From positions 7,502,001 through 7,566,000 of the forward strand of contig OZ176050.1 in assembly GCA_964247055.1 (NCBI GenBank): a stretch of DNA of 64,000 nucleotides, written 5' to 3'. Positions 1-64,000 of this stretch are shown here, piece after piece. The notes beneath the pieces were generated by a model that did not search any database, had not been told where the DNA came from, and worked only from the letters and a program-made list of their open reading frames with translations. Source of the DNA: Paragordius varius (taxonomy: Eukaryota > Animalia > Nematomorpha). The position numbers were made by a program, and so were the translations under genes. The number at the start of each line of letters is the position of its first letter. The first letter of the stretch is position 1.

Positions 1-678
1 CTTTCAAAAGTAATATTTTGTTCTTCCGGATTAAAAGGCCCATTCCGATAAATGTTCAAATTTTGATTTGCTGCATGAGATGAATCTTGATCTAAAAATT
101 ATACCCATTACGATAAACTTGAATAGTATATAACTTTTGTGTTTGTTTGAGATCTATTAAATTAAAAAGGCAAATACCTCATCATGGCTAGTGAGTTGTT
201 GAAATTATCTTTGTTTTCAACAGATCTGCTTTGGCTTAAAAACGTATTGGCAATCTGAACCTTTAATTTTGGGTAAGGTTTCTTAAATTTACAAATTTGA
301 TTATGAAAATTTTTTATGGCTTCAGAACATTCTTCATTGGTGCTAAAAGTAATCAAACTAAATTTTAAATTATTAAATACGCAGTAGATTTATCATTTTT
401 GTCAGTCTTATGTATTCTTTTAATATTTCCAACATTTTCAAATATTTCTCTTATATCATCCTATAATTTTAAATAAGTAAAACTTCCGTCCAAGCTAAAG
501 GTATCAGGTCCACAAATATAGTGGCACTTAATATAAATTAAAATTGTTTACTCATTTCGATGATAATTTTTAGATGGTAAAAAGGATTTGCTTTGGACGT
601 ATGCTTCACACTCGCCTTGGAACATATTTAAATTTAAAATTTGGAAAATGGGTCGAAATACCGAACACTCTAAATCAA
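1..678 (-). CDS. RRM-domain RNA-binding protein, CELF/Bruno- or ELAV-like (partial; continues off the left edge, 5' end uncertain)
   Basis: Minus-strand exons 678(or ATG 625)-552, 526-484, 460-381 and 357-178 are joined by GT-AG introns of 25, 23 and 23 nt. They give ...HRNDATIFVDLIPLAWTEDDIREIFENVGNIKRIHKTDKNDKSTALITFSTNEECSEAIKNFHNQICKFKKPYPKLKVQIA, a complete RRM fold (RNP2 TIFVDLIP, RNP1-like STALITF) most reminiscent of CELF RRM1. A further 24-nt GT-AG intron is likely at 177-154; splicing downstream of it is ambiguous. Confidence 0.75.
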
Positions 679-1337
679 CTGATGATAAAAAATTATTTAA
701 AAATTAAATAAATTTAGATACACTAAATAAATGATTTCTTTCAAAAATTTGGGATTTTAAGGCTTTTTAACCAATTGTTAAATTAATTATATTTTCTGAT
801 GTGGGGTATTTTAATACAAAATACATTACAAATGTAGTTTAGAAATATAGGCTTAAAACAAATTGTGTCATGGGGGGTATTTCAAAATATGCAGCAGACA
901 ATGAACCATATAATTCCCAAATAAGCACAATTATCTACAAATATTGCTAATTATACCTTGTTCATTAATACTGATGTTTTAATATGATAAATTTAATTAT
1001 CTATTAAAAATAATTAGAAAAACATTTATATGTTGTGCATAAAAAATTTTTTAAGTTTTATAAAATATAACTTTCGTATTTCCTCTAACATATATTAGTA
1101 AATGTTTGATATATTGGCTCCATATAGAAAAATATTTTAATAAGTAACACAATGAAGACAAAAAATACTAAAAGACATATTCTGATTGGATATATCAGGA
1201 TTCTCATGATGGTTTTGTTTTTGTACTTTAACAAGCATAAAAAAAATTTAGTTCTGTGGCAATTAGTCGATATCTAACCAAACTTAGCGCACATGAAAAT
1301 TATTTTTGATAAAAGCTAAATGCTCAATAACATATAA

Positions 1338-2392
1338 CACTGTGTTCGAATCGGGGGGTTCCTAACGAAATATATATTCTGATAAGTAAGGTTAATTGTT
1401 TTGCTTTTAGTTGTGGCTTTGCTAGTTTAAGAAATTTAATTAGTGCTGCATATCAGAAAATGGCAAAATTTGCGTACATTTTTATTTTTTGGTGAAAGCT
1501 AAATGCTTATCAAAAAATATCTCTTAAATATAAATATAAGCTATATAAAACAAAATATAAAAAATTGATTTCAAGATGTTGGCTTCCAAGGTTCGAAAAT
1601 TTTTCGCTCTTCTAAAATGGTCTATAAATAAACGCAAAAATATAGAGATTGTGCGATATGATATGCTATATTTGGTATCACCTAAATTTTTTTAAAAAGG
1701 TGCATGTTTGGTCACAAATTTACTTTTTAAAAGTTTTGTTGAAGCGTACTAGCTATTATCTTTAGGTACGATGGAAACGGTATAAAAACGCTTTTTGATT
1801 TTGTAAAAATACCATTTCTATATAATTTGATGAATTAAAATTCTGAGGTAATAGAAATGTTGACCATCATTGAATGATATAAAACATGTGTTTTAATAAT
1901 ATGTTAAAGTGTTTTTTAACCGTTAGAATTCTTCAAACTAGTATGAAGTGCGCTCCAAATAAATTTTGCTAAAAATTTATTTTGTAAAAGTATGCATTTA
2001 AAAAAATGTTTTTAGTCGATTAGAATCTAACATAAAATTAAAAATTTTACTGCGCAATCTATACGTTTTTGCGTTTCTTTTAAAAGGAATAGGCCCTTTA
2101 AAATGGCGAAGAATTGGGAGCTAACATCGAAAAATTAAAATATTGTTTTGCTTATAAGTAGTTATATATTTTAGAGATATTTTTTGGAATGAAGCATTTA
2201 GCTTTGATCAAAAAATTTTATACAAAAAATATGCTTAAATTTGGCCATTTTTTGATGTGACTCACTTCCCGAAAAGTGTAAATAACTTTCTTATAACACT
2301 CATAGGCCCCAAAACCAAAACTCCATGAGATACCTGATATATTTTTCGATCGGAATATATATATTTTATCATGATTTTTTGTTTACACTGTG
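1338..2392. mobile_element. Long-TIR foldback-like element (family D)
   Basis: Two imperfect inverted arms of roughly 450 bp around a short core; termini CACTGTG / CACAGTG (reverse complement). The same arm recurs at ~2650-3165, ~47500-47885, ~50935-51250, ~60600-61057 and 63810-64000. Confidence 0.55.
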
Positions 2393-3502
2393 TTATATAC
2401 ATTGATTGCCTGTTTTAAGCGATTTAAAAAAATATAGAAAAGATGCCGGCAAAAGGTTTGAGAGGAGAATTTTTTTATCCATTTTTTAAAAAAAAATTGT
2501 GAAATGCGCCTAAAAGGCTAAAGAAAGCATATTTTTGAATTCGGTTCAAAACTTCAAATTTATTTTACGATATTCAAATTTTTATTCGCCCTTGATATAA
2601 AATACCCCAAACAGTAATCGAGTTATCAAAAATTTAGATCATAGAAATGTTCCTCATTGAATTATAAATGTTTTTTCGTTTTTAGTATTCCTCCAAACGG
2701 TATGAAGTACGGTTCAACAATTTGCTAAAATTGATTTTTGAAAAAAATATGCATTTTAAAAATATTTTTAATATCAATATTTTGCATATATTATAATCTC
2801 GCAATCTTGGCTATTTTGCGATTTTTAAATGAATTCCAGTTTAGAAGGGGGAAAATTTGGATTTTCGGAGCCTGCATCTAAAAATTAATTTTTTTAAAAT
2901 ATATTTTTTTTTAATTTGTAGTTTATAATATATATTAGTGATATTTGCTTCTAGCTCAAAAAAATTCTACTTAATGTGCGCAAATTTTGCCATTTTCTGA
3001 TATAAAGCACTTGCCACAGTGTAAATAACTCTCTTAAATCAGTCGTAAGGGCCATAATCGAAATGCGATGATAATCATCTTAATTATTTCTTTAACAATA
3101 TATATATATGTATATAAATATATTTCATCAGGATATATTTTTTGCGGCCAATGTGTTATATAAATTAAAACCAATTTATTTCCGTAATTTATTTACAAGT
3201 TTAGATTTATAAAACTACCCCAAAATTAATCTTCAAAATAAATTGAAATTGAAATGTAATACGTGTTGAATATAGTGAAAATGGCATAATATTTTAAGAT
3301 ATTATGACACCTTTCAACATAAAGTTTCGGAAAGATTTTTTATATATAAAGCTGAGAAAATTTAAAAACACAATATAAATATAATATAAGAGCAAACTAA
3401 CGATTATCAAAATTCTCAGGTGAGAGAAAGCATAATCAAATTATATAGAAAAATGCTTTCTGTGAATCTTAAAATTTATACCCTTTCCAGATGCTTAAAA
3501 CG

Positions 3503-3793
3503 ACGGGGTGTCCAACACACGGCCCTTCAAGACTTCATGTGCGGCCCGCGAAAAATTTGGATTATAATTGCCAATATCCTCACAAAATCTTAGTAAATTT
3601 AACTTTTAAACAATTTTATTTATAAGCCATTTCAATCGGCAAGAACTAGAGGAAATTATTATAATGTGTTTGCATTATAAGCTCTTATGCTTAATAATCC
3701 ATTAAATTATTTGTGAATGCCTCTATATATTTTGAATGCGGCCCGCAGAAGGCAAAAATGAGGCCCACGAAGCCATTATGTTCGACACCCCTG
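3503..3793 (+). mobile_element. hAT (Charlie-like) MITE (family C)
   Basis: Ends (c)GGGGTGTCCAACAC ... GTTCGACACCCCTG with internal GCGGCCCGC motifs; flanks cttaaaac / ctttaaac approximate an 8-bp TSD. CAGGGGTGTCCAA ends resemble hAT-Charlie MITEs. Confidence 0.65.
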
Positions 3794-4336
3794 CTTTAAA
3801 CTATAATAATGAAATATACTTCCGAAATTTTATCAGAATTAAAATTTTGAAGAAAATTATTTTTTTAAAGATTTTTATTTCGATGTCATCATAATCATTT
3901 ATACAGTAAAAATGTTAAATTAATTTTTTTAAACAGCCACTCAAAATTTTTAAAAAACAACAAGTCACTCCGTAACCACCTGTTGGACACCCCTGGGCTA
4001 TATTGTTACGCTATGCCGAATATGTAATAAATTAAAACAATAACCCCCCACCCTTCAAAATAACTTCCATCACGACAGCTTTAAATATAAGTAATGAGCT
4101 AAATCTAAATTATAAATAAGGGACAACTTTTTATACTATTACTGTTTAAAGTGGAGCATATCTTCCCACAAGCTAATTGGCTTATTTGCGTTTGAAGCCA
4201 TCGGGAGCAAAATAATCGAAATTTTAAATTTTATCATTTTAAAAAATTTGGAGAATAACATCAAATATTATCTACTATATCTCAATATCAATATTTTGAA
4301 AATTTCAATTTTAATTTTTTAAAAGGGTCATTGGAA

Positions 4337-6018
4337 CACTTGGATTCAACACATTCATTTAAGTCCTTCGATTCAAATTGGGGTAGTTAGATACCCCAGG
4401 CTAGTTTAAAATTAAATAAAGTAAAAAATATTGAATAAATTGAGGCCATGGCAAAAGTTTGCACTCACATAACATTAATGAACCGAAATATAATAAAAAA
4501 TATATTCTAAAATACTTACTATTACTTATTCAGATGTATAATCCAAGGGTATAAATTTAGCCATTATGACATGTGAGTATAAACTAAATATATTTATGCA
4601 ATATACCACTTTTTCTGTTTATATCAAAGGTAAAAGTGATTTTAATAAAAAGTAAACTTAATTTTAGGCTTAGAATCCAGTAAACACGCATTTTGGGAAA
4701 TAGTAATAAAAATGGCGTCCAAGTAGTTTGAAACGGAACTTTTTTCCCAAACTATATTATTATTTATATAATTTTTACTAGCGTAAATCTCGTGCTGCTA
4801 TGCAGCCCGAGGAAGTCCTTCGGACTTCTGGGGGGGGGGGGAGGGGTGGTTGAAGTTTGGATTTGAATGGGTCTACCGGTTTTCCGGTACCAGATCACAA
4901 AGTTACATGAGGAATCAGTTTTTAGCGGGTAGCTCCTTATCCAGCAGCTATTCAAAGAAACGCATGACTAAAATTTTTGCCTTTTACCATTAAATGCGTG
5001 GAATCCATATTGAATTTTTACGGTCTCATGTCTAGGGCGAAAAATAGATTTGAAAAATTATTTTTGTGGACTTTGTTTTTTTGAAAAAAATGGTATTTTA
5101 CGGGGGTAGCGGGTAAAAAGAGGGCCTAAATCAAAAAAGCGAGACGACTATGTTCAGCGCGATCAAAAATTAAACAAAATTCATAAAATTGAATGGTCCA
5201 ACACCTCCAAAAAATTGACTTAACCCATTTTTCACACGGGGTAGGCCCGAACTGTGGACCTAATTCCAAAAAACTGCGAAGCTATTGTCGGGGCATTCAT
5301 TAATGATTATATTTTTTCGATATTTGGATTTGATTGGGTTCATCGGTTTTCCGGAAACAGATCACAAAGTTACGTGATTACTCAGTTTTTAGCGGGTAGC
5401 TCCTTATCCAGCAGCTATCATCAAAGAAACGCCTGACTAAAATTTTTGCCTTTTAACAGTAAATACGTGGAATCCATATTGAATTTTTACGGTCTCATGT
5501 CTAGGGCGAAAAATAGATTTGAAAAATTATTTTTGTGGACTTTGTTTTTTGAAAAAAATGGTATTTTACGGGGGTAGCGGGTAAAAAGAGGGCCTAAATC
5601 AAAAAAGCGAGACGGCTATGTTCGGCGCAATCGAAAATAACTAAACAAAAATCATATTTGAAATAGAATGGACCAACACGTTCTCCGGAAAATTGTCTCA
5701 AAGACACGATTTTTGTGGACTTCATTTCCAAAAACAACCTGTTTTTCATACGTGGTGGGCCCGAACTGGGGGCCTATTTCAAAAAAAGGGCGAAGCTATT
5801 GTCGGGACATTTATTAATGATTATATTTTTTCGATATTTGGATTTGAATGGGTCTACCGGTTTTCCTGTACCAGATCACAAAGCCAGCATTTTCCATTTT
5901 TATAAATATATAGATTAGGACAGGAGCATAAGTTTAAATTTATGCCGTTTCTTTCAGTAGTTTTTTAAAAATATAAACTTAATTGTCTGGTTTAGATACC
6001 CCAATTCAAATCGAAGTA
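4337..6018 (+). mobile_element. TTAA/piggyBac-like MITE (family A), older copy split by the Helitron
   Basis: cacttggattcaacacattc...ttcgattcaaattggggtagttagatacccc left end; the consensus resumes after 5914 and ends ...ataccccaattcaaatcgaagta. Termini and TSD are degraded. Confidence 0.7.
4778..5914 (-). mobile_element. Non-autonomous Helitron, copy 1 (inserted in a TTAA-MITE)
   Basis: On the - strand it begins TCTATATATTTATAAAAATGG and ends with a GC-rich hairpin CTCGGGCTGCATAGCAGCACGAG followed by ATTTACGCTAG. Inserted between A and T with no TSD. Interior is ~2 tandem units of roughly 470-510 bp. Confidence 0.85.
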
Positions 6019-9000
6019 TTTAGCCATGTATTTTCCCTGCAATCGGACTTCTTATATATAAAGAGATGGCTACTGATCTTATTATTAACAAATGATTGAC
6101 CACTAATAGTTAATATTGTTTATATAAATATTGATATGTTTTTTAAAAAAAAATATTTTTAATATTTAGAAAGGTTTCCATCAAGCACCAAATATGTAGA
6201 ATCCTGAATTTTGTAAATTTTACTTAGAAATGTTAAAAAGTACTTATAAACGGTTATAAATGCGCATCTAATAAAATAAATGATAGTTTTTATCTCAATT
6301 TAAGGATGTTAAAGCCAAATAAAAATGTTTTTTGAATATAAAAAATGACTCTATGTTATGGCTTGCTTACATTTGTAAGACATGACTTTTGAAACTGTAA
6401 ATATATTTTTTTGAAGATGCGTTGTTCAAAAAATTATATTTGTCATATTTTGTATATATTTTTATGATAAAGTTAAATTTGATTTATACAAAAAATAAAC
6501 GTGAACCCTTTAGCTTTATATTAATAAACAACTATTGTTTTATAAATTTTATATAGAGATAATATGAATAATACCAAACCACATACACTACCTGAAATTA
6601 GAGCAAAAATGCCCTTTTTAATCTGTTTTATAAAATTTGCTTTAAACAAATTAATCATAATGCCGACACGCTGTATTGTTGCGTAAGGTGGAAACTTAAC
6701 TTTTATTGGCCTGGATAATTTTTTACATAAACCGTTTTTTGTATCAAATACCGATGCACATTATTTTAAAAATATTATATTATGACTCAAATGATTTTTA
6801 TCAGAGAGATGATTTGGTATATAAAGCGAAATTATTAAATTAAAAATCGTAATATTTTACATTCGTTTTTATATTGTCAAGCTAGATCTTACAAAAATAT
6901 TTTAGGGTAAAATATCAGGAAAAAATATTTTCTCATAATAATTTTATGTATAAAATAATAACAATAACTATTAAGAGTTTTTTATAAAATTAAGCATAGA
7001 ACCTGTAAATTTTTAAAATCACTTTAATGAAAGTTTAATTATTAAATTAGTTCTTATTATAAAGGCATATGATTTTTATCATGTTCTCCAATTTTGTAAA
7101 ATGCCCAATATTTTATATAATAGGTTTTGGCAATAAAAATGTCGTTTTCTCATTAGCAAATAATCATTTTCCAGAACCGGTATTTTAGTATGGTGAACGT
7201 GTAAAATCATTAAAGAAATAGCAAGAAGTTTGTAAGAGTTTTAAACTTAAAATTACAACCGCCCTACTCCGTCGTGTTCTAAAAAAATTGAGTCAACGTA
7301 TTAAGGCATTCCACATCAATTTAGTTCAGTGCCTTTAAGCAAAAAAACACTCGGCAGAGAACACCGCATACAAACAAGAAAAAACTCATATAAAATATCA
7401 ACATATAAATATTTTTCAGGTTTCCTAAAATGTTTTAACTATTATGGTATATAAATTTAAAACCAAATAAAAAATCAGATCAATATGGGATGCCAAATTA
7501 TTTATTACAGAATTTGAAGATTTGTCTTTAACGTAATTTTTCCCATGACTCTTTTAGGAAATTACCATATTTGAAGAAAAAACTCCACTCCACTCCACTC
7601 CAAAGACGCATAAATTAGCAATTAATTGTATATTTGGACACGACATTTATTCTATAATTTATTATCATATATATGTGTAATGCTGCATCAACCGTGTCCT
7701 AAAATACATATATTTTAAGGTGGTATAGTATAACAAAAATCTATTCGTGGGCTTCTTGCAAAAAAATGAATCAGAATGGTGGAAACCTTTGTTGTTGTTT
7801 AATTAATGATGAACACGAGATGTTTTTCCCTTCGCAAACTATACTAGATAATAAATGCATATTTGGCGCAAAAATGCTGGTAAATATATATTACCATTTA
7901 AGTAAGTATATCATCCTAGGATTAAATTATTTTTTACCTGTGCACAAAACTCAAAGCAGGTATATATATATTTGATAACGCAACGCAGTACACCTATAAA
8001 CATAAACATTATTTCGCATAATTAATCAGGTATACGAAGTGTAATATGGGTAAAAAAATGTGTCCTTACTGCATAAATAATGGTTATATTTCAATGCTAA
8101 AATGCACACAACAAATTCCACCTCCTAGTATTTAGATAAGACGAACAAATACAATTTTTATCTCTTCTCACCATTCATTTATATTAATATCATTCCCCGT
8201 ATTTTGGTTAATTTTGGGGAGCCTAAGATATACCTGATAAAATTCATATTTTGCAGAGGTGATATTAATAAATATTCAGGCTTTATAAAATATTATGCAT
8301 AGGATATCTTTCAAAACTATCCTATTTCTTATGAATTCATTGAAGATCTTGCTAAAATGAAGTTTTTATGCGTCAATTTTTATGTAATTACTTGTGTTTG
8401 TAAAGGCCTTCTGCAAGGTTGTAAGATCAGGCAGGTTATTATTTTCTTATGCAATAAACTAAAATTAAATATGACAAACATTTACCATAAAAATATTGTG
8501 AATGCGCATCAAAGCTGAATTAATTTTAGCTGTACAGAAAATAATTTTTAAAAATTAAATATAAACATCATGTTTCAGTATATGGTGACTTTTTCCTTCC
8601 TGCGAAAATCGCATTCGCTTTATCTATTATTACACTATGGTCATTCTTGTCTAATAAAACAATATAAAAAGTCCGACCTCTTTCTTATTTAAACTCCCCT
8701 TGACTGATTTTATATAATTTCTTTTTGTTGTTTTACCACAAATGATCAAGAATTACGTTAAGAACTCAGATCACTATTAATGACTTGGATTATTTAAATA
8801 AATTAAAATTTACATTCTTAATGCTTAGCCCGTTTTTATATAATTGATGTCCCTTCGTGTTTTTTCCACTTAGACACCAAAAAAAAATTGAAACCCTTGC
8901 TATATAATCCATGCCCGTTTAAAAGAGCAAACAAGAATTATCACTTTGAATTGTAATTCAAATTTAGGTTAATCGACATTAGTGAATACTTTTTTTATTA

Positions 9001-9316
9001 AAAACTAGTAGCTTCATCTATGTATAAGATTATTTTAAAAGCATAATTATATATAAAGCTCAAATTCACCCTTGATAAATTTAAATAAACCCTTGATTCT
9101 AATTGCCTAATAAAAAGATTAAAATTTATTTATATTTTTAAAAAGAAATTTTGTAAATTAAAATTGAAAAAATAATTTAATTCATAAAGATATGTTTCAG
9201 ATTAATGATGAGTTATACTTGCCCGACATATAATTTATTTTAGGGTGAGTTTGAATTGTTCAAGGGTAAATTAGAATTATTCGAGGGTAATTTTGAATCG
9301 TAAATGGTATATATAT

Positions 9317-9345
9317 ATGTGTGTGTGTGTGTGTATGTGTGTGTG
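9317..9345. repeat. (TG)n microsatellite
   Basis: gtgtgtgtgtgtgtatgtgtgtgtg run. Confidence 0.9.
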
Positions 9346-11711
9346 CAAGTTAGGGTCCTGATCAAATTTATTTAATACAGATGAAAATAAAATATATAAT
9401 ACATCAAATAATTGTAGGATAGCATATGATATTAAAGAAAGTTTTTGCTGATAGTCACGGCCCATGTCTCACCAATTAATATTTGATGCTCATAAAGGCT
9501 ATTAGTTATTAATTAAATATAATCGAATAAAATGGCTACTTTTACATGCCTTGATTAAAAATTATTTGTACAAATTAAGTTACAAACAATATTATAGATT
9601 ATTTTTAACGTAATAATCCAAATAACATGCCAAAATAATATTTTTATATCTATTGGGTTGGTTCTGACTTCATCGGAATGAATTTACGAATCATGATCCC
9701 AACTCTAACTATAGTTAAAAACCAGAAAAAAGATTTATTCACGTTATATAAAATATAAATTATAAAATATGGTATATTGAAAAAAATGAAAAATCTAATA
9801 AATATCCTTATTGTTTTTTACAATATTTAGTTAACCTTTGTAGCAAGGTGCTTATTGAATAAATGTATATATAAATGATCACACCGGTTATTATTTTTTG
9901 ACAGGCCAAACCCTTACATTTTATTTAAAATGGTTTTTTTACAGAGGTATAGAAGGAAAGAACTTTAGACGGAGGTTTAAAGCTTAAATATTATGATCTA
10001 AACTAGGGTTCGCGGGCTGTTTTAATAATTTTTGGTTTATTATTTATCTTCTAAATAAACCTAATTGATTAAAATTTAATTTTTTATTTTTTTCTCATTT
10101 TTTTAGCACTTTTGCATAAACAAAGCGTATGGACATACCTGTGCTAAACTGTTATATATACAGAATGTAAAAATATAAAGATAATTATTTATCAAAGACA
10201 GCCATACTTTTATAAACCTTATTTTATCTTTTAAAATCATTTAATTAAATGGTAAATTACATATTGATTATGTGGCCAATTTACATATTTATATTATACT
10301 TTGCAGTTTAAAACATTGAGTCATATTTAAAAAAATAAGATTTGAAAAGTATTTTTGTCTTTTAGAAAAAATATTTGTGTTATATTTTCACGTTTTGTCC
10401 GTATAATTTCAAATTTACTGTATTTATACTTAATATACGGATTCTCAAAATTAACTTTAATTTATTACATCTTGTGGTTCAACACAGAAGTTAATTAAGT
10501 ATAAAAAAACTTTCATTAACAACCTAAAAATTATAATTATTATTTTCTTTTATATTTCGGTTTATATGTATCAGAAAACTTAATTATGGATTCGCCTTAT
10601 AACAAAAAAACTCTTCCGAATCAGAACTTCCGATCATTTTTTATGTAATGAAAACAACAATATTTAGGATTTTTTGTCAAAATTTTATATGAAAACTTTA
10701 AAATTTCTCAAAGACTTATTGGCAAACTATACAATAGGAAATATGATATTAAAACGTATAATAAATGGAAAAGGATAAAAACATCTACTATGATATGAAA
10801 AAACCTGAAATCCAATTAAAGGCCTATCATCTACCTTTGTATTAGTTTTATAATAGATTTATACTCACAAATCAAAATTAAAATTTTGCTCTACCCATCT
10901 CTCATAAATTATTTATGGCATATTATTTGTTATATCGCTGATATATTTCATAGAAAGAAACAGACAGATTAATTTTAAAGTTATATATAATAAAAAAAAC
11001 ATGCATGATTCTACCTAAAAAATACACACGAATTTGACGTTAGTTGTTTTTAAAAAGTCTGATGACATATTGCCGTGTAAAATAAATGAATATATGCCTA
11101 AAAAATATTGATTGGGTATTTTTTAATTTTTCGTTTTTTTAATACCTAACCTACCCGTTTTCCTTTCTCGTTTCCCGTGTATCTCTTTAATTAAGTCAAT
11201 TTTGTCAAATGCATAATTAATTATTTATAAATTTGTACCACCTAATCAATGATTAAATCTAGTTAAGTTAATAAACATATTAAGGTGAGGTTTGGCTTCG
11301 TAAAAAGCTATAAATATAAATTTGTCCTCTTTTTATTTAAAAAAGATTAAATTAAAACTTAATATCAAAATCAAAGTTTCGCCGACAATATATTGTGTAC
11401 TTGATAAATTTCATAATATTTATCTTGTCAAGGGTAAAATTATATAAGTAACCCTTATGCTAAAATTATTTCCACCAGAAAAGCCCATAATCATTTCTTA
11501 GATTTTGGATCTTATTGTCAGGATACAATGAAAAAATTAATATTTTATACCGATAGCAATAAAAAAAATTATTTTAATTTTAATTTTACGATTATCAATC
11601 GCCGCATACATAAAATGCCAATCTTTTATAATAGACGCGTAATAATAACCCTAAGTAAAACTTTATAGTAGAATGAGAATTTATCTTATAGAGTTTAATA
11701 TATATAAATTA

Positions 11712-12863
11712 CAGTAAATGTTAATTTTTAATATCAAGAATTTTTTTTTTAATCCATGTGACATTTTTTTATTTTTTTAAAAGTTGTTTTACAAGCATAT
11801 AAAAAATAACACTTACATATATATTTAAATGTACTTACATGTCCCTTTTCGGTACACATATATGAGAGATATATATTAACATTGCAATATGTTCCTCTTC
11901 TCGCTACATTTCTTATTTGAGAAATGGTACATTGCATATGTGTTTTGCCTACTTTGATAAATATTTAGGTTTGATATAACATTTTTAATAAAATTAGGTA
12001 TTAATCAGTATGTTATGTGTTGTGCATACTTTGATTTTTAATTTATAAGTTTATATATTTTTTTTATAAAAAATATTAAGTTTTTATTATTTTGTCAAAA
12101 AGAAATTTAAATAAATGTATAGTTTTTGTGAAAAAGGTAATAGAAAGTTTGCCATCAACATCAGATTCAAACTATGGCACATTAATAACCCAGACTCCAG
12201 AGATAAAAAAAAGTCAGGAAAGATGCCATTTCAATGTGGAAGAATTGATTGAAAACTTAACTCAAATTCTTGAAAATATTCAGCACATTCATTTTCTTAA
12301 GTATTATGAGCACACCAAAAAAATTGTCAAAAATATTTGCTTAAATAAATTACCACTTGTGAAATAATTAATTATAAATGGTATTATTTTACCATTTTTC
12401 GTGACATTTCTCAGTTTAACTAATTTTAGGTGATATAGTGTTTTCAAAAAAAGTCAGCAAAATCAAATCAATGTTTAAATTTGTATAATACAAGTTTTAT
12501 TACGCACATAAGCGATTTACATGTTAATTTCAAATATATTTTTATAGTCTTTTCTGAAATATTTTTTAATTAATATTATAAACTTAATTTTTTATAAAAA
12601 AAATTATATATAAAACCTAAAAAATTATTTAATGAAGTAGCAACACATATGCAATGTTACCAGAGATATGTAGCGAAAAGGGGAACATATTGCAATGTTA
12701 ATATATCTCTCATATATGTGTACCGAAAAGGGACATGTAAGTACATTTAAATATATATGTAAGTGTTATTTTTTATATGCTTGTAAAACAACTTTTAAAA
12801 GGATAAAAAAATGCCACATGGATTAAAAAAAAAATTCTTGATATTAAAAATTAACATTTACTG
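11712..12863. mobile_element. Non-autonomous Tc1/mariner-like element with ~240-bp terminal inverted repeats
   Basis: TA|CAGTAAATGTTAATTTTTAATATCAAG ... CTTGATATTAAAAATTAACATTTACTG|TA. Arms 11712-~11950 and ~12635-12863 are near-identical inverted copies; no recognisable transposase inside. Confidence 0.8.
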
Positions 12864-14730
12864 TAAATATATTATTTAGGCTTAACTTATGCAAAGAAAG
12901 ATTAAAACCTTGTCTTTAATTTTTTAAAGTTTGATTAGGTATTTTTTATATTTCCAAAACTAAAATTTGTAGGGGGCAAAGTTTTTAAATATAACTAAAT
13001 GGAACATATTTTTTGAATTAATTGCACCTTAAATATTAACAATAATGTATGTAATAGCTATCATTTAAGCATATTCAACATGACTTCACCTTTAAATACT
13101 GTAAAAATTTTAATATTAAATATAATATTGTCCGTATCTATATGTACATTGTCACACTATTATTCAGTTTCAAAATTATCATATAATTTTGTTTATATAA
13201 ATACGCATAATTTTTTTGAATATTACAAATTATATTTTTATCCTTGCACCTATCATTTATCAATATATATAAGTAAAAAATATAGAGAAAGGCGAAATTG
13301 CATACCGTAAACATATTTCCTATCTTTTTTAATACGTACGTATATATAGTTATAACAGAGTGTATGAGTGACATCTACGCTTATTTTTGTGTACATAATT
13401 ATTTCTTTTAGAAAAACTATATACTTTCAAATATTCTTCATATTTCAGTAATATATTTAAATTCAACCTTTAACACACACGTGTGCGGGATAAAAATGGA
13501 ATTCTAAATCCAAAAGTAAATTTTTATTTCGATCATCATCATAATTATCAAAAATAAATACTTACAGATTCATAAATATATTGGATGGAAAAAGTCTAAA
13601 AAGTTCAAAAAATTTATACAATAATTATTATTTATTATTTATTTTATTTTATAAAATATTAATATTTGTGTAAATTATTTATAATATTTCAATCATTCCT
13701 TTCACAAATTCGCAATAACTGATATAGATAGATATATCCTATGGCTTGATATAGGGAGAAAGATTTATAGAGTGAATTTTAATGGTTCTATATGTCATAA
13801 ATTTTTTATTTGATTTCATTTTATTTTATATTTTTTGAATGGCAAACTTATAAATTATTTCGTTGAATCAAAAACCATATCAGTCTATATATATATTTCT
13901 AGTGCAGCTTGTAGAAAACGAGATTTAATTATTAATGAACAAAGTTTTTTTTCTTTTTAAGCTTTATAATTATGATAAATATGATTTTTTCGAATTATCG
14001 AAAAGATTTTTATCTAATTTTTAATATTTAGATGTATGTTTTAAGCTTTTAAAACATTTAAATGATATTCGGTTTTTATGTCTAAAAAAATGGTTAAAGG
14101 TTTTCTACAAACCCTTTTTTGGTAAAAGGACAACCCAACATTTAGGATAGAATCACCTTTTATAATCAATATTTTTTCAATAAATTAAAACCGTTAAAAA
14201 TACCCAAAAATTTTATGGTTGTAATCAAAGAATTTGATATTTGCTAGGGGTATAATTTTTAACATCTGTTGAATCGACAGATATGCAATTAGCATATTTT
14301 TATGTGTGTGCTTAGATAGCCTCTATTACATAATTAAATAACGCCTGTAATTTATGCAAATTTAATTAACTAATTTGATTTGAATTATTTTATTTTTAAT
14401 ATAAGCAATTTTGGAGTTAGTAATTAGGATTGCTGGGTTAAATGAATATTTTTATATGTACCTTCCTATGAAATACCTGAAATACTTTTGAAACTTACAT
14501 TTCTGATCATAAATAGTAAGCCCGAATAGAATTTTAAGTTTTCAAAAAAACTCTTTATTGTTAATGAAACAAGTCATTTGCTGTGATTTAATGTCAATTC
14601 TTTTGTAACTTAGAGGTAGTGTATAGCTACTAAATATAGATTGGTTTTCAGCCACTTTTGAATAAAAATGTGATGAAAGTTAATAGGTAATTGTTGTAAA
14701 ATTACAACCATATTATAAACACTATTTTAT

Positions 14731-15067
14731 CAAGGGTGTCTAAAACAAATGGCTTCGCAGGCCAAATTTTAATTTCCCTATTCCCGGCGGGCAGCATTTG
14801 AAAAATATAGGTGTATTAATAAATATTTCATATGATTTTTGACATAAGATTGCGAAAAAATGGCAAAAAACCTAACTCCTATCAATTTACTAATTTTCGC
14901 TAGTGTGCCAATTGAACAGACCTATTCAGAAAATTTGTCTAAGACATATCCATTTTACCAGATTTTGTGAACAAATTTTTTAAATTATGGAATTCTTATT
15001 AACCTATTCTTTGAAATTTTCCGGGCCGGACATAATATCTTGAAGGGCTTCATGTTGAAAAGCCCTG
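14731..15067 (-). mobile_element. hAT-like MITE (family C), reverse copy
   Basis: caagggtgtctaaaacaaatggcttcgcaggcc ... gaagggcttcatgttgaaaagccctg matches the reverse complement of 3503-3793. Confidence 0.6.
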
Positions 15068-18000
15068 GTTGATACCAACCACTAAGACTAATTAACTTTT
15101 AATTAATTGACAAAATCCTTATAATTTTATAATTCATGCTGGGAAATTCATTACATTAGCCGTAATTTTGGGTCTGACAGGGTATGAATAGATGCATGAC
15201 AACGGATAAGATCAGTATATAATACAGTCCATAAAATATGCTAAATATTTAAACACCAACTTTTCATAAAGGGGCAGGGGGAGGCGTTTCTAAAAATTAA
15301 TCATTATTCACATAAATGACTGTATTTAAATTACTTTTATGGTAATAATTGACTGGATATAACCGTGAATAACGGTACACCTAAGCAATAAGACCGGATC
15401 AAGACACCCAACGTGGATATAAGAAAAGGAAATAAATTATTTCAAAAATAAAACCCAAATAAATTTTATTTTTATTAACACGATCAATCTCCCCTCTCTT
15501 CGAAAACACAGCAAATTTATTATGCCAATTCCGATTTCTAACTACAAGGCCTATATAATTTTGTTGATTAACCCAATGTCGCATAGACACATGCAGTTTT
15601 AATGGTTTCTACAAAAAGGGTTTCCATGATTTCTTAAATATAATTTGGATTAGCTCTACACCGATGCCGGTAACCAAAAAATTAATCAATCCATGAAGAA
15701 TACTACTAATCAATTTTTAATTGGTCATTCGTAAAACTCTAATATAATGTGGTTTGGGTCTTTCAATATTAATCGTTAAGTGATATCAACTATTTTCTTG
15801 TGCGATTTAATAGAAAATAAAATTAAACCTATAAGTGTGGATCCATAATTTTAAGCAAATCTTTACTTATGAAAGTAAAGCCAATTTAAAGGCTATTTCA
15901 AATGATAGTCGGAATTCCTTTTAAATTGTTAATAGTTTTTGTTTGCGTGTTTATAGTTTCAGGCTTTAATTTATTGGTAGATTGATTTGATTTGGTTGAG
16001 TTTCATTTATTTCATTTAGTGGAAATAAAACATGGTGTCTAAAGAATAAACTAAAACAATAACTATCTAAACTAAACCTTAAAATTTATCAATCGTCCGT
16101 TAAAAATTAGTCTTAGTACCCCATATGAGCGAAATATACTGTTATTTGATTTATATGAACATATAATTTTGAGAAATATCTACCAAGGTTTTAAGTTACA
16201 CATTCAAATTAAAAGAACAGATAGGGTTAATATTATATTTTATTATACCGGATGGTTTAAATGGCTGAAATGTTTCATGGTTGAAAACATAGATTTAGGT
16301 AAATTTTGAGTCAGAATTTTTATGGTGATAGAAGATTTTAAAATCTTATAGCTGATGAAAAAGGAGAAAATTTGGCAGGCACTAGATGGGTTTATAGACA
16401 GGATGGCTCATTAACCATATCTAAGTAGGCACGACAGATAATATGGTTACAAAGAAACATTCTAAAAAATATATGATATGTCTTTAGCCGAACTAATTAT
16501 ATCAACAGTATATATCTAATATAAAAATTAAAATAATCACAGTCAAGCATGACTTGACTAACATGCGGTTATCACTTTTTTCCATAATCAAACCAACTTA
16601 ATATCTTAAAGGTCGTACCATCGAAGGTATTTGTATACAAAGGTCAAAAGCAACCCTGTATAGACTTTTTACGATAAAAAATTTCGTTAACATTGAATAG
16701 ACCATTATTCAAACAATAAAATTATTTTTCAATTAAAAACAATAATAATGTATAAAATGGCAAAGATAGGTTTTTATCCAATGTAATTAAAAGATAAGTA
16801 ATTCAAAATTGGGTGTTAAATTTTTGCGTACGAATTGAGGCAGTTAACTGTTTCAGGTTGACCTTAAACAACGATTGTCCCAATATATATAACCAGGGTT
16901 TAGTTTTAACCGAAAAAATAATGACCGGTCTAAACGCTTTCAACCATCTAATATTACAAAAGCAAAATATTCACCGTTGAAATCGGTTAATTAATTTATA
17001 TATATTTGTAAACACATTTTTTTATTATATTACACTTTAATTTATATTATTGATTTATTTAGTTTTAATGTTAAAAGTGTTTGACCTTGGATTTTTTAAG
17101 GCCTCACATTTACGAATTAAAAAAAATTAGTTCCCAGGCCCAGACATCCCAATTTAAACCTAGTGCAGTTTATTGATATGCATAGATAGTTAAATAAAAA
17201 TTAGTTTTTTAAAAAGTTTGATATCAAACTTTTTCGCGCCAAATTTTTTCAAATTTTTGGGCATTTCCAAATTTTACTGCTAAAACTAAACATTAAACGT
17301 GTTTAAAAAAATATGAAAAATAATTCATGCAATGCTTAAAAGTAGCCAATTTTTTGCTAGCTTCAAACCATATAATCAAACAATTACTTTTATTATTATT
17401 AAATATTGCCTAAATTATACATGAATGTTTTATTATCATATTTTCAAAATTTCATTTATACATTTCTTACACAAAAATATTTTCCAACCAAAGAGTAATC
17501 AACTAACTTTGTCTAAATTAAAGATATGAATGCATGATTATTTGTAATTAAGTTAAGTTATTTTTACTTAATTTATGAATTAACCATAATCTGTTTTGAC
17601 TAAATATTATTTTTTTTAAAAAAAAAGTTGTATGCTATGAAATTTACAATTACAAATAACATGTATTCAAAATTTAACAGGGTTCCCTCCTTTTAATATA
17701 ACGGAAAAACGGTATTTTGTATAAAGGTATTTGGGACTTATGAAACGGCTTGTTAGATTTATTCTCAAATATTAGGTACAAAAAATAAAGTGGACACTTT
17801 AATTTAGTATATTTTTAAAATAGTTGACTTAAAAAACAAATAATAAAATAGAAATTTTATTAAATTAAAACATACATACGTAACATACCTGAAATAGGGA
17901 ATTTTCGGATGCTTATAATTTTAAATAGAATCAATCTTCCCAAACACTTCAAACAAACCTCAAATAAAAAATATCGTAAAAAATGTTCTCTGACCCCTTT

Positions 18001-19223
18001 TAAAAATAAAATTCTGAAATTATATAAATAATTTAAATTAATATAAAAATTGTTATTATTAATAACATGCCTAGCCATAATATAAATATAGATAGATTTC
18101 GGAAATTAAAAAGCCAAGTTATAAATTATTTAAATTAATTAATTATTTATGCAAATTCCAAAAGTTAGTGGTTTTGAATATTCCATTATTATTGCTGTTG
18201 CTCTTTTGTTAATCACTCTACCAATGTATAAATGGATGGTACTTTTAATAAGTAATTATTTAGTTGCCATGAAAAAAAAATTTTTTTTGGTTTTTATTTC
18301 CAACCCCAATTTAACAGATAACTAAAGGATTGGGAAAATATCTTTGAAATAGTTTTCAGGCATATGCATATACTAATCTATAAGATTGAGTTAACTGGTT
18401 ATGAACTTGATTCATGAGTATAAAAAATGTCATATTTCATTTAATTATTTTTGTTTGTGTCATTAACACTTCCTTACCTTGTGGGGGTAGTTTGATATCC
18501 CAGAGCGCTTTAAAATTTGTAGATCCTAGAAAGTTAAGGATTGGGCCAAATTTAAAAATTGCTTTCTATAGTTTTTTAGGGGCAAGTTTCAAATTTTCAA
18601 CAAAAGGCAAAATTGTAAAAAAATCCTCATCTTAAACTTTTTCGCCCCTCATTTTTTTAGTTTTTAAATTTTTTATCGCTACAACAGGCAAATAAATATA
18701 TACTATGGTAGAAAATGTAAATAATTAACTTTAGAAAGCTCAGACAACATTTAACCATCACATACTTGATATTTCATATATAAAATCAGCTGTTATTGGG
18801 TTGCGGAGCTATCCAAATTGGGAATTTTAAAAGTTAAAAAAACTTTAAAAACTATAAATTTTTAATTTAATACTAGAGATCAATGTTTGGTAATTGTATA
18901 AATAACCAAAACAAAACAGTATTTATTTATTACGCTTAGGGGATATCCCAATAGTAATCGTCTGAAAAATAACAAATTAAAATATTAAAAAGAAATTGAT
19001 TGAATAATTTTGTATAAGTCAATAGTTACCATTCATTAATTCAAAAGATTGACTGTTTTCATATAAATTCAGAAAATTTTTATAATTACATCAAATGTGA
19101 AAGATCCCAAAAGCTTTTAACACTCGCCTAGCTTGGAAATCCATAGACCATTATGCGGACGCCCTAATCCAGCTTCTACCAATAAATTTATTAATTTATA
19201 TTAAAATATATTTTAGATCAATT

Positions 19224-21873
19224 ATGGAAGAACAAATTTTTGTCAGTTCTGTAGAATCCTCTGCAAGCAACTACACTTATAACCCATATTTTTACAATTT
19301 CCCTGGTTTTTCTTTTACACATCAAAATGCCAAGGATCAAGAGTGTCCTTCGCATTATGAAACTAATTACCATGAGAAGTACAATAGCAATACTGCTAAT
19401 AATGGAGTGCCATGTGGTGAAATTAATCAAAATATTCAAAAATCTACTAATGACTCCAATATGTACAAATTTACTTTGGCTCATGACTATAGTAACAATG
19501 ATATTTATCATAATGGCCAAAATCACGTTTCAGAGGGTAAACAAAATTCCTCTGGGGATCTTTGTAATGTGAATTGCAACTCATCTCCCTCGGCTCAACA
19601 TCTCACCAATGTTACGCCATATGAGCAGGCAGTACCTGACGATGAACATGCAGAACAAGGGAAAAGTGAACAAAACCCATTAGTTCCAATCAACTTTGAT
19701 TATTATGCAAACACTTTGCTTGGACGTAAGGATGTGTCGTCGTCCATTAACTCTGCTGGTTATAATTTCAATCCCGCTGCTGCTTATGAGGGATATACAC
19801 ATCCCTATTATTACAATTATGGGTATAATAGTAATGTTTCTGGAACAGGAGGATACGATAACTTTTACAATACATCTTTATTAGCTAGCAATGCGCAGCA
19901 ATCATTTTTCAACTCAGCCATCAGCTTGGGTTATGATGCCGTAAATAACGGAACGATCCCAATAGATAATTCGATATTATCGACTGGAACAAACTTAGGT
20001 GTATATGGTTTTGGGCAACACCCGTTTAACTCAGAATGTTTGCAATGGCCATACTGGAATGGTAGTCAAGGAACTTATGAAAACACTCAAATTATGGCAG
20101 ATGGCATGCAGGAAGATCAAGACAATTTAAGCGCAACTCAAACAAATATCTTAAGCAAAACGAAATCGCCTCATACTGAGAAAAAAGCTAACAAAAATTA
20201 TTCTAACCATAGCATGATTTTACATCAACCCTTTTTAACCGCCAGTGAATCCAACAACCCTGATTATCCAATCAACAGTCGAGATAACATTAATTCCTCT
20301 GCACCTCATAATTCAATACTCTCTCATTTGAATCCCATGTCATCCCTAACAAATTTTAAACCAAACGATATATTCGGAAGAAAAGATTTTCCCTTCTACA
20401 ATTTTTATGCAGCGGCAGCGGCTGGAGCAAGTACTTATCCTTTAGCTGCCTGTTGCACTTTGATGAGTAAAACGAAGTGTCAGGAGGATGAATTAGAAAA
20501 TAATTATAGAGAAGAGGGTTGTAACTTAGTCTATAATGAAAAATTCAAAAACGAGGACAAAACCCGTACTAATGGTCTTAATATATCATTTATGGGGTTG
20601 AATTCATCACTGGTTGGTAGTGACGTTTCGTTTTCAAAAACAATGTCTTTGGAAAATTCGATTGACGTATATGGAACGCCAAAGAAAGAAATCATCACAG
20701 GCCAGAAAAAAAGAAATGGTAACACCAAACTGAATGGGAAAACGCTTAATAGAACAGCTGATTTGAATAATAACAGTCGTGTTACAAAATATTCAGATCT
20801 ATACTCCAATTACAAAGAAAAGGGAGTGAACGTCACCCCTACTAAAACGGATAAAACAAATAAATCTTTACTCTCCACCGATTATGGTAAATCCAACAAA
20901 GATAACTTAAGCTGTGCTGATCCTCCTATGCAACAGTCTAGAATGGACCCAAATAAAATGGATACTAGATATCAATCAAACTTATGTTCAGCTGACTGTG
21001 AATTGAATACTACGCATTGTGAATCGATAATTGGCAATGATCCGAAAGATTTGGAGGCTTTTGCAGAGAAATTTAAGCAAAGACGTATTAAGCTGGGAGT
21101 TACACAAGCCGATGTGGGAAACGCCTTAGCCAAATTAAATATCCCGGGTGTAGGGGCTTTATCACAGAGTACCATATGTAGGTAGGCTTTAAATAAGCAA
21201 ATTAAATCTTTATTTAATAAGTTGATAAAAAAGGTACACAAATAAGAAATTAATTCATTAGCTAAGTAAGGCATGTAGCATACTTTTTTCAGTGATTTTA
21301 AGCCAACTCTCGAAAATTATATAAATGATGAATACTCTTTTGTAGATTTGAATCTCTTACCCTAAGTCATAATAATATGGTGGCGTTAAAACCAATCCTC
21401 CAAGCCTGGCTCCAAGAAGCCGAAACTGAAGCTATCAATGGTTTCGGAGAACTGTTAGCAGCATCCTATAATACCAACAATGCTAACAGTAGCATAATCA
21501 GTAGTATAAATATAGCCAAGCATAAAAATTTTCATAGCATGAAAAACGAGACGGGAAACTTGAACAATAATGATCACGGGAAAAGTACAACATATTCCAA
21601 TGCTCTCCGTTTTGAACAATCCAGTAGAGATGGAGCAAGTACTAAGCTTGTCTTGAAAAATGGTGTCAATCCCGCGAACAAAAAATTGGAAAAGGCGAAT
21701 AAACATGAAGGAACGCAACAGAGCACATCTCATTCTGATACAATTACGAATAACCTCACATATCAACCACATGTTATAGCGACAGAATCGGCATTAGGCA
21801 TGACTCTATCCAATTATGAACAATATTTCGGTAATGAACATTAATCAAATATTTCTATTTTATGTTAAATTTA

Positions 21874-21911
<38 letters not shown>

Positions 21912-22478
21912 TTAGCTTATTACAACGGTGCCGATCAAACATCCAACAATCCAAATATTAATAGCGAAATGAAAGATAAAAATTTCTTTGGGTACTCAGA
22001 AACTCCGTCTATGCCAATTCAAACAACATCACCTTTGTTGTCTGAAAGTAGATTGCCGGATTGCAATGATTTGTGTAATCCCAGTTACGATTTCCATGTA
22101 AATCATCCCACTATCCCTTCTAATAACAGCTATACCAACAAAACCAAATCATCATCCAATAAAACGTTTTCCTATGTTCCCAACAAAAAAGAAAGTAACC
22201 CAATGATTGCGGATAACTCATCTTCTCAGGGCACAACAACCAGTCCCAACGCTTTAGATGCCATTAAAAGGAAACGCACTTCAATAGCAGCACCTGAAAA
22301 ACGATCGTTAGAAGCTTACTTTGCTGTGCAGCCCCGACCCTCGGGAGACAAAATTAGTCTTATAGCGGAAAAACTTGACCTGAAAAAGAATGTGGTAAGA
22401 GTATGGTTTTGTAACCAAAGACAAAAACAGAAGCGTATGAAATTTTCGGCAAACAACAAAGGAATTGATCTTTTATGA
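19224..22478 (+). CDS. POU4: Class IV POU homeodomain transcription factor (Brn3/unc-86/acj6 family), ~1001 aa
   Basis: Exons 19224-21181, 21346-21830 and 21916-22478 (3006 nt, in frame; GT-AG introns of 164 and 85 nt). POU-specific domain DPKDLEAFAEKFKQRRIKLGVTQADVGNALAKLNIPGVGALSQSTICR|FESLTLSHNNMVALKPILQAWLQEAE and homeodomain KRKRTSIAAPEKRSLEAYFAVQPRPS...VVRVWFCNQRQKQKRMK are diagnostic of POU4. A splice acceptor at 19216, just upstream of the ATG, suggests an additional 5' exon that I could not place. Confidence 0.95.
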
Positions 22479-25400
22479 GCTATTTAGATAAGATATCCTT
22501 ATATTTACCATTTGTGCAATATTTTATTAAAAAAGGGATATCTTCATTGTAAATTATTTGTTTTTTTTTCTAAAAAAACGTGATCTCTCCTAATTTTGTG
22601 ACAAAATAAAAATTATAACCATATATTATATATAAGGATACAAAATATCAGTTAATATATTCTAGAAAAAAAGGTTGGTTAGTTGGTTGTGTTTTTAAAT
22701 TTAATAATACGCATCTCCCATTTTCACAAATAAATTATATATTATTATAGCAAAAGCAATACTGAAAGAGGTACATACACAGGTAACGCGCGCATTGAAT
22801 AATTTGCTGTGTGTCCACCTTTTTCATCTATAAAGCAAAAAGAGATAAATTATCATCTATATTGATTATATTATTATTATTATCTCATATTGAAAAAAAC
22901 TATAATAACTAACTTCACGATATTATATATATATATATGCGTATTTTATATTCGACAAAAATGCGCAAAATGAGAGTTAGATAACCATTATTAATAATTA
23001 ATGAATCTTTTTTTTTCGTTTATATTTTTTCCTATATATATTTATTTTCAATATCCTCTCTCCCTCTATCTCTTTTTTTGGTCAAAGGTTAAGCGGAAAA
23101 AATAAATTTATTTAAAAGGTAAAACAGTAATACTAAATCCTGAAATTAAAGCGACTCTTTCAACTCAATATATTAACCCTTAAATTAAGTTTTAGTTTTA
23201 ATAGTTACTTAACTATTTGAATCCACAAAATAAGTTTTAGATATCGACAAATATTTATGGGTTAACTCATACACACAAGAAGAATAATTTGATAATAAAA
23301 ATTTTTTCTATTTAAAATCTAAAATGCTACTTAACGATTGCAATAAAAGTATATATCAGAGTCGTAATAAAAAGGTGTAAATTTGTCTTAATGATGTTAT
23401 TATCATCAACACACCATCATTCATTTATCTATCTCGTTAAAATTCCATTAAAATTTTTTTGCGCTGTTGTTTTTTTTGCAATTATTAACCTGTAACACAT
23501 AAAATGAATCCATTTAGCCTTTTATTTTAAAACGCAAGTCCATAATAATTATCTATTATTATTATTAATATAACATAAAATTTGCCTCCTACGTTAAGTG
23601 TGTATTTAAAATTTTTGTCTATCGTTCCATAAAAACTAACTATATACATAATGGAATTTATTATAATGAAACGTTCTAATCAAAACACTGCACACAGGTA
23701 AATTTAGCCAAAAAAGTGCATTAATAAAATAATTACCTTTTCCAATAGTAAAATATTTTTTCCCTCTCCTCTCCTAGATAAAATAAAAAAATAATTAAAA
23801 AGCTGGACAAATTGCATTAAGTTAAAATGAAAATTTCAATGTGCAATTTTCAAAAATAAATCACCACACATACACACACTTCTAATTATAAACAGTAGTG
23901 CAATATTCATTAATTATTACAATTATTTTGTAAAAAAATAATTTATTTTACCTATATTTTGATCTATTTTATTTTATTAAACAAAATTATATAAAAATTA
24001 TCATTATTAAAGCTAATTTAACCAAAAATCACTAACCACAAGCAAAGCGAGCGCACGCGTCGTTTAAAAGCCAAAAACAATTATCATAATTGCTGCATAG
24101 TATATACGATTAAACTTTTTTTTCAATTAATATTTTTTAATTATATTTTATCATATTTTTGGATATTGTAGTATAATAACATTCATTTTCTGATTGTAAT
24201 CATTAAATTGCAAATTACTATTTTTTATGAGTATATATATATATATATATATATATTAAATATAAATATGATACTTATTTAACAAAAAATGTTTTAGGTA
24301 AAATAAATCAATTTAATTTATTTTTTTGGTGAATATGTATCTTTGGACAAGCAAATTTTTTTACTTAATCATTATATACGTTCAGTTGCGGTTAACTCGA
24401 AACTATAATGAATTTAAAATGATATGATACCTCTTCTTGAAGTTAGCGGTAAAAGACAAAACATATAAAGTCAAGGTCTATTTTATAGAGAAAACCAAAT
24501 TTTTAGTCCTTAATGTTTCTCTAAAACCCTGGATGATTACTATTGTAAATCATAAAATTGTATGTGTTACCAAATATATATTCATTATTTTGTAAAACAA
24601 AACTATAGGTTATATTTATTTGAAAATATGTTTCTAAAAACTTTATATGCCTCAAATTTTAATGCAGTTACACAATGTCGAAACCCGTATTAAAATTAAA
24701 ATCCATTGTGAGACTGGTTTGCTGAAACTAAACAATTAGCAGATTTTTTTTCTAAATAGCGGCCTAAAAATTGTAAAAGCTATTTCTAGCTTGATTTTTT
24801 AAAGTTTGTTGTTTCAGTGCTTTATTAAATTAACCTAGAACACATGCGTGTTAATAGGTTTACCTTTCATATATATTTCTTAATATATGGACATTTTTTA
24901 TATAACTAAAGGTACGTAAAGGGGCGAATCCGATACGAAACTGTGTGTATTATAAAAAAGGACTATTTCTTAATGTAACACGAGTTTAAAAAAACAGTTT
25001 AATAACCGTTTTGTAATGCGAAATTTATCTATCGGTTTTCGAATTCGGATGTATTTTCGATATTTCGAAATGTAGCGTATGCGAGCTATAACGCAGAAAT
25101 AATGAATGCCACTGTGTTTATTCTAATCTTATTTTGTTTTTTTTTCAACTTATATATATATGTATTGGCTCGTAATAAATAAATATGTGAACTTTTATAT
25201 AACTGTCATTTTATTTTTTTAAAAATTAGTTTTTGATGTTTTCCCCCTCCACACTTAAACCTAAAATTATCACGAATGCCAAATTTTTAAACTTAAAGAG
25301 ACAGGTTGAGCATTTGCTGATAAAAAATGGTTTAAAAAGAAAAAGGGATAACTTCAATAAACAGAATGGCCATATGAATGAGCCTTCGAATCCAATTTAC

Positions 25401-26719
25401 CCATGTGTACAAGCCGGCTCAAAATATACTTATAATATCCATATTACCTCCTGCTCTATAAGTTATGATGTTTGATATTATTTGGCTACAAAAATGGCGG
25501 TTCAAAAAATCCCATCTCTTTTAAAATATTTGATGTAATTGCCATTTAATCCATTTGAGCCATCATATGAGACATTTATCGACTTATCATAATCATTTTT
25601 GAGAATATTGTATAAAACGCTAAGTTATAATAGACTGATGCTTAAACACTAATTGAGATTTGATTATAAAATATTTTAAAATTTCTTAATCATTATTAAA
25701 TATTTTTGGTTGGTTAAAAGGCTAATATGAGTTAATTTTTTAGTAAAAAATGCAGACATCGTATTTATAATTAGTAAAAGTAGGGTTTAATTTAGTTGGC
25801 AGGCATTCATATGTAACTGAGTGACACAATCATAATAATATATTCTAGTTTGCGACAATAATGATAATAATATTTATTTTTTTATATATTAAATTTGATT
25901 AATTAAGGTAATTGCTTTTTTTCAAAGTTAGTTAAGTAGCTTATATGTCGCAATTCATATCTAACTAAAATCTTAATATAATGAAATTTTTAACCACACA
26001 CATATTGGTATATTCTCGGCGTAAATTTTGGTCGCCACACTGTGTACTGAAAATTAAGGGAAATGTTCATCAGCTCATAAATAATGCATTTATGATGAGG
26101 AGTATTCGAAATATATATATACAGAAAGAAAGGTCCTTACAATATTCTATAATAAAAAACTTCTAACAACTAAGTTTTAGCTAGCTAAATCAGAAAATAA
26201 CGTTAAGAGATTCACTTTTCTTATTATCATTATATTATAAATTACTTTAATGGATTAAAATGAGTAGACTGTTATAAATATAAGTTTTTAGAAATAAATG
26301 ACAAATTAAATTATAACTAAATTAAATTATAACAAAATTAAATTACATTAATTAACAAAAATGTTTGGCATAATATATGTAACTTAAAAATATTTTATTT
26401 TTTTCCAACTTAAAATTTATAAAAAAGTTATTTATAAAATCAAACTGAAGTGTGAGCTTACCATGATAAAAAATATGCATTTATTCCGCTGCTTAAAATA
26501 TTAATTTTTACTTTCACATAAAATATTATTAACATGAGCATGAACTCAATACAATATTGAAAGCTATTTTATGTTTTTTATACAAAAAAACTGATTAGAA
26601 ATTAGAATACACTCCAAAATTAAAGAAATGAAACATGAATTGGTTTTAAACGCCAGGGTAGAAAAGGAATCCATCCATAACAAAAATACAACAAGAGATA
26701 TTTAAATTTGTAACGTAAT

Positions 26720-27298
26720 TTTTGAGGTGTTTAATAAACGGCCCTCCACCAAAATTTACGGCCTGCGAAAAATTTGAAAAAAAAACAAAAAAATAAAACA
26801 TTTATATTTTAAGAAAATATTTTCGTAAAATTATAAAATTAATATCATTTACTTAAAAATTATTTTAATAATAAATTATTCAGAATTATTTCTGTTATGT
26901 TTATTTTTACCATAAATTGTTTGGTAAATAGAATTAATGTTAAATATATAAATACCGTATACTACCATTTATTGGATTTCAAAATTACTATGAGTTTTCT
27001 AAGGAAAAATTCATTTAAATATAAATTGGCGAAAACCGTAAAATTAAATAAATTTAATTTTTTATTGAAAAATTTAATCTGATATAATAGGCAAAGCTGT
27101 CTGATTATATCTTTTCAAATTTTGTCAACGGACAACAAAAATTATATTAATTATTGGATATATCGTGATTGTAAATTTATCTGACAGTTAATTGATAGGA
27201 ATATAAAAAATAATTATTGATGCCCATTTTAAATGCGGGCCGTCGAATTTTTTGAGCTGAAATGCGGCCCACAAAACCATTTGTGTTGGACGCCCTTG
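26720..27298 (+). mobile_element. hAT-like MITE (family C), degenerate, AT-expanded
   Basis: gaggtgtttaataaacgggccc...ggcctgcgaaaaattt left end; gcgggccg...gcggcccacaaaaccatttgtgttggacgcccttg right end. Confidence 0.55.
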
Positions 27299-28361
27299 AT
27301 GGTCTCAAGTTTTCAACATTAACATATATTAACCTAAGTTTTAAAGCAAACTATAAATTCTGAAAACATCATTTTACTTCGGGAGGATTAAAATATGCCC
27401 TGACCAAATGCATCTTAGTTTGAATTAACCTAAAATAAATGTTTTTAAACTAATTTATCTATAATTAAACATACATTTATATACCTTCCTGCAGAGGCGC
27501 AATTGTGGCTGTTTTAGGTTAGTTTTAAGAGCATTTTTTGGTTTCACACGTTGTACTTTAAATAATATTTGGATTATAATACTTAAATAATATCTTTTAC
27601 ATTAATTATATAGCAGTTTTATATTTTTGATTACATCAGGAACTATTGTTAAAACTATTATACAAGATGCCTATATCATATACCAATTTCAGCTCAAAAT
27701 CCATTAAAATTTCATATTCACCTTTAAACAATAATCTCTTTTAAACACATAAATTGCGGCTAAAGATTTATATAAATTTTGTGGCATCAAGGTTTTATAA
27801 ATCAAAATATATAAATGTGTATTTTTTCGATAATGAAATGAATTTTTTAACTTATAGATGGTAAATAAATTTAACTTTAATTAATGCAATTTATAGATTT
27901 CAGAAATTCAGTTATACCCAATAACTCACAATTTTTTGATTACGATAGAAGATTCCTTACTAAACATATTCTTAAAATATTAAAATTTAATAAAAAAATT
28001 CAACTGATTTACAAAAAATGATATTTTATCATAGGGTGAGTTTATGATAAATTAACACTTCATATCTTTTATAATAGTTTTATACCCTAGGAGCATTTAA
28101 AATTTAAATATTTTAAAAAATATTTTAAAATTTGACCAAATTCAAAAATATGCTTTCTTTAGCCCTTTGGGCGCATGATTCATTTTTTTGAAAAATCTCC
28201 ATTTCAACGTCTTTTTTATTTTATAAAACTGTGAACAGAACAGACAAAGTTTTGGTATATATATTAATAATCATTAGGTTTTTAAATAATATGCGCGCAA
28301 TTTTTAAATCGATTTTAATATCAGCTGTTAATCCATGCTGTAAAGCTATTTTTGACTAGAA

Positions 28362-30300
28362 GAGGGGTATCCAATACAAATATCTTCGCGGGCCGCATTA
28401 GAGATAAATAACGGCAATTATAACTAATTGTTATATTTCAGACATCTATATATTTATAAAAATGGAAAATACTGGCTGATCTGTTTCCGGACCGGTAGAC
28501 CCATTCAAATCCAAATGTCGAAAAAATATGATCATTAATGAATGCCCCGACAATAACTTCTCCCTTTTTTTGAATTATAGCCCCAGTTCGGGCCCATCCC
28601 GTGTAAAAAATAGGTTTTTTAAAAAAACACAGGTCCACAAAAATCGTGTCGTTGAGACAATTTTCTGGAAAACGTGTTGGACCATTCGATTTCAAATATG
28701 ATTTTTGTTTACTTATTGATTGCGCCGAACATAATCGGCTCGCTTTTTTAATTAAGGCCCTCTTTTTACCCGCTCCCCCCGTAAATTGCCACTTTTTTCA
28801 AAAAAATTAAGTCCACAAAAATAATTTTTTGAATCTATTTTTCGCCCAAGGTATGAGGCCGTAAAAATATAATAAGGATTCCAGGTATTCCCACTTAAAA
28901 GGCAAAAACTTTAATCGTTTTCTTTTAAATTGGTTGCCGAAGGAGCTACCCGCTGAAAACTGATCCGTCATATCGAAATAGCGTGCCTTTGGGGCTAAAT
29001 TTCAGAAAACCTATCAGGCCATATGAGCCAATATCTGCTTAAAATATTACCAGTAAAAAGGCAAAAATTTAAGTCGAGCGGATTTTTAAAATTATCGTTA
29101 ATTAGGCCGCGCCCTGAAAAATGCGCTATCATTGAACTATTATTTAGTTTGAAGCCATTCTTTCAAACTATTAGGAACATATGGAATGAATGATGATTTC
29201 CCCTATAAGGCAATTTTATTTATCGATCGTCATTTTTATATTGTCTTCTGAGTAGGGGGCTACCCGCCAACAACTGCATCAAGAAATCGATGCAGCATGC
29301 CTTTGGAGCTAAATTTCAGAAAACCTATGATTCAAATATATAAAATCCATGATAATTCCAGATATTCCCCATATAAAGGCAAAAATTTTGCCCAACGCTT
29401 TTTTTGTTCTGCACCCTCAGTAAGAAGTTACCCGCCAAAAACTGCGCACTATATAGCAATTACGTTGTTTTGCAGCTAATTTACTGATAGTTTATGAAGG
29501 CATATAAGCTCATTAAAAGCTTAAATTATTACCCATAACTAGGCAAAGAAGGTCAGGGTTTTTTTATTAGCCGTTAATTTGGGGCCCTTATGCCCTAAAA
29601 ATAGGTCATCAATAACGATTGGTTAGTGTTGAGGTATTTTTTCGAATAACCTATGAGACGATGGTATCAAAGATAATTCCAAATATTTCCTATAAAAGCA
29701 AATTACTCAGCGCGTTTTTCATATAGGTCTATGGGTAGGGGTCTACCGGTTTAAAACTGAGACGCCACACAAAAATGGCGTGGTTTTGGATCTAATTTTT
29801 AATAAAATTTAAGAAGACATACCCGATGTCAAAAATAAAGTTTTTTTTGCTCGTTTCACCCAATAATTGCTTATGTTTTTTATACTAAGAATTGCTGAAT
29901 AAATATTTTTTGTGGACATTGTTAAAATTTGGTGTGCTCGGGGCCTTTATACTATTGAACTGGCTCAACAATATGTTTCTGAGGCTATTTTTCGCCAAAA
30001 TTATGAGATAATAAATTGAATAGGAGTACAGATCGCGTACAAAGGCAAAAAAATTTGCTACTCCCCCAAAGAAGTTCGAAGGACTTCCTCGGGCGGCCTA
30101 GAAGCCCGAGATTTACGCTAGTACAACTATAAAATGTAAGTACATTTTTTCAGTTCTTGAGAAAGGATGACCAATTAGAAAAAAATATAATTTTACAAAG
30201 ATTTTGTGATTTGAAAATTGTCGATTTCTTAAGTTTTTGCGAGCCGCACAGAAAGTCTCGAACCTCATACGGTCCACGAGCAGACTGTAAAACATCCCTG
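28362..30300 (-). mobile_element. hAT-like MITE (family C), host of Helitron copy 2
   Basis: One end at 28362-28444 (gaggggtatccaatac...gcgggccgcatt) and the other at ~30230-30300 (gcgagccgcaca...aaacatccctg); flanks gactagaa / ctctataa resemble an NTCTAGAN target. Confidence 0.55.
28445..30121 (+). mobile_element. Non-autonomous Helitron, copy 2 (inserted in a hAT-like MITE)
   Basis: Same 5' TCTATATATTTATAAAAATGG. 3' end is CTCGGGC-ggcctagaa-GCCCGAG hairpin then ATTTACGCTAG, at an A^T target. Longer interior with degenerate ~155-170 bp subrepeats (ctacccgc-like motif at ~28947, 29259, 29428, 29742). Confidence 0.85.
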
Positions 30301-30625
30301 CTCTATAAATTACAAACTGTAAACTTCTTAGTTTATGATATAGGATAACACGATCTTATAAAAAATTTAAATATTTTTAGAATTGGGTTTAATAAAATTG
30401 TTTCTCTAGTCTTTTAGACGCATGATAATTATTTAAAACTTTACACTTTTGGGGTAGTTTTTAATCTCTTGAAATTAATATCTTAAAAAGTATATAAGGT
30501 ATTTGCCGAATATTAAAATCTGCCTTTTTAGCCCTTTAAACGCATAGTACCAAAAAAGTTTCTTAAAAAATTTAAAATTGTAAAATAATCCATCCTAAAC
30601 TTTTTAACTGCCATTTTTTCTATAA

Positions 30626-31196
30626 CACTTCGATTCAAATTGAGGTATCTAAATACCCCAGAATAAATTGTTGGATTTATAAAAAATTACTGAAGGAAAC
30701 GGTCCCAATTTAAATTTATGCCTCTATCCTAATAAAAATGATATAAACGTGACAAAATATCTAAATAAAATTTTGTTTTGAAAAAAAAGTTACATGTCAA
30801 ACTACTTCGACGCCATCTTTATTTTACATTATTTTTTGCAAAATATCGTCTTCATTTAATTTTAAGGGTAACATTAAAGCTAATTTTTTATTTAAATTAC
30901 ATCCATTGATAGAAATAGAAAAGCGGTTTTATTTGCATTATTTTTTAATTTTACCATTGCACACATGTCACGTTGACTAAATTTTTACCTTTCGGTTTTA
31001 GCTTAAAATAAGTAATATCAAGTATTTTTGAATAAAGTTTTTTATATATTTCGGATTATTAATGTTATATAAGTCCAAAATTTTGCCACGGTTTCGATTC
31101 CTTCCATATTTTTTTATTTAATTTTAAATAGGCCTGGGGCATTTAACTACACCAATTTGAATCAAAGGACTAAAATGAATATGTTGTATCCAAGTA
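30626..31196 (-). mobile_element. TTAA/piggyBac-like MITE (family A)
   Basis: Reverse full-length copy of ~570 bp with cacttcgattcaaattg and ...gtatccaagta|ttaa ends. Confidence 0.75.
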
Positions 31197-31630
31197 TTAA
31201 ATTGTTATATATAGCTAATAAAATAGGCAAATAAATTTGTGTTATGGTTAAAAAGTGATATTTAACTTTAATAAATTTAAGTTGCATTTTTCCAAAAAAC
31301 TGATGATTTTTGATTTTATAGTCTGTGGAATTCTGTTTTAGCTGTCCCAATTTTCTAGAACAGAGGTGTCCAACACAAATAACTTAACAAGCCGCATTTT
31401 TGACTCAAAAAAATTGGCCGGACGAACTTGAAATATATGTGAGTATTCATAAATATTTTATAAGAGTCCTAAAAGGTTAAAAAGCAAACACAATTTAACA
31501 TTGTTTAAAAGAAGGAATGTTGGAATGACTTAAAAATTTGCTTAAGATTATCGATATTACAAAGATTTTGTGAGCATAATTTTGCAAATTATAGAGTTAA
31601 AACTATTTGCGGGTCGCATATAATTTTTTG

Positions 31631-31670
<40 letters not shown>

Positions 31671-31704
31671 TTTATCACGAGAAAGTTTAATAATTATATT
31701 TTAA

Positions 31705-32210
31705 CACTTTGATTCAAATCGGGGTATCTACATACTCCAGATAACATTAAAGTTGATTTCAAAAACTACTAAAAAAACGGTTAAAATTTAAATTTATGCT
31801 TCTATTCTACTAAATATTATATAAATAAGCCGAAATATCTAAATAAAATTTAGTTTAAAAAATCCATAAAAACTATGATTTTAAAATATTTTGCAAAATA
31901 TCGGGTTTATTTAATTTTAAAACTAAAATTAAAATTATTCTTTAATATCACATTCAATATTGACGGACAGAAAAAAATGGTTTATTTTGTATTATTTTTA
32001 TATCTTGGTAAGTTGACTAAATTTTAACTTTTGTCTTTTACCTTAAACTAAGTAATATCAACTATTTTTGATTGGATTTATTTATATTTTGGATTTTTTA
32101 AAATTATATAAGTATAAACTTTTGCCATTTTGGTTTATTATATATTTTGAAGTCATTAATTTTAACGAGGCCTGGGGTATTCAACTACTCTAAATTATAT
32201 CGAAGGTAAT
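31705..32210 (-). mobile_element. TTAA/piggyBac-like MITE (family A), truncated, upstream of ING3
   Basis: ttaa|cactttgattcaaatcggggtatc start; similarity fades near 32210, about 230 bp upstream of the ING3 ATG. Confidence 0.7.
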
Positions 32211-32438
32211 GAATGAAAAATTTTAATACAATATTTGTTTATAATTTAGAGTCGGGTATAGAACTTACAAAAAGATATAATGAAAAAAGCTTTAAGGCTA
32301 AAAACTATCCCAAATGTTATCACGTATAAAATATGTAAAGTAATGAATAGTTACACAAAAATTTTTGGGCATTGGACTAAATGCGCTCAGCTTCATCCAA
32401 TCATTGTAAATAATCATGTGTGAAAATTGAAAATCAAG

Positions 32439-35400
32439 ATGCTGTATCTTGAGGATTATATTGAATTGATTGAGCATTTGCCAAAAGATATTAAGGAAAA
32501 ATTGACTGATATGAGAGATCAGGATATGAAGGTAGTTTTTATTTATTATTGAAGGTTCAAAATGGAATGGAAAATTTAGAAACAAGGGTATCCTCATTTT
32601 TTTCTCGTGCAAAGCGCTTATCCAATGAGGATAGAGAAAAGGAATATAACAATATATGTGCCGAATATCAAAAGATGAGTCTATTATCTGCAGATAAAAT
32701 GTCGTCAGCCACCAAATTAAATGAGTTATTTTCCAAGCACATTAGTAAGTTGGATCAAGAATTAGCAAAATTTAAGTTGGAATTAGAGGCCGACAATGCC
32801 GGTAAATACAAATTGATTATTTAGGTATTACGGAAATATTGGAAAAACGCTCTCTTGAAATGGACAATCACAATAAACCTATTGCTCAGTCACACATCTA
32901 TCAAAAATACGCTAATGCCCATTTAAATAAAGGTGCAAACATAGTTGCTTCAAATTTAATGTCTAATGCCACCAAACGCCTTAATAAAAAATATCTTAAT
33001 CAATCTTACAGACCATTGAGTCTTGGAAGCGGTGGAGGGTTGCGCAAATTTCCACCTTTGAGAGTTAATCAAGGTTATATATATTTTATCATACGTTAAC
33101 TCCGCGCAAATGTTTTAATATTTTCTCCCGTATTTGATAGGATCTGAAATGTTATGTTAAAAAGATTGCAAAAAATATTAATAAAAAATTTGATTTTATT
33201 TGTACAAGCCACGTTTAAGGGTTTAATCATTGTGATCATATTTCCTATGATTTTTAAATTAATTTTAAATGAGAAGATTTGGTTATAAAATCGCCAAATA
33301 GACATTTCGCTTTAATGTATACCATTGAATTTTTGAAACACATTAAAACGGCTTTAATGAAATTAATATATATATATATATATATATCCTCTGCAACCTG
33401 TATTGAACTGAACTATAAAATTAATAAAGTTAAAAAAATTAATCTATATAGGCATTTTATTGTGCCAATCTAAACCAGCAAAAATTAATTAGTTCAGTTA
33501 TAAATAGATATGGACTTACTTTATTTTGATAATATTTTATTAAATATTTCATTAAATATTTGTCACATGTTTCGAATGATTAGGTAAAATCTGTGGCATG
33601 GGATTAAATTATAAAATAAACGGTTATTACATTAAATTTAAAACAGGTTGTTTTACCTGGATTTATTTAAAAAAATATATTTGTAATCATTACTAGAGGG
33701 CATGATGGTATTCTCATATGGAGTGTCTGAGCTTGAAACCCGAAACTACGCAATTTTCCATCATCACTGTCAGCCCTAAGAAGTCGAGTGTTAAAGCTTT
33801 TAAAATCTTTATAAGAGTACGCACATTTATGTGGCCTGTTCACATTATTGTTGGACAGTTTGTAATACAGTAGCGTGTGTTATAAAACAAATTTTGCCCA
33901 TAATGGAATAAACAAGTTAACGTTGTAAGATAGGAAAAAATGTTTTTAACATTTTGTTGTTTTTATCCATACACTACTGTGTTGCCAACTGGCCAATAGA
34001 GTATAAATGAGCATGCTGTCTTACCCTTTATAAGAAAAAGGAAATTTTAAACGGTATATTGTTATTTATCAACGGTTACTTCAATTGAACGAATGTCGTG
34101 TTTGATGAAATAAAAAATGATTTGGTTCATAGGTCAACGGATTTAAAATTGTGTTGCGATTAATATGCGCTTAGAAATATTTTTCTAACACACACACAAC
34201 TGCAAATAATTATTTTTTTACGGAAAAAGTGTGATCATTAGGCCTATGCCATGTGGCTACTAACATAAATTGTTGGTAATAAGTGAATCGAAGAAAAGTA
34301 ATCATCATATTATAGGAGAATGGTAAGTTAAATACGTTATGAAATAACGAGTAAAAAAGAGGTTAAAACCTGAATAAGCAGGGCTTAGCGTAAATTTTTT
34401 ATGGTAAGAATGCACAGAAGTTGAAGTTAATTTATCACCCAGGTTGATATTAAAAAACCAAAATACTTTGTTTAAAGTTTTTAATTTCTATTTGATTTAT
34501 AGCAACCAAATCATCGAGCACTGCATCACCAACAAATTCACCATCAGGTACAAATTTTAATTTATTTAAAATATTTTACATTTAACACTTTATTTCACAA
34601 AAAGAGCCGAAAGTTAAGACTGTCAATTAGTAAGCTTTATAATTAGCATCCCTAATTATAAGGCCAACGTAATTTTAAAATATGGTCAGCTCAATAGAAT
34701 TTTCATTTTTTTACTTTTTATGCGACTAATTATCAAAAAAACTTGCTATTTACTTTATAAATACACTTAACTTTACAAATTTTATTGCATTTTAGATGGA
34801 GCTCGATCCAGTACTTCTAACCTCCACCAACAACTGCAAAATCGTATTCTTTCATTTTATACGCCCATTTTTTATTTTTCAATTAGGTTACAGAAAAACA
34901 AATTTTGGGTCTAACACTAAAGTCTCAGATGCAAAAAGCAATCAGATATCAGAAAATTTTATAGGTATGCTATTATCTATATTAAAGTTGAAAGGCGCGA
35001 TTATTGTTTATATATTGGTAATAAGAAATAATAAGCAAAAGCTAATATCTCAAGATAAATTAATAATAATTTAATATATATGTAGGTGGATATAGAATGC
35101 ATTTATTGTATTATGATTGAATTTATTTACCAATACTATCATTTTAAAAAGATATATTCTTTTTATTTATTTAATTTAAAACGGAGTTATTTTTAAACTA
35201 AAATATCCTGTTACAATGCCAAATGAATTAGAATAAATGGAATGGAGGATAATTTGATTTTCACACATTAATAAACACATATACATTGATAATTTATCCG
35301 ATATTTGTTTATAATAATTTGCAAAAAAGGCCAAACATTGATTTAACTATTATAATTTTTTTCCAAAAAATATTAAATTGCTCAATTACATTACTTATTT

Positions 35401-36317
35401 AGGCAATTTGTCTCATCTTGGCAACGATTACAATGACAAACATTCTGGAACCAACTATTATTACAATAGCACTACTGGTAAAACCATAATTATAATTAAA
35501 CGCCTTAAACCTCATTAACGGGAAATGTGGCTCATATATTGTGGCATTTTTTAAAAATAAACGTTGTCTTAATACAATACCTAGCGGTTGTATCTAAAAA
35601 CTAGATAAATGTTTTATATTCTAAAAAGGGGATGAATTTGCAGGAGTTTATTAATTTAATGCTCATTCTGAGCAGGGTATACTGTATTTAAAATAGCGAA
35701 AATGAAAACATAAAGCGCTTTTTACTTGATATCATATATGAATAGGTTTAACCCCTTCACACGATTATGATGAAACATCATCCACACATGGGATAAGTAA
35801 CGCCTTGTTAAATGGCAACAGGGAAATTGGTGAAGAAGAAATTCTTGAAGACGATCCGAATGAACCACGGTATAAGAACAGAAAAGATTATTTAAAGCTT
35901 TTATATGATTTTTATAATATAAAATTTAGTTTTGTTAATCGTTTTTTATATAGGTTAAATTTTAGATAGTTTCAGATTAATGTTTTACCTATTTTTTATG
36001 GATTCTGCATAAAATTTTATTTTTACCATTACGCCTTAACGTTTTTATGGTAATTTATTTCGTAATTTTTATAAAATTTCGTATTTTTAAAAATATAACT
36101 TTGTTCCTATTTAATAATGTATCTATGTGGATTTAGATATTGCGTATGTCAACAAGTTAGTTATGGAGAAATGGTGGCTTGCGATAATCCAACCTGCCCT
36201 TATGAATGGTTCCATTATGCTTGTGTCGGTATAAGTCAACCACCGCGTGGAAAATGGTTTTGTCCGGAATGTAGTGTTACTTTTACACAAATCAACGCTG
36301 TTCAACCAACCTTTTAA
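32439..36317 (+). CDS. ING3: Inhibitor of growth protein 3 (NuA4/Tip60 subunit, PHD finger), ~379 aa
   Basis: Exons 32439-32531, 32555-32801, 32825-33073, 34503-34547, 34796-34843, 34887-34964, 35403-35477, 35746-35869, 36137-36317 (1140 nt, in frame). N-terminus [19 protein letters not shown]...[32 protein letters not shown] is the ING3 signature. C-terminal [37 protein letters not shown]...WFCPEC is an ING PHD finger. Middle low-complexity exons were chosen on splice sites and phase. Confidence 0.93.
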
Positions 36318-37559
36318 CCCCATACTATTTATATTTTAAATTTTGTAATATATCTATTTATATAAATTGTGTGTTTAGTGAATAAATTATCAATATTTGT
36401 TAACAATAAATGTCTATTTCCAACCTATAATTCAATATATATGAAATAAAATTGGTATTTTTTTCTGGTTTAAGTATGGTCAATCCTGTTAAATGATAGG
36501 ATATCATTTTCATGGCACTTAGCGATTACTGTTGTAGGATTGTAACAATGCAGTATAGTCTGGTTTATCATTGATTGATTAAAACTCGTAATTTTGGCCA
36601 AATCACCAAGTAAATTGTACATTTGTAAATTCCAGAGCAAATATTATCGACGTATAACTAAGAAAGTTTGGCTAAAAATTAAATTGTATTTATTTTTAGA
36701 TAAAAGGGATAACCTGTTGATGCCTACTATGATACATGGATATATATATTTATATACACTATGTAATATAAATCAAGATATAAAATTTAGATTTTCAAAA
36801 CTTACTCAATAAAAAGAATTTTTTTAATTTTACAAAATAACCCATAATATTTTATAATTCAATATGGGGAAAGACACAGAGGGAGCAAAATAGCTTGATC
36901 AAATAACAGTGTATAAACCAAGAATTAAAGCTAACGGTACACATATAGCTTTGTACTAAATATAATTATAATGTATCGCCTAAATTACCGGCCTAGGACT
37001 AAGGAACCGTAAAATTTATTCTTTACTACATAAAACTTTCTTTACCACGAATTTAAATATCGATAATTATATATCTATAAGGTATCATATTAGACGTATC
37101 CCCATCATACGCAACTGAGCAAGTGTCACTGAACCAGCATTTAATATATGGAAAAGCAGCAAGGACGTCTTTTCAGTGGCGACTCGAGTATGCTACACCT
37201 CTTTCTTGATACACCTTGATAAAAAAGAAAAAATATGATAATGTGGCAAATTCATTGGTTATTGTAGAATTTTGTCACAATAACTTTATAATTTGCAATT
37301 AGTGTTTACTTTATTTATAATACCAAAATTTGACTTAAAAATGGTACATTATTGTAAAGAAATACTTCGACAAAAAATGTAAACGTATGATAAATTAAAA
37401 AATTTATATTTATAAAAATAATTGTTTAAAATAATTTTAAAATAATATTTAAATTTATTATTTTTTTAAATTTAACCGTATTACTGCATATGTTTTTCGT
37501 TCTACTTCAATATCAAAATGTGATTTGGTTCGTATGTCAATTGTAACTGCGTCCGTTAA

Positions 37560-40500
37560 ATGATTCTTTTAGATATTAAGAACAAAGCTTTGGAAGATTT
37601 ATTAATATTAAAGTTTAATACATTTTTGGAAGGGTATTATATTATATATTTGTAGTCTAAAATCAGAAAAATCCGATGTCATTTTATCAGGTAATTTAAT
37701 TTTATATGTGTTTTAGATTTTGATGGTGTTATATACCATATATCGAATTCAGACAATGATAAAACAAAAATAATGGTGATAATTCATTTAATTTTTTTAG
37801 GTTAGTATCTCAATCAAGTATTATAACGAACTTTGTAAACATGGTTTAAACAAGGTATAATTTGTCTTATTTTAGTATTTGAAAAATGAATATGGATCCT
37901 TATATTCGACCAAGTCCGAGAATGGTATATTTTTTTAATAATTTGGAATTTACATTTATCAATAACATATAAATGACTCATTTCCAATAATAGGTTATGA
38001 TGTTTCACTCATTATGGATTTGAAATCGCTAACAGATAATTTGGCAATTCAAATATCTCAATTTCAAAGTTCCTCAGATGCAAATAATATCCCTCCTGAC
38101 ACCAATTCATTAATTGATATGAAAAATCCACTGACTACCAATCCTAAAAACTCTGAATGCCAAAAATTACTAAAACTTATCCACAAAGTTGCAATGATTA
38201 AGCGTGCCTGTTTTGGTTGCCTTTTTGTCCCATACTTTCTCCATTTAGATTATTTGAATTCATCTAATGATAAAACATTATCCTCTAAAATTAATTCAAT
38301 CACACCTATAAGTTTTAAAAGTGATGAGAACATTCATCATCATACCACCACAGAAAGGATGGCAAATGGCAATACTTTACCACAAAAAAGGTAATATAAA
38401 TATTTTTTTGAAGCTAATTTGCCATTATTAACACTTGGATGCAACACATTCATTTTAGTCCTTTGATTCAAATTGGGGTATTTAAATACCCCAGGTCTCT
38501 TTAAATTTAAATTCTTTAAAAAATATGGAAGGAATCCAAACTATGGCAAAATTTTGCAGTTATATAACATAAATAAACCGAAATAAATAAAAAATTTTAT
38601 TCAAAAATACTTGGTATTACTTATTTTAAGTTAAAACTGAAAGGGAAAAATCTTGTCAACGTAACATGTGTCTAATGGTAAAATTAAAAAATAATATACA
38701 AAATAACCCGCTATTTCTATTTCTATCAATGTTAAATGTGATTTATAAAAAATAAGCTTTCATTTTACCCTTAAAATTAAACGAAGACGATATTTTGCAA
38801 AAATTGTGTAAAATTAAAATGGCGTCCAAGTAGTTTGACATGGAACTTTTTTTTCAAAACAAAATTTTATCAAGATATTTTGGCATATTTATATAATTTT
38901 AATTAGGATAGAAGCATAAATTGGGACCGTTTCCTTCAGTAGTTTTTTAAAATTTTTAATATAAATTTAGTCTGGGGTATTTAGATACCCCAATTTGAAT
39001 CGAAGTGTTAATTTTAAATGTAATATTGTAGCCCTCTTTTCCAAAATTATTCTTTTTGAAAAACAGCACCTATAAACCAATTAGCTCATTCTGATAACTT
39101 TTTCCCACTAAATATTTTAGTAACAACCATTGTATGCATTGAATAATTTTCCACAATTTATTAATTAGTTTGTGGGCAATTTTTTTAAGAGATACCCATG
39201 AGACAAAGCAAAAAATATTAGGTGATTATTTTAATTTTCCAAAAATTTGTACATGATATTCAATATACTTATAATATTTAATAATATTCTACATTAAATT
39301 TCCAAAAAAGGATATGGACATTATGACTTTTATATTTTTCCCGCAAATGGGCACTTCATAAGCGCAGCTCCACTATTATAAAGAAGCGAGCGGTTAATAA
39401 TTACTGGCAGATCTATATTTTTTGTAGATATATAATTTATAATCTATATTATAACTAATTTTTGTGTTAAGTATTAATCAGGATTCGAAATGGCAGGCAG
39501 TTATATGGATATAAAAATAAATGAAATAGAGTTCATTAATTCCTTAAAGGCACATTATTATTACTATACCTATCTATGTGTGTACAATGTTATGTGTCAG
39601 TCATGTTTGTTGTATTCAACAAATTTTTTGCACAATACAATAAAAACAATGTGTCATTAATGTACTCTTTTGTCATAAAAGAAGGATTCATATTATGTAA
39701 TAATTAAACGGAGAAAAAAAATCAACAAAGGAATATAAACTGGATTAATTTGTGGTGGTTTAACGCTTTTTGTATTATATATTTTTAATTACATGAGATT
39801 TGAAATTATTTTTTATATTTTGAGTTATACGGTTTGTTTTTAATTCATTTAAGACTAAATTAATATAATTATAAAAATTAATAATTATATAATTTTTCCC
39901 ACGTTATTTTAAACGAATTTTAATAAATTTTAAATGATTCTCATTTCATATATTTCAGATTAAAAGTTTCGGAGCTAAGTATATCATTAGAGAATGCTTG
40001 TTTATAAAATTTTATATTTTAAATATAAATTCATCTGACGCAATCCTTTGTGCATAATAAATTTGCGATATTTTAACACTGTGTCTCAATTAGGGGTCTT
40101 AAATTTTAAAAGCCTTTTTCCAGAAAAATGCTAATATTTTTTTGTAAACAAGGACATCTGTTTTTTATTGAAAAGTTTAATTAATTTTGTTCAGGGCCCC
40201 AAGATTTGGCACAGGATGTAACATGTAATTTAAAAAATTAATTGATCGTAATATCCATATAATTTTAAAATTTAGCTAATCTTTTTTTTACATTCCTTCG
40301 ATTTAATCAATAATGAATGCATTACACATGTTAAATATGTGTTAATGTACAAAAGCTTCATCAAACATTTTCTTAAAACCAATTCCACCTAATATAACTA
40401 ATGGTTTTTAGGATAAATGAAAAGTTGGAATGTGCAAACATGAATATACGTTAATCATAAAGTATTTAAACCCATTAAACTCAATTTATTCATTTAAAAT

Positions 40501-43500
40501 AAAGAAAATATGTGGTGCAAAGGAACCCGATTTGCAAATGTTGAGTTTTATTGGTTTTTTTGCCTTTAAAATTGTTCTTTAAATAGTATTTATGTTATTA
40601 CAGCTGTCATATGCATTAAAAATGATTTTAGTTATAAGACCGTTAAATTTTTGGGCATACGATTTGGGGCTTAAACATTTTTTAATTTTATATTTTTCGG
40701 TTCCTTCTTATTTTTATGAGATTTTATGGAATTTGTTAATAAAAATGTTTTACTAGCTAATACATCCGTTTATAATTTACTTATTACCCTAGTTAATTAT
40801 TCCTTGATGACAAACGAATGATTTAAATTGTTAATTATTTTATATAAATACATATTATATTACAGGAGTTTGTTTTAGATGATATAATATACGCATATAA
40901 ATGAAAAATTGGGTCTTTTTATCTTAAAAAAAATATTTTTTTGGAATAATCCGGCCAAAATATATTAAGCAATATCGTGGTAATTTCCTTTTTAAATTAA
41001 GTATTTAAAAATGCTACACTGCATATTTCAGATAATTATTTTGGAAATAATTTCTTCTGTTACAAATATTTTATCCACAAATAGGCAGTGTTTTATTTTT
41101 TTTTAAAGTTATTTTTAAATTGATAGTTTTTCGTAGATAAAAATAATATCCTAACGCCATCGATTTGATATCTAATACTCGAAGCGGTCGTTTTATCTTT
41201 TAATTTGGGACTGATTTTCTATGACTTTGTTAATTATATAAAATTTAACCAGTGGGCTTTTTTTGCCTAGGCTTTAAGTCAATAAAATTGTATTTTCATT
41301 AATCATTTGTTGTTTTATGGATCACAATATAAAACACATACATTTAAATTTTTTTGATAAATGATATACTAAGAATATAAGGTCTTGGTTGTAATATTTT
41401 TATTAAAAGAGTTAAATTAATAAGTTATTATGATGTTGTTCTGTCATAATTAAATAAATACGATATTTTTTTCGTATCTTTTTTAAATTTTATAATTTTT
41501 CTTAGCCATTTACGTGAGAATCAGAAGCATATCAGCGCTGATCGTTAAATATTAAATAATTTTATATTGGATTTTTGTTGAAAGACTTGTAGAGTGTATT
41601 AATTTATTTATTACAAAACAACTCCTTTTACCGTTAAGTTAATTTTTTTTTAATTTAAAAAATGGAATATAAGATGGCTAGGAACTTAATAAGACTGATA
41701 ATTTTTACTGATCTCTTTTATCTCCATAATAATTTTTTATTTCTTGATGTGTTCTTGATTCTTTATTAATGTAGTCTCTTAACATAGTCCTTCCCCAAAA
41801 TAAATGCTGTTATTCTTTAAATGTCACCCTAATAAAAACGGTTAATAAATATTTAAGTTGCAATTAATTGAAGAGAATTATTTTACAGTGAAGAGTCATA
41901 TTATGGATTTAAAAAATATTTTATGAAAAAAATTATTCATCCATTAAATTTTTTGTGCACTCACTTCGATTCAAATTGAGGTATTTAAATACCTCAGACT
42001 AAATTTGAGTTGTATTTTTTAAAAACTACTGGAGGAATTGGTCCCATTTTAAATTTATGCTTCTATCCTAATAAAAATTATATAAATATGCCCAAATATT
42101 TAAATAAAATTTTGTATTGAAAAAAAAGCATGTCAAACTACTTCGACGCCATTTTTATTTTATAAAATTTTTTGCATAATATCGTCTTTATTTAATTTTA
42201 AGGGTAAAATCAAAGCTAATTTTTTATTTAAATTACATCTAACATTGATAGAAATAGAAAAAGCGGTTTATTTTGTAATATTTTTCAATTTTACCATTGC
42301 ACACATGTCATGTTGACTAAATTTTTACCTTTCGGTTTTAGCTTAAAATAAGTAGTAATATTAATTATTTTTAAATAAATTTTTTTATATATTTCGGTTT
42401 ATTAATGTTATAAGTGCAAAATTTTGCCATGGTTTCCATTTCTTCACATATTTTTTAAAGAATAATTTTGAACAGGCCTGGGGTATTTAACTACCCCGAT
42501 TTGAATGAAGGACTAAAATGAATGTGTTGTATCCAAGTGTTAAAAAAACTCTTTTTCATTATATTTTCCATTTTTAATTTAGTGTAACGGATGCAACTGT
42601 CAAATCACCTACCACAAATCAATCAACTAATAATATCAATCATGTTGCGAACGAAGGTACTTTTATTTTGTTTAAAAGTACAAAATTTAATTTGAAAAAA
42701 GTTGGTAACTAAATTTAATAATTTTTCAAATTTCCTGACAACATTAAGCTTATAAAATTTTTTATTTTTATAACTACGTTATAATATTATTTGCCGGTCT
42801 TTAATTTGCAGCCAAAAAAGTTATGTATAACAATTTTTTTCACCATAAAGAAAATTACATTCATGCCGTCAATATTTTTTGTCAAACATTTTCTTATATA
42901 GGTTCATTGATTAATTTTTTCATTTTTGGACTAATATATATGTATATCTGTAAGTAATAATACTATTTTTAATTGTATTTACTTGGATAAATTGTTGATA
43001 TATCAGTTAAAAGAAGGTTAAATTTGTGTATTACAAAATCCTAATTTTATTCTTCCTACATTCAATATACCACTTCATTAAAAATTTTTTTAGAATCACC
43101 CAATAATAATACTTTGAATGAGAGAACATTGTCCAATCGTCAATCTCTTTCAACGGAAAATAAACCAGTTTATTCTTCTCCATTAGTAAATGGTGGGACA
43201 ACCAATGTCGACAATCACACTCAAGAAGACATATTATCAGCAAAGTTAAATAGGGAAGAAAGCAATGTAACTCAATTGGATCCCAGCAAAACGCCTGAAC
43301 CCCTACTTATTAATTACCGTGAAAATGAAGCTATGTAAGTTAGTTTTGCGTCGTTTTTTTAAATAAAAAGATTAATGTAATATTTAATTATATTAAATAA
43401 TATAAATTTTGAATGTTGACTATAAATTAGGGATTAAAACCGGAATAGTTGTTTTAGAAGCAAATTAAAAAGTTTAAGCTTATTTGGAAACAATTAAACA

Positions 43501-45430
43501 GTTTTGGGGCCGCTTATTACATTTTAAACGTTTTCAAACGGTGTAATATACATCAATTTTTTATATATTAATTTTTTATATTATTGGATTTACGCTGAAA
43601 TATTATTGTTCTTGTAATTATGTAAATTAAGCAATAAATATTAAAACCTAAAAAACATACTTGTAATATTATTAGAAAATTGCCGATACTATTTAAAGTG
43701 TTAAATTCCTTTTTTTCTGTTCTCTATTAATATAAAAACTTTCCTAAGAACATAAGGCAGCAGTTAACAGAATAAAATAAATATTCTGCTTTGGCCTATC
43801 ATGCCTATGGATTTCAAATAAAATTGGGATTGAAATCAAGATTATTTAAGGCTAGTTTTTATATTAAAAAGCACAGAAAATAACAGTAAATAGGACATTA
43901 ACGAGTTAAATAGTCTCACTAATTTTCTTAAAAATATTTCAATTTTTTTATTTTCTTTTTTAATTTACATTCAAGAAAGATTACTTTTAGGAATCAAAAA
44001 TTCTTGTTTTAAATAAATATAATTATTACTGAATTTAAACAAGTCCAATTAATAATTTTGGTGTTAGCTTTATTTTAATGCCTTTTCCATTTATTGAAAT
44101 AAAGGGTATTATTTTTTAGAGTTTTAAGTAAATAGAACATTGTAAAATTTTCAACCTTTATATGTTTAAAGTGTTTTTCTATACCAGTATAATAATTTTA
44201 TAATTTTTGGGGAATAAAACATAATAATATCCACCACAGACGCTAAAAATGACTCTTGAGCCTGGAGAAAAACGAATCCGACTATCTTTTGTCTAATATA
44301 TAAATACACAAACTGTTATGTTAATTTTAAGTTATTTTATTATTTCTTAATGGTTTTATGGGTGTTAGGTATGTTGATATCAAGGAAGATCGGTTAACCA
44401 TTGTATTCAGCACACTCTTTTTGGACGAGGAGGACACTATTATTGGAAAGATATTTTTGCAGGTAAAATATTTTGTGTCACATATTATGCTATCAAAAAT
44501 TATATAGCAAAACATGATCAGAATTAAGACTTTTTTCTAAAAAAAGAATACCATATTTTTTAACCTTAATTTTTTGACATGTGTATATCGTTTTGAGTTG
44601 TTGATTAATAAATAAGGGATAAAATGGAAATAGATTAAACATTATCATCTCTTATAGCGAATTCAATATAGTAGGTAATATAAAAAATTAAGGATAAATG
44701 TGGTTGTATATATATAAAATATTATTTTACTTTTTTTTGAATAGGTAAATAATAAGTTTACGGTATTTAATATTATTTTAAAAGTAATTTACTCTTATAT
44801 TTTTTCTACAGGAATTTAAGGAGGGCAGAAAAGCTAGTCAAAATGCACCACACATTTTATTTGGTACCGAACCGCCACGTGAATTTTTATCACGCGGGAT
44901 TGAAAAAACGAGCCCAAACATGGGCTACATAACATTTGGTATACATATATATTTATTTTCCAGAAACTTACTGTTTAAAATTAGATAATTATAATTTATA
45001 ATCAGGGTATTAATTATATTTGTGCAATCAATTTTATATAATTAATAATTAATTATATACAAGCTATTGTTAAGACCCTAATTCTTATTATATTATTTAT
45101 TACTGTATATATATTTTAGTATTGTTTCCGCGCCATACCTCACCACAAAACAGAGAAAATACGGTGGATTTGCTTTTCTCTTTCCGAAACTATTTCCATT
45201 ACCACATAAAATGTTCTAAAGTAAAATTTGCTGAAGAATCTGTTTTTCATATTAAAACATCTATAATTGATTTTATTTAACACAATGTTTTTCAATTTTT
45301 AGATCTATCACGATAATTTTTTTGTTATGTATGTTTATATTAGGCATATGTACATTCCCGCATGCGAACAAAAACTAGTGATTTTTTGAAAATTTTGAAT
45401 CGGGCCAAACCTGACAAAATTATGTAATTT

Positions 45431-45464
<34 letters not shown>

Positions 45465-46517
45465 CATATTCTTAATAATACGATAATATTTTTGTCATCC
45501 GCGAATATTCAACTATTATTACTTCAATTTGCTATATTTAAATTTCGGAAAATATTTTAACAGTCTAACTTATTTATAATATTAATTTTTAACCAATTAT
45601 CCAAAATCATCATAAGTTTTGGATACATTTAAACATTTTATATTTATTCGTCGTTTTCTATATAAAACCTTCGCTCTCAAACGGTTTAACGATAGAATAT
45701 ATTCTTAGCTTAATGAATTAGTTAAATAAAAACTAGTTATACGCGTTAGAATATCTTAAATATCGCTTACAATTTAGAGCTCGAAGATTGAGTGAAAATG
45801 TTTCCAATATGCCTCGCAAATCGCTACATTTAGATAATTGGGCATAGTATATTTTTTCTTCCATAATATATCGCGCTCTTATATAATTCATTTCAAATGA
45901 AAAACTTAATATTTGCATAATTATTATTTGATTAATGTTCGCGTTTATATTTAGTAAATAATTGTTTCATATTTACAATAATTTTTTGCATATGGAATCG
46001 TTATAATTTATAGATTTTGACATCGCGCAAAAAATTATATCGCTTATCTCCATCTTTTACTTAACAATAAATGTTAATTTAAACCTTTTACCCCTTATTA
46101 TTAACATTAATTACATGATAAACTTAAAAAAATTGTAAATTATATTTTTATATACATTAACATTATATCTCATTTTGTTATATGTCGTATACAATGAACT
46201 AAGTATCCGATATTATTCTTATATTATCATATATTTTAATTGATTTTAATGATAAATTTTACCCTTAAGTCGTCTTCAAAATCTCAATAATTTATTTTAA
46301 TATATATATATACATATATTGTAGAAAGGGCCCAAAACATTTTACTAATATGATCAGTGCTAAAACACAATCCCAACGAAGCATACCTCAATCAGTTACA
46401 GAATCTTGTGGGGATCATATTGCTGGCAATCGTAATAAGCAAAAAATAATGTCAAATAATAAATTAACCAATTCAAAATTACTGGGAAAACCACCTGTTT
46501 CAATAAATCATTACTGA
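37560..46517 (+). CDS. ARPC2: Actin-related protein 2/3 complex subunit 2 (p34-Arc) with large insertions, ~525 aa
   Basis: Exons 37560-37633, 37656-37690, 37717-37775, 37801-37854, 37876-37924, 37994-38390, 42583-42656, 43094-43334, 44369-44462, 44812-44938, 45120-45220, 45344-45423, 46325-46517 (1578 nt, in frame). Motifs: [120 protein letters not shown]. The last exon is less certain; an unspliced stop lies at 45425-45427. Confidence 0.93.
38432..39007 (+). mobile_element. TTAA/piggyBac-like MITE (family A) in ARPC2 intron 6
   Basis: TTAA on both sides, terminal CACTT, subterminal inverted repeat TTCGATTCAAATTGGGGTATNTAAATACCCCAG; 576 bp. Confidence 0.85.
41962..42539 (-). mobile_element. 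TTAA/piggyBac-like MITE (family A) in ARPC2 intron 6, inverted relative to the 38432 copy
   Basis: cacttcgattcaaattgagg start and ...gttgtatccaagtg|ttaa end; roughly 85% identical (by eye) to the reverse complement of 38432-39007. Confidence 0.85.
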
Positions 46518-49500
46518 CCCATGGGTTTAATGTCTTCCACCCCAAGAATATTTTATGTAACATGATATATTTTTTGGTTTCTTTTTTTTTGTACATATAC
46601 ACCATATATACTAATTTTATTTTATATAATATTGTAATTATCTCACTTCCCATTAACACAGCATTTCTATACATAAATACTATTTATATATATATATACT
46701 CTTTACTCCAATTCATTACCTAAATAGTATTTATTGAAGCAAATGAACATCACTAATTATGATTTGCCATATATGATAACACTTAATATTATTAAATATT
46801 ATAAACACCTTCACGAACCAAATAGTAAAAAGAGAACATGTACAGGATGAATGGTTATATGTAAGCCCACCTATTGTTTGATGCATAATGATTTTAGGTA
46901 ATCGATACTTAAATAAATCCATATTTGATTTTACTTTGACACTTTTGATATGCCAGATGGTTTGATGGTAATTTTTTGTAATACTATGACTGAAGAGTTA
47001 TTCACTTTAGCATTTCCGATTTATTATTAAGGAATTATCATATTAAAAACATTAAAATTTACTTATTAAATATGTTAATGAGCAGTGTTTTACATAATTT
47101 ATAGTTTAAGTGGTGCAGGACTAATATTTATATGAAATTGATTATTTTTACGTTTTTATTCGTTACACTTGTATTTTAATACCTTATGCTATTAAACATT
47201 ATTTTATGTTAGAATATTTTGTTGATTTATGCTCGCGATCCAAACTATTCTTTTACATCAAAGCTTTCCAGGATAAAACAATTTTATTGGCTTTCTAATA
47301 TTATATTGACACACAGTTATAACATAAACTTTTATTTTATGGTATTTCGAAGCATGATGACTAGTATAGAAACCGTTTAATATAATACTCTACATATCCG
47401 ATGTTGCTAAAGAATCAATAACCACAAATAATATTAATCTGATGTGATAACAATTTTAAACATTGAAAAAGTGTTTTAATATCTTTAACATGATTATATA
47501 TATGCCTCAAAATACCATAAAATACGCTTCAATCTTAAAACTAAATTTATATCAATAAATTAACTTTTATTTTGCTGCATAATCCAGCATATATTAAACA
47601 TTCTTGTCATAAAGAAGGCCATTTTAGTGGGAAAATTTTAAACATTCGGCACACACCCAAAATTAAAAATTGATTAGCTTTTCAAACATATTTTTATAAT
47701 GAAGCATTCCTTCATTAAAAATTTATTAGAAAATATGTAAATTTCGCAATTTTTCGTTATGAAGCAATTATTTTAAAAATGCGATTAATTATCTTAATCA
47801 CGCGTAAGGGCCAAAACCAAAAGCACCATAAGTGCATTTTTTTACCAGTAAATATGTAATCAGGATATTTTTTGTACACTGTGTAATTAAATGGCTATAA
47901 AATCGTCATTTTTCGAAACGATTCAACAAAAAAAACAGAAATAATTGACGGTCAAAAGTTAAATCCAGGTTTGCAATTAATATTTCCAAGAATTCTTCGA
48001 GATTTTAATTTATCTTACTATAAAAACTGGCAAATATCGTAAAAATTGATATCATACGGACAAAACGTAAAAATATAAAGACAATATTTTTTTCCTAAGA
48101 CAACCATATTTTTAAAACCTTAATTTTTCTCATATTAGATATTTATTTACGATTGTAAAGTATAGAATTTATTGTGTTAGATTGATATATCTCTATTTCA
48201 CACTTTGCCATTTAAAACAATGAGTTATATTGAAATAAATCATGATTTAAAAAGTATGATTATCTTCTAAAAAAACATATTTGTCATTATATTTTCAAGA
48301 TTAGTCCGTATAATATCGTTTTTACTGTAAAATGTATTTTGATTTAAAAATAGCATAAATAACTATAAAATGCTTTAACATTTTGAAAAAAATCTCGCTA
48401 ATTTATAATTAATTGTTTATTTTTAACTTTATGTGATAACTGTTTTTTTTAACTGAAAACTTGCAAATTCTAAAATGAACCTAATTATGAAGTAAAATAT
48501 TTCGTATCCTATTTAGTAAAAAATTCTTTAGTTTAAATCTGGGATAAGACACGCCTCATTTGTGCATTTTTTATATGAAAATAATGAGTTATGCAATTTG
48601 TTGCCTTTTAAGCGCATTAATAAATAATACTTTTGATAATTGATATTGTAAATGTCCTTATATCAAACTTGCCGCCGAGTATTTTTTCTGAATTTTTTAG
48701 TTGCAAAAAAACTGGCATATCATATTTTGATCAAAAAATAATTAATGTCTTGAACGCCATTTAGAATATCTATCTTAAGATAAGAATAATTTTTGCTAAA
48801 TCTATATATATATTAATAAAAATCCAGAATGTTGGCTGATGTTCCGAATATATATAGATCTATTCGAATTGAAAATCAAATTTTTATTTTAATTGCTTAT
48901 CACACATATACCAATTTTTTAAAATTAAACCCTATGCTCTACCTTGTCTGGAACAAGAGGTGATAAACGGGCTCCAAAAAATTGTGCTAGGCAATTTACT
49001 GAAAAAAGGGTAGGTCCATTCAACAATAATATTTTTTAATAATGTGTTCAACATATTAGACCCGCAATTATTAATTAGTGCCGGTATTTAGCCGCTTTCC
49101 ATAATAGGATCTTTTTTGCACATAACCAAACTCCCATAATTAATTTATAGTAAATGGTAAAAACGCTTATAAATGATTATTAAAAAATAAATAGTTAATT
49201 TATTTAATAAATATCTAATTTTCGATTATTGTTGTATAACCTTCTTTAGGATAAAAAAAAATTAAAACGAAATCAAAAAAGAAATAAAATGAGGAAAATG
49301 ATGTGTGGTAAAGGTGTTTATAACTATTGAAAAAAACCAGTAAACATTACTGGAAAAACCTAGTTATAAATACCCTTAATTAATGAATGGATGGATTTCA
49401 CAATCGTTTTATTATAATTGACATAAGTATAATTGATTGTATTATAGTTGCATTATAAAATATTATTTTAAAAACTCGCTTATACGCGTTTTTGCCATTT

Positions 49501-50292
49501 ACTTTAACTTGATTTATAAATGCGTGATTCCTTACTTTTTTCCTAAAATTATTTCGCAATCTACCAAAATTATATGAATATCAAAATCATTTGCGATTTC
49601 AGGCGATACAAGTATAAAGGAGAGAATTTTGGTTGAACGCTTTTTGGGTTCCACGTGTAAAAGGCACCACTATAACAGTGGGAGATCGGGTGGGAAAAAT
49701 ATGATAAATTATGTATTCTGATAGGAAAATGTATCGGAATTCTCGTGAAACTTTTGTTAAAATTTTGGCAGTATTTTACTTCATTGTATTTTGAAGCATA
49801 CATCTAAAATTAATTTAATATAAATAATGTTTTTCATTAAAAATATACATTAATGATAATTTGTGGAATTAAGCATTTAGCTTGTACCAAAACAAAATTG
49901 ATTGACAAAATGTGTGCTAATTTTGCGATTTTTTAATATTAGGAATACCACACAAGATAACTTTCTTATTATTAAACCCAAATATACCATGAAAAATCTG
50001 ATAGATGTCATCAGAATATTTTCGTCAAATATTTTTTCAATACACTTCTATAAAGCTGATTTTTGTAAAAGCTATGATATCATGTTTTGGTTTAAATTCT
50101 CGTAAGGCATAGAACGCCTTTTTTGAATTACTCGCTGAGTAGGCTCTATTTTTAGTTAAATGCGCTATCATATAGATATAAAAGGGTTTTAAAGGTAAAT
50201 TATATCCAATTCGTCTTCAAATTATTATTAAATACAAATTGTGTTTTTTTTTACAAATTTTTAGCAAAATTTTGAAGTTAAGCAACCTTTAA

Positions 50293-50866
50293 CACTTCGA
50301 CTCAATTGGGGTATCTAAATACCCCAGACTAAATTTGATTTAGGATATTTAAAAAAATACTGAAGGAAACGGTCCCAATTTAAATTTATGCTTCTATCCT
50401 GATAAAAATTATTTAAATATGCCAAAATATCTTAATAAAATTTTGTTTTGAAAAAAAAGTTTCATGTCAAATTTCTTCGACGCCATTTATATTTTACAAA
50501 ATTTTTGGAAAATATCGTGTTCATTTAATTTTAAGGGTAAAATTAAAGCTATTTTTTATTTAAATTACATCTAACATTAATATAAATAGCAAAAACGGTT
50601 AATTTTGTCTTATTTTTCAATTTAAACATTGCACACATGTCACGTTGACTTAATTTTTACCTTTCGGTTTTATAAAATAAGTAATATCAAGTATTTTTGA
50701 ATAAATTTTTTTATATAATTCAGTTTATTACTGTTATATAAGTGCAAAATTTTGCCATGGATCCAATTCCTTCCATATTTTTTAAAAAATTTAATTTTAA
50801 ACCGGCCTGGGGTAAACTACCCCAAATTGAATCGAAGGAGTAAAATGAATGTGTTGTATCCAAGTG
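50293..50866 (-). mobile_element. TTAA/piggyBac-like MITE (family A), intact
   Basis: TTAA on both sides with both asymmetric termini present; 574 bp. Confidence 0.88.
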
Positions 50867-51254
50867 TTAATTTTAAATTTTAGAGCCATAATATTCAATA
50901 TAATTATGAAAAAAAAGGTTTTTATACCGTTTACATTATGCCTCAAAATAGTAAGAAGTACGCTTCAATAAAATTTTCCTAAAAAGTAATTTTTTGCAAA
51001 AAGTATGCATATTTGAAAAATAATTTTTTAATGTCAAAATTGTATAGTATATAATTTAATTTTTTATCGCTAATCCCGTCATTTTTGCGTTTATATTAAA
51101 AGATAATCCATTTTGGAAAAGCGAAAAAATTTGAGACTCTCGGAGCATACATCTAAAAATTTTTAAAATATTGTTTCATTTTTAACAGGTAGTTTATAAT
51201 ATATTTTAATATTTTTTGAAATGAAACATTTAGCTTCCGCCAAAAAATTCGAAT

Positions 51255-51847
51255 TGTGGTTGTTGGATACTCCAGGCTTGTTTAAAATTTAATATTTCAT
51301 TATAGAATAAATTAAAACGATGGCAAAACTCTTTACTTATATAACATTAATAAACCGGTAAAAAAAATTAATTAAAAAATACTTGATTATTCAGAAGTAA
51401 AACCCAAAGGTAACAAATTTGCCACATAAAAATAATTCAAATTATACCACTTTTTCTGATTATAATAATATTGTTGAATGTGATTTTAATAAAAAGGTAA
51501 ACTAAATTTTAGCCTTCGATTCAAAAACCAAGATTTGCAAAAATGTAAATTAAAAATGGCGTCGAAGTAGTCTGATACGGAATTTTTTTTCAAAACTAGA
51601 ATTTATTTAGACATTTTAGTTTATTTATATGAAGAATAAATTTAAATTGGAACCGTTCCTTTCAGTAGTTTTTCAAAGTGAATGAAGTAATAATATGAAT
51701 GTCTTGTATTCAAGTGTTAAACAAAATGTGCGCAAATTTTGCAATTTTCTGATATGGAGCTACTTAACACAAAAGGGTAAATAATTTTCTTATATCACTC
51801 GTTAGGGTCAAAACCAAAAACATGATAATCTGGATACATTTTCCTAG

Positions 51848-51898
<51 letters not shown>

Positions 51899-52960
51899 TT
51901 CATCAGGTTATTTTTATATACCTTCCGATTTCGGACTTAAGGTATCAAAATAAAAGGTTATGTTTGCCTCTTTTACTAAAATGGGATAAATCCTGACCCT
52001 AATTAAAAACGGCCAATTTTATAATTTTAAATATCATTTATTTCTGTTAAAACTAAACTAAAAGAATTCTAAAATCAATTATTTACATTTTCTAACCATA
52101 ATATATATTCATTTAGCTGTTGTATGAGCAATTTAAGAAATTTGGCTGCGAAAAAGTTCGCGTTGAGGATTTTGTAAAATTGTATTATTTTAAAATGTTT
52201 TTTTAATTCTAGAAAGCTAAAGCATATATTTTATATTAGCCCAATACCTTTAACACTTCGATTTTGGGATCTTAAGACCCCAGACTGTATTTAAGTTGAT
52301 ATTTAATTACTGAAAGAGACACTTCTAATCTAAATTTATGCTATCAAAAAATGAATTAAAATAAACCAAAATAAATATTATTTATTACCGAAAAAGGCTC
52401 ATATAAACACTTGGATACGGAACATTCATATCAATGCTTAGATTTGGGGTAGTTGGATACCTCAGACCTTTTCAAAATTAAATATATCAAAAAATATGAA
52501 ACGAATTGAAAACATGGCAAAAATTTGCACATTTATAATATTAATAAACCGAAATATATAAAAATTTTCATTCAAAAATACTTTATATCAATTATTTTTA
52601 GTTAAACCTCAAGGTTAAAATTTAGTCAACATGACATCTGTGCATTAGATAAATTTAAAAATACCACCAATAAACCACTTTTTCTGTTTCTATCAATGTT
52701 AGATGTGATTTAAATAAAAAAATAGATTTTATTTTAGCTTAAATCAAATAAACACTATATTTAACAAATATGTTTTAAAATAAAAATGGCGTCACTTTAA
52801 TATGGAACTTTTTTTTCTAAACCAATTTTTTTATATATTTGGGCGTATTTATATAATTTTTATTTAAATAAATTGGGACCGTTTCTTTCAGTAGTTAATT
52901 TTAAAATTTCAACCTAAATATAATCTGGTGTATTTAAATACCCCAATTTGAATCGATTAA
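51255..52960. mobile_element. Cluster of partial and rearranged family A copies mixed with family D fragments
   Basis: Forward partial copy ~51260-51680 fused to a reversed left end (to 51716); isolated right end ~52253-52350; forward copy ~52409-52955; family D arm fragment ~51720-51915. Confidence 0.6.
51853..51891. repeat. (TA)n microsatellite (others at ~21880-21906, 24232-24255, 31632-31670, 45436-45460)
   Basis: Uninterrupted TA dinucleotide run. Confidence 0.9.
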
Positions 52961-53211
52961 ACCACTTCGAATCCATTTTGATTTTACATTGTTGCAAAAT
53001 ATCGTGTTTATTTAATTCTAACGCTTTAATTAAGGCTAATTTTTTAGTTAAATCACATCTAACATTGTTAAATTAACACTACGATTCAAATTGGGGAATC
53101 TAATACCCCAGACTAAATTTAAGTTAGGATTTTTAAAAAACTACTGAAGGAAACGGTCCCAATTTAAATTTATGCTTCTATCCTGATAAAAAATATTTAA
53201 ATATGCCAAAA

Positions 53212-54293
53212 TCTATATATTTATAAAAATGGAAAATGCTGGCTTTGTGATCTGGTACAGGAAAACCGGTAGACCCATTCATATCCAAACATCGAAAAAA
53301 TATAATCATTAATGAAGCCCCGACAATAGCTTCGCCCTTTTTTTAAAATAGGCCCCCAGTTCGGGCCCACCCCGTGTGAAAAACGGGTTTTTTTTGAAAA
53401 CACAAGTCCACAAAATTCGTGTCTTTGAGACAATTTTCCGGAGAACGTGTTGGTCCATTCTGTTTCAAATATGATTTTTATTTAGTTATTTTCGATTGCG
53501 CCAAACATAGTCGAGTCACTTTTTTGATTTAGGCCCTCTTTTTACCCGCTCCCCCCGTAAAATGCCACCTTTTTCAAAAAAACAAAGTCCACAAAAATAT
53601 TTTTTTAAATCTCTTTTTCGACCAAGACATGAGACCGTAAAAATTCAATATGGATTCCACGTATTCCCTGTTAAAAGGCAAAAATTTTAGCCAAGCGTTT
53701 CTTTGATGATAGCTGCTGGGTAAGGAGCTACTCGCGAAAAACTGATTTCTCATGTAACTTTGTGATCTGTTTCCGGAAAACCGGTGAACCCATTCAAATC
53801 CAAATATCGAAAAAATATAATCATTAATGAAAGCCCCGACAATAGCTTCGCCCTTTTTTGGAATTAGGTCCCCAGTTCGGACACACCCCGTGTGAAAAAT
53901 GGGTTAAGTCAATTTTTTGGAGAACGTGTTGGACCATTCAATTTCAAATATGATTTTTGTTTACCTATTTTTGATCGCGCCGAACATAGTCGACTCACTT
54001 TTTTGATTTAGGCCCTTTTTTTACCCGCTACCCCCGGAAAATGCCATTTTTATCAAAAAAAACAAAGTCCACAAAAATTATTTTTTAAATCTATTTCTCC
54101 CCCAGGTAAACAATAAATTAGTATGCATGCACCGTTTTAAGATTCCTATGAGATCATAGCTATTAAATAATTTTTCGAAATAATCCACATATGTAGATCA
54201 TTTTATTGTCCCTTTTTTCAAATAACCCCCCCCCCCCCCCCAGAAGTACGAAGGACTTCCTCGGGCTGCGTAGCAGCACGAGACTTACGCTAG
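53212..54293 (+). mobile_element. Non-autonomous Helitron, copy 3 (inserted in a TTAA-MITE)
   Basis: 5' TC terminus, 3' hairpin plus CTAG, at an A^T target (ccaaaa^tatctt). Internal tandem duplication and a long poly-C tract about 50 nt before the 3' end. Confidence 0.88.
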
Positions 54294-54400
54294 TATCTTG
54301 ATAAAATTTTGTTTTGAAAAAAAAGTTCCATCTCAAACTACTTCGACGCCATTTTTATTTTATAAAATTTTTGCAAAATATCGTCTTCATTTAATTTTAA

Positions 54401-54971
54401 CACTTGGATACAAGACATTCATTTTAGTCTTTCGATTCAAATTGGGGTAGTTAAATACCCCAGGCTTGTTTAAAATTAAATTAATATGGAAGGAATCAAA
54501 ACCATGTCAAAATTTTGCACTTATATAACATTAATAAACCGAAATATATAAAAACTTTTATTAAAAAATACTTGATATTACTTATTTTAAGCTAAAACCG
54601 AAAGGTAAAAATTTAGTCAACCTGACATGTGTGCAAAAGTAAAATTAAAAAATAATAGCAAATAAACCGCTTTTTCTATATCTATAAATGTTAGATGTAA
54701 TTTAAATAAAAAATTAGCTTTAGTTCTACCCTTAAAATTAAATGAAGACGATATTTTGCAAAAATTTTGTAAAATAAAAATGGCGTCGAAGTAGTTTGAC
54801 ATGGAACTTTTTTTTCAAAACAGAATTTAATTTAGATATTTTGGCATATTGATATAAATTTTAATAGGATAGAAGCATAAATTTAAATTGGGACCGATTC
54901 CTTCAGTATTTTAAAAATCTTAACTCAAATTTAGTCTGGGGTATTTAGATACCCCAATTTGAATCGAAGTG
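54401..54971 (+). mobile_element. TTAA/piggyBac-like MITE (family A) nested in another copy
   Basis: Inserted at the internal TTAA of the host (ttaattTTAA^gggtaaaa); the TTAA is duplicated on both sides, directly showing a 4-bp TSD. Confidence 0.9.
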
Positions 54972-55867
54972 TTAAGGGTAAAAATGAAGCTAAATTTTAT
55001 TATAAATTACATCTAACATTGATAGAAATAGAAAAAGCGGTTTATTTTGTATTATTTTTAATTTTACCATTTGACACATGTCAAGTTGATGAAATTTTGA
55101 CCTTCGGTTTTAGCTAATATTTAATATCAAATATTTTTGAATTAATTTTTTTATATATTTAGGTTTATTAATGTTATATAAGTGCAAAATTCTGCCATGG
55201 TTTCGATTCGTTCCATACTTTTTAAAGTATTTGATTTTCAGGCCTGGGGTAGCCAACTACCCCAATTTGAATCGAAGGACTAAAATGAGTGTGTTGCATC
55301 CAATTGTTAAAAAAGGTGATGATTTTGCATTTACGTATTTAGCTAATTCAAACATGTCATGTTGTATTCATAAAAAGTATTATCAAGATTAAATAAACCT
55401 TTTTTTTTAATTTTGCATCAATTTTAAATAAGTGCTTTAATTTGCACCATATTTTTAGAAATATTTGAATTAGAACAGGCCTAAGGTCGCCGAAGAATCC
55501 AATTTTAATAGGATGACTGTAAACGTGTTATGTTATAATATTTTTAAGAGAATCAATCATATCACTTTGGGTTTAAAAATATACTTAAAGACGCGACAAA
55601 AAATTTAAAATATAAGTTTAATAAAAGTTTAATAAAATGTTTTTTGGATTGCATTTAACTTCAACGAAAAATTTAAAATTGTAATCTAAATTTCTAAGAT
55701 TGAGCTCAATTGTTATCATTACCCTGAAATGGTAATAAAAAATATAAGTTTAAAATATTTAGTTTGCTATTTTTATGGAATATTTTGTCGGTAGCATTTC
55801 CTTCATATTCATTATTATATTTGTTATCCCATGTCATTTTACCTTGAAAAGTCACAAGCTTGAGTGA

Positions 55868-58800
55868 ATGATCGATGATTGGCCTATATCAACCAAGGTA
55901 AATTTAATTCGCTTAAAATTAAGTCACATAAATTGATCAAAAAATTTTCTACTCTCGATGATCAATTGTCAAATACCTTAAAAGAATTAGGAAGCTTTAT
56001 TGGCAAGAAAGATCCTGATCGATGCACTCGAGTAGTGACACAATTGAGATACTTGCAATCTCGTATTTTACAAATTATCGCTGATATTTATGAATCATCT
56101 TGCAATATATTTTTATCAAACGAGCCCGAACTATTTTTAAGACTTTTTCGCACAAAATATCCAAATGACCTTAATCTGATACCCATAAGCCGTCAAAATT
56201 TATTAAATTCCGAATTAACTTATGATGATAATGTTAATATATTTAACCTTTATACCACAAATACTGGTACATTTAGCAGTTCATTGGTATATCCCGGATT
56301 TATTTGGTTTGCAGCCGAAGTATGATTAGTTTAATTTTCAGTGTCTGGCGTCCGGCTCCTTACCAAGAAATATGCAGCGCGGAACAGATTATGAAGGCCT
56401 AACTGTTTTGGCAAAAGAATTTGTTTTATCAATTGAAACTTTGCGTAAAACATTAAAATCCCAATCCCATTTACCTAGGTCATTGTGTTCTGAATTTAAA
56501 GTTTTTAGATAACATTTATACATATATAGATTCAAAAAATTCTTATGGAGTTTGATAGAATATTTGCTGATTTTGAATACAGGTATGATATGTCTTTATT
56601 TAAATTACTTTAATCTTTTCCAATATTTTCATTTTATAGATATGTTTCTTTTATGGCACCAATTAAAACGGCAAAAGAAGCATTTTACCACCAACTTTTA
56701 ATTGTTCACAACCTGGAAACGCTGACCAAGTATTATTAATTTTAAAGGAAATATTATAAATGCATAAGCCGTAAACACAAATTTAGGAGTTTAATTGTAG
56801 TCTGTTAACAAACAAAAAATTTTTTCCTTAGGATAATCCAAAGCAATAATATTATTTTTTTGTTGAATCATTAATACTTTGTAGGATTAAAGTTATTTAA
56901 TTGATGAATATGTAATTAAGTTTTTTAAATAGGTAACTGTTAATCAAATTTGGAAAAATTTTCTATTAATTTTGTTTATATTTAGTGGTGTTGAAAAGGG
57001 ATATTTTACCATTTCTCAAATCGAAGAAGTGGATCCTGGTTTAATGATAACATTGCCACGACTAGCATTATTCCAGTAATACAGAATCTGTTAAATTATT
57101 TATTTTATTATTTTTTATTTGAGATTATAAGGATGCCATATAATCATATTATATTTGGTATTTAATCTCTTTACAAAAGTCGTATATAATAAAGTCACTA
57201 AATTTTATTAAACCACAACTTATGATTTTTTATGTTTTACTGTCATTATACAATTTAATATATTATATGTAATTAGCAAAAACTTCAAAGCTTTGTTCAA
57301 TTACCAAAATACATCAATAATTATTACATTTGTATACATTTTTTTAAAAACAGGTTTTGTAAACAATTTTTCAAGTTATAGTTAATGTTTGTTAATATTT
57401 TAGAGCATTAAGACTCCTTCCGAATGATGGACCATTGTATACCCTTTGTTCTGCTGATAGCGAGGATACAGAATCAGATTTTAAGATGTTTGCTCCGTAT
57501 AAAAAAATTCTTTTGCGAATTCAGTAAACATTACACCTTTGAATAATAACTAGGGTTTTATTTTTGAAAGGTCTAAATATAACAACCGGTCTGACCACTT
57601 ATGAATATATAAAATCCTAAGCACTTAAAATAAACTAAAAATAAATTATGTCAAGCGTTCAAATTGGTTTTATAGTTCAAATATACATTTTTTTTACATT
57701 ATTGAATTAAATACCACAATTTTATATCAATTTTAAAGACACGTGGTAAAAACTTGTTCAAAAGTTTTATTATTTTTTAAGCGGTCATAATCATGAATAT
57801 TAATGACTTGTTATTTCCTAATTAAAATAATTACTCTTATTTTTAATTTAGCTCATTTGTTGAAACACTTTCACCATCGAACGTCCTTGAACTAGAAAGG
57901 ATGTTATGTGATTGTAAATTGGATCCAAACAACCAACGCAATAATAATAATAATAATGTACAGTTGTTTTTGGCTTCAGATAATCTTTTTGATACTAACT
58001 GCAATAAAGAAGATACAATTATATACATCAATGAAAGTAAGGCCAACTCAATAGTTTGTTTATCGACAAAGTCCGATGTTAAAGATAAACCAGTTACAAA
58101 ATTAAGAACAAATTGCAAATATATCAATAGATTACGATGTAATCGATATATAACGACAATGCAGTTAGCAACGGATGGCACTCCAGTAATTGACAAAAAA
58201 CATTCCGATGCTAATGTTGACAAGTGTGGAAACATTCAGCACAAAAGAAAATGTTTACCCTTAGTTTTATATAGAAGGTTAATGTGTTACAATGCATATA
58301 ATGTTCGCTATCAAATGTTTAAAAGACGGAAAAAGCTAAACAATGTTGCACCTTTAAATCACCAATTGCCATTCTTCCCATCCCATCATTTACATGTGAA
58401 AAGATGCAAAAAACAAATGAAATATAAAAAACGGTTAACAAATAATATGACTGTTATGTATGATCCACATGAAGATTTGACCCATCGACTTTTTATCTGT
58501 ATATCTGGTAATATCTGTTTTTATAATTCAGATTATTTATATTTGACACTGCGCTTTTTTTTTATTGATGGGAAATAATTTATTTAATAACGAAATTACT
58601 TTATAGAATTCTATAAAGAGCCGTTTTTAACTCTTCTCCAAAACAGATTTTTAGGAAAATTTTGGGATACACCTTTTTGTTTTTTTTGTAATCTATATTG
58701 ATTTTGACAATGACATTGACATTTGTTATGTAAATATTTGTCCTATTTTCTCTAATTTTCTTAACTGATTTTTAATAATAATAATAATATTTTTTATACA

Positions 58801-60048
58801 TAGGCGTTTCTGATATGATGCAAACCTATTATGCCGCAGATTTTCGCGATATATTGCACCAAACTATAAAGTTATATAATGCAGATGCTACTTTTAAAAT
58901 ACAAAATGAAGTAATAAATGGCGCTAGGAATCATAACATAAATGGTAATGTAATGCCATGTATGTCAAATTTTACCCCTGAGCCCACTTTAAATGAAGCA
59001 TCTCCCTCCATTAATACGAATTCCATACCATATAATACTGCTGACACCGATTTAACTGACCTAGAACCTGTAAATTTTGCCTTATATTAATTCATATATA
59101 TTTTTTGATATCAATTATATGGTGTGGATAAGGGTTGATTATTTTTTTAAATACTTTGTTAACCAGTTGCTAAGCTAAAAGTTATGGGTGAATGTTGTAT
59201 AATCATTTATACAAAAGCTTAAAATATTTATTCTGAGAACATAATATAAAATATTATTAAGAATATGATTCAAGATGACGTTTTAATTATATTATTATTT
59301 AGTTAAATTATAACTAATATTTATTTTTAAATTTTGACTATTTTATTTGATAGAGAGACAATTTAATGGTCGAATCTCCCCCATTATGGGTCCCTGACTC
59401 AGAATCTCAATCTTGTAATTTGTGCGATTTTCCATTTACACTTTTTCGACGCCGTCATCATTGCAGAAGTTGTGGACAAGTATATAATTTATGTTGTTTT
59501 AATCCGCTTTATAGCCTATAAATTAAATTATATTATTTAAGCAAAAGTTTTACACTATTTTAATTAAACAATGGCCATATATAATTGCATTGGTTTACAT
59601 TCTATAATTGTTTATTTTAGGTGTATCATTCTTAAATAGATATGCCTTTTACAATTCAAATTCACCCTTAAATAATTCAAATTTACCCTAAAAATAAATT
59701 AAGGGTTTTCGGGCTAATATAACTCATCATTAATATAAAATATATTTTAATGGCATAGTTTATTATTTTTTCAGTATTATATTAACAAAATTTCATTTAT
59801 AAAAAATTAAAAAAATATATAGAATTTTACATCTAAACACAATATATTTTAGGGTTAATTTGAACTATAAATGGTATATATTGTTTATTAGCCAACCTAT
59901 TTAATATAATAAAAAAAAGACACTGTTTCTATAAATTGAATTTCCATTTATTTAGATATTTTGTAGCAAATGTTGTTACAAGTTTGTTTCCTTGCCAAGT
60001 TTCGGAATCACCAAGGCTGTGCGCGTTTGTGAACGATGCAATCACTAA
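55868..60048 (+). CDS. ZFYVE28: Lateral signaling target protein 2 homolog (FYVE domain), ~692 aa
   Basis: Exons 55868-55897, 55924-56319, 56342-56500, 56530-56582, 56640-56729, 56986-57075, 57404-57523, 57852-58507, 58804-59069, 59354-59479, 59956-60048 (2079 nt, in frame). LST2 motifs: [77 protein letters not shown]-terminal FYVE domain: PPLWVPDSE...[17 protein letters not shown]...VRVCERC. Confidence 0.93.
59573..59893. mobile_element. Small inverted-repeat element (aattcaaatt(c/t)accct ... agggt(g/t)a(g/a)tttgaa family); related copy ~9050-9310
   Basis: Inverted accct/agggt motifs in LST2 intron 10 and similar sequence near 9.1-9.3 kb; termini are not well defined. Confidence 0.4.
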
Positions 60049-61057
60049 TTTATTCACACTAAATTAATTTTTATTTTATTTAGTCATATTTAGGAATAAT
60101 TTATTGTATGTTAAAAATAAATAAATTTATATTTTTTTAATTTGTTGTATTATTATGAGTTTTCATAAAACTCCTCGATATAAAATGACTGAGCAAATGA
60201 CCTCGTTTATAATAAGTCATTTTTTTAGGATGATACTTATCTTTTAATATTTCTTAGGGCTCTTTATGCTTTTGAAATTTGTAGAACTAGTGCTTCTACT
60301 TTCTAAATTATATATATGTTTTATATTAATTAATCATATATCGAATTTTTGAGAGTTTTTTTCAATTAATCTTAAAATATTAATTTTGAAACTTTGAAAT
60401 GGGTTAAATATAGGAGAATTTGAAAGACAAACCGGCGTTTCAAGGTGAATGATAGGTATATTGACTGAATTTAATAAAAGTATCGTATATAAATATTATC
60501 AGAACATTTTTTCTATAGAATTCGATGAGGCTGAACATCTATCACCTCAAACTTTTAACTGAAAGGTTAGTTTGCTTTTAATAAAGCATTTTATAACGTT
60601 TTTACCATTAAATTAGGATGAAGTACGCTTTAACAAAATTTTGCTAAAAATAAAATTTTTAAACAGTTTATTCATTATATCAAAATTTTAGTGCCATAAT
60701 CAGCATATATTTTTATTTTTTATTAATTTTCCGGTTATTCTAAGAGAATTAGCCCATTATAGAAAGGTGCTAAAATTTATAGCTTTTTGGAGCCCACATA
60801 TGAGATAAATTTTTATGTTTTGTAAATTAAAAATATCATATTAATGATATTTTTTGGAATATGCATTTGGCTTTTTCAAAAAAAATTTATTAAAAAGTGT
60901 GCCGATTTTTAGATATTATATCGGTACTACTTTGGTGTTACTAACTTTCTCATAACACTCGTAAGGCCCAAAACCAAAAGCACCATGAAAATCCTGACAC
61001 ATTTTTTATCAGAATATTCATATTTTATTATGATTTCTTACAGTCTTTATGTGCAGT

Positions 61058-62485
61058 GACAAAAAATTTATTTTTTACATAATTTGTTAAAAATATTTTT
61101 TTCAAAATTTTGATGAACCGTGCTATGATATTTTGGAGCATATAAACCAATTCTATACCATTTTTTATGCAAAAACATAATTTTCGCAACCAAAACATGT
61201 TTTTAACCAAATGTAACATTTTTTTATCAAAGCAACATTTTCTCAAGAAAAGACAACATTTTTTCAAGCAAACTCAACATTTTTTCTGCAAAGACAACAT
61301 TTTTCCAAACAAACTCAACATTTTTTTCATACAAAAACAACATTTTCTAAACAAACGCAACATTTTTTCAATCAAAGGCAAAAAAATTATTTTTTTTATG
61401 ACTTATTAAACTTTAAGTCAATGTAATTTAATTTTAGCGTATTATTATGATTTTTATTGTTTTATCATCAATATTTAAGAGTAAATTATAAAATTTTAAT
61501 TTTGCTCATAAATTGCATTATTTTATATTATTTTTTTCTTTTACAACAGTTTCTTTTAATCAATAAATACAATTTGCGATTCAAGATTGTCCTAGAAAAT
61601 TTTTAAGTTGGTCCTAGAACACTTCAAGTTGGTCCTTCAATATTTTAATTTTGATTCTAACTTTTAATGAAGCAATATAATATTCATCTATGCTATTATT
61701 TTAAACCTGTTTTCTTTATTTAACTTAAACTTTTAAGTGAACACCATTTCTTTCATAAGAACCATATATTCTATATAAAAATTAAATATATTAAAAATAT
61801 CTAGGTTTTGTGGGTTTTATCGTAATATTTAGTTTATAGCATTAATAAGTTTATAATATTGATAAATTAACGAAAATTAGTTTGAAACAAATAGTTGTTT
61901 TTACTATGAAAATAATTTTGATTCAAAAAATACTAATTAATAAAGAATTAATTTAATTTTTAAAAAATGGATAATCACATACAAAAATAACGGTTGTATG
62001 CAAACTGCAAAAAATGTAAGGAACTTTAAGTAAAGGATAAGTTATAACTTTCAAAGACACCCTTGAAGCGCAAATTGTATAAATTGATTGGGTGAAATTA
62101 AAGTTATAAAGGAAAAAATAATTAATATAATAAATAATGCAATTTATGGACAAAATAAATGTTTGAAAATCAATCATACCATCAAATATTATGGTAAAAC
62201 AATAAAATCATAATTCAACGCTACAACTTTATTTATATTAAATTAAAATTAAATAAATACTTATTAATCAAATATTTATAAAAAAAATCTTTTTAATTTT
62301 AAAAATTTTGTTGTTTTTGCATTGGTTAAACAAATGTTGCGTTTGGATGAAAAAATGTTGCGTTTGCTTGATTGGTTGAAAAAATGTTGCATTTGGTTGA
62401 AAAAAATAATGTTTTTGCCTAAAAAATGGTATATAATATAATTCAATGACGCAAAAAAAAATAACTGTATTTTTTGTGAAAAACA
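61058..62485. repeat. Inverted-arm element whose arms contain a ~21-bp CAACATTTTT minisatellite
   Basis: About 7 units at 61225-61370 (gac/ctc-aacattttt) and an inverted array at ~62325-62410 (aaaaatgttg); a further ~21-bp agttggtcctagaa repeat lies at ~61605-61640. Confidence 0.65.
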
Positions 62486-62552
62486 TATAATTCGAATTTC
62501 TGAAGTGATTGATCAGCATCATCGAATTAATTTAAAAAACTTTATTTAAGTA

Positions 62553-63746
62553 TACTGCATCCAAAATCGATATAAAAAATATCCTGATGAAATATATTTA
62601 TTCTGAGAGATGTCCACAAAAAAATATCCTCATGATATATATATTCTGAAAGGAGTATGTATCAGGATTTATATGGCTTTTGGTTTCGGCCCTCACGAGT
62701 AATTTAACAAAGTTATCACTTTTGTAGAAACTGATTCATATCATAAAATAACAAAATATGAGCACATTTTAATAAATTTTTTTTGGTGAAAGGTAAATTC
62801 TTTACAAAAAATATCCCTAAAATATATCATAAACTATATATAAAAAATAATATTTTTATAAAATTTTAATTTTTAGAAATGGCATAGAAAGTTCCAAATT
62901 TCTCGCCCTTCTACAATGGGATAGCTCTCTTATAATAAAAATTGCTGAAATGACAACATTTTTTAAAACATGCAAATTTTGACATAAAAAAAGTTTTATC
63001 CGAAAAAATGGGTATATGCTAAACAAAATTTATAGCGAAATTTTGTGGTGTTCTTCATGCTATTTTAAAGCGTATTGCAATCAGTATAAAAACGTATAGA
63101 TGATATTAATTAACACTTTTTCTATATAATTTGATAATGCTGAGCATTTCAACCTAGAATTTTAATTTAGAGCTTGCTTTTTCAAAATTTCGTAAATTTT
63201 TATACAATCTTTATTTAACATAAGTTAGAAGACGAACAAATAAATAAATTCTGATGTGATAGAATTGACGATCATTGAATTGCAAAAAAAATTGTTTTAT
63301 AATGTCTTGAGGCGTTTTTATACCTTTTCCATCATGCCTCTAACTAGTATGAAGTACCCATCAGCCATATTTTAATAATTTAAGTTTCATCGCGAAATCT
63401 CGACATTTTTGTGTTTATTTTAAGAGAAATAGCTTATTTTAGATGAAGAGAATTTCGGATCCCACATCTTAAAATTTAATTTTTTAAATATTGTTTGCCA
63501 TTTAAATGTAGTTTATGATATATTGCAGTTAAATTTTTTGGAATGAAGCATTTAGCTTTCACCAATATTATTTAAAAAAATGTTCAAAAACCATTTTTAT
63601 ATGGAGAACTATAAATTGAAATTTTTTTTAACTTTTAGGCAAAATAAAAAGCCCCATATCCTGAAACATTTTTCGATCAGAATATATACAAATAAATATA
63701 TAATATATATATTTAACCAGGATTTATCCCAATTTCGGACGCAGTG
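62553..63746. mobile_element. Long-TIR foldback-like element (family D)
   Basis: Left end tactgcatccaaaatcg..ataaa..tcctg matches the reverse complement of the right end (cactgcgtccgaaattgggataaatcctg); arm and core are similar to 1338-2392. Confidence 0.6.
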
Positions 63747-64000
63747 CATAGAAAAATGTTTTATGATGTGTTAAAGTTTTTGTATATCGTTTCCAAAACA
63801 TCCTGATAAAATATATATATTCTGATAGGAAAATATATCATGATTAACAAAGTACTTTTGGCTGCCTTTACTAGTGATAAGAAAACTATTATCATTTTTG
63901 TAAAATGGTTAATGCGCCTATTTTGTTAAATAAATATTTTTTGGTGAAAGCAGCGCTTCATTCCAAAAAATAATACTAAATATATAAAAAACTAAACAAA

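Follow-up and report, generated by a model that had tools for sequence, protein, structure and literature searches.

Probable micro-introns in four genes of the window

The window, meaning the whole 64-kb stretch of DNA that was analysed, has a GC content of 26.3% and carries about five genes (approximately one per 13 kb) in a metazoan setting, with ARPC2, ING3 and POU4 as neighbours. Intra-window repeats account for 15% of its length. Thirteen short segments interrupt four of its genes: an RRM gene, ING3, ARPC2 and a FYVE/LST2-like gene. The first-pass annotation had listed them as GT-AG micro-introns of 21-29 nt, and this was borne out, as all 13 have GT at the start and AG at the end, with the lengths and coordinates reported.

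Once the segments were removed, the frames of all four genes were continuous, and unspliced reading ran into stops. The length was not a multiple of three in 11 of the 13, and the two segments of 3n length (154-177 and 37855-37875) each contained an in-frame TAA; retention of any of the 13 would mean a frameshift or a stop.

In ARPC2, on the plus strand, four micro-introns were located: 37634-37655 (22 nt, after CDS nt 74, phase 2), 37691-37716 (26 nt, after nt 109, phase 1), 37776-37800 (25 nt, after nt 168, phase 0), each GT..AG, and 37855-37875 (21 nt, after nt 222, phase 0), the one with the in-frame TAA. The spliced N-terminus aligned with a solved PDB ARPC2 structure without gaps over residues 1-82 (E = 5e-28), a range covering all four junctions, and was likewise gapless against 15 ARPC2 orthologs. 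In these ortholog alignments, excision of 37776-37800 rebuilds the conserved KIM|VSISI, as had been claimed earlier for IM|VSISI.

Further downstream in ARPC2, intron 5 (37925-37993, 69 nt, after CDS nt 271, phase 1) is defined by the sole donor/acceptor pair that keeps the frame, and it corresponds to a fish intron at CDS nt 268, given a 1-aa indel. A much longer intron, some 4.9 kb in size (from ~38393 to ~43270, with uncertain boundaries), consists to 24% of intra-window repeat and precedes one of 1034 nt (43335-44368). The latter and three more (44463-44811, 44939-45119 and 45221-45343) were placed by tblastn with orthologs. The C-terminal half, when spliced, forms an open frame matching Pfam P34-Arc (2.9e-64).

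ING3, also on the plus strand, contains two 23-nt micro-introns, one at 32532-32554 (after CDS nt 93, phase 0; GT..AG) and the other at 32802-32824 (after nt 340, phase 1). The spliced product aligned without gaps with residues 1-102 of human ING3 (8cok). Excision of 32802-32824 rebuilds LEADNAGITEILE, near-invariant in nine aligned orthologs, where the sole variable residue is the one preceding GITE (A, S or R); the alignment is gapless across the junction in all nine, in agreement with the previously proposed restoration of ADNA|GITEIL. Downstream, a 2672-nt intron (33074-35745, phase 1 on both sides, GT/AG), which may hold small undetected exons, joins, with consistent phases, an exon whose last residues are ...RVNQ(G) to one that reads LTPSHDYDE.... 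A further intron of 267 nt lies at 35870-36136, and the PHD finger of ING3 was identified by a Pfam match.

The RRM gene is read from the minus strand. Its first micro-intron (527-551, 25 nt, GT..AG) joins an ATG exon (625-552) to RRM strand beta-1, and the second (461-483, 23 nt) yields a spliced AWTE|DDIRE that is gapless against CELF1 TWSEKDLRE, with Pfam RRM_1 (6.4e-8) covering the junction. The third (358-380, 23 nt) rebuilds an RNP1-like KSTA|LITF within the RRM alignment, so that a canonical RRM is rebuilt across the two junctions 461-483 and 358-380. The fourth (154-177, 24 nt, GT..AG, with its in-frame TAA) is needed for continuation of the ORF and has no homology over its junction. 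Hand reading suggested one more, tentative candidate, absent from the first list, at 92-118 on the same strand (27 nt, phase 1, GT..AG); together with 154-177 it would delimit a 35-nt exon, and the frame would stay open to the left edge of the window. Counts given below over 14 comprise the 13 listed micro-introns and this candidate.

In the FYVE/LST2-like gene (plus strand), the first micro-intron (55898-55923, 26 nt, GT..AG) connects a 10-codon ATG exon to a 132-codon exon that has no ATG of its own, and ortholog support is lacking. The second (56320-56341, 22 nt) has on its upstream side over 100 codons free of stops (exon 55924-56319, 132 codons) and on its downstream side an exon of 53 codons; joining them would rebuild WF(A/G)AECLA(S/A)GS, which we take to be the motif of human ZFYVE28. 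The third (56501-56529, 29 nt) is indicated by frame continuity. Longer introns follow at 56583-56639 (57 nt) and 59480-59955 (476 nt, within the FYVE domain), and the spliced FYVE domain matched Pfam at 8.2e-22. Of the earlier label LST2, the FYVE domain was confirmed, and searches gave no support for LST2 orthology; for the claimed restoration of AAE|CLASG, frame continuity stands, and the motif match would be one to human ZFYVE28.

Conserved intron positions and chance joins

Introns of ordinary size were observed at the ARPC2 micro-intron sites in other animals, with matching positions and phases. In Caenorhabditis remanei they lie at nt 74 (47 nt), 168 (251 nt) and 222 (49 nt), in a fish at nt 74 (2068 nt), 109 (228 nt) and 222 (1269 nt), and in a third animal (locus L005) at nt 74 (34 nt) and 222 (189 nt). 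Across Caenorhabditis, the fish and the third animal, their lengths range from 34 to 2068 nt.

For ING3, the top match was the horsehair worm Gordionus sp. m RMFG-2023 (278 bits vs 252 for the runner-up; identity 49%), with a likeness reaching into the non-conserved linker. Gordionus carries a 281-nt intron at CDS nt 93, phase 0, and a 25,747-nt intron at nt 340, phase 1, exactly the sites of the two micro-introns. The ING3 introns of Daphnia and Takifugu are located at nt 100 and 364, not at 93 and 340. The published GC content of Gordionus is 26.93%. With an identity of no more than 49%, the host would stand in another genus or on a deeper branch.

In total, 6 of the 13 micro-introns (four in ARPC2, two in ING3) share both position and phase with introns of other animals; coincidence had a probability of about 2e-8 in ARPC2 and about 2e-5 in ING3. 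The ARPC2 and ING3 micro-introns thus sit at intron positions that are ancestral or shared within the lineage.

The number of similar joins expected by chance was determined with the reversed window as control. For GT..AG segments of 18-35 nt with at least 25 codons in both joined ORFs, the window gave 325 joins and the control 328. Since the bare GT..AG join pattern is equally frequent in the control, it is not evidence for an intron, and homology is. For the same reason, the junctions that have no ortholog support (154-177, 55898-55923 and 92-118) could be wrong or have other boundaries, and this doubt applies in part to 527-551 and 56501-56529.

That several of the 13 are chance GT..AG joins, the true exons, splice sites or stop being different, is therefore an appreciable possibility, although we consider it the less probable one. 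The segment 154-177 connects short non-conserved tails only, and its read-through meets a stop after 5 codons, where one isoform might really end; the exon upstream of 55898-55923 has just 10 codons. The six introns of ARPC2 and ING3, given their ortholog positions, are beyond the reach of this explanation, as is the pair by which the RRM is restored. It also fits poorly with 56320-56341, as a join of at least 100 plus at least 50 codons, thresholds which this segment satisfies, occurred once in the window and not at all in the reversed control.

Support was graded for each segment. On the basis of sequence comparison it was strong for 32532-32554, 32802-32824, 37634-37655, 37691-37716, 37776-37800 and 37855-37875, good for 461-483, 358-380 and 56320-56341, moderate for 527-551 and 56501-56529, and weak for 154-177 and 55898-55923. 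The first of the last two had been singled out earlier as the least certain, and it now shares that place with the second.

Size classes and splice signals

The longer introns of the same genes measured 57, 69, 123, 181, 267, 349, 476, 1034, 2672 and approximately 4900 nt, confirming the earlier remark that long introns are also present in ING3, ARPC2 and the LST2-like gene. Micro-introns were concentrated at the 5' ends of genes, and downstream introns were ordinary or long and held repeats. In this one window, 14 of about 26 introns fell at 21-29 nt and none between 29 and 57 nt.

The interior of the micro-introns had a GC content of 10.6%, compared to 32.7% in the flanking exons (P = 3e-18) and 20.1% in the longer introns (P = 1.4e-5). 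At the 5' site, 10 of 14 had GTA, and positions +4 to +6 showed no consensus. At the 3' end, T occupied -5 in 13 of 14 and -3 in 10 of 14. Three of the 13 listed segments end in AAG, where the first-pass annotation had spoken of several, and CTRAY was indeed absent from all 13 and from candidate 92-118. Eight of 14 contained YTRAY, at distances that varied, and there was a weak enrichment of A at -8 to -10 (6-8 of 14). The longer introns of the window have the same GTA...TAG ends, and one spliceosome therefore probably serves both size classes.

It could be argued that the introns are real but form the lower tail of one broad, continuous length distribution, the gap between 29 and 57 nt reflecting a small sample. 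With only about 26 introns definable in the window, and with splice-site ends similar in short and longer introns, this has some basis; we nevertheless judge it improbable, because 14 of the introns fall inside a 9-nt span with none at 30-56 nt, and because the interiors of the two groups differ in composition as given above.

Errors of assembly, insertion errors or pseudogenes with small insertions have no specific observation in their favour and are hardly credible, since random insertions would not be uniformly GT...AG, about 90% AT and at conserved intron positions and phases, the exons are strongly similar to functional orthologs, and 83-92% of the sampled 31-mers of 32300-38200 were present in two runs that appear to be DNA. 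Non-spliceosomal excision, either DNA elimination as for ciliate internal eliminated sequences or another RNA-processing route, deserves equally little credence: 21-29 nt is under the range believed to be workable for the spliceosomes of most animals (PMC13644364), but the segments are bounded by GT...AG instead of TA...TA, ordinary spliceosomal introns of other animals occupy homologous positions, the longer introns of the same genes share the terminal motifs, and Dicyema and myxobolids, whose U2/U2AF machinery is intact, have documented GT-AG introns below 30 nt (PMC13644364).

Interpretation and comparison with known short introns

The micro-introns are thus very likely true spliceosomal introns of the U2-type GT-AG kind, reduced almost to the smallest size physically possible. 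The host would be an ecdysozoan from the nematode/hairworm branch and, in all probability, a nematomorph. Excision of the micro-introns is predicted from the genomic sequence. Among the sequencing runs, none that contains the stretch is recorded as RNA; six further runs under the same species label, which can be called RNA by guess only, contained next to none of the words of the stretch, and near-identical transcript-derived proteins were not found in the protein collections searched. Ancestral introns, represented by the 281-nt and 25.7-kb introns of Gordionus, would have been cut down to 23 nt in this host, and the introns beside them in the same genes would have stayed kilobases long, with repeats. 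A single spliceosome would then work across two very different size regimes. Splicing may proceed by intron definition with minimal signals: a 5' signal cut down to (G)|GTA, a T-rich 3' end terminating in (T/A)AG, and a branch adenosine probably supplied by a loose A-rich patch 8-10 nt before the AG, as the weak enrichment among 14 sequences suggests. Such a branch signal would be nematode-like in having no CTRAY-type consensus.

That micro-introns coexist with long ones in a non-compact genome had been inferred earlier, and the comparative evidence, the sparse genes and the 15% repeats agree with it. It is plausible that default gene predictors mis-annotate genes of this kind.

In the literature, animal introns below 30 nt are described in Dicyema and myxobolid myxozoans only, and a nematomorph would therefore be the third animal lineage. 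We favour, with fair but not full confidence, a third independent animal origin in the nematomorph lineage, with miniaturisation decoupled from genome compaction. In practice this would imply that, for Nematomorpha, micro-introns missed during annotation could account for some of the low BUSCO scores and of the reported 'rampant gene loss'. The list of known tiny-intron groups in the first-pass annotation omitted the myxobolids (PMC13644364), in which ultra-short introns occur in Henneguya salminicola, Thelohanellus kitauei and Myxobolus spp. (PMC13644364).

Similarities with the myxobolid introns (PMC13644364) are extensive. They too are animal GT-AG introns (~20-30 nt) at conserved positions between conserved exons, their 5' signal is GTa only, weak A's precede the AG with an unclear branch consensus, and short introns group beside other short introns. 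In contrast, myxobolid genomes are compact (Henneguya ~75 Mb), with a median intron of 22-27 nt (PMC13644364), whereas the genes described here also carry 1-5 kb introns with repeats, at about one gene per 13 kb. The 3' end here retains a T-rich, TNTAG-like signal, unlike in myxobolids, and the host is an ecdysozoan rather than a cnidarian. The compact genome with a majority of short introns typical of the Dicyema/Myxobolidae class was not found in this window, the rest of the ~26 introns spanning 57 nt to 4.9 kb.

Dicyema japonicum (introns ~26 nt; cited in PMC13644364 and PMC6736024) is likewise a parasite with animal GT-AG introns below 30 nt at conserved positions. In Dicyema, both genome and body plan are reduced and short introns are the rule, whereas here they are one of two size classes. 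Dicyema is a spiralian and the host here an ecdysozoan, so the lineages are unrelated.

The ciliates Paramecium (~25 nt) and Stentor (15-16 nt) have introns of similar length and very high AT content (PMC5014332). In-frame stops in introns of 3n length are another common trait (PMC5014332), seen in 3 of 3 cases here, too few for a test. In contrast to the present genes, essentially all introns of those ciliates are tiny, and the organisms are not animals (PMC5014332).

In Caenorhabditis, a member of the sister phylum, short introns measure ~47-50 nt, and those of C. remanei at the sites of ARPC2 micro-introns 1 and 4 measure 47-49 nt. Nematode introns have a T-rich tract preceding the AG and no branch consensus. 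The T-rich tract adjoining the AG and the lack of CTRAY are common to them and to the micro-introns, although position -3 is mostly T here rather than C as in nematodes. Nematode introns bottom out at ~40 nt, and the micro-intron mode observed here is about half of that.

Ends, reading frames and composition of the segments

The 13 segments claimed as GT–AG introns in the first-pass annotation were confirmed as observed: in the window (64 kb, 26.3% GC, zero Ns), each was located at its coordinates, starting with GT, ending with AG, and measuring 21–29 nt. Once they were removed, open frames were obtained in all four genes, and all unspliced frames met stops. The length was not a multiple of three in 11 of the 13 segments; the other two, 154–177 (− strand, RRM gene) and 37855–37875 (+ strand, ARPC2), each contain an in-frame TAA. 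The remarks that several segments end in AAG and that no CTRAY branch consensus is visible were likewise borne out, with AAG at the 3′ end of three of the 13 and CTRAY in none.

Composition was evaluated for 14 segments, including an additional candidate from the RRM gene. Their interior GC was 10.6%; the exons on either side had 32.7% (P = 3e-18), and ten longer introns 20.1% (P = 1.4e-5). Ten of the 14 had (G)/GTA at the 5′ end, and no consensus extended beyond that. Towards the 3′ end, 13 of 14 had T at −5 and 10 of 14 had T at −3, and A was slightly enriched at −8 to −10. GTA...TAG ends were common to the longer introns and the micro-introns of the window. The micro-introns were located at the 5′ ends of the genes.

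The chance expectation of the bare pattern was determined by scanning for GT..AG segments of 18–35 nt that link two open frames, each 25 codons or longer. This yielded 325 segments in the window and 328 in the reversed sequence. A stricter scan, for read-through-interrupting segments of 21–29 nt, had the same outcome, very long flanking ORFs excepted. With real counts equal to the reversed control, ORF-joining was dropped as statistical evidence for micro-introns. Since the bare pattern is no commoner than chance, the case must rest on homology and gene structure.

Intron positions in ARPC2 and ING3

ARPC2 (37560–45427, + strand) was delimited by comparing its spliced N-terminus with solved chains, and by tblastn for the remainder. 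The N-terminus aligned to solved ARPC2 chains with E = 5e-28, without gaps across residues 1–82, all four micro-intron junctions included, and was similarly colinear with 15 orthologs in an exhaustive search. The four micro-introns (37634–37655, 37691–37716, 37776–37800 and 37855–37875) lie after CDS nt 74 (phase 2), 109 (phase 1), 168 (phase 0) and 222 (phase 0), respectively.

Intron positions were compared by mapping three annotated ARPC2 orthologs onto their genomic loci. Two other records looked up, P0023 and P0034, were intronless transcript contigs. In Caenorhabditis remanei (locus L001), introns were found at CDS nt 74, 168 and 222, with lengths of 47, 251 and 49 nt. The fish gene (L004) has introns at 74, 109, 222 and 268 (2068, 228, 1269 and 85 nt), and that of a third animal (L005) at 74 and 222 (34 and 189 nt). 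The 69-nt ARPC2 intron of the window at CDS nt 271 corresponds to fish position 268, given a 1-aa indel. The probability of the micro-intron positions coinciding by chance was approximately 2e-8. The matches in these three loci place each of the four ARPC2 micro-introns on what is, by sequence comparison, an ancestral intron position.

The spliced C-terminal half of ARPC2 matched Pfam P34-Arc (2.9e-64). Downstream of the micro-introns, the gene has a 69-nt intron, one of about 4.9 kb with uncertain boundaries, and four more of 1034, 349, 181 and 123 nt. Several phase-compatible acceptors occur for the ~4.9-kb intron (38393 to ~43270, + strand), so the exon 6/7 boundary is not fixed. Two ORFs, at ~38330 and 43306–43335, resemble the ...IHYRDDETM segment of ARPC2, and the downstream one fits better. 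Exon 6 (38050–38190, + strand) carries an insertion of ~45 aa ending in KLLKLIH that is missing from all aligned orthologs, and a (TA)n microsatellite (45440–45470) lies immediately past the stop codon. No transcript-derived ARPC2 protein of the same species was found, either in a word-based protein search, which was blank, or in the exhaustive search, where top matches reached at most ~50% identity.

In ING3 (32439–36317, + strand), the PHD finger was confirmed by Pfam. The spliced N-terminus aligned to human ING3 (PDB 8cok, residues 1–102) with E = 7e-23, without gaps and spanning the first junction (32532–32554). Removal of the second segment (32802–32824) was claimed to restore conserved residues, and it does restore LEADNAGITEILE, a stretch that hardly varies among nine aligned orthologs, the one variable residue being that preceding GITE. 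The remaining introns measure 2672 and 267 nt. The top match of 993 was ING3 of the horsehair worm Gordionus sp. m RMFG-2023 (278 bits, 49% identity), with similarity reaching into a linker not conserved otherwise; no transcript-derived ING3 protein of the same species was found, this match at 49% being the closest.

At the Gordionus ING3 locus, intron 1 (281 nt, phase 0) follows CDS nt 93, and intron 2 (25,747 nt, phase 1) follows CDS nt 340. Both 23-nt segments of the window equal these introns exactly in position and phase, with a chance probability of about 2e-5. Positions 93 and 340 were not common to Daphnia and Takifugu, where the introns lie at 100 and 364; of these species only the nematomorph shares them, so the positional support for ING3 is that of Gordionus alone. 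Across the three comparison loci (L006–L008), the introns of the window and Gordionus are shifted upstream of those in Daphnia and Takifugu, by 7 nt and 24 nt; on the nematomorph branch, the introns could have slid, or been lost and then regained. A dicyemid source, considered at first, was rejected, as the closest ING3 homolog and the two shared intron positions indicate Nematomorpha. Position-verified micro-introns in the window number six.

Junctions in the RRM and FYVE/LST2-like genes

In these two genes, one realistic doubt is that mis-calling may have affected some of the seven junctions for which orthologs give no support. The RRM gene runs on the − strand from 625 to 1, beyond the window edge. 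Pfam RRM_1 (6.4e-8) and CELF1 RRM structures align over junctions 461–483 and 358–380, and splicing there restores the RNP2-side and RNP1 motifs. Segment 527–551 links the ATG exon with strand beta-1, which gives it moderate support. For 154–177, homology support was absent; read-through would stop the protein after 5 codons. The additional candidate, 92–118 (27 nt, − strand), was absent from the first-pass list; it has GT..AG ends, phase 1 and an in-frame TAA. By hand reading of the sequence, it defines with 154–177 a 35-nt exon, with the frame open to the left edge of the window.

In the FYVE/LST2-like gene (55868 to ~60048, + strand), the FYVE domain, interrupted by a 476-nt intron, matched Pfam with 8.2e-22 and is the sole confirmed part of the product. 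The N-terminal 213 aa had no Pfam match, the word-based homolog search of this region was blank, and the ESM Atlas returned only noise. The LST2 label is therefore tentative; like the AAE/CLASG junction argument, it is based on human ZFYVE28. No transcript-derived LST2-like protein of the same species was found by word-based search.

Upstream of segment 56320–56341, more than 100 codons are free of stops (coding exon 55924–56319, 132 codons); the segment joins them to a 53-codon exon downstream. Joins between frames of at least 100 and at least 50 codons numbered one in the window and zero in the reversed control; 56320–56341 satisfies both thresholds and is probably that single join. Frame continuity is the sole support for 56501–56529, and the requirement for a start codon that for 55898–55923.

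Genomic setting and relation to known short introns

The region is not compact, consistent with the first-pass description of a transposon-rich rather than compact genome: it holds about five genes in 64 kb, and intra-window repeats account for 15% of it and for 24% of the 4.9-kb ARPC2 intron. Long introns do occur in the same genes, up to ~4.9 kb in ARPC2, 2672 nt in ING3 and 476 nt in the FYVE/LST2-like gene. In a POU4-type gene (19224–22478, + strand; Pfam Pou 1.7e-15, Homeodomain 1.3e-18), the first exon spans 653 codons, and the linker from the POU-specific domain to the homeodomain is long and of low complexity. Its only introns are 164 nt (21182–21345) and 85 nt (21831–21915) long, and micro-introns are absent. 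A (TA)n microsatellite (21885–21905) lies just within the 85-nt intron. A repeated ORF of ~70–85 aa, with the consensus MSQRH.FCGL...FINDYIFS.FG.EWVYR... and no Pfam match, was found in three copies, at 5693–5905 (+), 28438–28695 (−) and 53221–53433 (−), and presumably belongs to a dispersed repeat or transposon family. An Rfam scan of 1–37440 detected no snRNA and no other family. Among sequencing runs, none holding the stretch 32300–38200 was recorded as RNA, and six runs under the same species label, only guessed to be RNA, contained almost none of its sequence words.

A second realistic doubt is whether introns of 21–29 nt form a discrete class, intron lengths being known from one window; no introns of 30–56 nt were found there. 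Readings of the segments as artefacts, pseudogene features or non-spliceosomal elements fit poorly with the GT/AG ends and conserved positions.

The conserved positions, composition and frame disruption of the micro-introns are direct observations, and the first-pass interpretation is supported on comparative evidence. The segments are best read as true GT–AG spliceosomal introns, probably miniaturised in a nematomorph-like lineage. They are probably spliced via intron definition, on minimal signals; we infer their excision, a branch site, and the use of one spliceosome for both size classes.

Common defaults set the minimum intron length at ~21 nt for aligners and ~39 nt for gene finders, and shorter gaps are treated as deletions or forbidden. 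Four micro-introns interrupt the first 222 coding nt of ARPC2, and under such defaults genes of this kind would be truncated or missing from annotations. Such errors would lower BUSCO scores and inflate the gene loss inferred for the phylum. The genome paper on Gordionus gives 26.93% GC, 63.79% repeats and 71.6% BUSCO completeness, and the word "intron" is absent from it; a nematomorph/mermithid comparative preprint does not mention introns. The literature search, with the genome paper of Cunha et al. 2023 outside its scope, returned no paper dealing with the length of introns in nematomorphs.

For a long time, animal introns were assumed not to fall below ~30–40 nt. Introns below 30 nt are generally held to be absent from animals, and among 51 genomes were found in myxobolid myxozoans and Dicyema japonicum only (PMC13644364, September 2026). 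These were also the only animal exceptions in the literature searched. Both lineages are parasitic, and further lineages were predicted; Nematomorpha is unmentioned (PMC13644364). A third animal lineage with such introns is supported by the comparative evidence from the window. Such introns in a hairworm-like genome would be the first from an ecdysozoan, and the first case of tiny and kilobase introns in the same genes of a repeat-rich genome. Through this coexistence the genome would offer a natural system for the limits on minimal intron length and for the pairing of 5′ and 3′ sites across 21 nt. For the ultra-short introns known so far, 5′ sites limited to GTa are reported, together with weak A residues ahead of the AG (PMC13644364). 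In contrast to myxobolids and Dicyema, the window carries tiny and kilobase introns side by side in a repeat-rich genome.

Follow-up and report, generated by a model that had tools for sequence, protein, structure and literature searches.

The hairworm Paragordius varius (Nematomorpha) carries what, judged by its sequence, is a class IV POU gene (Brn-3/Unc-86/Acj6), in which the tether between the two DNA-binding subdomains, the POU-specific domain and the homeodomain, spans 252 aa. Among the class IV proteins that were fetched and show both domain borders (255 proteins), the linker measures 16-58 aa, with a mode of 18. The reading that we consider likely is that a disordered tether was allowed to inflate in a genome that is AT-rich; the enlarged tether would be translated in the main product of the gene and would leave the two halves of the DNA-binding domain coupled.

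Gene structure and class assignment

The window analysed here is a stretch of 64,000 nucleotides of contig OZ176050.1, in which a three-exon gene was read and translated exon by exon at 19224-22478 on the forward strand; searches, alignments and folds were run per exon, and the exons were never joined. The gene comprises the following parts (slashes mark exon-intron borders):

19224-21181 (+): exon 1, a N/S/T/Y-rich N-terminal region of ~600 aa, then the start of the POU-specific domain
21182-21345 (+): intron 1, 164 nt, AG/GTAGGC ... TTTTGTAG/A, phase 2, GC 25%
21346-21830 (+): exon 2, the end of the POU-specific domain, then 135 linker codons plus 1 base
21346-21424 (+): first part of exon 2, the end of the POU-specific domain, FESLTLSHNNMVALKPILQAWLQEAE; Pfam Pou 47-72
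21425-21830 (+): first part of the linker, 406 nt, 135 codons plus the first base of a split codon; no Pfam domain
21831-21915 (+): intron 2, 85 nt, G/GTAATG ... TTTATTTAG/C, phase 1, GC 8%
21916-22478 (+): exon 3, 116 linker codons, then KRKRTSIAAPEKRSLEAYF...VVRVWFCNQRQKQKRMKFSANNKGIDLL and TGA
21916-22265 (+): second part of the linker, 350 nt, 2 bases plus 116 codons
22266-22436 (+): POU homeodomain, KRKRTSIAAPEKRSLEAYF...VVRVWFCNQRQKQKR; Pfam Homeodomain 1-57
22437-22478 (+): C-terminal tail and TGA stop, MKFSANNKGIDLL in translation; tail conserved with the hairworm Gordionus

The first exon lies in the open reading frame 19224-21185, whose first ATG is at 19224; the frame extends ~41 codons further upstream, and this start is therefore putative. 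Exon 1 carries the first two thirds of the POU-specific domain (~21039-21181) and ends in ...SQSTIC plus the AG of a split Arg codon, and intron 1 splits the domain at STICR/FESL. The linker is bordered by WLQEAE, whose last base is 21424, and by KRKRTSIAAP, whose first base is 22266. Between them, 21425-22265 holds 756 coding bases, interrupted by the 85-nt GT..AG intron, and since these bases form 135 codons, one split codon and 116 further codons, the linker amounts to 252 codons, all of them open. Intron 2 includes a (TA)15 run at 21881-21911 (TRF), and reading through it leads to an in-frame stop after NEH.

Both subdomains were recovered with Pfam. The POU-specific domain (PF00157, Pou, cut-off 27) gave 51.6 bits in exon 1 (profile 2-45, aa 606-652) and 34.4 bits in exon 2 (profile 47-72), the domain being recovered also by a scan of the worm's own genome, and the homeodomain (PF00046) gave 63.8 bits over its full length (1-57) in exon 3. 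The homeodomain lies C-terminal to the POU-specific domain, and the frames join via the 164- and 85-nt GT..AG introns; the comparison with Pfam places no domain between the two. The named best matches of both subdomains are almost all described as "POU domain, class 4", "inhibitory POU" or "Brn3", the rest bearing uninformative names, and the homeodomain is of the class IV type (AAPEKRSLEAYFAVQPRPSG.KI). The first-pass annotation had described a POU4 gene with nearly canonical subdomains and a linker of ~135 plus ~117 aa, with an 85-nt intron containing (TA)n inside it. These points are all borne out: both subdomains match class IV proteins best, both Pfam domains are intact, and the linker pieces and the intron agree exactly with the description. 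The top match of the searches, an 881-aa entry labelled Acipenser sinensis (P0001), was set aside because it consists of an ordinary fish POU4 repeated three times in tandem by faulty merging.

A POU-IV box was sought by BLASTP with 20199-20498 of the window against the box region of Xenopus POU4F2, a pairwise search with no box profile, and no alignment was returned. By eye, NDIFGRKDF...AAAAAGA of P. varius only faintly resembles SNIFGGLDE...AEALAAVD of the POU-IV box region.

Linker length among POU proteins

Textbook POU linkers are short and flexible, of ~15-56 aa, a length that is typical of the family and not part of its definition. Solved POU domains comprise 146-167 residues overall in all cases. 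At 252 aa, the linker of P. varius exceeds the textbook range and, as had been claimed for it, lies far outside the lengths found in the 255 class IV proteins. Intermediate lengths came to light in an exhaustive search with exon 3, namely 71 aa in Romanomermis culicivorax and 73 and 93 aa in two further sequences.

For the POU-specific part, the best genuine match is a protein of a horsehair worm, Gordionus sp. m RMFG-2023 (Nematomorpha), with 98% identity over 48 aa of the exon 1 piece (to model P0002) and 90% over the next 29 aa, in the exon 2 piece. The full protein (P0335) has 783 aa and is one sequence under an ENA and a RefSeq accession (CAK9299410.1 and XP_065318816.1). Judging from these likenesses, CAK9299410.1 is the orthologue of P. 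varius POU4. This relative shares the long linker, which is N/S-rich and measures 163 aa in Gordionus. Four models make up the Gordionus cluster: besides P0335, these are P0002, which ends in ...NQNFGN and a stop by read-through of the intron that matches intron 2 of P. varius, P0334, which ends in ...STICR by read-through at the place of intron 1, and P0333, which begins inside intron 1. The places of the Gordionus introns are those deduced from the four protein models. At the junction within the linker, Gordionus reads ...NQNF/E/SYYENTG and P. varius ...EQYF/A/YYNG. Apart from this junction, alignments of the linkers of both hairworms revealed no conserved motif. The models available for Gordionus come from an annotation pipeline (BRAKER1/2 and TSEBRA with RNA-seq hints) and not from cloned cDNAs, which makes them supporting evidence short of proof, and the GC content of G. 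montsenyensis is given as 26.9% (10.1101/2023.06.26.546503).

A still longer linker is found in Seison nebaliae (Rotifera), where KAI3382302.1 (P0420; 1645 aa) has 609 N/S/T-rich residues between the two subdomains; a single frame of 1675 codons without any interruption (L006:1459-6483, GC 34%) takes in the stretch from the end of the POU-specific domain through the linker to the homeodomain. A Seison match that reaches into the P. varius linker was rejected as homology, being compositional. Because Seison belongs to a different phylum, its expansion would be independent of that in hairworms, and the two cases together imply that very long class IV linkers occur in at least two phyla. In the literature found, no paper dealt with very long POU linkers, or with long linkers in the POU genes of Seison or hairworms, and the stretching in both groups thus seems to have gone unremarked there.

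Coding character of the linker

Several features of the sequence suggest that the linker is read as protein. Only the frame joining both domains is free of stops in it, the remaining five frames containing 3-17 stops each, and on shuffling the chance of staying stop-free is P = 5e-5 for the first piece and P = 7e-4 for the second. Long open frames are rare in this DNA because its GC content is so low (~25% on average in the window, 23-25% in the gene flanks). Both linker pieces have a GC content of 37%, as has exon 1, with 39-42% in the domains; outside the exons, intron 1 has 25% and intron 2 has 8%. The codon positions of the linker are A-rich at the first and second and T-rich at the third position, as in exon 1 and unlike intron or flank.

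A comparison of strains points in the same direction. Three DNA-like contig sets, from three samples of two studies, cover the gene including both introns, and they differ from the window at many sites with no frameshift listed in the coding sequence. A fourth run, presumed to be RNA, yielded nothing on the gene, and a search of sequencing runs listed no RNA run that contains it. The differences listed for the linker comprise 6 synonymous and 8 nonsynonymous changes and 0 stops, against a random expectation of 20/76/4% (P = 0.048), and for the linker and the N-terminal region together 15 of 32 listed differences are synonymous (P = 6e-4); these counts are small, include only the differences listed (87 further differences and 15 further indels lie outside the listing), and are set against an expectation that ignores transition bias. 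The same listed differences give a rough dN/dS of ~0.36. The listed indels in the coding sequence are of 3 nt, at 19751 and 21739, the latter being an in-frame ACA insertion in the linker of one strain, and listed indels of 1 nt start just 3' of the stop (22479, 22529, 22665). The linker is thus probably translated and mildly constrained.

Composition and disorder

Asparagine, serine and threonine dominate the linker (N15 S12 T10 % in its first part; S16 N15 T9 P9 % in its second). Disorder-favouring residues make up 63-71%, mean hydropathy is -0.8 to -1.0, and the net charge is near zero. In AF2 models built from one or two sequences each, pLDDT is 29-39 in the first linker part and 35-50 in the second, and 78-85 in the helices of the homeodomain. 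Together, this suggests that the linker is disordered. An inserted folded domain was considered and rejected, as Pfam gave no match and pLDDT stayed below 50 (one or two sequences per model). Neither a word search nor an exhaustive search with the linker pieces returned relatives of the linker; only the flanking domains were matched. An origin from tandem repeats or a recent repeat array was likewise dismissed, the sole repeat in the linker being a 12-nt near-duplicate at 21487-21509.

The other POU genes of the genome provide a context for this composition. A scan of 110.6 Mb in 44 contigs revealed three POU genes, of which one is POU3-like and one POU2-like. The POU3-like gene has an open frame of 1654 codons with huge N/S-rich flanks, yet its linker measures 16 aa (SNSGSPSSIDKIAAQG) and includes the class III motif SPSSIDKIAAQ; the class III linker motif was shown to be helical (PMC1935007). 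In the POU2-like gene, the linker seems to be of ~126 aa, going by an open A/S/G/Q-rich frame with a GC content of 52%; a strong in-phase donor in it, CAG/GTATGC, would yield an alternative linker of ~31 aa. This pattern within one genome fits a bulk inflation of disordered segments in which structured ones are spared.

Consequences for DNA binding

By tethering the two halves, a POU linker maintains them at a high local concentration (PMC4482079). According to the first-pass annotation, a linker of this length might leave the halves "effectively uncoupled". The coupling was estimated with a worm-like chain (persistence length 3 Å, 3.8 Å per residue), an approach said to go back to Zhou in 2001. 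At a distance of 25 Å, the estimated effective concentration falls from 6.5 mM for 18 aa to 1.9 mM for 163 aa, 1.1 mM for a linker of 252 aa and 0.3 mM for one of 609 aa. At 60-100 Å, a 252-aa linker still gives 0.1-0.5 mM, and the value for an 18-aa linker is essentially zero. An uncoupling of the halves does not agree with these values: at ~1 mM for 252 aa, compared with ~6.5 mM for 18 aa, tethering would survive, and what would change is its reach. From the chain estimate, we infer that the halves remain coupled, with a roughly six-fold loss at adjacent sites and a reach of 20-30 bp or to another duplex. "Geometrically unconstrained" would therefore describe them better than "uncoupled". 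Each half should recognise its usual half-site, because the DNA-contacting stretches are intact.

These estimates also bear on a rival reading, in which the long linker has acquired a separate function, be it as a low-complexity module for activation, condensation or partner binding inside the DNA-binding domain, or, along the lines of the first-pass annotation, as a device for changed site choice by wide or variable half-site spacing, looping or bridging of two DNA segments. We regard this as unlikely, although several observations speak for it. The rough dN/dS departs from neutrality towards mild purifying selection, two hairworm species and, independently, Seison have retained a long linker, and the chain estimate gives the long linker an effective concentration at 60-100 Å at which short linkers have none. 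Moreover, the linker itself can act as a functional interface in other POU classes, as in the case of Oct4 (cited in PMC4245813). However, a dedicated function would sit poorly with the lack of any motif shared between the aligned hairworm linkers apart from the junction, with lengths as different as 163, 252 and 609 residues, and with a linker that yields no Pfam domain and no confident fold. Moreover, the 600-aa N-terminal region and other genes of this genome show the same composition, as bulk inflation would have it.

Splicing and assembly as alternatives

The long frame might instead belong to a minor or retained-intron isoform, with splicing removing most of 21425-22265 in the main transcript. 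When every GT and AG in the linker was tabulated by phase, in-phase pairs that would yield a short linker were indeed found, with a donor at 21441 or 21504 (gta/GTATAAAT) and an acceptor at 22257 (CGCTTTAG/AT), and the POU2-like gene of the same genome offers a strong in-phase upstream donor. However, these in-phase sites are only weak, and the candidate acceptors are devoid of the T-rich tract that precedes the two real ones. An intron would hardly stay open over 252 codons with exon-like GC content and codon-position bias, and neither an excess of synonymous differences nor indels of 3 nt would be expected of it. In addition, none of the four Gordionus models skips the linker, and Seison has no intron in the linker region at all. 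Since the linker looks selected as coding, the splice sites are weak and the Gordionus isoforms keep the linker, this alternative is disfavoured, and we hold it to be very improbable for the main transcript. A short-linker minor isoform of P. varius POU4 is conceivable, because in-phase donors exist in its linker, as does a strong one in that of the POU2-like gene. Micro-introns were rejected as a route to a short linker: the linker contains 15 GT..AG segments of 20-32 nt, of which 6 are in frame, and each would remove at most 10 aa even if used.

That the gene is decaying, or its frame an artefact of assembly or annotation, is scarcely credible, as nothing beyond the oddity of the linker itself speaks for it, while neither subdomain shows damage, their identity to Gordionus being 90-98%, and the same sequence, with no frameshift in the coding region, recurs in DNA runs of three samples from two studies.

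Proposed explanation and significance

The favoured explanation, a tolerated inflation of the tether, can be laid out as follows. A tether that normally has ~18 residues would have grown to 252 disordered, N/S/T-rich residues that are translated in the main product. The expansion would be older than the split from Gordionus, whose 163-aa linker has an intron at the matching place, and after this split the linker would have been free to drift in both sequence and length, with no more than mild constraint. Its growth may belong to an inflation of disordered segments throughout a genome of ~25% GC. Such inflation would be allowed in the class IV gene because the linker there is an unstructured tether; the class III gene, whose linker has a helical motif, would have stayed at 16 aa for the corresponding reason of its structure being spared. 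With the halves at ~1 mM effective concentration, polymer theory predicts that composite POU4 sites would still be bound, and limits on the spacing and orientation of half-sites might be relaxed out to ~60-100 Å (20-30 bp).

In textbooks, the POU domain exemplifies how a short tether governs the cooperation of two DNA-binding modules. Engineered changes of the linker reportedly alter the binding flexibility of Oct-1 (van Leeuwen and colleagues, in 1997). The long-linker POU4 genes represent natural experiments, in which a neuronal identity factor of deep conservation has a tether 9 to 30 times as long as usual, and thereby a clean natural test of the tether idea: if the long-linker proteins work, they either place an upper limit on the importance of the tether or point to a different binding mode. 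A more far-reaching proposal would be that POU linker length is unconstrained in nature, given class IV tethers of 160-600 residues in at least two phyla, with the halves choosing half-sites at variable spacing or on separate DNA segments, a looser or bridging mode closed to short-linker proteins, and with the linker perhaps acting as a low-complexity interaction module; we consider this rather doubtful as a whole. A more practical consequence concerns gene surveys. The RefSeq name of the Gordionus orthologue is "GATA zinc finger domain-containing protein 14-like", so that it was not recognised as a POU factor, and two of the three other models are truncated by read-through; for this reason, POU genes may be miscounted when homeoboxes are surveyed in AT-rich parasites.

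Comparison with known systems

Vertebrate POU4F1-3/Brn-3, C. elegans UNC-86 and Drosophila Acj6/I-POU share with P. varius the order of a POU-specific domain followed by a homeodomain. Compared with class IV proteins from many phyla, the POU-specific domain of P. varius is 83-87% and its homeodomain 85-97% identical, and it keeps KRKRTSI (the RK arm), VVRVWFCNQRQKQKR in the recognition helix, and SQSTICRFE. It differs from the usual class IV factors in the length of its linker (252 aa as opposed to 16-58 aa, with a mode of 18, in 255 proteins) and in its N/S/T/Y-rich N-terminal region of ~600 aa. CAK9299410.1 of Gordionus, the closest counterpart found, likewise combines a long N-rich N-terminus with a long N/S-rich linker and introns at matching places, and its homeodomain and C-terminal tail (KFSAANKANDLM in Gordionus) are near-identical to those of P. 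varius, whereas the linkers differ in length (163 and 252 aa) and are not alignable in sequence. The class IV-like KAI3382302.1 of Seison resembles P. varius POU4 in that an intact POU-specific domain and homeodomain flank a very long stretch rich in N, S and T, in a genome that is likewise AT-rich, but its 609 aa are encoded without an intron, in contrast to the 252 aa of P. varius with their 85-nt intron.

Beyond POU proteins, low-complexity N-rich insertions are familiar from loops and linkers in proteins of AT-rich genomes, such as those of Plasmodium falciparum and Dictyostelium. Like these inserts, the P. varius linker is N/S/T-rich, fast-evolving and variable in length, and it lies between conserved blocks in a genome of ~25% GC. 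Unlike them, it is found in an animal and within a bipartite DNA-binding domain, the geometry of which is thought to depend on linker length.

Other POU genes of the Paragordius varius genome

Two further POU genes of the same assembly were read alongside the window POU4 gene:
POU3-like gene: L001:112-3072 (G000:C1, about 8.38 Mb), minus strand
POU2-like gene: L002:1380-2560 (G000:C6, about 7.7946-7.7958 Mb)

The POU3-like gene lies in an open frame of 1654 codons whose N/S-rich flanks are very long, but its linker between POU-specific domain and homeodomain is still only 16 aa and carries the class III helical motif SPSSIDKIAAQ; the proposed inflation, i.e., the lengthening of disordered N/S/T-rich segments in this genome, therefore spares this linker. 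The exons of the POU2-like gene have about 52% GC, compared to 25% in the genome, and its linker, as read from the open frame, is approximately 126 aa long and A/S/G/Q-rich. However, a strong in-phase donor (CAG|GTATGC) lies at L002:1742, and its use could shorten the linker to about 31 aa.

The stretch directly upstream of the POU4 gene (window 18500-18833) is a high-copy repeat. Its k-mer depth is 30-60x that of the adjoining gene in two DNA runs, and contig joints and loose ends are numerous at 18609-18740.

POU4 relatives and linker lengths

The hairworm orthologue of POU4, XP_065318816.1 of Gordionus sp. m RMFG-2023 (P0335), carries the public name “GATA zinc finger domain-containing protein 14-like”; this name is wrong and arose because the protein is asparagine-rich in composition. 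Among its three sibling models, two are truncations by intron read-through, and one begins within intron 1. The first-ranking match, P0001 from Acipenser sinensis (“UNVERIFIED_CONTAM”, 881 aa), was rejected: it is one gene model stringing together three tandem ordinary fish POU4 copies, and ranks first only because of this three-fold matching.

Class IV linkers of intermediate length were found in Romanomermis culicivorax (A0A915KZM5, P0406; 71 aa) and in P0393 and P0323 (73 and 93 aa), which are N/S-rich and derive from metagenome or Logan contigs. The longest linker among the POU proteins compared here belongs to the rotifer Seison nebaliae:
Class IV-like POU gene: L006:1459-6483 (GCA_023231475.1, JALJEE010002126.1)

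In its protein, KAI3382302.1 (1645 aa), the linker comprises 609 N/S/T-rich residues, and POU-specific domain, linker and homeodomain lie within a single uninterrupted frame of 1675 codons. No mention of this linker was found in the literature searched. With the intermediate cases, class IV linker lengths form a long tail rather than ending at a sharp limit.
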